A stretch of DNA of 32,000 nucleotides from Nonlabens ponticola (GTDB lineage: Bacteria > Bacteroidota > Bacteroidia > Flavobacteriales > Flavobacteriaceae), in the NCBI RefSeq assembly GCF_003966335.1, contig NZ_CP034549.1, forward strand, positions 630,001 through 662,000, written 5' to 3'. The position numbers and the translations under genes were made by a program. The notes beneath the pieces are model-generated. The model was not told where the DNA came from, made no database searches, and saw nothing but the letters and a program-made list of their open reading frames with translations. Every line of letters begins with the position of its first letter. Position 1 is the stretch's first letter. This document shows positions 1-32,000 of this stretch, piece after piece.

Positions 1-393
1 GTCAGACCCTTTCTTAGCAAAATCATTTGCTTTTTTACCTATGGTCATGTAGGATACGGCAACACCATTAAGCTCCTCTTGATTAAGGCGTATCAACTCT
101 TTAATAATATTTGAGTTAAATGCACCAGCAAGACCACGGTTCGAGGAAATGGCAACAACAAGCGCCTTGTTTACCTCGCGCTGCTCTGCATACTTCGATC
201 CAGCATCACCTTCCATGGAAGCACTTACGTTCTGTAAAAGCTCAGTAAGTTTATCAGAATACGGTCGCATCGCAGTGATCGCATCTTGCGCTTTCTTCAG
301 CTTTGCAGCACTCACCATCTTCATTGCAGATGTGATCTGCATCGTTGATGATACTGAGGTAATTCTGTTACGTATTTCCTTAAGATTAGCCAT
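1..393 (-). CDS. atpG: F0F1 ATP synthase gamma subunit, N-terminal 131 codons; the gene runs off the left edge of the window
   Basis: The reverse complement of 1..393 reads MANLKEIRNRITSVSSTMQITSAMKMVSAAKLKKAQDAITAMRPY..., a typical AtpG N-terminus, with ATG at 393..391. It lies directly downstream of atpA in the canonical order. It is absent from the ORF track because it has no stop codon in the window. Confidence 0.9.
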   Translation of the reverse strand, partial: MANLKEIRNRITSVSSTMQITSAMKMVSAAKLKKAQDAITAMRPYSDKLTELLQNVSASMEGDAGSKYAEQREVNKALVVAISSNRGLAGAFNSNIIKELIRLNQEELNGVAVSYMTIGKKANDFAKKGSD

Positions 394-461
394 TTTATTG
401 TGATTAGAGTATGGAGCATAGAATATAGAAGTCCATATTCTATGCTCTAAAATCTATTTTC

Positions 462-2036
462 TTAATACCTACTAGAAAGATCCTTAGCAACTGATGTCAA
501 AGTATCTATAACTTCATCAGTTAGTTTTCCAGCTTTGAGAGTATCTAAAGCACCTCTATGCTTTGCATCCAGTAATTCAAGGTAGTCTCTTTCAAATTCT
601 TTTACCTTATCAATCGGCACGTTGCGTAATAGATTCTTTGAACCAGCATAGATAATCGCTACTTGATTTTCTACTGGGTAAGGGTTGTTTTGTGCTTGTT
701 TCAAGATCTCCACATTGCGACGACCTTTCTCAATAACGCCTAAAGTCGCAGCATCTAGATCAGATCCAAATTTTGCGAAAGCTTCCAGTTCACGGAATGC
801 CGCCTGGTCAAGCTTTAGCGTACCAGATACTTTCTTCATCGACTTGATCTGTGCAGATCCACCTACACGAGATACTGATATACCAACATTAATAGCTGGA
901 CGTACACCAGAGTTAAACAAGTCACCGTCTAGGAATATCTGTCCGTCAGTAATCGAGATTACATTTGTTGGGATATAAGCGGATACGTCACCAGCCTGTG
1001 TCTCAATAATAGGCAATGCCGTTAAGGAACCACCACCTTTAACGATAGGTTTCAAACTATCTGGTAAGTCGTTCATCTCCTTAGCGATTTCATCATCCGC
1101 AATCACCTTTGCTGCGCGCTCTAATAATCTTGAGTGTAGATAGAAAACGTCACCTGGATACGCCTCGCGTCCTGGTGGACGACGTAGCAATAGGGACACC
1201 TCACGGTAAGCAACCGCTTGCTTAGACAAATCATCATAAACGATCAATGCTGGACGACCCGTATCACGGAAGTACTCACCAATCGCTGCACCAGCAAACG
1301 GTGCATAAACCTGCATAGGTGCAGGATCAGATGCGTTTGCAGCAACGATAGTTGTATAAGCTAGAGCACCAGCTTCTTCCAGCACCTTAGCGATGTTTGC
1401 AACAGTTGACGCCTTTTGTCCTATGGCAACATAGATACAGTAAACAGGCTCACCTGCGTCATAAAATTCTTTTTGATTGATAATAGTATCAATACACACG
1501 GTAGACTTACCAGTCTGACGGTCACCGATTACAAGCTCACGCTGTCCACGACCTACAGGAATCATTGCGTCAATCGCCTTGATACCTGTTTGCATTGGCT
1601 CATTTACTGGTTGACGGAAGATTACACCTGGCGCTTTACGCTCCAGCGGCATCTCATACAAGTCACCTTCAATCGCACCTTTACCATCAATAGGTTCTCC
1701 TAGCGTGTTAACTACACGTCCTACGATACCTTCACCTACTTTGAGAGATGCAATACGCTGCGTGCGCTTCACCGTATCACCTTCTTTGATCTCAATTGAG
1801 GATCCTAGAAGTACCACACCTACATTATCTTCTTCAAGGTTCAATACGATACCTTCCATACCACTCTCAAAAGAAACAAGTTCTCCATATTGTGCGTTAG
1901 AAAGACCATAAACACGTGCGATACCATCACCTACGGTAAGAACGGTTCCCACTTCATCAAGCGATGCGGTCGCATCAAAACCTGATAGTTGTTGCTTAAG
2001 TATTGCAGATACTTCTGCTGGATTTACTTCTGCCAT
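462..2036 (-). CDS. atpA: F0F1 ATP synthase alpha subunit
   Basis: 524 aa with Walker A GDRQTGKS and characteristic alpha-subunit motifs ([21 protein letters not shown]). Confidence 0.98.
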
Positions 2037-2096
2037 GTTATTGTATTTATTCTATTACTGTGGTCTTTAAAAGGACCGTTGTGTTTTTATTATTCT

Positions 2097-2116
2097 GCTT
2101 TCGCGAAAGCGTAATC
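2097..2116. repeat. palindromic repeat copy 1 (exact core GCTTTCGCGAAAGC + right arm GTAATC)
   Basis: tattct-GCTTTCGCGAAAGC-gtaatc. Intergenic, between atpH and atpA. Confidence 0.9.
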
Positions 2117-2126
2117 TCTTCAATCT

Positions 2127-2660
2127 TTACTGCGCGAACTCTCTTTTTAACTCTCCAAGAGTTGCCTGCACGCTAGCATTAATTTCTTTATCGCCTACTC
2201 TTAATATAAAGCCACCCAAGATGCTAGGATCGATCTTCTTCTCCAATGTAACTTCCTTACCAGCTAGAGTTCTTGCCTTTTCAAGCACTTTGGTTTCAAG
2301 TTGCGGTGTGATTTCTACTGCTGTAGTTACCGTTGCGATCTCTCGCTTGTTCATCTCTTCAAAGAGAATGTTATACTTCATGGCAACATCCTGTAAGATA
2401 TCAGCACGATTGTTATCTACAATAAGATCAAAAGCACCCATCGTGATACCGTTAGAATCCTTGAAGATTTGTCTTAGCGCACCACGCTTTTGATCACTCT
2501 TGATCAACGGACTTTGTAAGAATTGACGCAATTCTTTATTCTTGTGAACTGTTACCAGGACACTTTTCATGTCTTCATTGACTGCACTAGCCTCATTTTT
2601 CTCAACCGCTAGGTCAAGAATGGCTTTGGCATATCGTGAAGCAGCTCTGGATAGTTTCAT
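2127..2660 (-). CDS. atpH: F0F1 ATP synthase delta (OSCP) subunit
   Basis: 177 aa, sitting between atpF and atpA. OSCP-like sequence (RYAKAILDLA..., GGFILRVGDKEINASV). Confidence 0.85.
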   Translation of the reverse strand: MKLSRAASRYAKAILDLAVEKNEASAVNEDMKSVLVTVHKNKELRQFLQSPLIKSDQKRGALRQIFKDSNGITMGAFDLIVDNNRADILQDVAMKYNILFEEMNKREIATVTTAVEITPQLETKVLEKARTLAGKEVTLEKKIDPSILGGFILRVGDKEINASVQATLGELKREFAQ

Positions 2661-2663
2661 AGT

Positions 2664-3158
2664 CTAGATATTTGCGTCTGCAAGCATTTTATCGATCAAG
2701 GCTAGTTGAGCATCTTTTTCTGATAGCTCCTTGCGAGTAACTTTCTCTGCGATATCAACCGAAAGTTCAGCAACTTGTGACTTGATGTCTGCTAGTGCCG
2801 CTTTCTTTTCTGCCTGAATAGTTTCTTGAGCGCTTGCAATGATCTTATCTGCCTTAGCTTGCGCTTGATCAGCAGCTTCACCAATCATCTTTTCTTTTAT
2901 CTCACGCGCTTCTTTGAGCATAGCATCACGCTGTGCACGCGCTTCTTGAGCTGCTGCCTCGTTAGATGCTTCAAGTTTTGCCATTTCTAGCTTAGCGCGC
3001 TCTGCACTAGCCAGTGCGTTTGCGATACCATCTTCACGCTCATTTAGTGCGTTTAGGATAGGTTTCCATGCAAATTTTCCTAGCAACAAGATCAAGATGA
3101 TCAATATGATCGCTTGCATGAAGAATAAGCCTGGCGAAAAATCTTCTAGTAAATTCAT
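2664..3158 (-). CDS. atpF: F0F1 ATP synthase subunit b
   Basis: 164 aa with a single N-terminal TM helix followed by a long charged Ala/Glu/Lys-rich helix. Operon position fits. Confidence 0.85.
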   Translation of the reverse strand: MNLLEDFSPGLFFMQAIILIILILLLGKFAWKPILNALNEREDGIANALASAERAKLEMAKLEASNEAAAQEARAQRDAMLKEAREIKEKMIGEAADQAQAKADKIIASAQETIQAEKKAALADIKSQVAELSVDIAEKVTRKELSEKDAQLALIDKMLADANI

Positions 3159-3191
3159 GTGTTTACTTTAAAGTAATAATTTTTAATTTTT

Positions 3192-3239
3192 AAAAAACGC
3201 GTCCTGCAACCAACCGTTGCAGGAATTGCGTTTCTTTTT
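3192..3239 (-). terminator. intrinsic-terminator-like hairpin between atpE and atpF (probable attenuator or mRNA-stabilising stem)
   Basis: 9-bp stem TCCTGCAAC (3202..3210) / GTTGCAGGA (3216..3224) with a 5-nt loop. On the minus-strand transcript it is followed by a U6 run (A-run at 3192..3197). Confidence 0.5.
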
Positions 3240-3247
3240 GTTCTGGA

Positions 3248-3436
3248 TTACTTACCTAGGATAAGTGCACCAAATGCCAGTCCTTCAAGAAGTGCACCGA
3301 TGATGATCATCGCAGTTTGGATTTTTCCAGCTGCTTCAGGTTGACGAGCGATAGCTTCCATCGCTTTTCCACCTATTTGACCAAGACCGATACCACCACC
3401 GATAACGATAAGACCTGCTCCAATTAAATTATACAT
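3248..3436 (-). CDS. atpE: F0F1 ATP synthase subunit c
   Basis: 62-aa Gly-rich two-helix hairpin protein with the loop motif ARQPE and a conserved carboxylate in helix 2 (LLEGLAF). Confidence 0.9.
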   Translation of the reverse strand: MYNLIGAGLIVIGGGIGLGQIGGKAMEAIARQPEAAGKIQTAMIIIGALLEGLAFGALILGK

Positions 3437-3453
3437 AACAATCGATTTAAAAA

Positions 3454-4659
3454 TTAAACAAAACGTTCTCTTACATCTTCAACACTTGCCTGCTCTGGAT
3501 CTGGCTCCAGTTCGTGATGGTGATCATGTTCTGCAACAGCCATACCTATAAATAGGGCAGATAGCATAGTGAAGATATAGGCCTGTAAAAAGGCTACTAA
3601 TAATTCTATTACTGATATAAATAAGGTAAGGAAAACTGATAATCCAGTAGATCCTATGGCTCCAAATTGAGCCTTCAATGTGATCATCAAAGCGATCAAA
3701 CTCATTACAACAAAGTGACCAGCGGTAATATTTGCAAACAAACGTATCAAGAGTGAGAAAGGCTTGGTAAATATTCCCAACACCTCGATTGGGATCAAAG
3801 CGATTTTCATCAAGACAGGTACATCTGGCATCCAGAAGATATGCTTCCAGTAGTCTGCATTTGCACTAAACTGTACGATGAAAAACGTAAATAAAGCAAG
3901 ACATACCGTCACCGCTATTTGTCCAGTGATATTAAAACCAAATGGTGTAAGGCCCATTAAATTGGCGATCCATATAAGGAAGAAAACTGTCAATAGGTAT
4001 CCCATAAACTTGCGATACTTTGCCTCACCTATATTAGGTCTAGCAATCTCATCACGTACATAAATCACTAGAGGCTCAAGAATACGTCCAAAACCAGTTG
4101 GTATATCTTTTTTCTTATACTGTCTAGCAAGACCACCAAAAACGATGAGCAGAAGTACACCTATAAATATTAAACCAAAAACAGACTTGGTAATTGAAAA
4201 GTCCAACACGCGTGCTGCGTTAGTTGGGTGATGCTCCTCATCAAAATTGATACTAGTTGCACCATCTTCTAATTCGTAAATCTTACTGTGCAGTTTGATA
4301 AGGGTAACACCATCTGCATCTACCTTTACCTCACCAGTATCATCATGGTGAAATTTTGAAGATAAAAAGGTGCGTAAACCTTCACTAGTCCATACAATCA
4401 CAGGCAATGACATACCAACATGTTCACGCACGCCAGCATCATTAGTATAGGAAAAAAGGTGAAAATCATGAGTATCCTGCAAGTGGTGCTGTATATATTC
4501 CTTAATCTCACCATCAGTATTGATGCGACCACCATCGTTGTCCATGACTTCTTCATGAGCAGGACCATCCTCATGATCTAGAAGTTCTTGCGCTGCTACT
4601 AAAGTGCAGCTGAGAAACATAAAAGATAAAAAGGCAGCTTTTAAATATGCTTGAAACAT
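3454..4659 (-). CDS. atpB: F0F1 ATP synthase subunit a, with a long N-terminal extension and a His-rich C-terminal tail
   Basis: 401 aa. The C-terminal half is polytopic and carries the subunit-a Arg motif (LRLFANITAGH). Operon position fits. Confidence 0.9.
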   Translation of the reverse strand: MFQAYLKAAFLSFMFLSCTLVAAQELLDHEDGPAHEEVMDNDGGRINTDGEIKEYIQHHLQDTHDFHLFSYTNDAGVREHVGMSLPVIVWTSEGLRTFLSSKFHHDDTGEVKVDADGVTLIKLHSKIYELEDGATSINFDEEHHPTNAARVLDFSITKSVFGLIFIGVLLLIVFGGLARQYKKKDIPTGFGRILEPLVIYVRDEIARPNIGEAKYRKFMGYLLTVFFLIWIANLMGLTPFGFNITGQIAVTVCLALFTFFIVQFSANADYWKHIFWMPDVPVLMKIALIPIEVLGIFTKPFSLLIRLFANITAGHFVVMSLIALMITLKAQFGAIGSTGLSVFLTLFISVIELLVAFLQAYIFTMLSALFIGMAVAEHDHHHELEPDPEQASVEDVRERFV

Positions 4660-4698
4660 GTAATTTACCTTAAAAAGTTAGGTCTTTTAATTCGGGTG

Positions 4699-4706
4699 CA
4701 AATGTA
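4699..4706 (-). promoter_or_regulatory. candidate Bacteroidota -7 box (TAcaTTTG) upstream of atpB
   Basis: The reverse complement of caaatgta matches TAnnTTTG, 40 nt upstream of the atpB ATG. I found no convincing -33 TTG. Confidence 0.4.
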
Positions 4707-4765
4707 TGACAAAAAACAATCTTAAAATAGCTGTTTTACTATTGAATTTGCAGGGAAGATTTTGG

Positions 4766-4790
4766 GGATTACGCTTTCGCGAAAGCTAAC
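4766..4790. repeat. palindromic repeat copy 2 (GGATTAC + exact core)
   Basis: ggattac-GCTTTCGCGAAAGC-taac. Intergenic, upstream of atpB. Confidence 0.9.
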
Positions 4791-4794
4791 ACAA

Positions 4795-5160
4795 TCAATT
4801 CTTATTGAGCCATTTAATGACGATGCCTACTTCTACAAATAGAAAGATAAAATAAGGAGCTATAAAACCTAAAAGTTGACGTTTTGATAGCGCTGGATCC
4901 TCGGCAATCAATTCTGGAAATAAAACGAGCGCGGCGCCACACTTTATAAATATGGCCGCTAGAAATGCATACCCCAATTTATCTGGCACATAGGCATGAG
5001 TGAATTTTAAAGCGCTAACTGTTAGAAATGTAGCCAAACCTAGAAAAAGATAGATCCTTAAAGGTGATATCGCTGGATTATCTACATACCAGTCGTGTAC
5101 AAAATACGCGATAAGGCAGCATACTAGGATGACTATAAATGTCTGGAGATAAAATTTCAT
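4795..5160 (-). CDS. small polytopic membrane protein at the head of the atp operon (AtpI/AtpZ-like position); function unknown
   Basis: 121 aa with about 4 hydrophobic helices. Co-directional with atpB and 135 nt upstream of it. Confidence 0.6.
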   Translation of the reverse strand: MKFYLQTFIVILVCCLIAYFVHDWYVDNPAISPLRIYLFLGLATFLTVSALKFTHAYVPDKLGYAFLAAIFIKCGAALVLFPELIAEDPALSKRQLLGFIAPYFIFLFVEVGIVIKWLNKN

Positions 5161-5197
5161 GGATCTAATTTACAGTCAGTTTGTTGCAAATAACCCA

Positions 5198-5587
5198 TTA
5201 AGCAGACTTACCTGCGTTGCGGTCGCGTATAGACTTAACATTTGACTGCATGGTACAAGAGGCGTTGAATGTTGCACCTGGCTCAACAGCCAGTTTATCT
5301 ATTACCACATCACCTTCTATAACGGCAGTGGATTTGAGTGTGAGTAAACCTGATACCACTAGATTTCCTTTGAAAGTTCCTTCAATATCGGCACTTTGAC
5401 ATTCTAGGGTACCTTCAATCTTGCCATCTTTACCTATAACGACTTTAGATGGCGACTTGAGTGTTCCTTTAATCTCGCCATCTATTCTAAAACCGCTGTC
5501 GCTGGTAACATCGCCTTGAATTACAGTTCCATGACCTATACGATTTTGAGAATTCCCAGTGTCGGTTTGGTTTTTAGAATTTTTCAT
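5198..5587 (-). CDS. bactofilin-family polymer-forming cytoskeletal protein
   Basis: 129 aa with repetitive beta-helix-like periodicity (VIQGDVTSDSGFRIDGEIKGTL...KVVIGKDGKIEGTLEC...ADIEGTFKGNLVV...LTLKSTAVIEGDVVIDKLAVEPGATF), typical of bactofilin/DUF583. Confidence 0.85.
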   Translation of the reverse strand: MKNSKNQTDTGNSQNRIGHGTVIQGDVTSDSGFRIDGEIKGTLKSPSKVVIGKDGKIEGTLECQSADIEGTFKGNLVVSGLLTLKSTAVIEGDVVIDKLAVEPGATFNASCTMQSNVKSIRDRNAGKSA

Positions 5588-5597
5588 CCGGTTGGTT

Positions 5598-8207
5598 TTA
5601 AGGGGTTTGTTGCTGGTAGTCGTTTAGGCTCTTGTAAACCTGCACGATCTTATAATTATCGGTTGCAATAACGGTAAATTCTTGAGGTAGTGAAGATATG
5701 CGGTTAGGAGTTGCTAGATATTCTGCAAGCTCAGCAGCATTTTCTTTATCCTTAAAATTGTGAAGCACTACCAGACTTGTTTCTGCTGTATAGACATCAA
5801 TGGAAAAAGTGATGCCATTGCCTATGCTTTTAAATTCTTCTACCATCTTTACCGCAATGTCCTGACGCAAGTTGCTATCACCAGCTGGAATCTCAAAAAG
5901 AACCTTGAAATTTTCTAGCCTGTCCTCAGGTAAGAAAGTATCAGGAATACGTAAACGTTCTGCACTGGCAGATAGTTCCGCTGCTTTCTCTGCTTCTTCA
6001 GTTCCTGGGTAATTAAGGGCTATGAAATCTAGGCCTTCCTTATAAGCTTTTAAACCATACAATCTTCCAGAAGCGTACGTCTTGAGCAATTCTAGTTTTG
6101 GAACTATGGGATCGCCGCTGTAGCTTATAATTTTCTCATTGGCTTCTTCTATTACTTGTGCAAATTGCTCATTCTCATACTTTCTATACAAATCTGCATA
6201 CACACTTTCTGGACTACCAGTGCGATCCAGTTGTGTTTGTGGATTGAGCAGGATTTGTGCATATCGAGAATCAGGATATCTTGATATGATGGTGTTTTTG
6301 TATTGTTCCGCTTTCGCGAAAGCATAATCGCCACCAGCATTATCTACTCCTAACAGGTATAGGTTGTATAGAGTAGGTAAGTATAATTTTTGCTCTGGTT
6401 CAAAAGTAAGTAGCGTCTCAAATCGATCAATGGCTAGATCGCTGCGCTTGAATTTCTCCTTATATAAAACACCCAATTGATAGTAGGCAAAATCGCGAGC
6501 ATCTGCGATACTATCAAGCGCGACATCGCCTTGAGGCAACTGCTGCATATAATAGGATGCTAGATATTCTGGTGGTGTCTCGCTGCTGGATGCATCTGCA
6601 ATGTCGCTATCTTCATTCTCTTGCAATGCACTGCGCTGACTGTCCAGTCTCCAGTTTTCTTCCAGCGTGCGGTTGCCCCATCGACTACGGAATTCCAACT
6701 TACCTCTTGCCACGGTAGTAGGTACATAAAAATAGAACGAGCCTTGACCGCGTGATCCTATATCGTCAACAGTATTGGCTGGCGGCCCAAGATTGCGTCC
6801 ACCTGGCACATTTGCAGGAATGGTAGAAAGCGCCGTTTGCTGCTGCGCTAGGTTTGCTTCTTCAATCGCAGCCTGCTCTGCCAGCTGGCGATCACGTTCT
6901 TTAATGGTTTCAATATACTCATTATAGTAGGCTTCTCGCTCTATATCGCTCATGGCGAGAACTGCCAGTAGGCTATCAGCACTGCGGCGATTGGATTCGA
7001 ATAAAATGATATCTGATAGGTTATCGCGCTTTTTAGTCGTGGCACGTTTTTCTCGAGAGCGATCTGCATACAAGGCTACCGCGCTGTCATAATATCTGCC
7101 GGCTTGCTCAAATCTAGCCTGGTTAAAACTGATGGCGCCTAGCGCGCTATAATTATTTGCTCTTAAATAGCTATCGCGATTAGGCTCTCTCAATGATTGA
7201 TTATAGGCGACAACTGCGGCATCAACACTATCAATGCCTTCATAAAAAATGGCCTTGCGAGAATAGATTAAATCCAACCACGGTCTGTTCTCGCGATTTT
7301 GCTCTAGATCGTTGAGTAGATAGAATAATTGAGCGTCGCTCATTTCTAGCGTATCGCGCAACTTGATTTTTTCTATAAATGCCTGAACGTAATAATCACG
7401 TGGTATTTTACGGTGTAAATCGATCACCTCGTCAAAGTGTACAATAGCGCTATCTCGCATTCCAGCACGAGCAAAAAGTTGTCCTGTGATGAACTTGTAA
7501 CGACCTTCAGTAGCACGGTCTTTTGTTCTATCGGCAGCGCGGTTCATGTAGATGATGGCACTATCGATTTTATTGACGTTGAGATATGCTTGACCTAGCG
7601 TGGCGTTTGCTAGGATGAGATCTTCCTTATCAAACTCAATGCTGTCCTTGAGAGCGACGAGTTCTTGAAGATTCTCTATCGCTATCTCATTGTTGTCTAG
7701 GCGCATGTTGGTTTTTTCTCGCCAGATGCGAGCGCGTTTGCTCTTATCAGCGTCTGGCATGAATTGCAGCACATAGTTAAATGCCTCAATCGCCTCGACA
7801 TAACGCTGGTCATAATAGCGAGCCTTGCCCAACAACATGTAAGCCTCATCAATCTGCGGATTGCGCTCTTCACCATCAATAAGCATGGTGTGTTTTTGTA
7901 CGGCCTTTATGGCTTTTTCTTCTGCTCTTGCAAAATTTGGGTCGGATTCATCTGGATTGGCAATCTTGATTTCTTCACTGAAGGCAAGTGGTTCTACTGG
8001 AAGAATATCCCAGTAATTGTCGACGAAGTTGGTTCTTATGCCTTCCAGACCTTCTTGCAGGGCAAGATTACCGTTATAAAGTGTATTGAATTCTGTATTG
8101 ACAGCATGATAGTTACGAGAAAGGAAAGAATCGCTTTTACGGCTGCAACTCGCTAGGACGACTAGCGCGAGTAATAAAACGGTACTTATGGAAAAGAGGT
8201 GTTTCAA
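5598..8207 (-). CDS. large TPR-repeat lipoprotein; possibly a SprE/PorW-like gliding-motility/T9SS component (from memory, unverified)
   Basis: 869 aa with a lipoprotein signal (LLALVVLASC) and multiple TPR-like helices. Size and N-terminal FLSRNYHAVNTEFNTLYNG resemble what I recall of SprE. Contains palindrome copy 3, in frame. Confidence 0.8.
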   Translation of the reverse strand: MKHLFSISTVLLLALVVLASCSRKSDSFLSRNYHAVNTEFNTLYNGNLALQEGLEGIRTNFVDNYWDILPVEPLAFSEEIKIANPDESDPNFARAEEKAIKAVQKHTMLIDGEERNPQIDEAYMLLGKARYYDQRYVEAIEAFNYVLQFMPDADKSKRARIWREKTNMRLDNNEIAIENLQELVALKDSIEFDKEDLILANATLGQAYLNVNKIDSAIIYMNRAADRTKDRATEGRYKFITGQLFARAGMRDSAIVHFDEVIDLHRKIPRDYYVQAFIEKIKLRDTLEMSDAQLFYLLNDLEQNRENRPWLDLIYSRKAIFYEGIDSVDAAVVAYNQSLREPNRDSYLRANNYSALGAISFNQARFEQAGRYYDSAVALYADRSREKRATTKKRDNLSDIILFESNRRSADSLLAVLAMSDIEREAYYNEYIETIKERDRQLAEQAAIEEANLAQQQTALSTIPANVPGGRNLGPPANTVDDIGSRGQGSFYFYVPTTVARGKLEFRSRWGNRTLEENWRLDSQRSALQENEDSDIADASSSETPPEYLASYYMQQLPQGDVALDSIADARDFAYYQLGVLYKEKFKRSDLAIDRFETLLTFEPEQKLYLPTLYNLYLLGVDNAGGDYAFAKAEQYKNTIISRYPDSRYAQILLNPQTQLDRTGSPESVYADLYRKYENEQFAQVIEEANEKIISYSGDPIVPKLELLKTYASGRLYGLKAYKEGLDFIALNYPGTEEAEKAAELSASAERLRIPDTFLPEDRLENFKVLFEIPAGDSNLRQDIAVKMVEEFKSIGNGITFSIDVYTAETSLVVLHNFKDKENAAELAEYLATPNRISSLPQEFTVIATDNYKIVQVYKSLNDYQQQTP
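6306..6329. repeat. palindromic repeat copy 3 (exact core), inside the TPR lipoprotein CDS
   Basis: On the coding strand: gattat-GCTTTCGCGAAAGC-ggaac, which encodes DYAFAKAEQ. Confidence 0.9.
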
Positions 8208-8267
8208 AAAAGGCTGCTTTTACTAGCTATCATAACTATTCTCACGGCATGATATTGTAAGAACCCA

Positions 8268-8275
8268 CAAAAATA
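8268..8275 (-). promoter_or_regulatory. candidate -7 box (TAttTTTG) upstream of the TPR lipoprotein gene
   Basis: The reverse complement of caaaaata matches TAnnTTTG, 61 nt upstream of the ATG at 8207. Confidence 0.35.
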
Positions 8276-8329
8276 AGGAATATTCCCATAGACAATAATC
8301 CATGCAGATTGAACGCCTACCACGACAAA

Positions 8330-8563
8330 TTAATCAAGCCAATAAACGCGAGGTGAAAAGAAACTTTTTAATCCATGACGTTTGCCCGATTGATGCATCG
8401 CACTATAAGGATGAGGCGATAGTACAGCAGCAAGAATTAGAGGTAGGATGGTGGTCCATACATCAGGAGTAGAAACTACCTGCAGTCCAGCATATCTCGT
8501 GAGGAAAAATATAGCGGCAAAACATATAAAGTAAATAGTAAAAGCCTTGATTCGAGCGCTCAT
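8330..8563 (-). CDS. small 2-TM membrane protein, paralog B of a tandem pair
   Basis: 77 aa. 33/77 residues are identical in a gapless alignment with the upstream 77-aa ORF, and the two share the C-terminal motif SGKRxGLKSxFSPxxYWxD. Confidence 0.6.
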   Translation of the reverse strand: MSARIKAFTIYFICFAAIFFLTRYAGLQVVSTPDVWTTILPLILAAVLSPHPYSAMHQSGKRHGLKSFFSPRVYWLD

Positions 8564-8612
8564 TTTAAATAAGTCCTAATTAAAATCATGGATTGAACTT
8601 AAGTAAACAACA

Positions 8613-8846
8613 TCAATCAAACCAGTAGATCTTAGGCGAAAACAGGCTTTTGAGTCCATAACGTTTTCCCGAGACAGTTTCTTCAATATGCGGTTTAGGC
8701 GATACGATCATTGCCACGGCAATAGGAATAAAAGTTGTCCAGAAAGTAGGCTCAGTAAAGAATCCAACAGTGATATAATGGGTAATTACAAATACCCCAA
8801 GAAAACAAATAAGATAAACACCAAAGGTCTTGTATTTAGGTGCCAT
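8613..8846 (-). CDS. small 2-TM membrane protein, paralog A of a tandem pair; start overlaps the ABC ATPase stop
   Basis: 77 aa. On the coding strand a TAATG junction joins it to the upstream ABC ATPase, suggesting translational coupling. Confidence 0.65.
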   Translation of the reverse strand: MAPKYKTFGVYLICFLGVFVITHYITVGFFTEPTFWTTFIPIAVAMIVSPKPHIEETVSGKRYGLKSLFSPKIYWFD

Positions 8847-9586
8847 TATTCTTCCTCTTGTAATTGTGCAACTGGTGCGTGAGACTCGCTTATTCCCATG
8901 AAATACTGCTCTAATTGAGCAAATGTTCCTGCGTCCTTCATCATATCCATCACGACACGACCTTTTTCTAATAACACAACGCGCTGAGCAACCTCAGTCA
9001 CGTGGATCAGATCATGACTTGAGATAAAGACCGTTGTCTCACTATCTTCTGCTAGTTCCTTGATGATCTTCTTCAGTCTTATTTGTGTGGATGGATCCAG
9101 ATTAGCAAACGGCTCGTCGAGTATCACCACTTTAGGGCTACCTATAAGTGCGGCAATAATACCTACTTTTTTCTGGTTACCTTTTGATAGGTCACGCAGG
9201 TATTTTTTCTGACCTATGGCTTCACCGTTGAAAAACTCAAGGTGCTTTTCCATAAGGGCATCAATATCTGCTTTGTTTTGACCGCGCAGCTCGCCTATAA
9301 AGTAGAAATATTCTTCGGGCGTGAGATATCCTATGAGAAAACTCTCATCGACAAAAGCGCTGGTAAACGGTTTCCAGTCCTCACTTTCATCAACGCGCAC
9401 CTGGTTTGTAGTGATGTAACCGGTAGTAGGTTGTATCAAGTCTAGTAGCAATGAAAACAGCGTGGTTTTGCCAGCACCGTTATTTCCTACCAGACCTACC
9501 GCTTGTCCAGCTGGGATCTCTAGATGATCTATGTCCAACACTTTAGTGTCTGCGTATTGTTTTGAGAGGTTTGTTATTTCAATCAT
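8846..9586 (-). CDS. ABC transporter ATP-binding protein
   Basis: Walker A GNNGAGKTT, signature LSKGNQKKV, Walker B VVILDEP, H-loop SSHD. Confidence 0.95.
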   Translation of the reverse strand: MIEITNLSKQYADTKVLDIDHLEIPAGQAVGLVGNNGAGKTTLFSLLLDLIQPTTGYITTNQVRVDESEDWKPFTSAFVDESFLIGYLTPEEYFYFIGELRGQNKADIDALMEKHLEFFNGEAIGQKKYLRDLSKGNQKKVGIIAALIGSPKVVILDEPFANLDPSTQIRLKKIIKELAEDSETTVFISSHDLIHVTEVAQRVVLLEKGRVVMDMMKDAGTFAQLEQYFMGISESHAPVAQLQEEE

Positions 9587-9617
9587 GTCTTTAATATGTA
9601 GTGGTGATGGTATGGTT

Positions 9618-9642
9618 GTTACGCTTTCGCGAAAGCGGAATC
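9618..9642. repeat. palindromic repeat copy 4 (exact core)
   Basis: gttac-GCTTTCGCGAAAGC-ggaatc. Intergenic, between the permease-like gene and the ABC ATPase gene. Confidence 0.9.
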
Positions 9643-9660
9643 ATTAAAATCCAATTGCAA

Positions 9661-11130
9661 TTAATTAGTCTGCGAGTAAGCAGCAATAGTGTCGTATTTC
9701 TCGTTTTTATAAATGTTCTCGATAAGATCAAAAATCTTGTTGCGCAGTAGCAATCCTATGACACCAGTGGCCGCAACGGCAATGTAACCAGCATTATCGC
9801 TTATGGTAAAGGCAAAGGCTGCATAGACCGCAATGGGCACAAATAATTTGAGCATAGCAAGTAGGATGGTCTTGAAATTAAAAGCCTTAGAATCGCCAAA
9901 GGCTTTTTTGGCACTCTGCAAATCGATAGGCGTCTTTACAAACGCACCACCCAACAACACAAAACTACTGTTGAAGCCTATGTTGAAAATCGCAGCAGCA
10001 ATCATAGGCTTGAGCCACTCAATACCCACAAAACCGTAGGCCAGCGACAGGACGCTACAAATACAGGTGACTATCACCATCAAGTACCATTTGCTCAATA
10101 AAAAGGTGCGGTACGGTATATTTTGCGACATCATGAGCTTGTAGTAACTACTATCCCAACTAGGCACCAATCCACCAAAACTGAGCAAGAAACCGCCAGT
10201 CACAAATAGGCCAGCAAAAATTCTCATCGCCGGAATATCAGCATACATGGGCATCATGAAAAAGGCACCGTAAAACAAGAATAGGAATCCCATGATGAAG
10301 GTCATGCGCGCTCGCTTATTGCGTTTGATAAGGCGTATATCATTTTTAATAAAAGTGGACACACTACCAAAGCGGTCAAAAAACGTAAGATCATCAGTAC
10401 TTGCTGCCTTGACTTTTACCTCAAGACCAGCATCTAGATATAACTGTTTGATGAAATAATTGTAGGCAAGGTAGTAGAACAGCGCTGCCACCATTCCTGG
10501 AATAACAAACGACCACGGTTGCTCATAGAAGAATTCAAAAACGTGAACGGTGTATATGGTCACATCAAAAATCCCAAAATATTGCAACAATGCCAGCCCT
10601 ATAACCACAGCAACTACTGGATAGAAAACGCTATCCATTTTATTCATAAACACATTAAGGTAATTTAATGTGTAGGTTATACCAATGATCGCTAGATGCC
10701 AAGAGATAACGCCTATAGGGTCATAACCTTCAACCAACAGCACAATAGAATACGGTATAAAAAAGAACGCATGTAGAATATTGAAAAACGATATACTAGT
10801 TTTACCTAGCGCAAAATTCACGATCTGGCTGCGAGTGATAGGCAGGTACAACAGTGGTCTAATGTTGGCCACAGGCATTTTTTGCATACCATATCTTATG
10901 GCGAGATCAAACACAAAGTAATAAATCAAAAAACGGTTGAGTACGGTAAATGGATCTTGATCCGGCACTAATTTTTTAAGCCCGTAAAAAACACCAACAC
11001 CTAAACCAGTCATGACAAACAGCATGTAGACCGCACCTAGTCCCATAAATATCTTGAACGCGACATTTTGCTTAAAAGCCGCAGCTCTGGTAAAACTCTT
11101 CCACTCTAGACTGATGAACTGTTTGAACAT
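9661..11130 (-). CDS. polytopic membrane protein, probable permease partner of the adjacent ABC ATPase
   Basis: 489 aa with at least 10 hydrophobic segments. Co-directional with the ATPase gene and 74 nt upstream of it. Confidence 0.75.
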   Translation of the reverse strand: MFKQFISLEWKSFTRAAAFKQNVAFKIFMGLGAVYMLFVMTGLGVGVFYGLKKLVPDQDPFTVLNRFLIYYFVFDLAIRYGMQKMPVANIRPLLYLPITRSQIVNFALGKTSISFFNILHAFFFIPYSIVLLVEGYDPIGVISWHLAIIGITYTLNYLNVFMNKMDSVFYPVVAVVIGLALLQYFGIFDVTIYTVHVFEFFYEQPWSFVIPGMVAALFYYLAYNYFIKQLYLDAGLEVKVKAASTDDLTFFDRFGSVSTFIKNDIRLIKRNKRARMTFIMGFLFLFYGAFFMMPMYADIPAMRIFAGLFVTGGFLLSFGGLVPSWDSSYYKLMMSQNIPYRTFLLSKWYLMVIVTCICSVLSLAYGFVGIEWLKPMIAAAIFNIGFNSSFVLLGGAFVKTPIDLQSAKKAFGDSKAFNFKTILLAMLKLFVPIAVYAAFAFTISDNAGYIAVAATGVIGLLLRNKIFDLIENIYKNEKYDTIAAYSQTN

Positions 11131-11198
11131 AAAATAAAATGTTAATTACCCTATATGTGAAGATAAATGTAAAAACGTTACAACCATTTTACGTTTGT

Positions 11199-11206
11199 TA
11201 TTTTTG
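11199..11206 (+). promoter_or_regulatory. candidate -7 box (TAttTTTG) upstream of the ferredoxin reductase gene
   Basis: tatttttg lies 20 nt upstream of the ATG at 11226. Confidence 0.45.
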
Positions 11207-11225
11207 CTAGCCTAAAAAATACCAC

Positions 11226-12272
11226 ATGGTTTTCCACCAACTGTCCATAAAAGAAGTCACAAAAGTCACTTCACAAGCCGTTGAGATCGTCTTTGACGTG
11301 CCGCAGGATTTGAAAAGCGATTTTGAATATACCGCAGGCCAGTACTTGACCTTGAGAGCAGATATTGATGGCAATGACGTGAGACGTGCCTACTCATTGA
11401 GCAGCGCACCACATGAAGATCACTTGAGTGTTGTGGTAAAGGCTGTGCAGCATGGTACATTCTCAAACTATGCCATGAAACTGCGCGCTGGCGACACCCT
11501 TCAAGTCGCGCCACCAGATGGATTGTTTATTCACGAGAGCGATGCCAGTGCCGTCAATCACTATTTGAATGTTGCAGCAGGTAGCGGTATCACACCTATA
11601 ATGTCCATCATCAAGAGTATTCTTCATACTGAAAAAGACAGCCGAGTGGTATTAATTTATGGGAATCAGTCTCAATCGCAGACCATATATTTTGAGCAAT
11701 TGAACGATTTGCAAGACGCCCATCCAGATCGTTTCAAAGTGCGGTACAGTTTCTCTAGAGAAGAGCGTCAGGATGAGTTGTTCGGTCGTGTGAACAAGGC
11801 AAACCTCAATTATTTTTTGAAGAATGATTGTGAGGATTACGCTTTCGCGAAAGCTTACCTATGCGGTCCAGAAGCCATGATCAATATGGCAACAAACAAC
11901 CTTACCGAGAAAGAGGTCGTCGCCAAAGAAAACATCAAATTTGAACTCTTCACCGCTACAGAAAGTGAGGTAGAAATCACCGAAGATTCTCACTTGACGG
12001 AGGTAAAAGTCATCCTAGACGATGAAGAACACCAACTTACCATGCGTCGTGATGAGACCTTGCTTGAAGTGATGCTCAAAAACGATATCGATGCACCTTA
12101 TTCCTGCCAAGGAGGAATTTGTAGTAGCTGCGTAGGCTTGCTAGAGGAAGGAAAAGCCACCATGCGCAAAAATTCTATTCTCACTGACGAGGAAGTAGAT
12201 GAAGGCCTAACACTCACCTGCCAGGCTTGCCCAACTACCGCCAAGATTGTGGTTAATTTTGATGAGGTTTAA
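11226..12272 (+). CDS. ferredoxin-NAD(P) reductase fused to a plant-type 2Fe-2S ferredoxin domain (PaaE/PaaK-like oxidoreductase)
   Basis: FAD motif RAYSLSS, NAD(P) motif AAGSGITP, the CGP motif, and a C-terminal CQGGICSSC...C cluster. Contains palindrome copy 5, in frame. Confidence 0.9.
   Translation: MVFHQLSIKEVTKVTSQAVEIVFDVPQDLKSDFEYTAGQYLTLRADIDGNDVRRAYSLSSAPHEDHLSVVVKAVQHGTFSNYAMKLRAGDTLQVAPPDGLFIHESDASAVNHYLNVAAGSGITPIMSIIKSILHTEKDSRVVLIYGNQSQSQTIYFEQLNDLQDAHPDRFKVRYSFSREERQDELFGRVNKANLNYFLKNDCEDYAFAKAYLCGPEAMINMATNNLTEKEVVAKENIKFELFTATESEVEITEDSHLTEVKVILDDEEHQLTMRRDETLLEVMLKNDIDAPYSCQGGICSSCVGLLEEGKATMRKNSILTDEEVDEGLTLTCQACPTTAKIVVNFDEV
11834..11859. repeat. palindromic repeat copy 5 (GGATTAC + exact core), inside the ferredoxin reductase CDS
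   Basis: ggattac-GCTTTCGCGAAAGC-ttacc, which encodes (E)DYAFAKAYL immediately before the CGP motif. Confidence 0.9.
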
Positions 12273-12459
12273 GCCTGGGCCAGTAGAGCTGACAAATTTC
12301 AATTTTTAGCAATGCCTGTTCGAGCGAAGTCGAGAACTACCAGCAGAGCTGAGCAGCTTAATGTAGTATTGCATTGAGCTAATTACCGAACATTTGTTGT
12401 CCATTTCCATTCGCTCAACCATTCAAAAATCCTTACTTTCATAGAAAAATAAGGATACA

Positions 12460-13170
12460 ATGATCAATAGAACTGTAAGTGATGCTGCACAAGCGCTGGA
12501 AGGCGTGAAAAGCGGCATGACTTTAATGTTAGGAGGTTTCGGACTTTCTGGAATCCCAGAAAACAGCATCTCACAACTCGTGAAATTAGGTGTTAAAGAC
12601 CTTACCTGTATATCAAACAATGCTGGTGTTGATGATTTTGGTTTGGGATTACTGCTGCAAGGCAAGCAAATCAAAAAAATGATCTCGTCATACGTGGGTG
12701 AGAACGATGAGTTTGAAAGACAGATGTTGAGCGGCGAGCTTGAGGTCGATCTTATACCCCAAGGAACTCTAGCCGAGCGTTGCCGTGCAGCTCAAGCAGG
12801 AATCCCAGCTTTTTACACGCCAGCTGGCTATGGTACTGAAGTTGCCGAAGGCAAAGAGGAGCGCGTTTTCAATGGAAAACCGCATATCCTTGAACATGCT
12901 TTTAAAGCAGATTTTGCCATGGTTAAAGCATGGAAAGGCGACACCGCTGGAAATCTAATATTCAAAGGAACCGCCAGAAATTTTAATCCAGTCATGTGTG
13001 GTGCAGCAGCTATCACCGTCGCAGAGGTTGAAGAACTTGTCCCATCAGGTGAGTTGGATCCTAACCAGATTCATATTCCAGGAATATTTGTCAAGCGCAT
13101 ATTCCAGGGCGTGAATTATGAGAAGAGAATAGAGCAGAGAACCGTTAGAACTAGAGAAGATGTTAGATAA
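12460..13170 (+). CDS. scoA: 3-oxoacid CoA-transferase subunit A
   Basis: 236 aa, typical subunit A sequence ([54 protein letters not shown]). Confidence 0.92.
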
Positions 13171-13813
13171 AGTAGGAATCGCCAAAAGAATCGCACAAGA
13201 AGTAAAGGATGGTTACTACGTCAATCTAGGTATTGGCATACCTACACTTGTGGCCAATTATGTTCCAGATGGACTAGAAGTAGAATTTCAGTCAGAGAAT
13301 GGTGTGCTGGGCATGGGTCCGTTTCCATTTGAAGGCGATGAAGATCCAGATGTGATAAATGCAGGTAAGCAAACCATTACCACCTTGCCAGGAGCTAGTT
13401 TCTTTAATAGTGCCACGAGCTTTGGTATGATAAGAGGTCAGCATGTTGATTTAACGATTCTAGGAGCTATGGAAGTTGCCGAGAATGGCGATATCGCCAA
13501 CTGGAAAATACCAGGCAAAATGGTCAAGGGAATGGGCGGCGCCATGGATCTCGTTGCCAGTGCCGAAAATATTATCGTGGCCATGATGCATACCAATCGT
13601 GCAGGCGTCTCAAAATTGTTGAAAGAATGCACATTGCCATTGACAGGCGTGAATTGTATTACCAAAGTCGTAACCAATCTTTCGGTTCTAGAAATTACAG
13701 ACCAAGGTTTCAAATTATTAGAGCGAGCACCTGGCGTGAGTGTTGATGATATCAAAGCAGCTACTGATGGCACCTTGATTGTAGAAGGCGATATTCCAGA
13801 AATGGTCATTTAA
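13160..13813 (+). CDS. scoB: 3-oxoacid CoA-transferase subunit B
   Basis: 217 aa with the active-site SENG motif ([11 protein letters not shown]). Overlaps scoA by 11 nt. Confidence 0.92.
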
Positions 13814-13828
13814 ACATACAGGATTCTC

Positions 13829-14461
13829 GTGCGACCTATCATCGACCCTAATTTTGCAGTAGACACCTATTTCCCGATTGACTTATCTGTGCACAATCCC
13901 TATTGGGATCAGCATGATGTGAGTGATATCGAGACTTTTGAACATTATCTTGAAGAAAAGCGCAAGTATCACGACAAGTTTGTAGCGCATGGTGGCTTTA
14001 AGGAGCAAAGAGCATTATATCGCAAGTCTGCCAGATTTCAGGATGGTGCGGTGCGTGATATTCACATGGGTATTGATCTGTGGGCGCCAGCTGGCACCAG
14101 TGTGCATGCGCTCATGGATGGTATGATAAATTCTTTCGCAAATAATGACGATGCTGGGAACTATGGACCTACCTTGATTTTGGAACACGATTTTCAAGGA
14201 AAGAAGTTATACAGTCTTTACGGTCATCTTGCCGTTAGTGATATGCAGGACTGGTCTGTAGGATTACGCTTTCGCGAAAGCGAGATCATAGCACACCTAG
14301 GTACACCTCAAGAAAACGGTGGTTATTCACCGCACCTACACTTTCAAGTTATGACAGACATGCTGGATTATCGCGGCGATTTTCCAGGAGTTTTAGCTAA
14401 AGAGCAATTGGCTGAATTTGATAAAATCATTCTCGATCCCAATCCGTTTATATTTGGATGA
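13829..14461 (+). CDS. M23-family metallopeptidase (no obvious signal peptide)
   Basis: HxxxD-type GIDLWAPAGTSVHAL, YGHL, and SPHLHFQV motifs. GTG start. Contains palindrome copy 6, in frame. Confidence 0.85.
   Translation: MRPIIDPNFAVDTYFPIDLSVHNPYWDQHDVSDIETFEHYLEEKRKYHDKFVAHGGFKEQRALYRKSARFQDGAVRDIHMGIDLWAPAGTSVHALMDGMINSFANNDDAGNYGPTLILEHDFQGKKLYSLYGHLAVSDMQDWSVGLRFRESEIIAHLGTPQENGGYSPHLHFQVMTDMLDYRGDFPGVLAKEQLAEFDKIILDPNPFIFG
14261..14287. repeat. palindromic repeat copy 6 (GGATTAC + exact core), inside the M23 peptidase CDS
   Basis: ggattac-GCTTTCGCGAAAGC-gagatc, which encodes GLRFRESEI. Confidence 0.9.
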
Positions 14462-15555
14462 TGGATCAGCAAGAATTACTCTCCTTATTGGCACTTAAAA
14501 AAGCTCCATTGATAGGTGATATCATGGCTAAGAAGTTGATCAGAACCTTTGGAAGTGCGACCAGCGTCTTTGAGCAAAAGTATCAAGACATTGCCGCAAT
14601 AGAAGGCATAGGCGAGAAGAAGGCACAATTCATCAAATCCAAAACGCTATTCCCAAAAGCAGAAAAAGAGCTGCAATTTATAGAGGAAAATAAACTTAGA
14701 TACAGGGTTTATTACAATGAGGATTATCCAGAGCGATTGCAGTATTGTGTCGATGGACCAATCATCTTTTTTGAGAAAGGAAATGTAGATTGGAGTAATC
14801 CATACACGCTTAGTATTGTTGGAACTCGACAAATCACCTCGCAAGGCAGTGCTTTTCTAGAGCAATTTATGGAGCAAATTGCGCCGCTCAAACCTACTAT
14901 CATCAGCGGTTATGCCTATGGAGTTGATATTCTTGCGCACAAGCTTGCCATCAAATATGATTTACAAACGGTAGCCGTGATGGCTCATGGACTCAATCAA
15001 ACCTATCCTCGCAATCACGCTGCACATAATAAGGACATGATGGCAAATGGCGGTTTTGTTACAGATTTTTGGAATGATGACACATTTGACCGAAAGAATT
15101 TTCTGGGTCGTAACCGCATCATCGCAGGATTGAGTGAAGCAACGGTAGTAATTGAAAGCGCCAGTAAAGGTGGCTCGCTGGTCACTGCAGAAATTGCCAA
15201 CAGTTACAACCGCGAGGTGTTTGCCGTGCCTGGCCGCGTGACTGATAAATACAGTTCTGGATGCAATCAATTGATCAAACAGTCCAAGGCTCACATGCTC
15301 ACCACCGCAGCAGATATTCCCTACATTCTAGGCTGGCAGGAACGCAACGTGGCTGTGCAAAAACAACTTTTTGTAGAGCTTAGCGATGATGAGAAAAAAG
15401 TATTTAATCACCTCAAACAAAATGGTCAGGAACTTTTAGACATAATAGCTTTGAAAGAACAGATGGCCGTTCACAAAGTAGCTTCTATTCTCATGACCAT
15501 GGAGTTGAAAGGAGTCGTGAGACCGCTACCTGGCAAGTTGTTTGAATTGGTCTAG
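14458..15555 (+). CDS. dprA: DNA-processing protein A (Smf)
   Basis: 365 aa with a Rossmann-like DprA core (IVGTRQITSQG, GYAYGVDILAHK, ESASKGGSLVTAE). ATGA overlap with the upstream M23 gene. Confidence 0.92.
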   Translation: MMDQQELLSLLALKKAPLIGDIMAKKLIRTFGSATSVFEQKYQDIAAIEGIGEKKAQFIKSKTLFPKAEKELQFIEENKLRYRVYYNEDYPERLQYCVDGPIIFFEKGNVDWSNPYTLSIVGTRQITSQGSAFLEQFMEQIAPLKPTIISGYAYGVDILAHKLAIKYDLQTVAVMAHGLNQTYPRNHAAHNKDMMANGGFVTDFWNDDTFDRKNFLGRNRIIAGLSEATVVIESASKGGSLVTAEIANSYNREVFAVPGRVTDKYSSGCNQLIKQSKAHMLTTAADIPYILGWQERNVAVQKQLFVELSDDEKKVFNHLKQNGQELLDIIALKEQMAVHKVASILMTMELKGVVRPLPGKLFELV

Positions 15556-16520
15556 TAACCTATCTTCTCACGTACTTTTTGCAATACGCCATTTGCAACA
15601 TTCTGAGCTTTTGCTGCGCCATCGCTCAAGGCTTGATCGATTTCGTTTTTGTTTGCCATGAAATGATCAAACTTCTCACGTTCTGTGGCAAATTTTTCTA
15701 GTATTAATTCCAGCAACTCCTTTTTTGCATGACCATAACCGTAGTTACCGCCAGCGTAATTATTGCGCATGGTTTTTACCTGATCTGCATTTGCTAACAA
15801 TTCATAAATAGCAAAGACGTTACAAGTATCCGGATCTTTAGGCTCCTCAAGTGGTGTGCTATCGGTCTCAATAGACATCACTTGTTTTTTGAGTTGGTTT
15901 TTAGGTAGAAAAATGTTGATGAGGTTGCCACGCGACTTACTCATCTTTTGACCATCAGTTCCAGGAACATACATGGTTTCTTCTTGAATTTTGGCCTGTG
16001 GCTCAATTAAGGTATCACCCATTTGATTGTTGAATCTACCAGCGACATCACGCGCCATTTCCAGGTGCTGCAGTTGATCTTTACCTACGGGCACCACTTC
16101 TGCATCATAGAGTAGGATGTCAGCAGCCATAAGCATGGGATAGGTAAATAATCCAGCGTTCACATCTGATAATCTATCTGCTTTGTCCTTAAAACTGTGG
16201 GCAAGTGTCAATCGTTGATATGGAAAAAAGCAGTTGAGGTACCAATTGAGTTCGGTTACTTGTGGCACGTCGCTTTGTCTGTAAAATGTGGTTCGACTGG
16301 TATCCAAACCGCAAGCTAACCACACAGCAGCAGTGGCATAAGTATTCTCACGCATGGTTTCACTATCCTTGATTTGAGTCAAAGAGTGAAAGTTTGCTAT
16401 AAAAAGAAAGGAGTCTGTTCCCTCTTTCTTCGACATCTCAATAGCAGGTAGAATGGCGCCTAATAAGTTGCCCAAATGCGGTGTGCCTGTAGATTGAATG
16501 CCTGTAAGTACTCTTGCCAT
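15552..16520 (-). CDS. trpS: tryptophan--tRNA ligase
   Basis: HIGH-type TGTPHLGNLLG and KMSKS motifs; 322 aa. Confidence 0.96.
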   Translation of the reverse strand: MARVLTGIQSTGTPHLGNLLGAILPAIEMSKKEGTDSFLFIANFHSLTQIKDSETMRENTYATAAVWLACGLDTSRTTFYRQSDVPQVTELNWYLNCFFPYQRLTLAHSFKDKADRLSDVNAGLFTYPMLMAADILLYDAEVVPVGKDQLQHLEMARDVAGRFNNQMGDTLIEPQAKIQEETMYVPGTDGQKMSKSRGNLINIFLPKNQLKKQVMSIETDSTPLEEPKDPDTCNVFAIYELLANADQVKTMRNNYAGGNYGYGHAKKELLELILEKFATEREKFDHFMANKNEIDQALSDGAAKAQNVANGVLQKVREKIGY

Positions 16521-16538
16521 GATTAATTGGTATTATGA

Positions 16539-16546
16539 CAAAGGTA
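16539..16546 (-). promoter_or_regulatory. candidate -7 box (TAccTTTG) upstream of trpS
   Basis: The reverse complement of caaaggta lies 19 nt upstream of the trpS ATG. A TTG (plus-strand caa at 16567..16569) sits about 20 nt further upstream. Confidence 0.5.
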
Positions 16547-16605
16547 AAGCGTTCCTAGTCGTTGCCCAAGATCGCGAGCTTACTTGCGAGACTATTTAAT
16601 TCGTC

Positions 16606-16613
16606 TATTTTTG
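16606..16613 (+). promoter_or_regulatory. candidate -7 box (TAttTTTG) just upstream of the plsC ATG at 16620
   Basis: tatttttg ends 6 nt before the ATG, which would imply a leaderless or near-leaderless mRNA. The call is weak. Confidence 0.3.
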
Positions 16614-16619
16614 GCAGCT

Positions 16620-17360
16620 ATGAAATGGTTGCGATACGTCTTGATGCCTCTGTACAGGATATGGTTTTATATATTGCTTGCGGTTCCTATTATCGTGATG
16701 TTTCCGTTTTTATTATTGTCGGTCATTTCAGAAAAGACTTATTCTGCATTCTTTTTTATGGCGCGCATCTGGGCTGCAATCATATTGTACGGCATGGGAT
16801 TCTGGCCAGTTATAAAACGAGAGGCTGGAATGGAAAAAGGTAAGAGCTATATGCTAGTTGCCAATCACACCAGTATGGCAGATATTATGTTGATGTTACT
16901 CATTGCCAAAAATCCATTTGTGTTTGTAGGTAAATCTGAGCTGGCTAAAATTCCCGTATTCGGTTTTTTCTACAAGAGAACCTGTATATTGGTGGATCGC
17001 AAAAATCCGCGCAGTCGCCAGGCTGTCTTTGAACGTGCGAGCGAGAGACTTAACGACGGCGTAGGCATCTGCATTTTTCCTGAAGGTGGTGTTCCTGATG
17101 ATTTGAGCGTGCAGCTGGATAGTTTTAAGGACGGCGCTTTTAGGCTGGCCATTGAGCATCAAATACCGGTAGTGCCCATGAGTTTTTATGATAACAAGAA
17201 ACGATTTCCATACGTATTCTTCAAAGGCTCACCTGGAATCATGCGTGCAAGGACGTTACCTATTCAGGAAACTCGTGGCTTGCAATTGCCTGGTGATAAA
17301 GTTAGCTTTCGCGAAAGCGTAAGAACCATCATGCTCAACGATTTGCAAAAACATCAGTAA
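16620..17360 (+). CDS. plsC: 1-acyl-sn-glycerol-3-phosphate acyltransferase
   Basis: Acyltransferase motifs NHTSMADI (HX4D) and FPEGG. The ORF track starts at a TTG at 16584; I prefer the ATG at 16620 (MKWLRYV...), but the start is uncertain. Contains palindrome copy 7, in frame. Confidence 0.85.
   Translation: MKWLRYVLMPLYRIWFYILLAVPIIVMFPFLLLSVISEKTYSAFFFMARIWAAIILYGMGFWPVIKREAGMEKGKSYMLVANHTSMADIMLMLLIAKNPFVFVGKSELAKIPVFGFFYKRTCILVDRKNPRSRQAVFERASERLNDGVGICIFPEGGVPDDLSVQLDSFKDGAFRLAIEHQIPVVPMSFYDNKKRFPYVFFKGSPGIMRARTLPIQETRGLQLPGDKVSFRESVRTIMLNDLQKHQ
17301..17322. repeat. palindromic repeat copy 7 (exact core + GTAA), inside the plsC CDS
   Basis: gtta-GCTTTCGCGAAAGC-gtaa, which encodes VSFRESV(R). 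Confidence 0.9.
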
Positions 17361-17365
17361 AATCA

Positions 17366-17396
17366 AAAACCGCCTTACACGAGGTAAAGCGGTTTT
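17366..17396. terminator. bidirectional rho-independent terminator between convergent plsC and the anti-sigma gene
   Basis: AAAACCGCCTTAC-acgag-GTAAAGCGGTTTT: a 13-position stem with one mismatch, flanked by A4 and T4 runs. Confidence 0.7.
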
Positions 17397-17491
17397 CTAG
17401 ATCATTGCAAACATTGAGTTTAATTTGTTAACCAACCCAATTTCCTTTTCATATTCCCAGAGAAATCTGCAACGATCGTTATTTTCTCTGG

Positions 17492-19036
17492 TTAAAATCT
17501 ATACATCAAGCCTGTGTAAACACCTATAGTGTACGGCCTAAAGTCTGCTGCGTCATTGCGCAAGGCGTTCAATTGATATTTGAATGTAGGCTCGATTGAT
17601 AGGCCTAGCTTGTTTGTAAATTGATAGTCCAGCCCTAGACCAAAGTTGGCACTCTGGTTAAAGTCCTGAAAATTGCGGTCCTCACCCAATTCCAGTCGGC
17701 GGCCATTGCCTGATATATTCACTTCATTATCTGTCAAAAACAGTGCACTAAAACCACCCAGCACATTGATGCCCAGTTTACTATCCACCAATCTATACTT
17801 GAGCTCGAGCGGCACTTCTACATAGCCCAATTGCTGCGATAGCTCACCTTGAAAACCGCCAAAGTTGTTGTTGCTTACCAGCTCTTGTGAGAAGGTATTG
17901 TCTATAGGAATAGCGTTGGCACGATTTACATCACCTGGATTGTAGCTACGGCCTGGTGCGCTACCTGCCACGGCTATGGCGCTAATAGGAGTGCTATAAC
18001 TCACATTATTAGTATTGTAGGCAACATTCATCTGGTGTACACCGGTGCGCACGCTCAATCGTGAAGAGATGTTGTAATCGACTGCAACGCCATAACTTAT
18101 ATTAGTATCGCCACTCGCGTCGCCTACATTATTATTAATGGAACTGCCATTAAAGCTATTGGCAAAAACAGGTGCCACCACAGTTGCTGCACTCCAGCGA
18201 TTGTTTAGTAATCTATCTTGTCTTTCTTCTTCGATAGTTATTTTTGTTCCTGCAGTTACCACAGCATCCGCTATTTCCTGCAAGGACTCTTCATTACTAG
18301 GTACCATGTCCTTATCTGCGCCGTCGGGAACATTTTGGGCAGGATCAGTGGTTGCAACGCCATCGCTCACTTTGAGTCCATCAAGATCAAGAACTTTAGG
18401 AGTTGAACCTTGAGTTTTATTATCTAGGTTAGTATCGTTATTTGCGATGCCTGCGTTTGTATTAGGAATTCTTAATGTATTATCATTCTCAATGGCTGTA
18501 CTCGCAATACCAACGGTTTGATCATCGTCACCAGAAGGTGTTGCGATGTTTCCAGAAGTAGCACTGCTTACATCACCTTTATCTTGAATACCAGCCGCTA
18601 GAGCATCGGCTGGTCGTGGTGAGCTTACATCATTGACATTGGAATCACTTGAGACCGTATTCTCATTATCAGTAGATACAATATTGGTATTACCCGTTGA
18701 TGCAGGATTGGTAGTAGATGGCTCAAAATCGTTATCGTTCAATAAACCACGGTTGTTTTCTTGAGAAGAATCTGAGTTGTTGGTCTCTTCAATAACATAA
18801 CCATTATTACCATCAACAGCATCAAACTCATCGCTGCCCATCATGTAACTAGCCACCACGACAGCAAGCACAGCCGCAACACCACCTAATTGCCACCAGA
18901 TGATTGGGATGACCCTACGTTTTTTCTTACCATTAAGACGTGCCTCTATTTGAGACCATGTGTCTTGCGGTGGTGCAGCTTCAAATTGCTTGAAGCGCTC
19001 CTGGAAAATACGTTCTATGTCTTTCTTGTCTTCCAT
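17492..19036 (-). CDS. putative anti-sigma factor fused to a C-terminal outer-membrane beta-barrel-like domain
   Basis: Starts 2 nt after the ECF sigma gene. Short N-terminal cytoplasmic segment, one TM helix (WWQLGGVAAVLAVVVASYMM), about 250 aa of low-complexity N/S/D/T-rich linker, and alternating-hydrophobic C-terminal strands ending ...GLMYRF. Confidence 0.75.
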   Translation of the reverse strand: MEDKKDIERIFQERFKQFEAAPPQDTWSQIEARLNGKKKRRVIPIIWWQLGGVAAVLAVVVASYMMGSDEFDAVDGNNGYVIEETNNSDSSQENNRGLLNDNDFEPSTTNPASTGNTNIVSTDNENTVSSDSNVNDVSSPRPADALAAGIQDKGDVSSATSGNIATPSGDDDQTVGIASTAIENDNTLRIPNTNAGIANNDTNLDNKTQGSTPKVLDLDGLKVSDGVATTDPAQNVPDGADKDMVPSNEESLQEIADAVVTAGTKITIEEERQDRLLNNRWSAATVVAPVFANSFNGSSINNNVGDASGDTNISYGVAVDYNISSRLSVRTGVHQMNVAYNTNNVSYSTPISAIAVAGSAPGRSYNPGDVNRANAIPIDNTFSQELVSNNNFGGFQGELSQQLGYVEVPLELKYRLVDSKLGINVLGGFSALFLTDNEVNISGNGRRLELGEDRNFQDFNQSANFGLGLDYQFTNKLGLSIEPTFKYQLNALRNDAADFRPYTIGVYTGLMYRF

Positions 19037-19038
19037 TT

Positions 19039-19584
19039 TTAACTCACGTCGCTGGCGTTATTCTCACGCCATTGCAGGATCATTTCCTGTAAATTCTGTT
19101 TAGCTCTTGAGAGATTAGATTTTGATGTGCCTTCAGTAATTCCCATCATGCTCGCAATCTCTTTATGTCCATATCCATCTAGGGTATAAAGCGAGAAAAC
19201 CATGCGATAGCGTTCTGGTAGTTGCTGTATCATTTGCAACATGTCCTGTAGGCTTATGTCTTCTGGTTCCTCAACCTCAACGCCCGTTTCTGGTATGGCG
19301 CCTTCATTTTCTAGCTGATACACTTTTTTACCGCGGTATCGCTGTAAAGCTGTGTTGATCGCGATTCTCTTACACCATCCTTCTAGCGATCCTTTACTCT
19401 TAAATTGTTTTATCTTATCAAATATGGTGATGAAGCTATCCTGTAAAACATCCTGTGCTTCCTGCGCATTAGGCGCATATTTCAAACAACATCCATAAAG
19501 TGCACTTGCATATCTATCGTACAGCTCACGTTGTGCTTTACGATTGCCTGCCTGACATTCTTTAATGAGTTGTTCTTGAACCAC
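19039..19584 (-). CDS. ECF-type RNA polymerase sigma-70 family factor
   Basis: 181 aa with region 2 (DVLQDSFITIF) and region 4 HTH (HKEIASMMGITEGTSKSNLSRAK). Confidence 0.9.
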   Translation of the reverse strand: MVQEQLIKECQAGNRKAQRELYDRYASALYGCCLKYAPNAQEAQDVLQDSFITIFDKIKQFKSKGSLEGWCKRIAINTALQRYRGKKVYQLENEGAIPETGVEVEEPEDISLQDMLQMIQQLPERYRMVFSLYTLDGYGHKEIASMMGITEGTSKSNLSRAKQNLQEMILQWRENNASDVS

Positions 19585-19602
19585 ATTTAAATTTATACTA
19601 TT

Positions 19603-20022
19603 CTAGTCTTCAACTTCAACTTCATATTCAAGAAACTCCGGTTCATTATTCTCGTCAAATCCTGTAAAAAACTTGAAATTATAGGTGCCATTGCTGGCTG
19701 CTAGAAACTCTAGAGTTTGCTCTTCAGGTTTTAATTCACGCACGCAGTCGCCAACATCAACAAAACCTGTGACCACTCTTACTTCACGATTGTTCAATAA
19801 AGATTGCACGTTAAAACCTTCAAAGGAGTGACAGTCAGATGGTAAATTATACCTTATTGTGATCTCATTTGTCTCACCAAATTCAAATGTATCATCAATA
19901 TCAACTCCAGTAATGGCAACTACTTCAAACTGTACCGGTATTGCGCCATCATCATCACCTATCTCGCAAGAGCTAACCGCAAAGGCAAGGATCATCAGGG
20001 CGGCATAAAATTTAAATCTCAT
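19603..20022 (-). CDS. hypothetical lipoprotein
   Basis: 139 aa with lipobox AVSSC. Lies 18 nt upstream of the ECF sigma gene and is co-directional with it. Confidence 0.6.
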   Translation of the reverse strand: MRFKFYAALMILAFAVSSCEIGDDDGAIPVQFEVVAITGVDIDDTFEFGETNEITIRYNLPSDCHSFEGFNVQSLLNNREVRVVTGFVDVGDCVRELKPEEQTLEFLAASNGTYNFKFFTGFDENNEPEFLEYEVEVED

Positions 20023-20075
20023 ATAGATCTCTTTGACTGTTAGATGGATAAACGAGACAAAGGTTGCGTCTATAA

Positions 20076-20116
20076 AACAAAAAACCGTTCCTCACATGAG
20101 GAACGGTTTGTTTTAA
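20076..20116 (-). terminator. rho-independent terminator downstream of recA
   Basis: Perfect inverted repeat AACCGTTCCTCA (20083..20094) / TGAGGAACGGTT (20097..20108), flanked by A-rich (plus strand) and T-rich runs. It lies 27 nt beyond the recA stop. Confidence 0.8.
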
Positions 20117-20134
20117 TTTTAAGTATGATGTTAT

Positions 20135-21148
20135 CTAGCTAGCAGACATTTTGATCGCCTCCATGATTTTTCCTTCCAGCTCATCCATAAGATCTGGGTT
20201 GTCCATCAGGATATTTTTCACACTATCACGACCTTGACCTAGTTTAGTATCCTCATATGAGAACCAGGACCCAGCCTTGTTAATGATCTCATAGTTCACA
20301 CCTAGATCGATGATCTCACCTATCTTGGAAACACCTTGACCATATAGTATATCAAACTCTGCCGTGCGGAATGGTGGTGCCACCTTGTTCTTCACAACCT
20401 TCACACGTGTCTTGTTTCCTTGAACAGAACCGTCAGTATTTTTGATTTGGGTAGATCGACGTATATCAAGGCGCACCGAAGCATAAAACTTCAAGGCATT
20501 ACCACCAGTCGTCGTCTCTGGATTACCAAACATCACACCTATCTTCTCACGCAGCTGGTTGATGAACATTACCGTACACTTAGTTTTAGAGATGGTACCC
20601 GTTAATTTTCTTAATGCCTGTGACATTAAACGAGCGTGTAATCCCATCTTGCTATCACCCATCTCACCTTCAATCTCACTTTTAGGAGTCAATGCAGCGA
20701 CCGAGTCAATGACAATAATATCAATCGCACCAGAGCGTATCAAATTATCGGCAATCTCAAGAGCTTGCTCACCGTGATCTGGCTGAGATATGATGAGATT
20801 GTCAAGGTCAACACCCAGTTTTTCTGCATAAAAGCGGTCAAAAGCATGCTCTGCATCAATAAACGCAGCGATACCACCAGCTTTTTGAGCCTCGGCAATC
20901 GCGTGCAGTGTTAGAGTCGTTTTACCAGAAGATTCAGGCCCGTAGATCTCAATCACACGACCACGTGGATAGCCACCTACACCCAATGCTGCATTCAACG
21001 CTAGTGAACCTGTAGGAATCGCCTCGACATCGACCACTTGCTGGTCACCCATTTTCATCACCGTTCCTTTACCGTATGCCTTGTCCAGCTTGTCTAGCGT
21101 CAATTTGAGCGCTTTCTGTTTTGCTGCTAATTCCTTATCGTCTGCCAT
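20135..21148 (-). CDS. recA: recombinase A
   Basis: 337 aa with Walker [10 protein letters not shown] and canonical RecA sequence throughout. Confidence 0.98.
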
Positions 21149-21237
21149 TGTAAATATTTTACGTAAAAATAGTTGTTAACGCCGCCTTTTCCAATACGAT
21201 GAGACAATGGTTATTAACCACAGTATTTAACGTGTCA

Positions 21238-21251
21238 GCTTTCGCGGAAGC
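21238..21251. repeat. palindromic repeat copy 8 (13/14, GCTTTCGCGgAAGC)
   Basis: Intergenic, in the recA/trhO divergent region. One mismatch breaks the palindrome. Confidence 0.6.
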
Positions 21252-21276
21252 GATGAATATATCATGATAAATTATT

Positions 21277-21391
21277 AGGGCGTTTCCTCTAGCATATCGC
21301 TGTCGCTCAAGGCTAGAGGTCAGGCTATCCGTTACAATCTATTGTCACGCTTGTGGCGTGGCAACAGGATTTTCACTGCTATCCTTAACGC
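21277..21391. other. ~115-nt structured intergenic element with two hairpins and a repeated GCTATCC box; candidate small RNA or REP-like element
   Basis: Hairpin A pairs CCTCTAGC (21286..21293) with GCTAGAGG (21312..21319). Hairpin B pairs TTGTCACGC (21342..21350) with GCGTGGCAA (21356..21364, one G-U). GCTATCC occurs at 21324 and 21378, after each hairpin. It resembles intergenic elements I recall from other Flavobacteriia; this is unverified. Confidence 0.4.
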
Positions 21392-21453
21392 AAATAGATT
21401 GTGCCTACTATCTGACTACTAGCAGCGCAGCGGTCAAATATCTATAATCTAAC

Positions 21454-21461
21454 TACCTTTG
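21454..21461 (+). promoter_or_regulatory. candidate -7 box (TAccTTTG) upstream of trhO
   Basis: tacctttg lies 28 nt upstream of the ATG at 21489. Confidence 0.5.
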
Positions 21462-21488
21462 CACTATCAACATTTAACTGTTTATAGC

Positions 21489-22523
21489 ATGCAACTGTAT
21501 AACAAATTAAGTGCTGAAGAGAGAAGACAATTGATACGTGAGGCTGGTAAGCAGCGGCTCACGATCTCTTTCTATCAGTATGCCTTTATTATTGATCCAC
21601 AATTATTTAGAAACTATCTGTTTGTAGACTTTAATGCTCTTGATGTCTTGGGACGTATTTATGTCGCTCATGAAGGTATCAACGCCCAATTTTCTATTCC
21701 GGCAGATCGTTTTAAGGAGCTCAAAAAATTTCTAGATGGCATCGACTTTCTAGAAAACGTGCGATTAAATATCGCTCGAGAACATGACGATGAGAGTTTC
21801 TTGAAGCTGAAAGTCAAGGTGCGCCATAAGATTGTTGCCGATGGACTTGAAGACGACTCCTTTGACGTGACTAATAAAGGCGTTCATGTAGATGCCGCTA
21901 GATTCAATGAGCTGATTGATGATCCTGATACGGTGCTGGTTGATATGCGCAATCATTATGAGAGCGAGATAGGTCATTTTCAAAATGCGTGGACGCCTGA
22001 TGTGGACACCTTTCGCGAAAGCTTACCCATCATCGAGGAAGAAATAAAAGACCACAAAAAGGATAAGAAACTGGTAATGTATTGTACCGGCGGCATACGT
22101 TGTGAGAAAGCAAGTGCCTATTACAAGCATCGCGGTTTTGAGGATGTTTACCAGCTAGAAGGTGGTATCATCGAGTATCACAGACAGGTAACTGAGCAAG
22201 GATTGGAGAATAAATTTAGAGGTAAAAATTTTGTTTTTGACGCGCGATTATCTGAAAAGATAAGCGATGAGATCATCTCTAACTGCCATCAATGTGGCGA
22301 GCCTTGTGACACGCACACAAATTGTGATAATGAGGGCTGTCATTTACTTTTCATACAATGTGAGAATTGCCGGAAAGCATTTAAAAATACCTGTAGCACT
22401 CATTGTTTAGAGGTAATACAGTTATCAGCTGAGGAGCAAAAGCAACTGCGAGCAGGTAAGCCTGCGAAAAATAAAAAGTTTAAAAAAGGGCGCTCGTCAA
22501 AACTGGAATTTAAAAAACAATAG
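21489..22523 (+). CDS. trhO: rhodanese-domain tRNA uridine(34) hydroxylase (YceA/UPF0176 family)
   Basis: ISFYQY...GRIYVAHEGINAQFSIP, rhodanese active site CTGGIRCEKAS, and a C-terminal Cys-rich HQCGEPCD..C. I prefer the ATG at 21489 over the track's TTG at 21459, which overlaps a TAnnTTTG box. Contains palindrome copy 9. Confidence 0.9.
   Translation: MQLYNKLSAEERRQLIREAGKQRLTISFYQYAFIIDPQLFRNYLFVDFNALDVLGRIYVAHEGINAQFSIPADRFKELKKFLDGIDFLENVRLNIAREHDDESFLKLKVKVRHKIVADGLEDDSFDVTNKGVHVDAARFNELIDDPDTVLVDMRNHYESEIGHFQNAWTPDVDTFRESLPIIEEEIKDHKKDKKLVMYCTGGIRCEKASAYYKHRGFEDVYQLEGGIIEYHRQVTEQGLENKFRGKNFVFDARLSEKISDEIISNCHQCGEPCDTHTNCDNEGCHLLFIQCENCRKAFKNTCSTHCLEVIQLSAEEQKQLRAGKPAKNKKFKKGRSSKLEFKKQ
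22009..22027. repeat. palindromic repeat copy 9 (13/14 core + TTACC), inside the trhO CDS
   Basis: cCTTTCGCGAAAGC-ttacc, which encodes TFRESLP. Its 18 nt CTTTCGCGAAAGCTTACC are identical to copy 5. Confidence 0.7.
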
Positions 22524-22524
22524 A

Positions 22525-23337
22525 TTGAGCCGTATCATTCCCTACTTCATGGTAGACTCGTTTACAAACGAGCCATTTAAAGGTAATCCAGCTGGAGTTT
22601 GTTTGCTGGAAGAGCCTCTGGATGATGCATTGATGCAATCCATAGCCAGCGAGATCAATCTATCCGAAACGGCTTTTGTCTTGAGAAGTGATGATCATTT
22701 TTCCATCAGATACTTCAGCCCGATGATGGAAATACCTTTGTGTGGTCATGCAACGCTGGCCAGTGCAAAAGTTCTATTTGAAAGAGATTCAGATTTAAAT
22801 GCGATTGATTTTAAGACTCAGTCAGGCACCTTGCTCAAAGCTGCCCGAAATGGAGAAAAAGTAGCGCTCGCCTTTCCAAATTATGGGATTGTTGATCGTG
22901 AGGTTCCTAAAGAACTCTTACATGCTATAGGGATCGATGCGGTTTTAAATACAGGCTACAATCATGAAAATCTCGAACTCATGATTGAGATTAAAGATTC
23001 ACAGAAACTGAGAAAACTCACACCAGATTTTTCTGCCATGAAAGCAGCGGTACATGATATCAGTGGCGTGGTGGTAACAGCAAAATCAAGTGATCCAGCT
23101 TATGATTTTGAAAGCAGATACTTCTGGCCGTGGAGTGGTGGCGATGAAGATCCTGTAACAGGAGCAACGCATACATTCTTGACAGCCTATTGGGCTGAGA
23201 AATTGAAAAAGAGGAAGTTGAAAGCTTATCAGTGTTCTGCAAGAACAGGTATTCTAGATGTTGAGGTGCTAGATGATGAGCATATTTCTATCACTGGTGA
23301 TGCAGTTGTGGTGGTACGTGGTGAGTTAATGGTTTAA
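22525..23337 (+). CDS. PhzF-family isomerase-like protein
   Basis: 270 aa, FMVDSFTNEPFKGNPAGV, SETAF, and a two-domain DapF-like fold pattern. TTG start is uncertain. Confidence 0.85.
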   Translation: MSRIIPYFMVDSFTNEPFKGNPAGVCLLEEPLDDALMQSIASEINLSETAFVLRSDDHFSIRYFSPMMEIPLCGHATLASAKVLFERDSDLNAIDFKTQSGTLLKAARNGEKVALAFPNYGIVDREVPKELLHAIGIDAVLNTGYNHENLELMIEIKDSQKLRKLTPDFSAMKAAVHDISGVVVTAKSSDPAYDFESRYFWPWSGGDEDPVTGATHTFLTAYWAEKLKKRKLKAYQCSARTGILDVEVLDDEHISITGDAVVVVRGELMV

Positions 23338-23355
23338 AATCAAGATCTCACCGAT

Positions 23356-23805
23356 ATGTATTTCCTACAACGTCTTTTAATCAGAATGAATCTCATCTCA
23401 TTTTCTGATTATGTGCTAGAAAGGGCAAGTGCCAAAAATGACTATACTTTATTATTACTTTATTCGCAATCAAAGAATATTCTTGACAGAAAATATTCCA
23501 TAAAATTTTTAATGCCGCACATAGAATCATCCAGTTTACTGCGTAAAAGAGTTATTGAGATGTATAAGAATGATCTCGATTTCGTTCGTCTAGAAATAGC
23601 TAGCAAATTAAAGGATTTACCTGGATCTACGATTTCGATACCGAACATTGATGCTGAATTTTTAAGTATCAAAAAGTCACTAGACCTAGAAAGGTTAAGG
23701 CTTTCCGGTAGATCATTCAATTCAATTTCTAAAGGTAATCGAAAAGTATCGGAGCGATTAAATGAAAAGTTTAAACAACAACAACGTTTACCTTATGGCG
23801 GATGA
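23356..23805 (+). CDS. hypothetical protein (AT-rich orphan ORF; may not be real)
   Basis: 149-aa ORF with no motif I recognise. Visibly lower G+C than its neighbours, and there is an 86-aa antisense ORF in the same region. Confidence 0.35.
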   Translation: MYFLQRLLIRMNLISFSDYVLERASAKNDYTLLLLYSQSKNILDRKYSIKFLMPHIESSSLLRKRVIEMYKNDLDFVRLEIASKLKDLPGSTISIPNIDAEFLSIKKSLDLERLRLSGRSFNSISKGNRKVSERLNEKFKQQQRLPYGG

Positions 23806-23830
23806 TATATTGTTAAATTCTTCTGGCTAA

Positions 23831-24496
23831 CTATTTAGCACCCAAAACAATTACAAACTCACCCTTTGGTTTTTTCTCTGTAAAATAGGCAATCGCTTCT
23901 GCGACGGTTCCTCTGTAGTGTTCCTCAAACATTTTGGTAATCTCACGTGAGATGGAGATTTGCCTGTCGGCACCGTAATGTGTTTGAAAATCGGTTAGAG
24001 TTTTCATTAGTTTATGCGGTGACTCATAGAAAACGATGGTGCGTGTTTCCTCGGCCAGTAGTTTTAATCGGGTTTGGCGGCCTTTTTTAACAGGTAAAAA
24101 TCCCTCAAAAACAAACTTGTCAGATGGTAGCCCGCTACTGGTAAGTGCTGGTACAAAGGCAGTGGCACCAGGCAATGATTCAATCTCCAGATTTGCGGCA
24201 ATCACCTTTCGCGCAAGCAAAAACCCAGGATCACTTATACCTGGCGATCCAGCATCTGTGATGAGCGCCATGGTCTCGCCTGCTGCAATTCTCTTGACGA
24301 TAGAGTCTGCAATCTTGTGCTCGTTGTGCATATGATAGGACAACATTGGCGTCTTAATTTGGTAATGGTTGAGCAATTTGCCGCTGGTGCGCGTGTCTTC
24401 TGCCAGTATGAGGTCTACCTGCTGCAAGATCTCGACCGCACGGTAGGTCATATCGCCTAGATTACCTATGGGCGTGGGCACGAGATATAGTTTCAT
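23831..24496 (-). CDS. rsmI: 16S rRNA (cytidine1402-2'-O)-methyltransferase
   Basis: 221 aa, LYLVPTPIGNLGDMTYRA, AEDTR, DAGSPGISDPG; tetrapyrrole-methylase-fold RsmI signature. Confidence 0.93.
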   Translation of the reverse strand: MKLYLVPTPIGNLGDMTYRAVEILQQVDLILAEDTRTSGKLLNHYQIKTPMLSYHMHNEHKIADSIVKRIAAGETMALITDAGSPGISDPGFLLARKVIAANLEIESLPGATAFVPALTSSGLPSDKFVFEGFLPVKKGRQTRLKLLAEETRTIVFYESPHKLMKTLTDFQTHYGADRQISISREITKMFEEHYRGTVAEAIAYFTEKKPKGEFVIVLGAK

Positions 24497-24511
24497 GGAT
24501 AGGATTTCTCA

Positions 24512-24519
24512 CAAAGATA
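24512..24519 (-). promoter_or_regulatory. candidate -7 box (TAtcTTTG) upstream of rsmI
   Basis: The reverse complement of caaagata lies 16 nt upstream of the rsmI ATG. Confidence 0.45.
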
Positions 24520-24582
24520 GCAGAATGACTTACTTTTAAAATACGGCACAATCGTTGAAACTTGTTCCTTAAATACTAGATT

Positions 24583-25071
24583 ATGAAACTTGCTAGCTTT
24601 CTCTTTATATCGATCATCATGATGTCTTGTTCCTCGCAAAAAATTGATTATGTCGTTGAACCTGCTAAGTCTAACCGTGTTCCCTATGCACAGGCCTGGA
24701 CTGGTGGCATACCTGGTAGTGGCAGTGGTGTCAATGTGTATTTACCCAATTTTGACATCGCAATTGATCATATTGAAGAAGTGTACTTTAGAGGTATGGC
24801 TAGCACGATGGTGGAAAAAGTAGAAGGTACAAATGATGTCATGGTACGTTTTGCAACAGATTTTAATCGCAAGCCAGACATCAACATGAGTTTAGATCCT
24901 GAGCAGGAATACGGAAACATGACTGAAGAAGAGGAAGATGACAAAATACCTTTTGAGCTTAAAAACGACGAGATCATCGTAAAATTTAACCGAAACGGTA
25001 GGACCTACCACACCAAGTTCATTGGCGTGAAGGACAAGATGTCACAGGACATGCCGTCTAGACCTCAGTAA
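24583..25071 (+). CDS. hypothetical lipoprotein
   Basis: 162 aa with lipobox IMMSC. Confidence 0.6.
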   Translation: MKLASFLFISIIMMSCSSQKIDYVVEPAKSNRVPYAQAWTGGIPGSGSGVNVYLPNFDIAIDHIEEVYFRGMASTMVEKVEGTNDVMVRFATDFNRKPDINMSLDPEQEYGNMTEEEEDDKIPFELKNDEIIVKFNRNGRTYHTKFIGVKDKMSQDMPSRPQ

Positions 25072-25090
25072 TTTTTAGAAGCACTAATCG

Positions 25091-25098
25091 TACCTTTG
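25091..25098 (+). promoter_or_regulatory. candidate -7 box (TAccTTTG) upstream of the flippase gene
   Basis: tacctttg lies 19 nt upstream of the TTG start at 25118. Confidence 0.45.
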
Positions 25099-25117
25099 GG
25101 TCTCAATTTTATCTTTT

Positions 25118-26575
25118 TTGAGTTCCATCAACCGCCTTTTTAAACACACTTTTGTATACGGTCTGGCGACTGTTTTGCCACGATTGTTGACGGTGCTGCT
25201 CACAAGGCTGCTGACTGAATATTTACCCAGCAAGACCGCTTTTGGCGAGGTTTCCATTATCTTTTCATGGATCATTTTATTCAACGTGATCTTGACTTAT
25301 GGTATGGAGACTTCTTTTTTCCGCTTTTTCAGCGAAAGCGAGAATAAAAACAAGGTCCTAACCACAGGACTGGTTTCTTTGCTGGGTACCACCATCGCAT
25401 TTGTTGTGATTGCCTTTTTAGGTCTGGACTATATTGAGGCCTGGTCTAGCAAATCAGCCGATTATTGGCGTTGGGTCATAGGAATACTGGCTTTTGATAC
25501 CATGATGGTGATTCCGTTTGCTTATATGCGGGCGCAAGGAAAGAGTCTCAAGTATGCTGTGATCAAGATGATCAATGTAGTCATTTCAGTTGGTATGACT
25601 GCTGTATTTTTGATCTGGTTGAGCGATCTACCTACTATAAATCAGTTCTTACCAGAAGATAAAGTGGAGTTATACTTCATCGCATTGATGACCGCCAGTT
25701 TTATTACTTTGTTTCTTGTAGGTGGCATTTATCTTAGAAAATGGGAATTTGATTCAGTATTATGGAAACGAATGCTGCGCTATGGCTTTCCTATTTTGAT
25801 CGCAGGTCTGGCGTTTGCTGTAAATGAGACTTTCGATAAGATCTTACTAGAATGGCTGTTGGTAGATGACGCCACAGCGCAAACCGGTGTTTATTCGGCT
25901 TGTTATCGTGTGGCCGTTGGAATGACCTTGTTTGCCACCGCTTTTAAACTAGGTGTCGAGCCTTTCTTTTTCAGTGAGTCCAAAAGCAAAGACGCCGTTG
26001 AAACCTATGCCAAAATCACTAAAATGTTTGTGATACTAGGATCAGTCGCACTGATTACCTACACGATTTTCATAGATCTGATCAAGAGATTAATTATTGA
26101 TGAAGAATACTGGGAAGCATTAGATATCGTGCCAGTCATTTTGATTGCCTACTTCTTTTTTGGCATCTATCAAACCTTATCGGTATGGTATAAGGTGACT
26201 GATCGCACCAGTTTTGGTGCTTGGATCTCAGTTTTAGGTGCTGCGATTACCATAGGTCTCAATATTTGGCTTATTCCAGTGATAGGATATATGGCAAGTG
26301 CGCTTACCACATGTGCCGCTTACGGTTTAATGATGCTGGTATCCTATTTATTGGGCAGAAAGTATTACCGCATCCCTTACGAGGTAGGCAGTTTATCGCT
26401 GTACCTGTTTCTTTCTATTGCTGCGACCATGCTGTTTTTCTACACCATTCGTGAGAGTCTAGGTGCAGATACCTGGCAAATGTATGCGGCAGGAATTGCC
26501 CTAGCCTTGCTTGTTTCAACCTTCATCTTGTATAAAGAACGACTGTTTATCAAATCATTATTTGCAAAATCATGA
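25118..26575 (+). CDS. polysaccharide/oligosaccharide flippase (Wzx/MOP superfamily)
   Basis: 485 aa with about 12-14 TM helices and an N-terminus ([17 protein letters not shown]) typical of flavobacterial flippase-family proteins. TTG start. Confidence 0.8.
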
Positions 26576-27006
26576 CTATAAAAATCATCAACAAATCTGG
26601 ACATGAGCTACCTGCTTATGAAACTGTAGGAAGCGCTGGTATGGATATACGCGCATCGATAACAGAATGCATTGTTCTTGAACCTCTAGAAAGAGCCATT
26701 GTAAAAACAGGTTTGTTTATCGAGTTACCCGTAGGTTATGAGGCACAAGTGCGACCTCGCAGTGGTCTCGCTGCCAAAAAAGGTATCACAGTCCTCAACT
26801 CACCAGGAACCATAGATGCCGATTATCGCGGCGAGATAGGCGTGATTTTGGTCAATCTTTCAAATCAGAATTTCCCTATAGAAAACGGCGAGCGCATCGC
26901 ACAATTGGTAATCGCACATCATGAGCAACCACAATGGCAAGAGGTTGAGGTTTTGAGCGATACAGATCGCGGTGCAGGTGGTTTTGGGAGTACTGGAAAC
27001 AAGTAG
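26572..27006 (+). CDS. dut: dUTP diphosphatase
   Basis: 144 aa with motifs [25 protein letters not shown], and C-terminal [14 protein letters not shown] overlap with the flippase gene. Confidence 0.95.
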
Positions 27007-27036
27007 AAGATCCTTATATTGTATTCAGTCCGTTTT

Positions 27037-27061
27037 GGATTACGCTTTCGCGAAAGCGTAA
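27037..27061. repeat. palindromic repeat copy 10 (22-bp perfect palindrome TTACGCTTTCGCGAAAGCGTAA, preceded by GGA)
   Basis: Intergenic, between dut and the TPR gene. This is the most complete copy in the window. Confidence 0.95.
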
Positions 27062-27085
27062 CATCATAAAAACTGCTCAAAAAAT

Positions 27086-28009
27086 ATGAAGACAAATTTC
27101 CTGACCATTTTCACCATTGTCTGTGCCATATTGGTTGCAGAAGCTCAAGAAAGCTCTATAAAATCACAAGCCGAAGAGGCCTGTGAGTGTATCAAATTAA
27201 TTGACCGTAATGAGGAAAAACTAGAGCAAAACAAACAGGTTGAGGCATGTATAAATGATGCAATTATGGCCGATCAGCTGCTAAGCAAATTAGGAAGTGC
27301 ATTAGAAAAAGCAAATGATAGCACAAATACGGACAAAGAGATCAATATCACCATCAATTCTGATGAAGGATATGAAAAGATTGAGCGCAAATTAATTGAT
27401 AACTGTGTCGCTTTAAATATTCTTCTCAACGATGCTAAACCTACTAGTCAGAATTCTTTTTCTGAAAATAAAAAGGCGATTGAATTTTATCGCCAAGGTT
27501 ATGAAGCCTACAATTCTGGAGATTTAGAGAAAGCAGTAGAACTATATGGTAAAGCCGTTGAGACAGACAAAAAATTTGCCTTTGCTTGGGACATGTTAGG
27601 CATAGCTCATAGAAGGCTGGACAATTATGATGATGCAATTGCTGCCTACAAGAAATCATTGAAAATTGACCCCAAAGGAAAAATGCCATTACAAAATCTG
27701 CCTATTGCTTATAGATTGAATGATGACGTAAAAAATGCTATCAAAACTTATGAAAAACTCATTAAGCACTATCCTGAAGATCCAGAAGGATATTTTGGCC
27801 TAGCTCAATGTGGACTAATGACAAAAAACTATGAGTTAGCGGCTGATAATATTTTTCCCGCTTACAAAATGTATGCTGAGGTAAATTCTCCCTATAAACA
27901 GGATGCAGAAATTGTTTTAAGTGAGGTATACCAAGGCATGAAAGCAAATGACAATCTAGATAAGTTTAGAAAAATCGCCAAAAAACATGATATTACCCTA
28001 GAAGAGTAA
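27086..28009 (+). CDS. secreted TPR-repeat protein
   Basis: 307 aa with a signal peptide. TPR helices (AIEFYRQGYEAYNSGDLEKAVELYGKAVETD..., AIAAYKKSLKIDP). Confidence 0.75.
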   Translation: MKTNFLTIFTIVCAILVAEAQESSIKSQAEEACECIKLIDRNEEKLEQNKQVEACINDAIMADQLLSKLGSALEKANDSTNTDKEINITINSDEGYEKIERKLIDNCVALNILLNDAKPTSQNSFSENKKAIEFYRQGYEAYNSGDLEKAVELYGKAVETDKKFAFAWDMLGIAHRRLDNYDDAIAAYKKSLKIDPKGKMPLQNLPIAYRLNDDVKNAIKTYEKLIKHYPEDPEGYFGLAQCGLMTKNYELAADNIFPAYKMYAEVNSPYKQDAEIVLSEVYQGMKANDNLDKFRKIAKKHDITLEE

Positions 28010-28015
28010 TGGCCT

Positions 28016-28471
28016 GTGACATTTAATTTACAAATGCGACCTCAGGCGCTCATCGTTTTAGTGTTATGGACGCTATCTAGTTGCCGCCATAATAGACACG
28101 ATGTTGATATTTCAGGTTGCTATAAATCGGTAAAAGGCGATCCAGTTGCATGGTGGCAAAGCGAAGAGATCGATGGTATTGCCATAGGACCTCATTTGAA
28201 TCTTATGCCAGACAGCACCTTTATCTATGAGACTTGCGGTACTACTTTTCAAGGTCACTGGACACAGGACGATAAAAATCTATTTCTTTATCAAACAAGC
28301 TATCACATCAGGTGGAGAGATTCCAGCCTAACAGATCAGCAACATATCAAACTTATGAGTGATGAATTCTTTGAATTTGACATAGTAGACGGAAGATTGG
28401 TTGCCATTTTTAAAAACGAGCGCTCTAAGAAAAGATCTCGATTGACATTAGAAAAAATCACTGGCAGTTGA
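28016..28471 (+). CDS. hypothetical lipoprotein/secreted protein
   Basis: 151 aa, GTG start, hydrophobic N-terminus followed by SSC. Confidence 0.45.
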   Translation: MTFNLQMRPQALIVLVLWTLSSCRHNRHDVDISGCYKSVKGDPVAWWQSEEIDGIAIGPHLNLMPDSTFIYETCGTTFQGHWTQDDKNLFLYQTSYHIRWRDSSLTDQQHIKLMSDEFFEFDIVDGRLVAIFKNERSKKRSRLTLEKITGS

Positions 28472-28576
28472 TTTGTTCTTGTTTCTATTCTTAAATAGAA
28501 CAAGCATAAGCTTCCAAATTTTTACCTTCGCTCAATTACTAACAACAAACAGCTTTCCGCCAGAGCGGAAATTATT

Positions 28577-29593
28577 ATGAAAATAATCGTTCCCATGGCC
28601 GGTCGCGGCTCTAGACTTAGACCACACTCACTTACAACGCCCAAACCTCTTATTCCTATTGCAAACAAACCTATCGTGCATCGATTGGTGACTGACATTG
28701 CCAGAATATTGAACGAGCCTATCACAGAGATAGCTTTTATTCTGGGCGATCCAGCCTTTTTTGGCGATCAGGTGGTAAAAAGCCTTGAAGAGCTAGCCAA
28801 AGGTTTGGGCGCTAAAGCTAGCATCTATAGACAACTACAACCATTGGGTACAGGACATGCCATCATGTGTGCAGAACCATCACTTGACGGTCCAGCTGTG
28901 GTAGCTTATGCGGATACCTTGATAAGAGCAGACTTTGAGCTTGATCCAGCAGCAGACGCCGTTATCTGGACAAAACAAGTAGATCAACCTGAAGCTTATG
29001 GTGTGGTAAAACTTAACGATAAGCATGAGATCACAGAACTTGTTGAGAAACCTCAAGAATTTGTGAGCGATCAAGCAGTTATCGGGATTTATTACTTCAA
29101 ACAAATTTCAAATCTCAAAAAACAGTTACAACATGTGATTGACAATAACATCATACATGGTGGTGAGTACCAGATCAACGATGGTATTAAGGGCATGATG
29201 AAAGCTGGCAACATTTTCAAGACTGGAACCGTTGATGAATGGATGGATTGCGGTAACAAGAATGTTGCGATAGATACCAACACTCGCATCATGAAATTCA
29301 TGGAGCAGGATGGCAGCGATGAGCTGGATACCACCGCAACCCTAGAAAATTCTAAAATTATCCAGCCGTGCGTAATTGCTGATAATGTGATTTTAAGAAA
29401 TAGTACAATAGGTCCTCATGTGAGCATAGGCGCTGGCAGTGTGATAGAAAACTGTACGATCAAGGATAGCCTCATACAAACCAACAGTCATATAAAAAAC
29501 GCCCAACTAGACCAAGCCATGATAGGCAATCACGTCAAATACGATGGTGATTTCACACACATCAGTATAGGTGATTACACCACGATGGAATAA
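28577..29593 (+). CDS. sugar-phosphate nucleotidyltransferase with a C-terminal left-handed beta-helix domain
   Basis: N-terminal PMAGRGSRLRP...KPL signature of NTP-transferases, plus C-terminal hexapeptide-like repeats. Confidence 0.85.
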   Translation: MKIIVPMAGRGSRLRPHSLTTPKPLIPIANKPIVHRLVTDIARILNEPITEIAFILGDPAFFGDQVVKSLEELAKGLGAKASIYRQLQPLGTGHAIMCAEPSLDGPAVVAYADTLIRADFELDPAADAVIWTKQVDQPEAYGVVKLNDKHEITELVEKPQEFVSDQAVIGIYYFKQISNLKKQLQHVIDNNIIHGGEYQINDGIKGMMKAGNIFKTGTVDEWMDCGNKNVAIDTNTRIMKFMEQDGSDELDTTATLENSKIIQPCVIADNVILRNSTIGPHVSIGAGSVIENCTIKDSLIQTNSHIKNAQLDQAMIGNHVKYDGDFTHISIGDYTTME

Positions 29594-29613
29594 TAATTGA
29601 ACAGACCAACCAC

Positions 29614-30963
29614 ATGAAAATCCAGCTCGTATTTTTTGCCATGTTTTTCTGCCTGATGGTTTCGGCGCAGGAAGATGTGACGCTGGAAGATGTAAATGTG
29701 GACGATCTGGGTATCGTCAATGATGCCTTTAAGGAAAACTTCTTTGATGCTTTATCAGAAAAGGCACGCGGCAACCATGATCGAGCCATTGAGAAATTGC
29801 TGAAATGCGAGAAATTAGAGCCTGAATCTGGCGCGGTGCAATTAGAACTTGCAAAGAATTATATGGCTAGTAACGCTTTCGCGAAAGCGGAATCACACCT
29901 ACTTAAAACCATACAATTATCAGGAGAACGAGAGTGGATCCTCGATACCTTACTCGAGAATTATGAAAGCCAGAAGCAATATGATAAGGCACTCAGTACA
30001 TTAAAAAAGCTGATTGACATCAACGACTCTTATAGAGAATTACTGCCTATCGCATATTTAAAAGTGGAAGATGAGTCTAGCGCATTGCAAGCACTCGATG
30101 CGCTAGATCGCGATTTAGGCCCTAGCGATAAGCGCAACAGATTGAGGAGAACATTACAAAAAACTACCGCGACCACAGGTTCACAACCTGTAATAGATCT
30201 TGAAGAGCGACTTAGCTCTAATCCAAAAAATTCAGACCTATATGCGCAATTAATGTACGCTTACAGCCAGACCCAGGACGAGGAAAAAATGTTGAGCGTT
30301 GCAGCGAGATGGCGTCAAAATATTCCTAGTGATGACCAGCCGTATCTAGCACTTTATAAAATCTACCTCAATCGTGGTGATATAGAAAAAGGGTTATCAA
30401 GTCTGGTAAGAGTGCTCAAGTCCTCACAATTAGATGATCAAGTTAAATCGCAAGTAATTACCGATTATTTGAATGCTATTGAATCGCGCCCAGAACTGGC
30501 CTCTCAAGTGGATGAGATCATGAAGATTTATGAAAGTCAGATTGAAGACACACAAGCTTTTATTGCATTAGGCAATTTTTATAAAGAAAAGAATCAATTG
30601 AATCGTGCCGTACGTTTTTACCAAATGGCATTAGATCAAGATGATCAGGATTTTGATTTGATTAAAATAACATCGCTGTTGTACCTGGACCTGGGAAAAT
30701 TTGATGATGCGGCGACCATCAGCGAACAAGCGTTGGAAATCTATCCAGCACAATCATTGTTGTACTTAATCAATGGTGCTGCTCTAAATCAGCTGCAAGA
30801 ATATAAGAAGGCAATAACAGTGCTGGAAACTGGGTTATCATTTTTACTGGATGAGCCGCAACTGGAAAAAGATATTTATGAGCAGCTGTTGCTGTCCTAT
30901 GAAAAACTAGGCGACAATAAAAAAGCTGCATCATTGCGTGAAACACTGCGCGACTTGAATTAG
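29614..30963 (+). CDS. secreted TPR-repeat protein
   Basis: 449 aa with a signal peptide and many TPR-like helices. Contains palindrome copy 11, in frame. Confidence 0.75.
   Translation: MKIQLVFFAMFFCLMVSAQEDVTLEDVNVDDLGIVNDAFKENFFDALSEKARGNHDRAIEKLLKCEKLEPESGAVQLELAKNYMASNAFAKAESHLLKTIQLSGEREWILDTLLENYESQKQYDKALSTLKKLIDINDSYRELLPIAYLKVEDESSALQALDALDRDLGPSDKRNRLRRTLQKTTATTGSQPVIDLEERLSSNPKNSDLYAQLMYAYSQTQDEEKMLSVAARWRQNIPSDDQPYLALYKIYLNRGDIEKGLSSLVRVLKSSQLDDQVKSQVITDYLNAIESRPELASQVDEIMKIYESQIEDTQAFIALGNFYKEKNQLNRAVRFYQMALDQDDQDFDLIKITSLLYLDLGKFDDAATISEQALEIYPAQSLLYLINGAALNQLQEYKKAITVLETGLSFLLDEPQLEKDIYEQLLLSYEKLGDNKKAASLRETLRDLN
29870..29894. repeat. palindromic repeat copy 11 (exact core), inside the TPR protein CDS
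   Basis: gtaac-GCTTTCGCGAAAGC-ggaatc, which encodes SNAFAKAES. 23 nt are identical to intergenic copy 4. Confidence 0.9.
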
Positions 30964-30968
30964 AATTT

Positions 30969-31727
30969 ATGAGACTTAAAAGTATTACCTACATAGCGAT
31001 CGCATTGATAATCACTGCTTGCGGCACATCAAGACTAGCGTCTGAGGATGCCTCAACTACCGCTGCCAAAACCAAAATCATCAACTCGCACAATAATGCA
31101 GCGATCAATTTTACTACAATGCAATCAAGACTGCGTGTGCGATTTCAAAATCCAGATCAAAATCGTAGCGTGAGTGTTGACCTGCGTATGAAACAAGGAG
31201 AGCACATCTGGATGAGTGCACGCATTTTAGGAATTACCCTTGCCAAAGTCAGCATCACACCAGATCGGGTCCAGTTTTACGAGAAGTTGAATAACCGTTC
31301 TTTTGATGGTGATTTTTCTATTATTTCAGAGTTTTTAGGTGAAGAGCTCAACTATCAGCAACTTGAGAATTTGTTGTTGGGTCAGGCGTTTGAGCCTTTA
31401 AATAATTTACAGTACAGTGTAATTGACAATGAGTACCAATTCAAGTCTAAGCAAGGAACCATAGAAAAGCTATTCATGCTGCGCCCAGCAGACTTTAAAA
31501 CGTCTAGACAATCAGTTGTGAAATCAGACGAGAACAGCTCGCTTGATGCGCGCTATCCACAATACCAGATGGTTGACAATAAGATCATACCATTAGAGCT
31601 CAACATCAATGCTAACCAGAAGGGCAAGTTGACTCGAGTGGAGCTTGAGTTCAATAACGTAGAATTTGGTCAAGATTTGAGTTTTCCATTTAGCATGCCT
31701 AGCAATACTAGGCCATATAATTTCTAG
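30969..31727 (+). CDS. hypothetical lipoprotein (DUF4292-like by recollection of flavobacterial synteny, unverified)
   Basis: 252 aa with lipobox IITAC. Lies 5 nt after the TPR gene. Confidence 0.6.
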   Translation: MRLKSITYIAIALIITACGTSRLASEDASTTAAKTKIINSHNNAAINFTTMQSRLRVRFQNPDQNRSVSVDLRMKQGEHIWMSARILGITLAKVSITPDRVQFYEKLNNRSFDGDFSIISEFLGEELNYQQLENLLLGQAFEPLNNLQYSVIDNEYQFKSKQGTIEKLFMLRPADFKTSRQSVVKSDENSSLDARYPQYQMVDNKIIPLELNINANQKGKLTRVELEFNNVEFGQDLSFPFSMPSNTRPYNF

Positions 31728-32000
31728 ATGAGAACAGCTGTAATCTTATTGTTGTTTCTTTTTGGGACAAGTTCTATTGCTTTCTCACAATCTGAAAAAG
31801 CAAAACTAGAACGCCAACGTGCCGCGATACAGGCACAAATCAATCAATACGATAAGTTGTTGCGTGCTGCACGCAGTGAAGGTGAGTCTGTACTTACTCG
31901 ATTAGAAGCTATCGATGCAAGGATCAAAAAGACCCAGCAAATTATCAATATTACTAATAAGCAAGCAAATATTATTACTCGCGATATTGCTACCAACAAG
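31728..32000 (+). CDS. secreted coiled-coil protein, first 91 codons only; possibly the N-terminus of an EnvC-like M23 peptidase
   Basis: The ATG at 31728 abuts the TAG of the upstream gene. The translation MRTAVILLLFLFGTSSIAFSQ + KLERQRAAIQAQINQYDKLL... shows a signal peptide and a coiled coil. The frame is open to the window edge. Confidence 0.5.
   Translation, partial: MRTAVILLLFLFGTSSIAFSQSEKAKLERQRAAIQAQINQYDKLLRAARSEGESVLTRLEAIDARIKKTQQIINITNKQANIITRDIATNK

What the first reader, a model, noticed from the sequence alone, without database searches (positions are those of the whole stretch)
2097..29888. Hyper-abundant 14-bp perfect palindrome GCTTTCGCGAAAGC (about 28-bp consensus GGATTACGCTTTCGCGAAAGCGTAATCC): 11 copies in 32 kb, in both intergenic DNA and ORFs
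The exact 14-mer occurs 9 times (core starts 2097, 4773, 6310, 9623, 11841, 14268, 17305, 27044, 29875), and there are two 13/14 copies (21238, 22009). Chance expectation for one specified 14-mer in 32 kb is about 1e-4 (32000/4^14). Flanking bases extend most copies towards an imperfect ~28-bp palindrome, and 27040..27061 is a perfect 22-bp palindrome. Five copies are intergenic, mostly in short gaps between co-directional genes: atpH|atpA, upstream of atpB, permease|ABC ATPase, dut|TPR gene, and upstream of recA. The other six lie inside unrelated ORFs. A purely intergenic distribution would look like REP/BIME elements. The mixed coding/non-coding distribution, orientation independence and density of about 1 per 2.8 kb instead resemble DNA uptake signal sequences (Pasteurellaceae USS, Neisseria DUS), Rickettsia palindromic elements, or a genome-wide binding word for a dimeric DNA-binding protein. 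One window cannot discriminate between these. The centre, TCGCGA, is an NruI site.
Basis: partly seen in the sequence, partly recalled or inferred. Interest (0 to 1): 0.8.

Follow-up and report, generated by a model that had tools for sequence, protein, structure and literature searches.

The report
Genus-wide hyper-abundant 16-bp DNA palindrome
A marine flavobacterial lineage (Nonlabens and close relatives) keeps one exact 14-16-bp palindrome every 3-4 kb along its chromosome, inside genes as well as between them. It resembles the DNA-uptake words of Neisseria and Haemophilus and the HIP1 palindrome of cyanobacteria, and I found no description of it in the papers searched.

Summary
GCTTTCGCGAAAGC occurs 9 times exactly in 32 kb, plus two 1-mismatch copies and one 2-mismatch copy; 1e-5 to 7e-4 are expected.

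It is not a mobile or structural repeat:
- Copies inside ORFs cause no length change relative to outgroup proteins. Existing codons were recoded to AFAKA or RFRES.
- Flanks show no copy-specific complementarity.
- No copy coincides with a terminator-like site or an Rfam family.

It is a DNA-level word shared by a whole clade:
- All Nonlabens-clade loci longer than about 6 kb carry it (113 copies in 509 kb). Psychroflexus and five other genera have none in 814 kb.
- Copies sit at the same orthologous positions across species, and their synonymous sites are frozen (0.88 versus 0.43).
- Exact copies outnumber 1-mismatch copies about 9:1.
- Spacing is far more even than random.
- A Nonlabens phage has no copy; a prophage-like contig has three.

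Two features are new here:
- On each strand the 5' flank is G/T-rich and C-poor for 15-35 nt.
- The 14-mer is two overlapped copies of the nuclease-resistant DNA mini-hairpin octamer GCGAAAGC, one per strand.

Best reading, which is inferred: an orientation-free self-DNA signal for uptake or recombination, analogous to USS/DUS, HIP1 and Chi. A chromosome-wide binding site for a dimeric protein remains a serious rival. I rate it a new variant of a known kind.

The parts
2097..2110 (.). Exact 14-mer, intergenic between atpH (2127-2660, -) and atpA (462-2036, -)
   Evidence: The orthologous intergenic copy is present in 10 related species.
4773..4786 (.). Exact 14-mer, intergenic between the DUF6168 gene (4795-5160, -) and atpB (3454-4659, -)
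   Evidence: The orthologous copy is seen in L135 and L189.
6310..6323 (.). Exact 14-mer inside the 869-aa TPR protein ORF (5598-8207, -), read as AFAKA
   Evidence: Length-neutral versus outgroup proteins, and present at the same codons in 14 species, 13 of them exact.
9623..9636 (.). Exact 14-mer (full 16-mer), intergenic between DUF5687 (9661-11130, -) and the ABC ATPase (8846-9586, -)
   Evidence: The most widely conserved site: 19 species, 17 exact.
11841..11854 (.). Exact 14-mer inside the FNR-like Fe-S oxidoreductase ORF (11226-12272, +), read as AFAKA just before the conserved YLCGP
   Evidence: Exact in 6 other species. Elsewhere it has decayed by 1-3 synonymous changes with the peptide kept.
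14268..14281 (.). Exact 14-mer (full 16-mer) inside the M23 peptidase ORF (13829-14461, +), read as RFRES; lies 177 bp upstream of the dprA start
   Evidence: Exact in 13 of 14 orthologues while neighbouring synonymous sites vary. L135 has VKEGQ at this position instead.
17305..17318 (.). Exact 14-mer inside the acyltransferase ORF (16584-17360, +), read as SFRES
   Evidence: Exact in 5 of 7 orthologues.
21238..21251 (.). 1-mismatch copy (GCTTTCGCGGAAGC), intergenic, 90 bp upstream of recA (20135-21148, -) and 63 nt from a Flavo-1 RNA match
22009..22022 (.). 1-mismatch copy (CCTTTCGCGAAAGC) inside the rhodanese/UPF0176 ORF (21459-22523, +), read as TFRES
24205..24218 (.). 2-mismatch relic (CCTTTCGCGCAAGC) inside the TP_methylase ORF (23831-24496, -), third frame (LLARK)
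   Evidence: Weakest member; could be chance.
27040..27061 (.). Exact 14-mer (27044-27057) within a perfect 22-bp palindrome, intergenic between dut (26572-27006, +) and a TPR gene (27086-28009, +)
29875..29888 (.). Exact 14-mer (full 16-mer) inside the 449-aa TPR protein ORF (29614-30963, +), read as AFAKA
9588..9671 (.). Example of the full unit, about 85 bp: G/T-rich, C-poor 5' arm on each strand (about 35 nt either side) around the 9623 copy. The same holds for every copy.
   Evidence: C is 6-9% at -6..-15 against a 19% background, with the same skew on both sides. In the window alone, P < 5e-5.

Best explanation
SHOWN
- CGCTTTCGCGAAAGCG is a clade-wide DNA-level signal. The core 14-mer is invariant and position +-8 is nearly so.
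- The Nonlabens lineage has kept it at fixed, evenly spaced chromosomal positions, about one per 3-4 kb. It does so by selection or biased transmission acting on the DNA itself, even at the cost of changing protein sequence.
- It is not a transposed element and not a conserved RNA or DNA long hairpin.

INFERRED
- It is an orientation-free 'self' signal for recombination or DNA uptake. It would play the combined role that USS/DUS (uptake tag) and Chi (protect the 3' end and load RecA) play elsewhere, and that recent work proposes for HIP1.

PROPOSED MECHANISM
- Step 1: a dimeric protein reads the duplex 16-mer. The site is operator-like: two 8-bp half-sites with exact sequence.
- Step 2, alternative or additional: once the DNA is unwound or resected, each strand carries the octamer GCGAAAGC in the 3' half of the word. 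This octamer forms an extraordinarily stable, nuclease-resistant, SSB-excluding mini-hairpin.
- Step 3: a 3'->5' nuclease would stall there. That leaves a 3' tail whose last 15-35 nt are G/T-rich, the kind of DNA I recall RecA preferring (own knowledge).
- Step 4: because the word is a palindrome, this works from either direction and on either strand.
- Step 5: a need for one site per imported or resected fragment would explain the even spacing and why a lost site is compensated by its neighbour.
For: Abundance and taxonomic range
- 9 exact copies against 1e-5 to 7e-4 expected.
- All Nonlabens-clade loci longer than about 6 kb hold 3-7 copies each, across GC contents of 34-44%. The few copy-free clade loci are contigs of 1.7-5.5 kb. 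The total is 113 copies in 509 kb.
- There are none in 814 kb of syntenic loci from Psychroflexus, Mesohalobacter, Sediminicola, Cerina, Neptunitalea and Pustulibacterium.
- 21 further copies occur in 152 kb of unrelated Nonlabens-like metagenome contigs.

DNA-level maintenance
- ORF copies are length-neutral and sit at orthologous codons in up to 14 species.
- Codon identity at same-residue positions is 0.88 inside the motif against 0.43 in the background, p = 2e-9.
- In the M23 peptidase, most species read RFRES where L135 reads VKEGQ.

Sharpness
- 113 exact copies against about 13 with one mismatch. Counts drop abruptly beyond 14-16 bp.

Spacing
- CV 0.45 against 0.87 for uniform placement (0 of 5000 simulations reach it).
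- 2 intervals below 1 kb against 19 expected. For the window alone, p = 0.003.
- The three species lacking the DUF5687|ABC site all have the exact FNR site 2.2 kb away. Only 3 of the 19 species that keep the DUF5687|ABC site have it. My own Fisher test on data gives p about 0.01, without phylogenetic correction.

Flanks
- On both strands the 5' flank is C-poor and G/T-rich out to about -35.

Mini-hairpin
- The 14-mer equals GCTTTCGC and GCGAAAGC overlapped by GC.
- The properties of d(GCGAAAGC) are taken from PMC13037366.

Self versus foreign DNA
- Nonlabens phage P12024S (35.7 kb) has no copy at <=2 mismatches. Host density would give about 8.
- A prophage-like contig has 3 copies at 3.1-3.6 kb spacing.

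Context from the literature
- dprA and recA lie in the window next to copies.
- Natural transformation with a preference for own DNA is documented in the Flavobacteriales, with no USS identified (PMC7965970).
- HIP1, the closest analogue, boosts transformation in a Chi-like or uptake-like way (10.1101/2024.09.10.611283).
Against: - No function was tested. Natural competence of Nonlabens is not documented in anything I found.
- No reader protein was identified.
- Known USS/DUS and Chi sites are short (5-12 nt), asymmetric and more degenerate. A 14-16-bp exact palindrome is more typical of a dimeric operator or a parS-like site.
- If mini-hairpin stability were all that mattered, loop variants such as GCGCAAGC or GCGAGAGC (Tm about 71-72 C) should substitute freely. 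Lone octamers or the alternative arrangement GCGAAAGCTTTCGC should also occur. None of these is enriched, so sequence-specific recognition is required in any case.
- dprA and recA are universal genes, and their proximity here may be chance.
- The spacing and conservation statistics pool orthologous sites from related species, so they overstate independence.
- Only about 0.7 Mb of clade DNA was seen, and no whole genome.
Confidence: 0.4

Rival explanations
1. The word is a chromosome-wide loading or binding site for a dimeric nucleoid, partition or occlusion protein. It would act like parS/ParB or NBS/Noc but at about 1000 sites. The protein binds each 16-bp palindrome and spreads or bridges, organising or marking the whole chromosome.
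For: - The site has operator-like architecture: two exact 8-bp half-sites. Its information content far exceeds what is needed to find about 1000 sites, and there are few degenerate copies.
- Sequence, not pairing, is conserved.
- Even spacing and compensation by neighbouring sites fit a coverage function.
- The word is conserved without change across a deep clade, as I recall parS is (own knowledge).
- Xu et al. argued for a nucleoid-structure role for HIP1 (PMC5861425).
Against: - To my knowledge no such protein or precedent exists at this site density. As I recall, parS and NBS number 1-70 per genome and are regionally biased.
- It does not explain the strand-symmetric G/T-rich 5' flanks.
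- It does not explain the coincidence of the word's boundaries with two mini-hairpin octamers.
- The sequence is unrelated to parS or NBS, which I compared by eye from remembered consensus sequences.
Confidence: 0.22
2. The word is a methylation-linked highly iterated palindrome in the sense of Elhai. It embeds the target (CGCG or TCGCGA) of a conserved, possibly orphan, methyltransferase. The methylated word serves epigenetic or repair functions, or is created by methylation-directed biased repair.
For: - The centre of the word holds CGCG and TCGCGA.
- The Nonlabens phage strongly avoids CGCG (9 versus 43 expected) and has no TCGCGA. This suggests a CGCG-directed system in at least one host.
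- Several 1-mismatch variants are CpG transitions.
- HIP words in cyanobacteria co-occur with cognate methyltransferases (PMC4390886).
- HIP1's transformation effect depends on methylation.
Against: - A 4-6-bp methylase target cannot by itself specify or regenerate 14-16 exact positions.
- CGCG and TCGCGA outside the word are at ordinary frequency in the clade: TCGCGA obs/exp 0.91 versus 0.88 in the outgroup.
- Positional orthology and frozen synonymous sites point to site-by-site retention rather than continual creation.
- No methyltransferase gene or methylome was examined.
Confidence: 0.12
3. The word acts in single-stranded DNA during replication. The mini-hairpin on the lagging-strand template would be an ssi-like priming, restart or SSB-exclusion signal, placed every few kb and readable on either strand.
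For: - GCGAAAGC sits at the phage G4 primase start site and excludes SSB (PMC13037366).
- Palindromy puts the octamer on whichever strand is the lagging-strand template.
- Spacing is even at the kilobase scale.
Against: - Replisomal priming by DnaB-DnaG needs no such signal in any studied bacterium (own knowledge).
- Lone octamers are not enriched.
- Loop variants that still fold are not used.
- Absence from the related genera shows the word is dispensable for replication.
Confidence: 0.07
4. The word acts at the RNA level. Because it is a palindrome, either transcript carries the same GCUUUCGCGAAAGC hairpin, which could be an RNase or RNA-binding-protein site tuning mRNA segment stability inside operons.
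For: - Intergenic copies lie almost only between co-directional genes: 39 tandem, 2 convergent, 0 divergent. An example is the copy inside the atp operon.
- Enrichment in intergenic DNA is about 4-fold per base.
Against: - Predicted hairpins are weak (-3 to -15 kcal/mol, z about 0 for most copies).
- There is no compensatory variation at all, since the sequence is invariant.
- 62% of copies are inside ORFs, where ribosomes would melt the hairpin.
- No copy has a terminator-like tail.
- No Rfam match.
Confidence: 0.06
5. The word is a mobile or copy-paste repeat (MITE, REP/RAYT-type or RPE-type) that has spread by transposition.
For: - In some relatives the palindrome is split by small hairpin-bearing inserts, and one composite insert carries its own copy of the word. 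Some DNA-breaking or DNA-joining activity therefore acts at the word.
Against: - ORF copies add no length relative to outgroup proteins.
- The alignments around the copies show no target-site duplications, terminal repeats or shared flanks, and flanks are not specifically complementary within a copy.
- Copies are orthologous across species rather than polymorphic.
- Copies are evenly spaced singletons, not clusters.
- 62% are genic.
Confidence: 0.04

Closest known systems
HIP1 (Highly Iterated Palindrome 1, GCGATCGC) and alternate HIPs of cyanobacteria
   Same: - It is a perfect palindrome that is hyper-abundant across a whole lineage.
- It lies in coding and non-coding DNA.
- It is conserved at orthologous positions within and between ORFs, implying selection on the DNA.
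- Its spacing is non-random.
- It has no RNA, peptide or regulatory role.
- Its function is long unknown and now suspected to lie in transformation or recombination.
(PMC5861425, PMC4390886, 10.1101/2024.09.10.611283, 10.64898/2026.06.24.733823.)
   Different: - It is in a different phylum and has a different sequence.
- It is 14-16 bp rather than 8 bp.
- As I recall, HIP1 is several-fold denser than the one copy per 3-4 kb seen here.
- It has far fewer degenerate copies.
- It has G/T-rich 5' flanks and contains the GCGAAAGC mini-hairpin. I did not check HIP1 for either feature.
- A link to a cognate methyltransferase is untested here.
DNA uptake sequences: USS of Pasteurellaceae and DUS of Neisseriaceae
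   Same: - It is a lineage-specific word at about kilobase density, in both coding and intergenic DNA with intergenic enrichment.
- It uses preferred reading frames or peptides.
- It is evenly spaced.
- It is shared at orthologous sites between related species.
- It is missing from a lytic-type phage.
- Its information content exceeds what site-finding needs.
(Own knowledge of the USS/DUS literature; PMC7965970 for the concept in Flavobacteriales.)
   Different: - USS and DUS are asymmetric 9-12-mers that occur in two orientations, and DUS often forms inverted pairs at terminators. This word is itself a palindrome and is not a terminator.
- USS and DUS show lineage 'dialects'. Here the 14-mer is invariant across the clade and only position +-8 relaxes.
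- Competence and an uptake receptor are unknown for Nonlabens.
Chi (crossover hotspot instigator) sites of RecBCD/AddAB
   Same: - Density is about one per few kb.
- It is chromosomal 'self' DNA that phages lack.
- It lies in G/T-rich surroundings on the strand that becomes the 3' tail.
- The proposed action is to stop 3'->5' degradation and favour RecA loading.
   Different: - Chi is 5-8 nt, asymmetric, co-oriented with replication and only a few-fold over-represented.
- Chi is read as ssDNA inside the enzyme.
- A 14-16-bp palindrome or hairpin acting as a passive or protein-assisted stop would be a different mechanism.
parS / Noc-binding sites (16- and 14-bp palindromes bound by ParB-family dimers)
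   Same: - It is an exact 14-16-bp palindrome.
- It is highly specific, with few degenerate copies.
- It is conserved unchanged across species.
   Different: - The sequence is unrelated.
- parS and NBS number 1-70 per genome and are regionally restricted (own knowledge). Extrapolating the observed density to a few-Mb genome suggests on the order of 1000 evenly spread copies here.
REP/BIME elements, Rickettsia palindromic elements and MITEs
   Same: - It is a short palindromic repeat scattered through a genome.
- RPEs can sit in-frame inside ORFs.
   Different: - REPs are extragenic, imperfect, clustered and conserved for structure.
- RPEs and MITEs add length and have polymorphic insertion sites.
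- None of these properties holds here.

Membership tests
USS/DUS-type DNA uptake sequence | Lineage-specific short word, hundreds- to thousands-fold over-represented, at about kb density | tested here: met
   113 copies in 509 kb of clade DNA and 0 in 814 kb of the outgroup. Over-representation in the window is >1e4-fold.
USS/DUS-type DNA uptake sequence | Present in coding and non-coding DNA, enriched intergenically, more evenly spaced than random | tested here: met
   70 ORF copies and 43 intergenic copies at 87% coding density. Spacing CV 0.45 versus 0.87.
USS/DUS-type DNA uptake sequence | Motif-bearing DNA is preferentially taken up by competent cells through a specific receptor | not testable with these tools
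   Needs uptake or transformation competition assays. Only dprA and recA were seen in the window, and both are universal.
USS/DUS-type DNA uptake sequence | Asymmetric word found in both orientations | tested here: not met
   The word is a perfect palindrome.
HIP (highly iterated palindrome, cyanobacterial type) | Hyper-abundant perfect palindrome conserved at orthologous sites within and between ORFs | tested here: met
HIP (highly iterated palindrome, cyanobacterial type) | Sequence GCGATCGC (or a described alternate HIP) in cyanobacteria | tested here: not met
   The word and the phylum both differ; relatives are Nonlabens, Flavobacteriaceae.
HIP (highly iterated palindrome, cyanobacterial type) | Cognate, often orphan, methyltransferase recognising a nested site | not tested
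   The only hint is indirect: CGCG is avoided in Nonlabens phage P12024S, 9 versus 43 expected.
REP/BIME (RAYT-associated) | Extragenic location | tested here: not met
   62% of copies lie inside ORFs. 7 of the 12 copies in the window do.
REP/BIME (RAYT-associated) | Imperfect hairpin conserved in structure, clustered in arrays | tested here: not met
   The sequence is invariant with no covariation. Copies are evenly spaced singletons.
Rickettsia palindromic elements / MITEs | Insertion adds length (in-frame extra peptide, or TIR plus target-site duplication) | tested here: not met
   Codon alignments with the outgroup show no added length at the four ORF sites examined.
Chi site | Short asymmetric word co-oriented with replication | tested here: not met
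   It is a palindrome, so no orientation exists.
Chi site | Attenuates RecBCD/AddAB degradation and stimulates RecA loading | not testable with these tools
   The only support is circumstantial: G/T-rich 5' flanks and the literature properties of the mini-hairpin.
Intrinsic terminator | G+C-rich stem-loop followed by a T run | tested here: not met
   No terminator-like site coincides with a copy in 1-20000. The second half of the window was not scanned. Hairpins are weak and lack a U tail.
Described RNA family (Rfam 15) | Match at gathering score | tested here: not met
   In the window, only Flavo-1 at 21314-21399 matches, and it is not at a copy. The composite elements give no credible match.
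parS / Noc-binding site | Consensus TGTTNCACGTGAAACA or ATTTCCCGGGAAAT; few copies, regionally confined | tested here: not met
   By eye, against consensus sequences recalled from memory, the word matches NBS at 6 of 14 positions. Density is about 1 per 3-4 kb.

The most novel reading that the evidence does not exclude
This would be the first uptake- or recombination-type 'self-DNA' word outside Proteobacteria and Cyanobacteria, working by a new principle. A palindrome places the nuclease-resistant GCGAAAGC mini-hairpin on both strands, each preceded by a RecA-friendly G/T-rich tract. It would act as a structural, bidirectional Chi/USS hybrid that marks Nonlabens chromosomes every 3-4 kb.
Probability: 0.2. 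Interest if true: 0.9.

Novelty: new variant of a known kind. Interest (0 to 1): 0.72.

Why it matters
- Hyper-abundant genomic words (USS, DUS, HIP1, Chi) are few, and each has opened a line of work on how bacteria tell their own DNA from foreign DNA. HIP1's function is still debated after 30 years.
- This would be an independent, much longer and much sharper example in the Bacteroidota. Natural transformation with own-DNA preference exists there, but no uptake signal has been identified.
- Several features make the function unusually testable: positional conservation, even spacing, G/T-rich arms and mini-hairpin content.
- Practically, adding the 16-mer to constructs might improve genetic manipulation of marine flavobacteria.
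- The word is also a clean taxonomic marker for Nonlabens-clade contigs in metagenomes.

Tried and rejected
- **Source genome:** no exact protein is on record. The best relatives reach 66% identity.
- **Literature:** searches for the 14-mer and the 12-mer returned nothing. A 'Nonlabens + palindrom' search and a five-term search (Flavobacteri, overrepresented, palindrom, genome-wide, motif) returned nothing relevant.
- **Viral-contig scan for the bare 14-mer:** Most hits are single chance copies in unrelated GC-rich phages.
- **BLAST of a 36-nt consensus against phages and plasmids:** only chance matches.
- **Long-hairpin or cruciform idea:** rejected. There is no copy-specific flank complementarity and RNA folds are weak.
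- **Terminator idea:** rejected.
- **RPE/MITE insertion idea:** rejected.
- **Restriction avoidance of NruI sites in the host:** not seen.
- **An alternative hyper-abundant palindrome in the outgroup genera:** none. The one candidate, CCAGAAGCTTCTGG, is a single orthologous coding site.
- **A discrete second motif in the flanks:** none. There is only a G/T-rich composition.
- **RNAalifold on the composite split-palindrome elements:** ambiguous structure with little covariation.

Full report
**1. Observation**

The 14-mer GCTTTCGCGAAAGC is present exactly nine times, at the stated coordinates. Two one-mismatch copies (21238, 22009) are also as stated, and there is one more two-mismatch relic at 24205.

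Dinucleotide shuffles give 0.13 matches at <=2 mismatches. Markov chains of order 1-5, trained with the motif masked, predict 1.6e-5 to 7e-4 exact copies in 32 kb.

- Five copies lie in short gaps: atpH|atpA, upstream of atpB, DUF5687|ABC ATPase, dut|TPR, and upstream of recA.
- Seven lie inside ORFs: two TPR proteins, an FNR-type oxidoreductase, an M23 peptidase, an acyltransferase, a rhodanese-family protein and a TP_methylase.

**2. Size of the unit**

I pooled the window with related loci (112 copies). The 14-mer is invariant by construction. Position -1 is C in 99 copies and position +1 is G in 93. Beyond that there is only a weak TTA/TAA preference.

Nested word counts show sharp edges:

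| Word length | 8 | 10 | 12 | 14 | 16 | 18 | 22 |
|---|---|---|---|---|---|---|---|
| Copies | 119 | 118 | 115 | 113 | 85 | 19 | 3 |

Only about 13 copies have a single mismatch inside the 14-mer, against 113 exact ones.

Flanks of the same copy are no more complementary than flanks taken from different copies (4.87 versus 4.86 pairs in 12 positions).

**3. Taxonomic range**

A protein-guided scan of one genome per species returned 72 syntenic loci. The best hits are Nonlabens species and some 'uncultured Flavobacteriaceae' MAGs at 58-66% identity. The source species itself is not in the collections.

- All Nonlabens-clade loci longer than about 6 kb carry 3-7 exact copies, across GC contents of 34-44%.
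- The few copy-free clade loci are contigs of 1.7-5.5 kb.
- Loci from Psychroflexus, Mesohalobacter, Sediminicola, Cerina, Neptunitalea and Pustulibacterium carry none, even at one mismatch.
- Those outgroup loci contain no alternative hyper-abundant palindrome.
- Nonlabens-like metagenome contigs from other genomic regions hold 21 independent copies in 152 kb. The word is therefore genome-wide, not a property of this locus.

**4. Not an inserted element**

Codon alignments of four ORFs with their orthologues and outgroup homologues show that the word occupies pre-existing codons with no change in length. The peptide becomes AFAKA in frame 0 or (R/S/T)FRES in frame 1. The third frame is rare: 33, 29 and 8 copies respectively.

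In the M23 peptidase, most species read RFRES where one relative (L135) reads VKEGQ. To my knowledge VKEGQ is closer to the usual M23 pattern. If so, the protein was changed to hold the word.

**5. Conserved as DNA**

Copies sit at the same orthologous places in many species:

| Site | Species with the copy |
|---|---|
| DUF5687\|ABC gap | 19 |
| TPR protein, residue ~630 | 14 |
| M23 peptidase, residue ~150 | 13 |
| FNR, residue ~210 | 10 |
| atpA\|atpH gap | 10 |
| Acyltransferase, residue ~240 | 7 |

Where the residue is unchanged, the codon is identical to the window's in 88% of cases inside the word. Elsewhere in the same genes the figure is 43% (p = 2e-9).

At the FNR site some lineages keep the AFAKA peptide but have lost the word through synonymous changes. 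This shows that the protein does not require the DNA word.

**6. Even spacing and compensation**

- The 88 intervals have CV 0.45, against 0.87 for uniform placement. None of 5000 simulations reached this.
- Only 2 intervals are shorter than 1 kb, where 19 are expected.
- The window alone gives p = 0.003.
- The three species that lack the DUF5687|ABC copy all have the exact FNR copy 2.2 kb away. Only 3 of the 19 species that keep the DUF5687|ABC copy have it.

These tests pool related species, so the pooled p-values are optimistic. The window-only test is independent of that problem.

**7. Structure**

RNA folds of seven copies are weak and mostly indistinguishable from shuffles. No terminator-like site coincides with a copy in the first 20 kb. 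No Rfam family matches at a copy. Because the sequence never varies, there is no covariation. What is conserved is sequence identity, not pairing.

**8. New feature: asymmetric flanks**

On each strand, the 15-35 nt 5' of the word are C-poor and G/T-rich. At -6 to -15, C is 6-7% against a 19% background, G is 29% and T is 38-43%. The skew is the same on both sides and fades by about -35.

In the window alone, C is 8.6% and G+T is 72%. No random placement out of 20,000 matched this.

Enriched flank words are TGTGG, GGTTG, GATGG and TGTTG, without a fixed position. The full unit is therefore about 50-85 bp: G/T-rich arm, 16-bp palindrome, A/C-rich arm.

**9. New feature: mini-hairpin content**

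The 14-mer is exactly GCTTTCGC and GCGAAAGC overlapped by their shared GC. Each strand therefore carries d(GCGAAAGC) in the 3' half of the word.

This octamer is the classical 'mini-hairpin'. Its Tm is about 76 C, it resists nucleases, it excludes SSB, and it sits at the phage G4 priming site (PMC13037366).

Against a purely structural role:
- The alternative overlap GCGAAAGCTTTCGC never occurs.
- Lone octamers are not enriched: 9 observed against 7.4 expected.
- Loop variants that still fold are not used in place of the word.

Structure alone cannot be the whole story.

**10. Self versus foreign DNA**

Nonlabens phage P12024S (35.7 kb) has no copy at <=2 mismatches and no TCGCGA. It also avoids CGCG strongly: 9 observed against 43 expected.

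A prophage-like contig from an isolate genome encodes a head maturation protease and an endolysin. It has three copies spaced 3.1-3.6 kb apart.

In host DNA, TCGCGA outside the word is at the ordinary frequency (0.91 of expectation against 0.88 in the outgroup). There is thus no sign of an NruI-type restriction pressure.

**11. Interpretation**

*Shown.* The word is a DNA-level signal with long-term site-by-site retention, a spacing constraint, clade specificity and strand-symmetric flanks.

*Rejected.* It is not a MITE, REP or RPE, not a terminator and not a structured RNA.

*Closest analogues.* These are HIP1 of cyanobacteria and the USS/DUS uptake words. HIP1 is conserved within and between ORFs, non-randomly spaced and linked to methylases. 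It is now reported to enhance natural transformation in a Chi-like or uptake-like manner.

*Preferred reading.* I favour an orientation-free uptake or recombination 'self' signal.
- The palindrome makes it readable from either side.
- The mini-hairpin could stop 3'->5' degradation.
- The G/T-rich tract just 5' of it is the kind of DNA I recall RecA preferring (own knowledge).
- One site per imported or resected fragment would explain both the spacing and the compensation.

This is inference, and I give it 0.4. In the Flavobacteriales, natural transformation with own-DNA preference is documented for Riemerella columbina, with no USS identified (PMC7965970). Nothing is known for Nonlabens.

*Main rival (0.22).* A dimeric DNA-binding protein that uses the word as a chromosome-wide loading site.

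*Other rivals.* A methylation-linked role, a replication-linked ssDNA role and an RNA role are less likely but not excluded.

**12. Novelty**

No paper in the searchable library holds the word or describes an iterated palindrome in Nonlabens or Flavobacteriia. I classify it as a new variant of a known kind: the class of hyper-abundant genomic words. It differs in length, exactness, flank architecture and mini-hairpin content.

Noticed in passing
L120:11512-11590, L125:6447-6565, L197:5020-5096, L195:3314-3388(-), L209:2127-2199, L226:668-746(-), L232:5413-5491(-), L218:2593-2671; shorter forms at L134:16246-16296(-), L198:4175-4225(-), L222:8597-8659: In some relatives and in Nonlabens-like metagenome contigs the palindrome is split. 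Its layout is CGCTTTC - variable hairpin (often tipped by a second full copy of the word) - AAGTTTATGC - short hairpin (for example CGCACTCGATGCG) - GTAC - GAAAGCG. The element is about 50-120 nt and recurs at unrelated sites. GTACGAAAGC is absent from the outgroup. It has no Rfam match. It may be a tiny mobile element or a structured RNA or DNA that uses the word's halves as its outer stem. None occurs in the window.
   Followed up: partly
L139:9240-9301(-) in the FNR ORF; L189:~3640-3720 in the TPR ORF: The same kind of insert sits in-frame inside two protein-coding genes, exactly at the orthologous palindrome sites. It adds about 15-16 residues (for example NSLSAVEVYAEQGRST). The word therefore appears to be a preferred insertion or break point.
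   Followed up: partly
L131:11516-11557; L132 and L134 at the FNR site (about 9280 in locus coordinates): A different 27-28-bp hairpin (CCTGCCTG...CAGGCAGG) is inserted inside the palindrome. In L131 this is at the DUF5687|ABC intergenic site. In L132 and L134 it is in-frame in the FNR gene.
   Followed up: no
window 21314-21399 (-): A Flavo-1 RNA (RF01705, 51.8 bits) lies upstream of recA, 63 nt from the 1-mismatch palindrome at 21238. In L209 another Flavo-1 match (2351-2445) lies about 150 nt from a composite palindrome element.
   Followed up: no
L191 (Nonlabens phage P12024S, whole genome): CGCG is strongly avoided (9 observed, 43 expected) and TCGCGA is absent. This suggests a CGCG-directed restriction-modification system in the host, which would also modify the centre of the palindrome. 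The phage encodes its own DNA methyltransferase, and ERF and YqaJ recombination proteins.
   Followed up: partly
Nonlabens-clade loci L119-L141, L143, L156, L168, L189, L190 and the window: TTCG/CGAA-containing words are scarce outside the palindrome. TTCGAA is at 0.029 per kb against 0.198 per kb in the outgroup genera, and TTCGA at 0.20 against 0.63 per kb, even though CG overall is more frequent. Possible causes are avoidance of near-cognate half-sites or a TTCGAA restriction system.
   Followed up: partly
window 17319-27043: This is the only long stretch (9.7 kb) without an exact copy. It holds just the three degenerate copies (21238, 22009, 24205). It contains recA, an ECF sigma factor and an outer-membrane beta-barrel gene.
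   Followed up: no
L131, L140 and the window versus the other clade loci: The C/G at position +-8 (the 16-mer) is kept in about 90-100% of half-sites in Nonlabens proper. It is kept in only 6/14 (L131), 9/14 (L140) and 13/18 (window). This is a mild lineage 'dialect' at the edge of the word.
   Followed up: partly
window 8330-8563 (-) and 8613-8846 (-): Two tandem paralogous 77-aa predicted membrane proteins lie between the TPR gene and the ABC ATPase.
   Followed up: no
L053 (IMGVR_UViG_2617271332_000001), 4210, 7851, 10955: A prophage-like region (head maturation protease, endolysin, depolymerase-like protein) carries three copies of the word at host-like, regular spacing. One of them lies inside the protease gene.
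   Followed up: partly

Follow-up and report, generated by a model that had tools for sequence, protein, structure and literature searches.

The stretch of DNA analysed here, called the window below, covers 32,000 nt of the Nonlabens ponticola chromosome and includes atpH, atpA and atpB, recA, trhO, a dUTPase gene and two genes for TPR proteins. Scattered among and within these genes are 11 matches to the palindrome GCTTTCGCGAAAGC, nine of them exact and two with one mismatch (Table 1), where 100 shuffles of the window give an expectation of 0. This core is usually extended to CGCTTTCGCGAAAGCG, forming a palindrome of 14-16 bp, or ~22 bp with the arms included, with the half-site consensus (T/G)T(A/T)C-GCTTTCG. 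When TTACGCTTTCGCGAAAGC was used as the query for a scan over 185,579 species genomes, at least 120 tiles were matched, and nearly all of the matches listed are labelled Dokdonia, Nonlabens or uncultured Flavobacteriaceae, the exceptions being single copies in an uncultured Polaribacter bin and in Muricauda sp. TY007. No core was found in 892 kb from other Flavobacteriaceae. Among the matches listed, the palindrome is lineage-specific and limited to the marine Nonlabens/Dokdonia clade of the Flavobacteriaceae, and it is apparently a so far undescribed highly iterated palindrome of the HIP1/USS kind. Its density is ~1 per 3 kb in the window and roughly 1 per 9 kb in the tiles; genome-wide statements are based on six syntenic loci and on sampled tiles totalling ~1.1 Mb rather than on complete genomes. 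The copies comprise ~270 exact, 27 one-mismatch and 16 two-mismatch sequences. The non-coding share is ~47%, a 7.2-fold enrichment per bp, and the non-coding copies lie at a median of 23 bp past a stop codon, those in spacers mostly between same-strand genes.

Table 1. Matches to the palindromic core in the window (window positions).
Copy	Position	Strand	Core	Location	Phase	Peptide
1	2097..2110		exact	non-coding; atpH stop codon 16 bp before, atpA start 60 bp after		
2	4773..4786		exact, left arm GGATTAC	non-coding; 8 bp past DUF6168 gene stop, upstream of atpB		
3	6310..6323	-	exact	TPR lipoprotein gene 5598-8207 (minus)	0	DYAFAKAEQ
4	9623..9636		exact	74-bp spacer separating DUF5687 and ABC ATPase genes		
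5	11841..11854	+	exact	ferredoxin-reductase-like gene (ORF 11226-12272)	0	DYAFAKAYL
6	14268..14281	+	exact	M23 peptidase gene (ORF 13829-14461)	1	LRFRESEI
7	17305..17318	+	exact	PlsC-like acyltransferase gene (ORF 16584-17360)	1	SFRESVR
8	21238..21251		one mismatch (GCTTTCGCGGAAGC)	non-coding; recA 90 bp downstream, adjoins Flavo-1 RNA		
9	22009..22022	+	one mismatch (CCTTTCGCGAAAGC)	trhO (ORF 21459-22523)	1	TFRESLP
10	27044..27057		exact, arms near-perfect on both sides (GGATTAC...GTAAC)	non-coding; 37 bp past dUTPase stop codon		
11	29875..29888	+	exact	second TPR gene (ORF 29614-30963)	0	SNAFAKAES

Overlay on codons and reading frames

A preliminary description of this DNA had placed six copies inside long ORFs, and ORF placement confirms it: copies 3, 5 and 11 are read GCT TTC GCG AAA GCN and give AFAKA, while copies 6, 7 and 9 are read NGC TTT CGC GAA AGC and give (R/S/T)FRES. 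The hosts are as unrelated as described, namely a TPR protein with the lipobox LASC expected of the lipoprotein it had been called, an FAD/NAD/2Fe-2S reductase, an M23 peptidase, an acyltransferase, a UPF0176/rhodanese protein (TrhO) and a second TPR protein, and none of the 11 copies breaks a long ORF in the window. The exact core codes for at least 90% of AFAKA and RFRES peptides, whose frequency is 30-60 times that in other Flavobacteriaceae or that of their reversed-order controls; the palindrome is a real DNA-level feature that sets protein sequence in unrelated hosts.

Alignment with orthologs classifies the compared copies as overlays and not as insertions. The idea that copies arrived as a block and were then edited does not hold, every ortholog comparison showing substitution in place instead, with no indels relative to motif-less orthologs at the PlsC, M23, FNR, TrhO and TPR2 sites. 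Copies 5 and 6 are exact in N. marinus and Hel1_33_55; at the former site 105-3Z retains the peptide, the motif being gone via synonymous changes, and at the latter it reads ATVKEGQ without an indel. Copy 9 is missing in orthologs, where the same peptide is coded via AGA/AGG and AGT codons, the near-copy having arisen as AGR changed to CGC and AGT to AGC, both synonymously. It is either a nascent copy or a chance near-copy; that it is an old one was rejected, the near-match lying on an ancestrally conserved TFRES/TFRDS peptide. These comparisons show that point substitution creates copies where they stand, both in spacers and atop codons, and that new ones come about through synonymous changes.

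Because an overlay adds no bases, the fact that the copies are "in frame" carries no information. The use of only two of the three frames is likewise particular to the window: the third frame (LSRK), whose absence among six copies had correctly been judged not significant, accounts for 14% of the coding copies once 120 copies of Dokdonia and Nonlabens are counted with correction for ascertainment, and 26 LSRK peptides in the tiles are coded by the exact core. Use of the frames is nevertheless unequal, as the earlier description had it (AFAKA:RFRES:LSRK = 43:11:9; chi-square p = 3e-8). Amino-acid composition alone predicts proportions of 66:12:22 against the observed 68:17:14 (p = 0.19), and the bias is a tolerance effect, not a rule, which peptide tolerance (AFAKA > RFRES > LSRK) alone explains.

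The arms that follow AFAKA in copies 3, 5 and 11 read GCG GAA, GCT TAC and GCG GAA, as reported before. They had been regarded as edited where a perfect arm would create TAA; the arm is indeed as near to GTAA as the code permits, but nothing was edited, the copies having been built in place. In 25 of 43 cases (58%) AFAKA is followed by a codon one step away from TAA, against a baseline of 19% (p = 2e-8), and the arms are therefore also under DNA-level pressure. In intact ORFs, TAA was seen in frame after AFAKA solely where it ends the gene as the real stop codon (AFAKA*); avoiding it is obligatory for any ORF to stay intact.

The probable unit of recognition

Half-sites GCGAAAGC fall within full cores in 90% of cases and lone half-sites are rare, no sequence is conserved outside about +/-7 bp, and the arms do not covary more than their column composition explains. 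The consensus 28-mer has a predicted fold of -15.5 kcal/mol, the core alone folds at -1.9 kcal/mol, not better than shuffles, and real copies fold weakly (z vs shuffles = -0.1 to -1.7); no U-tract follows the intergenic copies and no Rfam family matches. We infer that the unit is the whole palindrome, neither half-site nor hairpin, and therefore that it is most likely read as a duplex, the putative reader being a lineage-specific homodimeric protein.

These data bear directly on whether the copies could belong to a miniature mobile or hairpin element, be it REP/REPIN-like and moved by a RAYT transposase, an RPE-like in-frame inserter, or a source of RNA hairpins acting as terminators or mRNA stabilisers. 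The fold of the consensus 28-mer would suit such an element, as would the REP-like position of about half of the copies, soon after stop codons and mostly between same-strand genes, and the 3' half GCGAAAGC is a known ultra-stable DNA mini-hairpin (PMC13037366). However, about half of the copies are intragenic, all are solitary and spaced, neither paired nor clustered, and the lack of indels at the compared sites, of compensatory covariation, of folding better than shuffles, of U-tracts, of conservation beyond the core and of an Rfam match makes this origin very unlikely indeed; for the coding copies it is largely refuted already. With REP/BIME and Rickettsia palindromic elements (RPE) the motif shares the form of short palindromic repeats in hundreds of scattered copies, REP elements lying after genes inside operons and RPEs in frame within unrelated proteins. 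Both nevertheless spread as inserted blocks, whereas the palindrome adds no DNA: REPs are extragenic imperfect hairpins and often paired, while hairpin covariation and pairing are absent here, and RPEs add 30-50 residues where an overlay adds none.

Conservation, spacing and replicons

At orthologous sites the core is 97% identical against 53% for the flanks, spacers with 33% flank identity included, and conservation is seen in 10 of 13 comparisons of aligned pairs of tiles, a figure that is ascertainment-biased. Copy 4 is kept in the orthologous spacer of N. marinus, Hel1_33_55 and 105-3Z, where flank identity is just 33-56%, and copy 11 is exact, its GCG GAA arm included, in an N. tegetincola ortholog with only 40% protein identity. 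Copy 7, which codes for a part of the C-terminal helix of the acyltransferase, is kept throughout Nonlabens (L121, L137, L141, L201, L202, L205, L206, L248) and found in 55 of the 120 best homologs. Four other Nonlabens have the site of copy 8 at the orthologous place: Hel1_33_55 carries it exact, and the remaining three each differ from the core by one mismatch of their own. Copy 10 is kept behind dut in the N. tegetincola group, where its arms differ. The exact core has been retained over very long times despite divergence of the DNA and protein around it. At position -2, N. ponticola has A where N. marinus/Hel1_33_55 have T, orthologous copies included (Fisher p = 0.005-0.015): the outer arms drift in concert within each species as "dialects." Spacing is evener than random, with a gap CV per locus of 0.15-0.41 (P about 0.003-0.08) and a depletion of tile pairs closer than 2 kb (chi-square p = 0.0025), although selection against deletions between close repeats could also produce this. 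As for other replicons, 6 copies lie in 28 kb of a Mu-like temperate phage, the density of its host, and the lytic Nonlabens phage P12024S carries none in 35.7 kb (n = 1 phage).

Conservation of this kind could come from selection acting on each site separately for the sake of a chromosomal function, an argument made for HIP1 (PMC5861425). The copies would then be binding sites for a lineage-specific dimeric chromosomal protein, serving nucleoid organisation, condensin loading, as a topoisomerase site or similar, each under purifying selection. A unit formed by the full palindrome with independent half-sites, positions strongly conserved within and between ORFs, over-dispersed spacing of ~3 kb and co-evolving arms all accord with this, and Xu et al. 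reached the same conclusion for HIP1, itself conserved within and between ORFs (PMC5861425). We still consider it rather unlikely: at least ~28 bits of exact sequence is far above the need for several hundred sites per 3-Mb genome, real operator sets are degenerate while exact copies here outnumber one-mismatch copies 10:1, selection per site among hundreds should be very weak, the transposable prophage has the motif at host density, and no candidate protein was identified.

Alternatively, a sequence-specific enzyme pair, such as an orphan methyltransferase targeting the central TCGCGA/CGCG together with very-short-patch-type or methyl-directed repair, might turn near-matches into the consensus within the cell and play no part in DNA uptake. 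Such a drive would fit copies that arise via substitution, including synonymous multi-step changes, an extremely sharp consensus, arm dialects that could follow enzyme specificity and the presence of the motif in resident prophage DNA; the palindrome centre TCGCGA, which we take to be the NruI recognition site, would also count for it. A connection of HIP sequences with both orphan methyltransferases and methyl-directed repair is drawn by Elhai (PMC4390886). The specificities of known methyltransferases and VSP enzymes, however, span 4-8 bp and not 14-22 bp, the decayed one-mismatch copies bear no CpG-transition signature (4 of 27), the lytic phage that replicates in Nonlabens lacks the motif entirely, and neither the even spacing nor a 7-fold non-coding excess beyond tolerance is predicted. 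With biased repair rejected for HIP1 by Xu et al. (PMC5861425), both the drive in general and this example of an enzyme pair seem improbable.

A Chi-like or other "self" marker, shielding resident DNA from a host nuclease or steering recombinational repair independently of uptake, would match a density of 1 per 3-9 kb, a lineage-specific motif with dialects, and its presence on both chromosome and prophage. The density of Chi in E. coli is close to this range. Known Chi sites, however, are asymmetric 5-8-mers that are oriented with replication and are not known to be enriched in spacers, whereas the present motif, a palindrome of 14-16 bp, shows a 7-fold non-coding excess, and the lytic phage, which would profit from mimicry, has none (n = 1). 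Of the two mechanisms suggested for HIP1, one is a Chi-like role (bioRxiv 10.1101/2024.09.10.611283), but we regard such a marker as very improbable here.

Relation to uptake sequences and HIP1

The palindrome resembles the USS of Pasteurellaceae (e.g., Haemophilus) and the DUS of Neisseriaceae (e.g., Neisseria) in being hyper-abundant, lineage-specific and sharp in consensus (PMC2817400, PMC2397512). USS/DUS arise by mutation and recombination, are evenly spaced, under-represented in genes and frame-biased, with enrichment of the encoded peptides (PMC2817400), and DUS are highly conserved in permissive regions with a spacing that matches conversion tracts (PMC2397512). The palindrome shares the building through substitution and not insertion, the under-representation in genes with reading-frame bias and enriched peptides, the even spacing, the conservation of individual sites in permissive regions, the species dialects and the intergenic copies just after genes. 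On the other hand, USS/DUS are asymmetric 9-12-mers that act singly, dyad symmetry there representing two separate copies, while the unit here is one perfect 14-16 bp palindrome with rare lone half-sites, 3-10 times less dense than USS/DUS at 0.8-0.9 per kb, and located in a different phylum, Bacteroidota.

HIP1 of cyanobacteria (GCGATCGC) is likewise a perfect and hugely over-represented palindrome (PMC4390886, PMC5861425, bioRxiv 10.1101/2024.09.10.611283), overlaid in genes and also found between them, with conserved orthologous positions, lineage variants and extensions. Its sequence is unrelated, and the present palindrome is nearly twice as long (14-16 bp core, ~22 bp with arms, versus 8-10 bp), about 10-fold sparser, located in a different phylum, without a known cognate methyltransferase, and regular at ~3 kb where HIP1 periodicity is reported at 10-90 kb. 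Long without known function, HIP1 is now tied to natural transformation, which it boosts in a methylation-dependent manner (bioRxiv 10.1101/2024.09.10.611283), and it has been proposed as an uptake sequence (bioRxiv 10.64898/2026.06.24.733823).

That the palindrome is a HIP/USS-like motif, built by substitution and maintained at the DNA level, is highly probable. By analogy with these systems we tentatively propose, with a probability of about one in three, that it may serve as a transformation-linked uptake or recombination signal. Within the Flavobacteriales, Riemerella is naturally competent and R. columbina favours its own DNA (PMC7965970). The temperate phage, with its host-level motif density, differs from what is seen for USS/DUS and is unexpected under the DUS model, DUS being rare in recently acquired DNA. 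Under the proposed transformation-linked signal, motif-bearing DNA would be preferentially taken up and/or recombined in natural transformation; this bias would push near-matches toward the consensus and leave copies spaced at about one per recombining fragment, the same force that is known for USS/DUS and is now proposed for the palindromic HIP1.

The palindrome in the window, in other genomes and in phages

Eleven matches to the 14-bp palindrome GCTTTCGCGAAAGC are present in the 32-kb window, nine exact and two with one mismatch, where shuffled sequences predict none, and the N. ponticola consensus including the flanks reads GGATTAC-GCTTTCGCGAAAGC-GTAATCC. Six of the 11 copies are intragenic, lying in long ORFs, and five occupy short spacers. 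The window is ordinary core chromosome, carrying the ATP synthase operon, dprA, trpS, plsC, recA, trhO and dut. The preliminary description had read copies 3 (minus strand), 5 and 11 as encoding AFAKA and copies 6, 7 and 9 as encoding (R/S/T)FRES, and our codon-by-codon check agrees fully with both the copies and their phase, the codons following AFAKA being GAA, TAC and GAA, respectively; the annotations of the six host genes (a TPR lipoprotein, FNR, M23, PlsC, TrhO and a second TPR protein, TPR2) are likewise correct. Two further features of the window are listed in the table. The divergent recA/trhO spacer contains a Flavo-1 RNA (Rfam RF01705; 51.8 bits, gathering score 42), with the degenerate copy 8 between the RNA and the recA start; four other Nonlabens species show this arrangement too. 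Another 14-mer, GATCAAGATGATCA, an inverted repeat of the form GATCA-AGA-TGATC, occurs in three exact copies in the window, each within a different, unrelated gene, and was found in none of the other loci compared, including those of other Nonlabens; it may be a species-specific second iterated motif.

Coordinates of features in the window and in the compared loci (positions are those of the respective locus)
Feature	Locus	Position	Strand	Remark
Flavo-1 RNA	window	21314-21399	-	
Palindrome copy 8	window	21238-21251		degenerate
GATCAAGATGATCA	window	3090-3103	+	inside atpF
GATCAAGATGATCA	window	25561-25574	+	inside a polysaccharide-synthesis gene
GATCAAGATGATCA	window	30634-30647	+	inside TPR2
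Palindrome copy	L205	15860		about 40 nt past start codon of a Porph_ging-family gene
Palindrome copy	L248	18512		as L205 15860
Palindrome copy	L249	19284		as L205 15860
Palindrome copy	L203	11716		about 123 nt into an uncharacterised 260-aa gene adjoining dNK
Palindrome copy	L205	12739		as L203 11716
Palindrome copy	L248	11713		as L203 11716
Palindrome copy	L249	15836		as L203 11716
23S_rRNA_IVP (four-helix-bundle) gene	L201 (N. marinus)	13419-13781		between two CoA-transferase subunit genes
Deoxynucleoside kinase gene	L248	10971-11587		seemingly split into two 111-residue ORFs
Repeat cluster with GAGCGCAGCCGAAG	L062 (uncultured Flavobacteriaceae MAG)	about 2300-3600		dense; repeats of about 64 bp and about 160 bp

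A genome scan with the query TTACGCTTTCGCGAAAGC, covering one genome per species for 185,579 species, matched at least 120 tiles. Almost all of these listed matches bear the name of Dokdonia, Nonlabens or uncultured Flavobacteriaceae MAGs, two single-copy tiles being assigned otherwise, to an uncultured Polaribacter bin and to Muricauda sp. TY007. No core was found in 892 kb of DNA from other Flavobacteriaceae, retrieved via TrpRS at 70-75% identity, after exclusion of four motif-bearing contigs that probably come from the Nonlabens/Dokdonia clade. A family-wide phenomenon in which other genera carry "dialect" palindromes of their own was rejected, as 60 loci of 9-21 kb from other Flavobacteriaceae hold no repeat of comparable density. 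In the searchable literature the 14-mer appears in no paper, and no iterated palindrome is reported from Dokdonia, Nonlabens or Flavobacteria; the motif is a clade-specific highly iterated palindrome that has apparently escaped description so far. Other repeats were encountered along the way: a flavobacterium outside Nonlabens (contig WLWD01000010.1, L154) has a different short repeat, GAGACCTTTGCAAAAT, four times in 21 kb, and the GAGCGCAGCCGAAG cluster in the table is unrelated to the palindrome.

About 17 IMG/VR contigs with a GC content of 36-47% also carry the 16-mer more than once. One of these, IMGVR_UViG_3300040781_000495 (L226, L243, L246), is a Mu-like temperate flavobacterial myovirus with six copies in 28 kb, of which several fall within structural genes, including the portal/terminase region; it encodes portal, terminase, protease, capsid, sheath, baseplate, a MuB-like AAA_22 protein and DUF3164, and the nearest match to its terminase comes from a Winogradskyella phage. 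No copy is present in P12024S (L247; 35.7 kb), a lytic Nonlabens phage, even with two mismatches allowed. Chromosome-resident DNA gains the motif and virulent phage does not, the virulent side being represented by this one phage.

Overlay on codons and choice of reading frame

Alignment with motif-free orthologs shows that the palindrome overlays existing codons, with no indel at any of five coding sites: KVSFRESVRT in PlsC stands opposite KSTLREEVRE and KKAIRDKVWE, RFRESE in M23 opposite ATVKEGQ, AFAKAY in FNR opposite NFGAYY, AFAKAE in TPR2 opposite EYTSAY, and TFRES in TrhO opposite TFRDS. The near-copy in trhO sits on an ancestral TFRES/TFRDS peptide, which relatives encode as ACC TTT AGA GAT AGT and N. 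ponticola as ACC TTT CGC GAA AGC; the FNR of Nonlabens strain 105-3Z has kept the AFAKA peptide, its DNA now reading GCT TTT GCA AAA GCA. By ortholog comparison, one copy has been gained and one lost through synonymous substitutions. Insertion as an RPE, which would add residues, or as a MITE is ruled out by orthologs that align collinearly through every tested site and by the loss of sequence conservation past about ±7 bp.

Selection for AFAKA or FRES as a protein motif was also rejected. The exact core encodes at least 90% of the AFAKA and RFRES peptides in these genomes, out of at least 64 synonymous encodings, and the peptides are nearly absent elsewhere; AFAKA, RFRES and LSRK are 30-60 times enriched, the comparison for AFAKA and RFRES being with other Flavobacteriaceae or reversed-order controls. 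The DNA motif creates the peptides, and not vice versa. In the AlphaFold model of PlsC (mean pLDDT 76), SFRES is predicted to form residues 229-233 of a confident C-terminal helix (225-244), and the TPR consensus suggests a helical setting for the AFAKA sites of the TPR proteins as well.

Since the tiles had been selected via one perfect arm, the frame census was limited to copies whose tile would be retrieved without them. This corrected census holds 120 copies, 57 non-coding and 63 coding, and the latter are distributed 43 AFAKA : 11 RFRES : 9 LSRK (chi-square p = 3e-8). The product of amino-acid frequencies predicts 66:12:22, from which the observed ratio does not differ (p = 0.19), and the frame bias is what peptide tolerance predicts. 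The frames are thus unequal and the arms constrained, as had been proposed, but the claim that two frames alone are used does not hold: LSRK is in use in the wider census, so that its absence among the six intragenic copies of the window is a small-sample effect. The further claim that arms are edited where TAA would arise survives in part. Most of the pattern is survivorship, an in-frame TAA being invisible wherever the ORF is intact; the arms are nonetheless under a real pressure. In 25 of 43 cases the codon after AFAKA is GAA, CAA, AAA, TAT or TAC, where one-step neighbours of TAA have a baseline of 19% (p = 2e-8), and the other two frames commonly keep their arms (L-RFRES-V and IT-LSRK-RN), which argues that the arms too are drawn to the consensus within the limits of the genetic code. 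In a few genes among the genome-scan tiles (L001-L120) the TAA of the arm is the real stop codon (AFAKA*) and the motif straddles the gene end.

Conservation, spacing and the likely unit of recognition

Syntenic loci were compared from N. marinus, strains Hel1_33_55 and 105-3Z, N. dokdonensis, the N. tegetincola group and two MAGs. N. marinus and Hel1_33_55 carry exact versions of copies 4, 5, 6 and 7 at the orthologous sites, and copy 7 was found at all Nonlabens loci examined. For copy 8, upstream of recA, four other species have an orthologous copy, exact in Hel1_33_55 and with a distinct single mismatch in each of the other three; copies 10 and 11 are kept in N. tegetincola, copy 11 in a protein just 40% identical. 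Over all orthologous-site comparisons, core identity is 97% vs. 53% for the 45-bp flanks, and flank identity drops to about 33% for spacer copies. Relatives have copies absent from the window, in polysaccharide-synthesis and tetrapyrrole-methylase genes, so that sites are both gained and lost. The consensus is sharp, with about 270 exact copies vs. 27 with one mismatch and 16 with two. Between Nonlabens and Dokdonia a single weak FNR match was available, and the evidence for site age spans Nonlabens. Position -1 is C in 72-100% of half-sites, and at position -2 N. ponticola and Dokdonia have A where N. marinus and Hel1_33_55 have T, orthologous copies included (p = 0.005-0.015); these species-specific "dialects" point to concerted evolution. 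The copies in the Porph_ging-family and dNK-adjacent genes (table) are conserved across five diverged genomes. Among the same loci, the two CoA-transferase subunit genes that flank the 23S_rRNA_IVP gene in N. marinus are adjacent in the window, and the split deoxynucleoside kinase may reflect a frameshift, a pseudogene or a misassembly.

Copies are enriched 7.2-fold in non-coding DNA. Spacer copies lie a median of 23 bp past a stop codon and are distributed over tandem, convergent and divergent spacers about in proportion to the available bp. Spacing is over-dispersed in the window and in five other loci, the set spanning 21-32 kb per locus and being partly orthologous: the coefficient of variation of the gaps is 0.37-0.41 for the window and 0.15-0.37 for the others. 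In two-copy tiles, 11 pairs lie less than 2 kb apart vs. 25 expected, and 30 lie at 2-4 kb vs. 18 expected (p = 0.0025).

Information is limited to the core and about 4-7 bp on each side, with no larger surrounding element, and the two arms of a copy show no covariation beyond column composition. Full cores contain about 90% of the GCGAAAGC half-sites, and a half-site unit, whether a GCGAAAGC mini-hairpin or a DUS-like 8-11-mer forming dyads, was rejected given that just about 10% lie outside them. The simplest reading of these sequence features would be a duplex palindrome read by a symmetric dimer to which the half-sites contribute independently. Copies that are selected binding sites of a chromosomal protein form a rival which we hold to be possible, if doubtful. 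The 3′ half of the core corresponds to an ultra-stable, SSB-excluding DNA mini-hairpin, d(GCGAAAGC) (PMC13037366), an identity that we take as a lead only. Real copies fold weakly (-3.4 to -9.4 kcal/mol, z > -1.7; core alone -1.9 kcal/mol), no Rfam family matches the palindrome copies, the unrelated Flavo-1 RNA aside, and no T-run or U-tract follows the intergenic copies. A hairpin or structured RNA is rejected on these grounds together with the missing covariation, and an intrinsic terminator on the weak folds, the missing U-tract and the location of about half of the copies within genes. REP/REPIN-RAYT elements differ in being extragenic, whereas 53% of the corrected-census copies are inside long ORFs, and in forming imperfect hairpins that base pairing maintains and that often stand in inverted pairs, whereas the present copies lack arm covariation, fold weakly and are solitary; no RAYT (Y1 transposase) gene lies within the window. 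A mobile or hairpin element, for which the mini-hairpin might speak, is the least probable of the explanations considered. Palindromes of the HIP1 type are characterised by a target site for co-distributed orphan methyltransferases; the centre of the present palindrome is TCGCGA/CGCG, and decayed copies do not display a methyl-cytosine/CpG decay signature; a drive linked to repair or methylation appears unlikely.

Likeness to uptake signals and possible function

The uptake sequences USS and DUS are known to be built by substitution, with a sharp consensus, long-lived permissive sites, dialects, an excess in spacers, frame bias, peptide enrichment and even spacing (PMC2817400; PMC2397512), and the properties of the palindrome match this list point for point. 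Where such sequences are over-represented 100-fold or more and restricted to one lineage, the palindrome has eleven copies in a window predicted to have none and is nearly confined to a single lineage; it arises by substitution without insertion, is under-represented in coding DNA with a frame bias set by tolerance and with enriched peptides, and is spaced more evenly than random in the limited sample. Palindromy is the one clear mismatch: USS and DUS are asymmetric and a single copy works in either orientation, whereas here the perfect palindrome is the unit. This feature is shared with cyanobacterial HIP1 (GCGATCGC or a derivative), which is likewise a hyper-abundant perfect palindrome of genes and spacers conserved between genomes, differing in sequence and in its host group. 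HIP1 shows the same kind of conservation (PMC5861425), has been reported to enhance natural transformation in a manner that depends on methylation (bioRxiv 10.1101/2024.09.10.611283) and has been put forward as an uptake signal (bioRxiv 10.64898/2026.06.24.733823). The motif is a member of the USS/DUS/HIP1 kind and not a separate category.

Given this match of properties, the transformation reports on HIP1 and the occurrence within Flavobacteriales of natural competence with a preference for self-DNA, R. columbina preferring its own (PMC7965970), we favour a transformation-linked uptake or recombination signal, to which we would assign a probability of roughly 0.35. The narrower proposal that Nonlabens and Dokdonia use a palindromic signal of 14-16 bp for uptake or recombination, read by a dimeric receptor, is somewhat more tentative. 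A Chi-like marker of self DNA seems quite improbable.

Whatever its function, the motif shows cleanly, in nature, how a force at the DNA level overrides protein sequence, fixing 14 bases in proteins of otherwise 40% identity, and it offers a practical marker for the taxonomy and binning of Nonlabens/Dokdonia contigs and of their prophages. Its length and species-specific arms should make the reader protein findable by pull-down or phylogenetic profiling, a search that has so far been hard for the 8-bp HIP1. A palindromic uptake signal, if true, would be the first uptake-sequence system in Bacteroidota and, with HIP1, the second independent case of "highly iterated palindromes" as transformation signals, and would mean that abundant marine flavobacteria often undergo natural transformation. 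If the motif acts like USS/DUS or HIP1, its 16 bp, added to donor DNA, would provide a handle for genetic tractability, and a whole clade of common marine Flavobacteriaceae would be habitual exchangers of conspecific DNA.

Follow-up and report, generated by a model that had tools for sequence, protein, structure and literature searches.

The copy in trhO of Nonlabens ponticola is best explained as a young copy of a lineage-wide word, the 16-base palindrome CGCTTTCGCGAAAGCG. With a probability that we put at about 0.6, this palindrome is a genomic word of the HIP1/USS class, which is born by nucleotide substitution, is kept at the DNA level, spreads by selection or drive, and whose function we infer. 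The analysis sampled a 32-kb stretch of N. ponticola DNA (the window) plus eight loci, each ~20 kb long, of which three are syntenic with the window. Full-text searches found no description of this word in the papers covered.

Abundance, spacing and conservation of the word

In the window, the 12-mer core CTTTCGCGAAAG is present in ten exact copies and two copies with one mismatch (Table 1). Only 0.08 occurrences with at most one mismatch are expected, and a count of 12 was not attained in any of 100 shuffles. In the informative 16-mer the core is invariant and the TT-N and N-AA arms are weaker; the flanks are T-rich on the 5' side and A-rich on the 3' side on both strands. The chromosomes of Nonlabens and Dokdonia contain one copy per 2.5-5 kb (about every 3 kb; ~0.2-0.4/kb). 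The word follows an all-or-none pattern: 174 kb of carrier DNA contain 49 exact, five one-mismatch and three two-mismatch copies, where a background scaled from 1.49 Mb of non-carrier DNA would give 0, 0.2 and 5.5, respectively. The ratio of exact to one-mismatch copies is approx. 10:1, and the mismatch spectrum of the 174 kb contains no graded decay series. Two-mismatch near-matches in carriers show no excess over the scaled background, so that the exact copies do not represent the upper end of what chance produces.

In carrier loci, ORFs contain about two thirds of the copies and spacers the remaining third; in the window, four of the ten copies lie within the non-coding 10% of the sequence. 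All three reading frames as well as spacers host the word. As in the HIP class, it is a short exact palindrome over-represented in coding and non-coding DNA. Its spacing is more even than random (P = 0.002-0.003 in the window, 0.001-0.002 in locus L083 and 0.009-0.03 in locus L084), and none of 41 intervals is shorter than 1.3 kb.

Orthologous copies are common to up to five species, a conservation of sites between genomes that exceeds background. Third-codon-position identity reaches 128/130 (0.98) within the word vs 242/494 (0.49) just downstream. Other Nonlabens have exact copies at the sites that correspond to 21239 and 24206, where the window has one mismatch each; the former is exact in three of them and has thus decayed in the window. 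As judged from these sequence comparisons, copies that have formed are kept exact at the DNA level, including synonymous positions, while their surroundings diverge, and they turn over between species.

The word is present in all seven Nonlabens loci and in two Dokdonia-type loci, and absent from all 77 loci of other Flavobacteriaceae. Flavobacterial phage contigs of a temperate, Mu-like type also carry it, within their genes for terminase, portal and head protease; the word density of these contigs is biased upward because they were chosen for containing it. The word is missing from the virulent Nonlabens phage P12024S, whose genes include those for an Erf-like annealing protein and an exonuclease. 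A different, non-palindromic word, CTTTACGGAA, belongs to Haloflavibacter, possibly a second dialect in a neighbouring genus.

Table 1. Copies of the word and the trhO host gene in the 32-kb window (window positions; gene strands in brackets).
Feature	Position	Strand	Context or encoded peptide
Intergenic copy (core 2098-2109)	2091..2116		between ORFs 462-2036(-) and 2127-2660(-)
Intergenic copy (core 4774-4785)	4767..4792		between ORFs 3454-4659(-) and 4795-5160(-)
sprE/porW copy	6304..6329		gene 5598-8207(-); peptide DYAFAKAEQ
Intergenic copy (core 9624-9635)	9617..9642		orthologous to L082 5597 and L083 5234
PaaE-like ferredoxin reductase copy	11835..11860		gene 11226-12272(+); peptide DYAFAKAYL
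M23 peptidase copy	14262..14287		gene 13829-14461(+); peptide GLRFRESEI
plsC copy	17299..17324		gene 16584-17360(+); peptide KVSFRESVR
One-mismatch copy CTTTCGCGGAAG	21239..21250		recA-trhO spacer; orthologs exact in three other Nonlabens
trhO (tRNA U34 hydroxylase), host gene	21459..22523	+	354 aa; Pfam UPF0176_N, Rhodanese, Rhodanese_C; PDB 9j5o, titled 'tRNA uridine(34) hydroxylase', 2e-50
Core-only copy in trhO	22010..22021		ACC TTT CGC GAA AGC = TFRES
One-mismatch copy CTTTCGCGCAAG in rsmI	24206..24217		gene 23831-24496(-); peptide LARK; N. marinus exact (LSRK)
Disrupted copy CGCTTTTTCAGCGAAAGCG	25322..25340		ORF 25118-26575(+); L001 ortholog with exact word, 3 nt shorter
Intergenic copy (core 27045-27056)	27038..27063		26-bp palindrome, near-perfect
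TPR gene copy (449 aa)	29869..29894		gene 29614-30963(+); peptide SNAFAKAES; also in L001

Comparison with known genomic words and possible readers

HIP1 (Highly Iterated Palindrome 1, GCGATCGC) of cyanobacteria is likewise a short exact palindrome that is hyper-abundant throughout a lineage in coding and non-coding DNA. Robinson et al. reportedly described in 1997 that HIP1 propagates by nucleotide substitutions, and the HIP1 system is defined by cognate methyltransferases. In contrast to the 8 bp of HIP1, the word described here has 12-16 bp, a different sequence, a Bacteroidota host and a lower density (~0.2-0.4/kb), and it displays short-range evenness instead of a periodicity of 10-90 kb. 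HIP1 is conserved and periodic, selection has been inferred to act on it, and it has shown no role as a peptide or in RNA (PMC5861425); it increases the efficiency of natural transformation (10.1101/2024.09.10.611283). Phylogenetic profiling of gene families against word density has been carried out for HIP1 (10.64898/2026.06.24.733823). Both words share sites conserved beyond background and non-random spacing, and for neither was a peptide or RNA role found. Because its sequence is CGCTTTCGCGAAAGCG and its hosts are Flavobacteriaceae, not GCGATCGC in cyanobacteria, the word is an analogue of HIP1 and not HIP1 itself.

The word also resembles the USS of Pasteurellaceae and the DUS of Neisseriaceae, which are over-represented hundred- to thousand-fold, occur in genes and spacers of related genera with enrichment in spacers and variation in the flanks, and encode peptides in tolerant protein segments; hyper-abundance in related taxa, spacer enrichment and regular spacing were all found here. 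As asymmetric words of 9-12 nt, USS and DUS lack palindromic symmetry, and copies of them with one mismatch are common, whereas the present word is palindromic and far sharper. They are thought to accumulate via point mutation combined with biased uptake and recombination, according to the statement for which PMC7965970 cites Mell and Redfield (2014). A relative within the Flavobacteriales, Riemerella columbina, takes up its own DNA preferentially (PMC7965970).

By analogy, the most likely role of the word would be that of a self-DNA tag for DNA uptake or recombination; USS and DUS act in this manner, and the same has recently been suggested for HIP1. It is possible, and we propose it tentatively, that Nonlabens and Dokdonia possess the first Bacteroidota self-DNA tag to be described: a 16-bp palindromic uptake or recombination signal, evenly seeded by substitution in chromosomes and temperate phages, with related genera using other words. 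In the literature searched, natural transformation is unreported for Nonlabens or Dokdonia, and Flavobacterium johnsoniae was not competent (PMC7965970). The window contains dprA at 14458-15555 (the L082 ortholog has PF02481) and also recA; both genes are near-universal and therefore have no weight as evidence of competence machinery. Selection for a chromosomal function accounts equally well for the even spacing and the positional conservation.

Arm complementarity is 2.37 of 6 within copies vs 2.38-2.55 between copies (permutation P = 0.62), and neither arm covariation nor compensatory changes are seen among the copies. The half-word GCGAAAGC occurs outside copies seven times in 174 kb on both strands, which is about the chance level of an 8-mer; as the half-word shows no enrichment of its own, the 12-16 bp palindrome as a whole is the unit. 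The central NruI-type TCGCGA was considered as a target of restriction-site avoidance or enrichment, and this was rejected at 0.11/kb outside copies vs 0.09/kb in non-carriers. A conserved sequence-specific factor would thus read the word as duplex DNA, because the halves match the consensus and not the partner arm, and because half-words alone are not enriched. Mutations towards the word would be preferentially fixed, via selection or biased transmission, until there is one copy in every few kb.

Such a factor could be a dimeric chromosome-organising protein, either nucleoid-associated or similar to ParB, Noc or SlmA, for which ordinary selection would maintain one site per few kb and favour mutations that fill gaps. 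The sites of Noc (NBS), SlmA (SBS), ParB (parS) and KorB are also 12-16 bp TTT...AAA palindromes within genes that are read by dimers, as may be the case here. The AT-rich flanks, the independent match of the halves to the consensus, the even spacing and the conserved positions, including turnover and an apparently compensating gain in trhO, are consistent with this idea, and the periodicity of HIP1 has been interpreted in this way (PMC5861425). Yet such proteins usually bind degenerate sites and the word is all-or-none, and copies inside phage structural genes would require a separate explanation. The known arrays comprise tens of sites per chromosome, and in parS and NBS the TTTC and GAAA halves are separated by 4 bp, as compared to 2 bp in the word. 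Its density of ~0.2-0.4 sites/kb is furthermore roughly 10-50 times that of Noc, SlmA, matS and parS arrays, which counts against a chromosome organiser, and we regard this explanation as unlikely.

Decidedly unlikely, in our view, is a Chi-like signal that tames a host nuclease of the AddAB/RecBCD type at double-strand ends, from either side, and that is acquired by phages relying on host recombination and not by those with their own recombinase. The occurrence of the word in temperate Mu-like phage contigs and its absence from P12024S fit this proposal, as do the even spacing and the over-representation in core DNA; like Chi sites, which are also present on some temperate phages, the copies within genes are made by codon choice. 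For HIP1, too, a component resembling Chi has been put forward (10.1101/2024.09.10.611283). In contrast to the word, a Chi-like half-word was rejected, as GCGAAAGC is without enrichment outside the copies. Moreover, known Chi sites are asymmetric and strand-biased sequences of 5-8 nt with a modest, few-fold over-representation.

The trhO copy and the origin of copies in place

Positions 22005-22027 read GACACCTTTCGCGAAAGCTTACC and encode VDTFRESLP, in agreement with the TFRESLP given by the earlier note; the ADTFREQLP that it gave for E. coli YceA/TrhO is exact in E. coli K-12 TrhO. The peptide is ancestral as claimed; PDVDTFR[ED]SL aligns with 0 gaps across 82 TrhO orthologs. The 18-nt identity to the PaaE-like copy was found to be exact, with the 18-mer CTTTCGCGAAAGCTTACC occurring in the window only at 11842 and 22010, but it partly reflects TrhO's own ancestral AGC TTR CCN. 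Beyond the 12-mer core, the trhO copy does not resemble the family (4/14 flank positions; 13/16 of the informative 16-mer).

None of the five other Nonlabens trhO genes contains the word. Three of these relatives encode TFRES (as ACC TTC AGG GAA AGT, ACT TTT AGA GAA AGC and ACC TTT AGA GAA AGC), with AGA or AGG as Arg codon, and two have TFRDS instead. The site of the relatives already has 9-10 of the 12 core bases, and the sole change that completes the word is the synonymous exchange of the Arg codon AGA for CGC. The conserved TFRES would have supplied 10 of the 12 core bases before this substitution. The copy was gained in the one lineage in which the neighbours at 21239 and 24206 have each decayed by one base.

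A coincidence of conserved peptide and codon drift, unrelated to the repeat family, would be compatible with the ancestral peptide, with relatives at 9-10 of 12 bases, with the missing arm similarity and with the use of CGC for 27% of Arg codons. It is nevertheless very improbable: given TFRES and the codon usage of the window, the exact word has P = 0.016, none of ~23 TFRES-bearing orthologs elsewhere carries it, and carriers lack a two-mismatch excess.

The word could also act at the RNA level, with a hairpin serving in the termination, stabilisation or processing of transcripts, or could encode a favoured peptide (AFAKAE or RFRES). The RNA of full copies folds stably at -7.5 to -12.2 kcal/mol, and the spacer copies lie between co-directional genes. 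Against such roles speak the use of three reading frames plus spacers, the ~23 TFRES orthologs devoid of the word and the lack of compensatory arm variation. The trhO copy does not fold (-1.5 kcal/mol, z = 0.36), and a hairpin function was rejected on these grounds. An intrinsic terminator was rejected as well, because the T-rich upstream and A-rich downstream flanks are in the wrong order and most copies are inside ORFs. Rfam matched no family at any copy; its sole match in the window is Flavo-1 at 21314-21399(-), away from the copies. Taken together, a role in RNA or as peptide is highly improbable.

The earlier note described at least some coding copies as overlays rather than insertions, and ortholog alignments support this reading for each of the six that the window contains. 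A clean insertion of 24-30 nt that is absent from relatives was found at no examined site, and no repeat-sized indel is present at ~15 independent coding sites; cut-and-paste mobility is thus not supported. In PlsC (~60 orthologs), a single gap is located six residues upstream, and it is shared by a Nonlabens ortholog without the word. No gap at the site was detected for the M23 peptidase (120 homologs), the PaaE-like protein (six orthologs; KENPFDAAFLCGP / SHNFDDYFLCGP) or the TPR protein (55 homologs), and both GLRFRESEIIAHLG in the M23 peptidase and NAFAKAES in the TPR protein read as they had been reported. SprE/PorW has the same length as outgroups in many Nonlabens, in an alignment that was run in fast mode and placed cosmetic gaps around the word in places; nearly all Nonlabens orthologs have AFAKAE where the outgroup helix has GEMAKAE. 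Within Dokdonia, SprE aligns at 74% identity with 0 gaps (AFAKA vs ASAKA), and the phage terminase is also gap-free (HLKAAKQ vs HIAFAKA). The few length differences nearby amount to 1-3 residues in variable loops (PaaE site 2 in L081, the RadA linker in L084 and the SprE loop).

The overlay is purely synonymous only in TrhO, and residues are replaced at the other coding sites. The PlsC copy occupies a site with the ancestral peptide ..LRE(K)VR, and the right arm of the PaaE-like copy leaves the palindrome where a perfect copy would create a TAA stop. The M23 copy overwrites the family motif G..[FVI]KKG[QE].I and with it a conserved Gly, and lineages without the word again show the family consensus. 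Thus, the proposal that the word accumulates wherever the peptide tolerates it is right about the overlay in place but understates the pressure at the DNA level. The aligned sequences show copies arising in place by point substitutions that alter existing codons or spacer positions, and the length does not change by the size of a repeat; this origin matches the HIP class. Molecular drive as for USS, which the earlier note favoured, is one of two readings; selection is the other, and the data fit either.

Dispersed short palindromes are also formed by REP/REPIN sequences with RAYT transposases and by MITEs, with hundreds of copies per genome, and Rickettsia palindromic elements (RPE) are palindromic repeats in frame within protein-coding genes. 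REPs are extragenic, imperfect, species-specific and gained by insertion, whereas the word is mostly intragenic, exact, common to two genera and made by substitution. RPEs are insertions of 100-150 bp that add residues to the host protein, and the word adds none. Miniature mobile elements of these types inserting into genes and spacers, as the perfect 26-bp palindrome of the consensus (foldable at -12.2 kcal/mol) and the many dispersed copies with one third in spacers might suggest, have a practically negligible probability, since every ortholog alignment rules out insertion, target duplications, arm covariation and a graded decay series are lacking, the same core occurs in two genera and the trhO copy has neither arms nor fold.

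Significance

Few exact words are hyper-abundant, and where they come from and what they are for has long been puzzling: an understanding has been reached for USS and DUS, and HIP1 is still debated after 30 years. The word would add an independent example in another phylum that is longer and sharper. Its births by substitution only can be dated on the species tree, and its conflict with the protein is visible, as for the M23 Gly. Together with the turnover of sites, the contrast between temperate and virulent phages and the possible second dialect, this offers a tractable comparative system for telling molecular drive from selection. The word is directly testable in cultivable marine bacteria. 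In practical terms, it could improve genetic tools for Flavobacteriaceae, and it is a taxon marker for binning and phage-host assignment. If the word is indeed a self-DNA tag, DUS-like 'dialects', and hence word-guided gene exchange, would exist in marine Flavobacteriaceae.

Coding copies and their ortholog alignments

The copies of the word in the window are born by substitution, kept exact at the DNA level, evenly spaced and turning over. Their alignment gave a 26-bp perfect-palindrome consensus, GATTACGCTTTCGCGAAAGCGTAATC, in which a 16-mer (CGCTTTCGCGAAAGCG) is the informative word; outside of it, a T at -10/-11, a T-rich 5' flank and an A-rich 3' flank are found. The core CTTTCGCGAAAG, itself a palindrome, is present in 10 exact and two one-mismatch copies in the 32 kb, compared with 0.08 expected at up to one mismatch. 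Non-coding DNA, approximately 10% of the sequence, holds about one third of the copies. Six window copies lie within long ORFs and coding copies occupy all three reading frames. When read as AFAKA, the perfect palindrome would create a TAA stop, and the coding copies deviate from the consensus precisely at that point.

Coordinates and characteristics of the coding copies and associated features
Feature	Position	Sequence, peptide or remark
TrhO coding copy	window 22005-22027	GACACCTTTCGCGAAAGCTTACC; VDTFRESLP
TrhO ORF	window 21459-22523 (+)	UPF0176_N, Rhodanese, Rhodanese_C; PDB 'tRNA uridine(34) hydroxylase' match, 2e-50
SprE/PorW coding copy		DYAFAKAEQ
PaaE-like reductase coding copy		DYAFAKAYL
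M23 peptidase coding copy		GLRFRESEI
PlsC coding copy		KVSFRESVR
TPR protein coding copy		SNAFAKAES
18-mer of the trhO copy	window 11842, 22010	exact occurrences
SprE loop	window 6330-6360	on the coding strand, abuts the 5' side of the copy; P0121-P0133
One-mismatch copy, recA-trhO spacer	window 21239	ortholog exact in other Nonlabens
One-mismatch copy, rsmI	window 24206	ortholog exact in other Nonlabens
Flavo-1 RNA (RF01705), recA-trhO spacer	window 21314-21399 (-)	51.8 bits; adjoins the decayed copy
Interrupted copy	window 25322-25340	CGCTTTTTCAGCGAAAGCG; three extra central bases
Ortholog of interrupted copy	L001 13881	exact word, 3 nt shorter
Copy just past the dprA stop	L001 2598; L082 11771	edge of extra dprA-trpS gene segment
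Split Dam-like MethyltransfD12 gene	L081 1030-1700	two short ORFs
Haloflavibacter word GCTTTACGGAA	L070 1697, 9097, 11199, 19007, 19916, 20403	one strand only

For TrhO, 80 loci with their 10-kb flanks were taken from the GTDB species genomes and compared; further sets covered homologues of M23, SprE and the TPR protein, and extra Nonlabens and Dokdonia loci. No clean 24-30 nt insertion was detected at any examined site, and the coding copies are overlays, as the earlier note had proposed for at least some of them. In TrhO, PDVDTFR[ED]SL aligns without gaps in all orthologs, and FRE occupies the equivalent place in the Bacillus and Legionella structures; the E. coli peptide ADTFREQLP, cited in the earlier note, reads exactly so, and the 18-mer quoted for trhO has two exact occurrences in the window. 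Among five other Nonlabens trhO genes, three encode TFRES and two TFRDS, and none contains the word. The three TFRES genes use ACC TTC AGG GAA AGT, ACT TTT AGA GAA AGC and ACC TTT AGA GAA AGC, and comparison with ACC TTT CGC GAA AGC in the window indicates that this copy was made solely by a synonymous Arg codon change.

The other coding copies follow the same pattern. In PlsC, a homologous ..DKxxLRExVR.. helix is found across about 60 orthologs; CGT TTG CGA GAA AAG is kept at unchanged length in one Nonlabens (L003), while [CA]GC TTT CGC GAA AGC, with L to F and K to S exchanges, is present in the window as well as in four other Nonlabens. The M23 and TPR copies, which the earlier note had taken for length-neutral, are indeed gap-free in 120 and 55 homologs, respectively. 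M23 outgroups display the family motif G..[FVI]KKG[QE].[IL]A.LG, and approximately 70 Nonlabens sequences G.RFRESE.IA.LG. In the TPR protein, LKx[YF]xxAE has become NAFAKAE. The PaaE-like gene has KENPFDAAFLCGP or SHNFDDYFLCGP versus EDYAFAKAYLCGP, again gap-free, and the SprE outgroup helix GEMAKAE is replaced by NAFAKAE at the same length in many Nonlabens. Copies private to other species likewise lack a repeat-sized insertion. In a phage terminase, HIAFAKA corresponds without gap to HLKAAKQ of Winogradskyella phage Peternella_1, and within Dokdonia the SprE proteins are 74% identical, with no gaps and ASAKA versus AFAKA. Length differences near copies are restricted to 1-3 residues in variable loops; one window copy is interrupted by three bases (Table).

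Some deviations were observed at individual loci. In SprE of the N. ponticola clade only, a variable D/G/S/N-rich loop with 4-7 extra residues lies directly beside the left arm of the copy, and one protein, P0131, has a 14-residue expansion within the motif itself; a palindrome that is locally unstable may account for both. In the M23 homolog P0082, the word DNA is read in a different frame (..ESAFAKANSQ..) and the protein diverges afterwards, likely due to a frameshift or an assembly error at the palindrome.

Constraint on the DNA word, spacing and turnover

In 174 kb of word-carrying loci, 49 exact, five one-mismatch and three two-mismatch copies were counted, the latter against a background of 5.5 scaled from 1.49 Mb of non-carrier loci; the copy family is all-or-none and not a decay series. 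At third codon positions of orthologous coding copies, 128 of 130 sites are identical within the word, compared with 242 of 494 just downstream, an ascertained figure because retained copies were chosen. About 23 TrhO orthologs contain TFRES but not the word, and the probability of the word given TFRES and the window codon usage is 0.016. The word in TrhO is not produced by the peptide alone.

In M23, the word overwrites a conserved Gly, and in a rough neighbour-joining tree with the motif masked, three nested word-less lineages have the family consensus again, which suggests that the DNA word is held against protein preference. The word-less Nonlabens sequences among the carriers (P0065, P0067 from L001, P0071-P0076) have canonical ..VKEGQ.., ..IKKGE.. 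or ..YAAGE.., and M23 of L001 differs from the word version at 15 of 24 nt; these lineages could represent a reversion or a recombination patch.

Window copies are spaced more evenly than random (interval CV 0.35, P = 0.002-0.003), and so are those of comparison locus L083 (P = 0.001-0.002) and the non-syntenic L084 (P = 0.009-0.03); none of 41 intervals is shorter than 1.3 kb. The new trhO copy sits between two one-mismatch copies (Table), approximately midway between 17306 and 27045, and its gain together with the decayed neighbours resembles a turnover of sites in which the density is constrained. The recA-trhO spacer is conserved across Nonlabens species. In the two species with an extra gene between dprA and trpS, a copy adjoins this extra segment (Table); at the equivalent place, both spacer and copy are missing from the window and from N. 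marinus.

Occurrence in two genera and resident phages

The word is common to two genera and their resident phages. All seven Nonlabens loci contain it at 0.19-0.39 copies per kb. The sampling is of local loci, and copies at the three comparison loci in synteny with the window are not independent of it. Five copies were counted over 16.9 kb of a Dokdonia-type metagenome contig, and three, at orthologous positions, over 22.5 kb of a genome with the source label uncultured Dokdonia sp.; the assignment to Dokdonia is based on that label and 74% SprE identity. A further 77 TrhO loci from Flavobacteriaceae, together 1.49 Mb, lack even the 10-mer TTTCGCGAAA.

Scanning IMG/VR revealed 40 stretches that contain the 16-mer. 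On low-GC contigs, which are related to flavobacterial phages and include a Mu-like one, it is found 2-7 times each, within genes for terminase, portal and head protease. The word-carrying contigs L092, L098, L104, L114 and L121, all chosen for containing it, are from flavobacterial phages of a temperate, Mu-like type. The virulent Nonlabens phage P12024S (35.7 kb), which encodes Erf and an exonuclease, has no copies or near-copies, where host density predicts 7-14.

TTCGAA is about 3.4-fold rarer in carriers (11 in 174 kb) than in non-carriers (323 in 1.49 Mb), and the word centre TTCGCGAA equals TTCGAA with an inserted CG. The Dam-like gene of the Dokdonia-type contig L081 is split and possibly a pseudogene.

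Possible functions and related systems

A conserved sequence-specific factor would read the duplex word, and mutations toward it would be preferentially fixed until each few-kb stretch has one. Our tentative first choice (probability about 0.35) is a self-DNA tag that would serve uptake or recombination; it follows the analogy of USS/DUS and of HIP1, for which a role in promoting natural transformation has recent evidence (10.1101/2024.09.10.611283; 10.64898/2026.06.24.733823). Natural competence and a preference for own DNA occur in some Flavobacteriales (PMC7965970). The earlier note had invoked molecular drive as in uptake signal sequences; the substitutional origin agrees with this, but drive and selection both fit and cannot be separated by the present data. 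A chromosome-organising site array is a less probable second reading, and a Chi-like signal is more doubtful still, as the half-word GCGAAAGC is not enriched by itself. A structure-selected hairpin is rejected by arm complementarity that is equal within and between copies (P = 0.62), and the trhO copy folds with only -1.5 kcal/mol. A terminator has the wrong flank polarity, Rfam finds Flavo-1 alone nearby, TCGCGA outside copies occurs at the non-carrier level, which dismisses restriction avoidance or enrichment, and a cut-and-paste mobile element, already denied in the earlier note, is incompatible with the lack of indels, target duplications or decay series.

The nearest known system is HIP1, a conserved palindrome that is hyper-abundant in genes and spacers, non-randomly spaced and without peptide or RNA role (PMC5861425; PMC4390886). 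The Nonlabens/Dokdonia word shares these features, but it is not HIP1, because sequence, length and phylum all differ. With USS/DUS it shares abundance, spacer enrichment, cross-genus sharing and substitutional origin; unlike them, it is a palindrome and much sharper. A full-text literature search found no description of the word.

The TrhO locus of Haloflavibacter putidus (L070) contains its own dispersed, non-palindromic word, CTTTACGGAA, with 10 matches in 21 kb versus 0.56 expected when one mismatch is allowed, and GCTTTACGGAA occurs six times. Its flanks are unrelated, its coding copies read ALRK, one of them within the conserved RecA peptide SQALRKL, and it is absent from all other loci. 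This hints that the Haloflavibacter word may be a second, lineage-specific 'dialect'.
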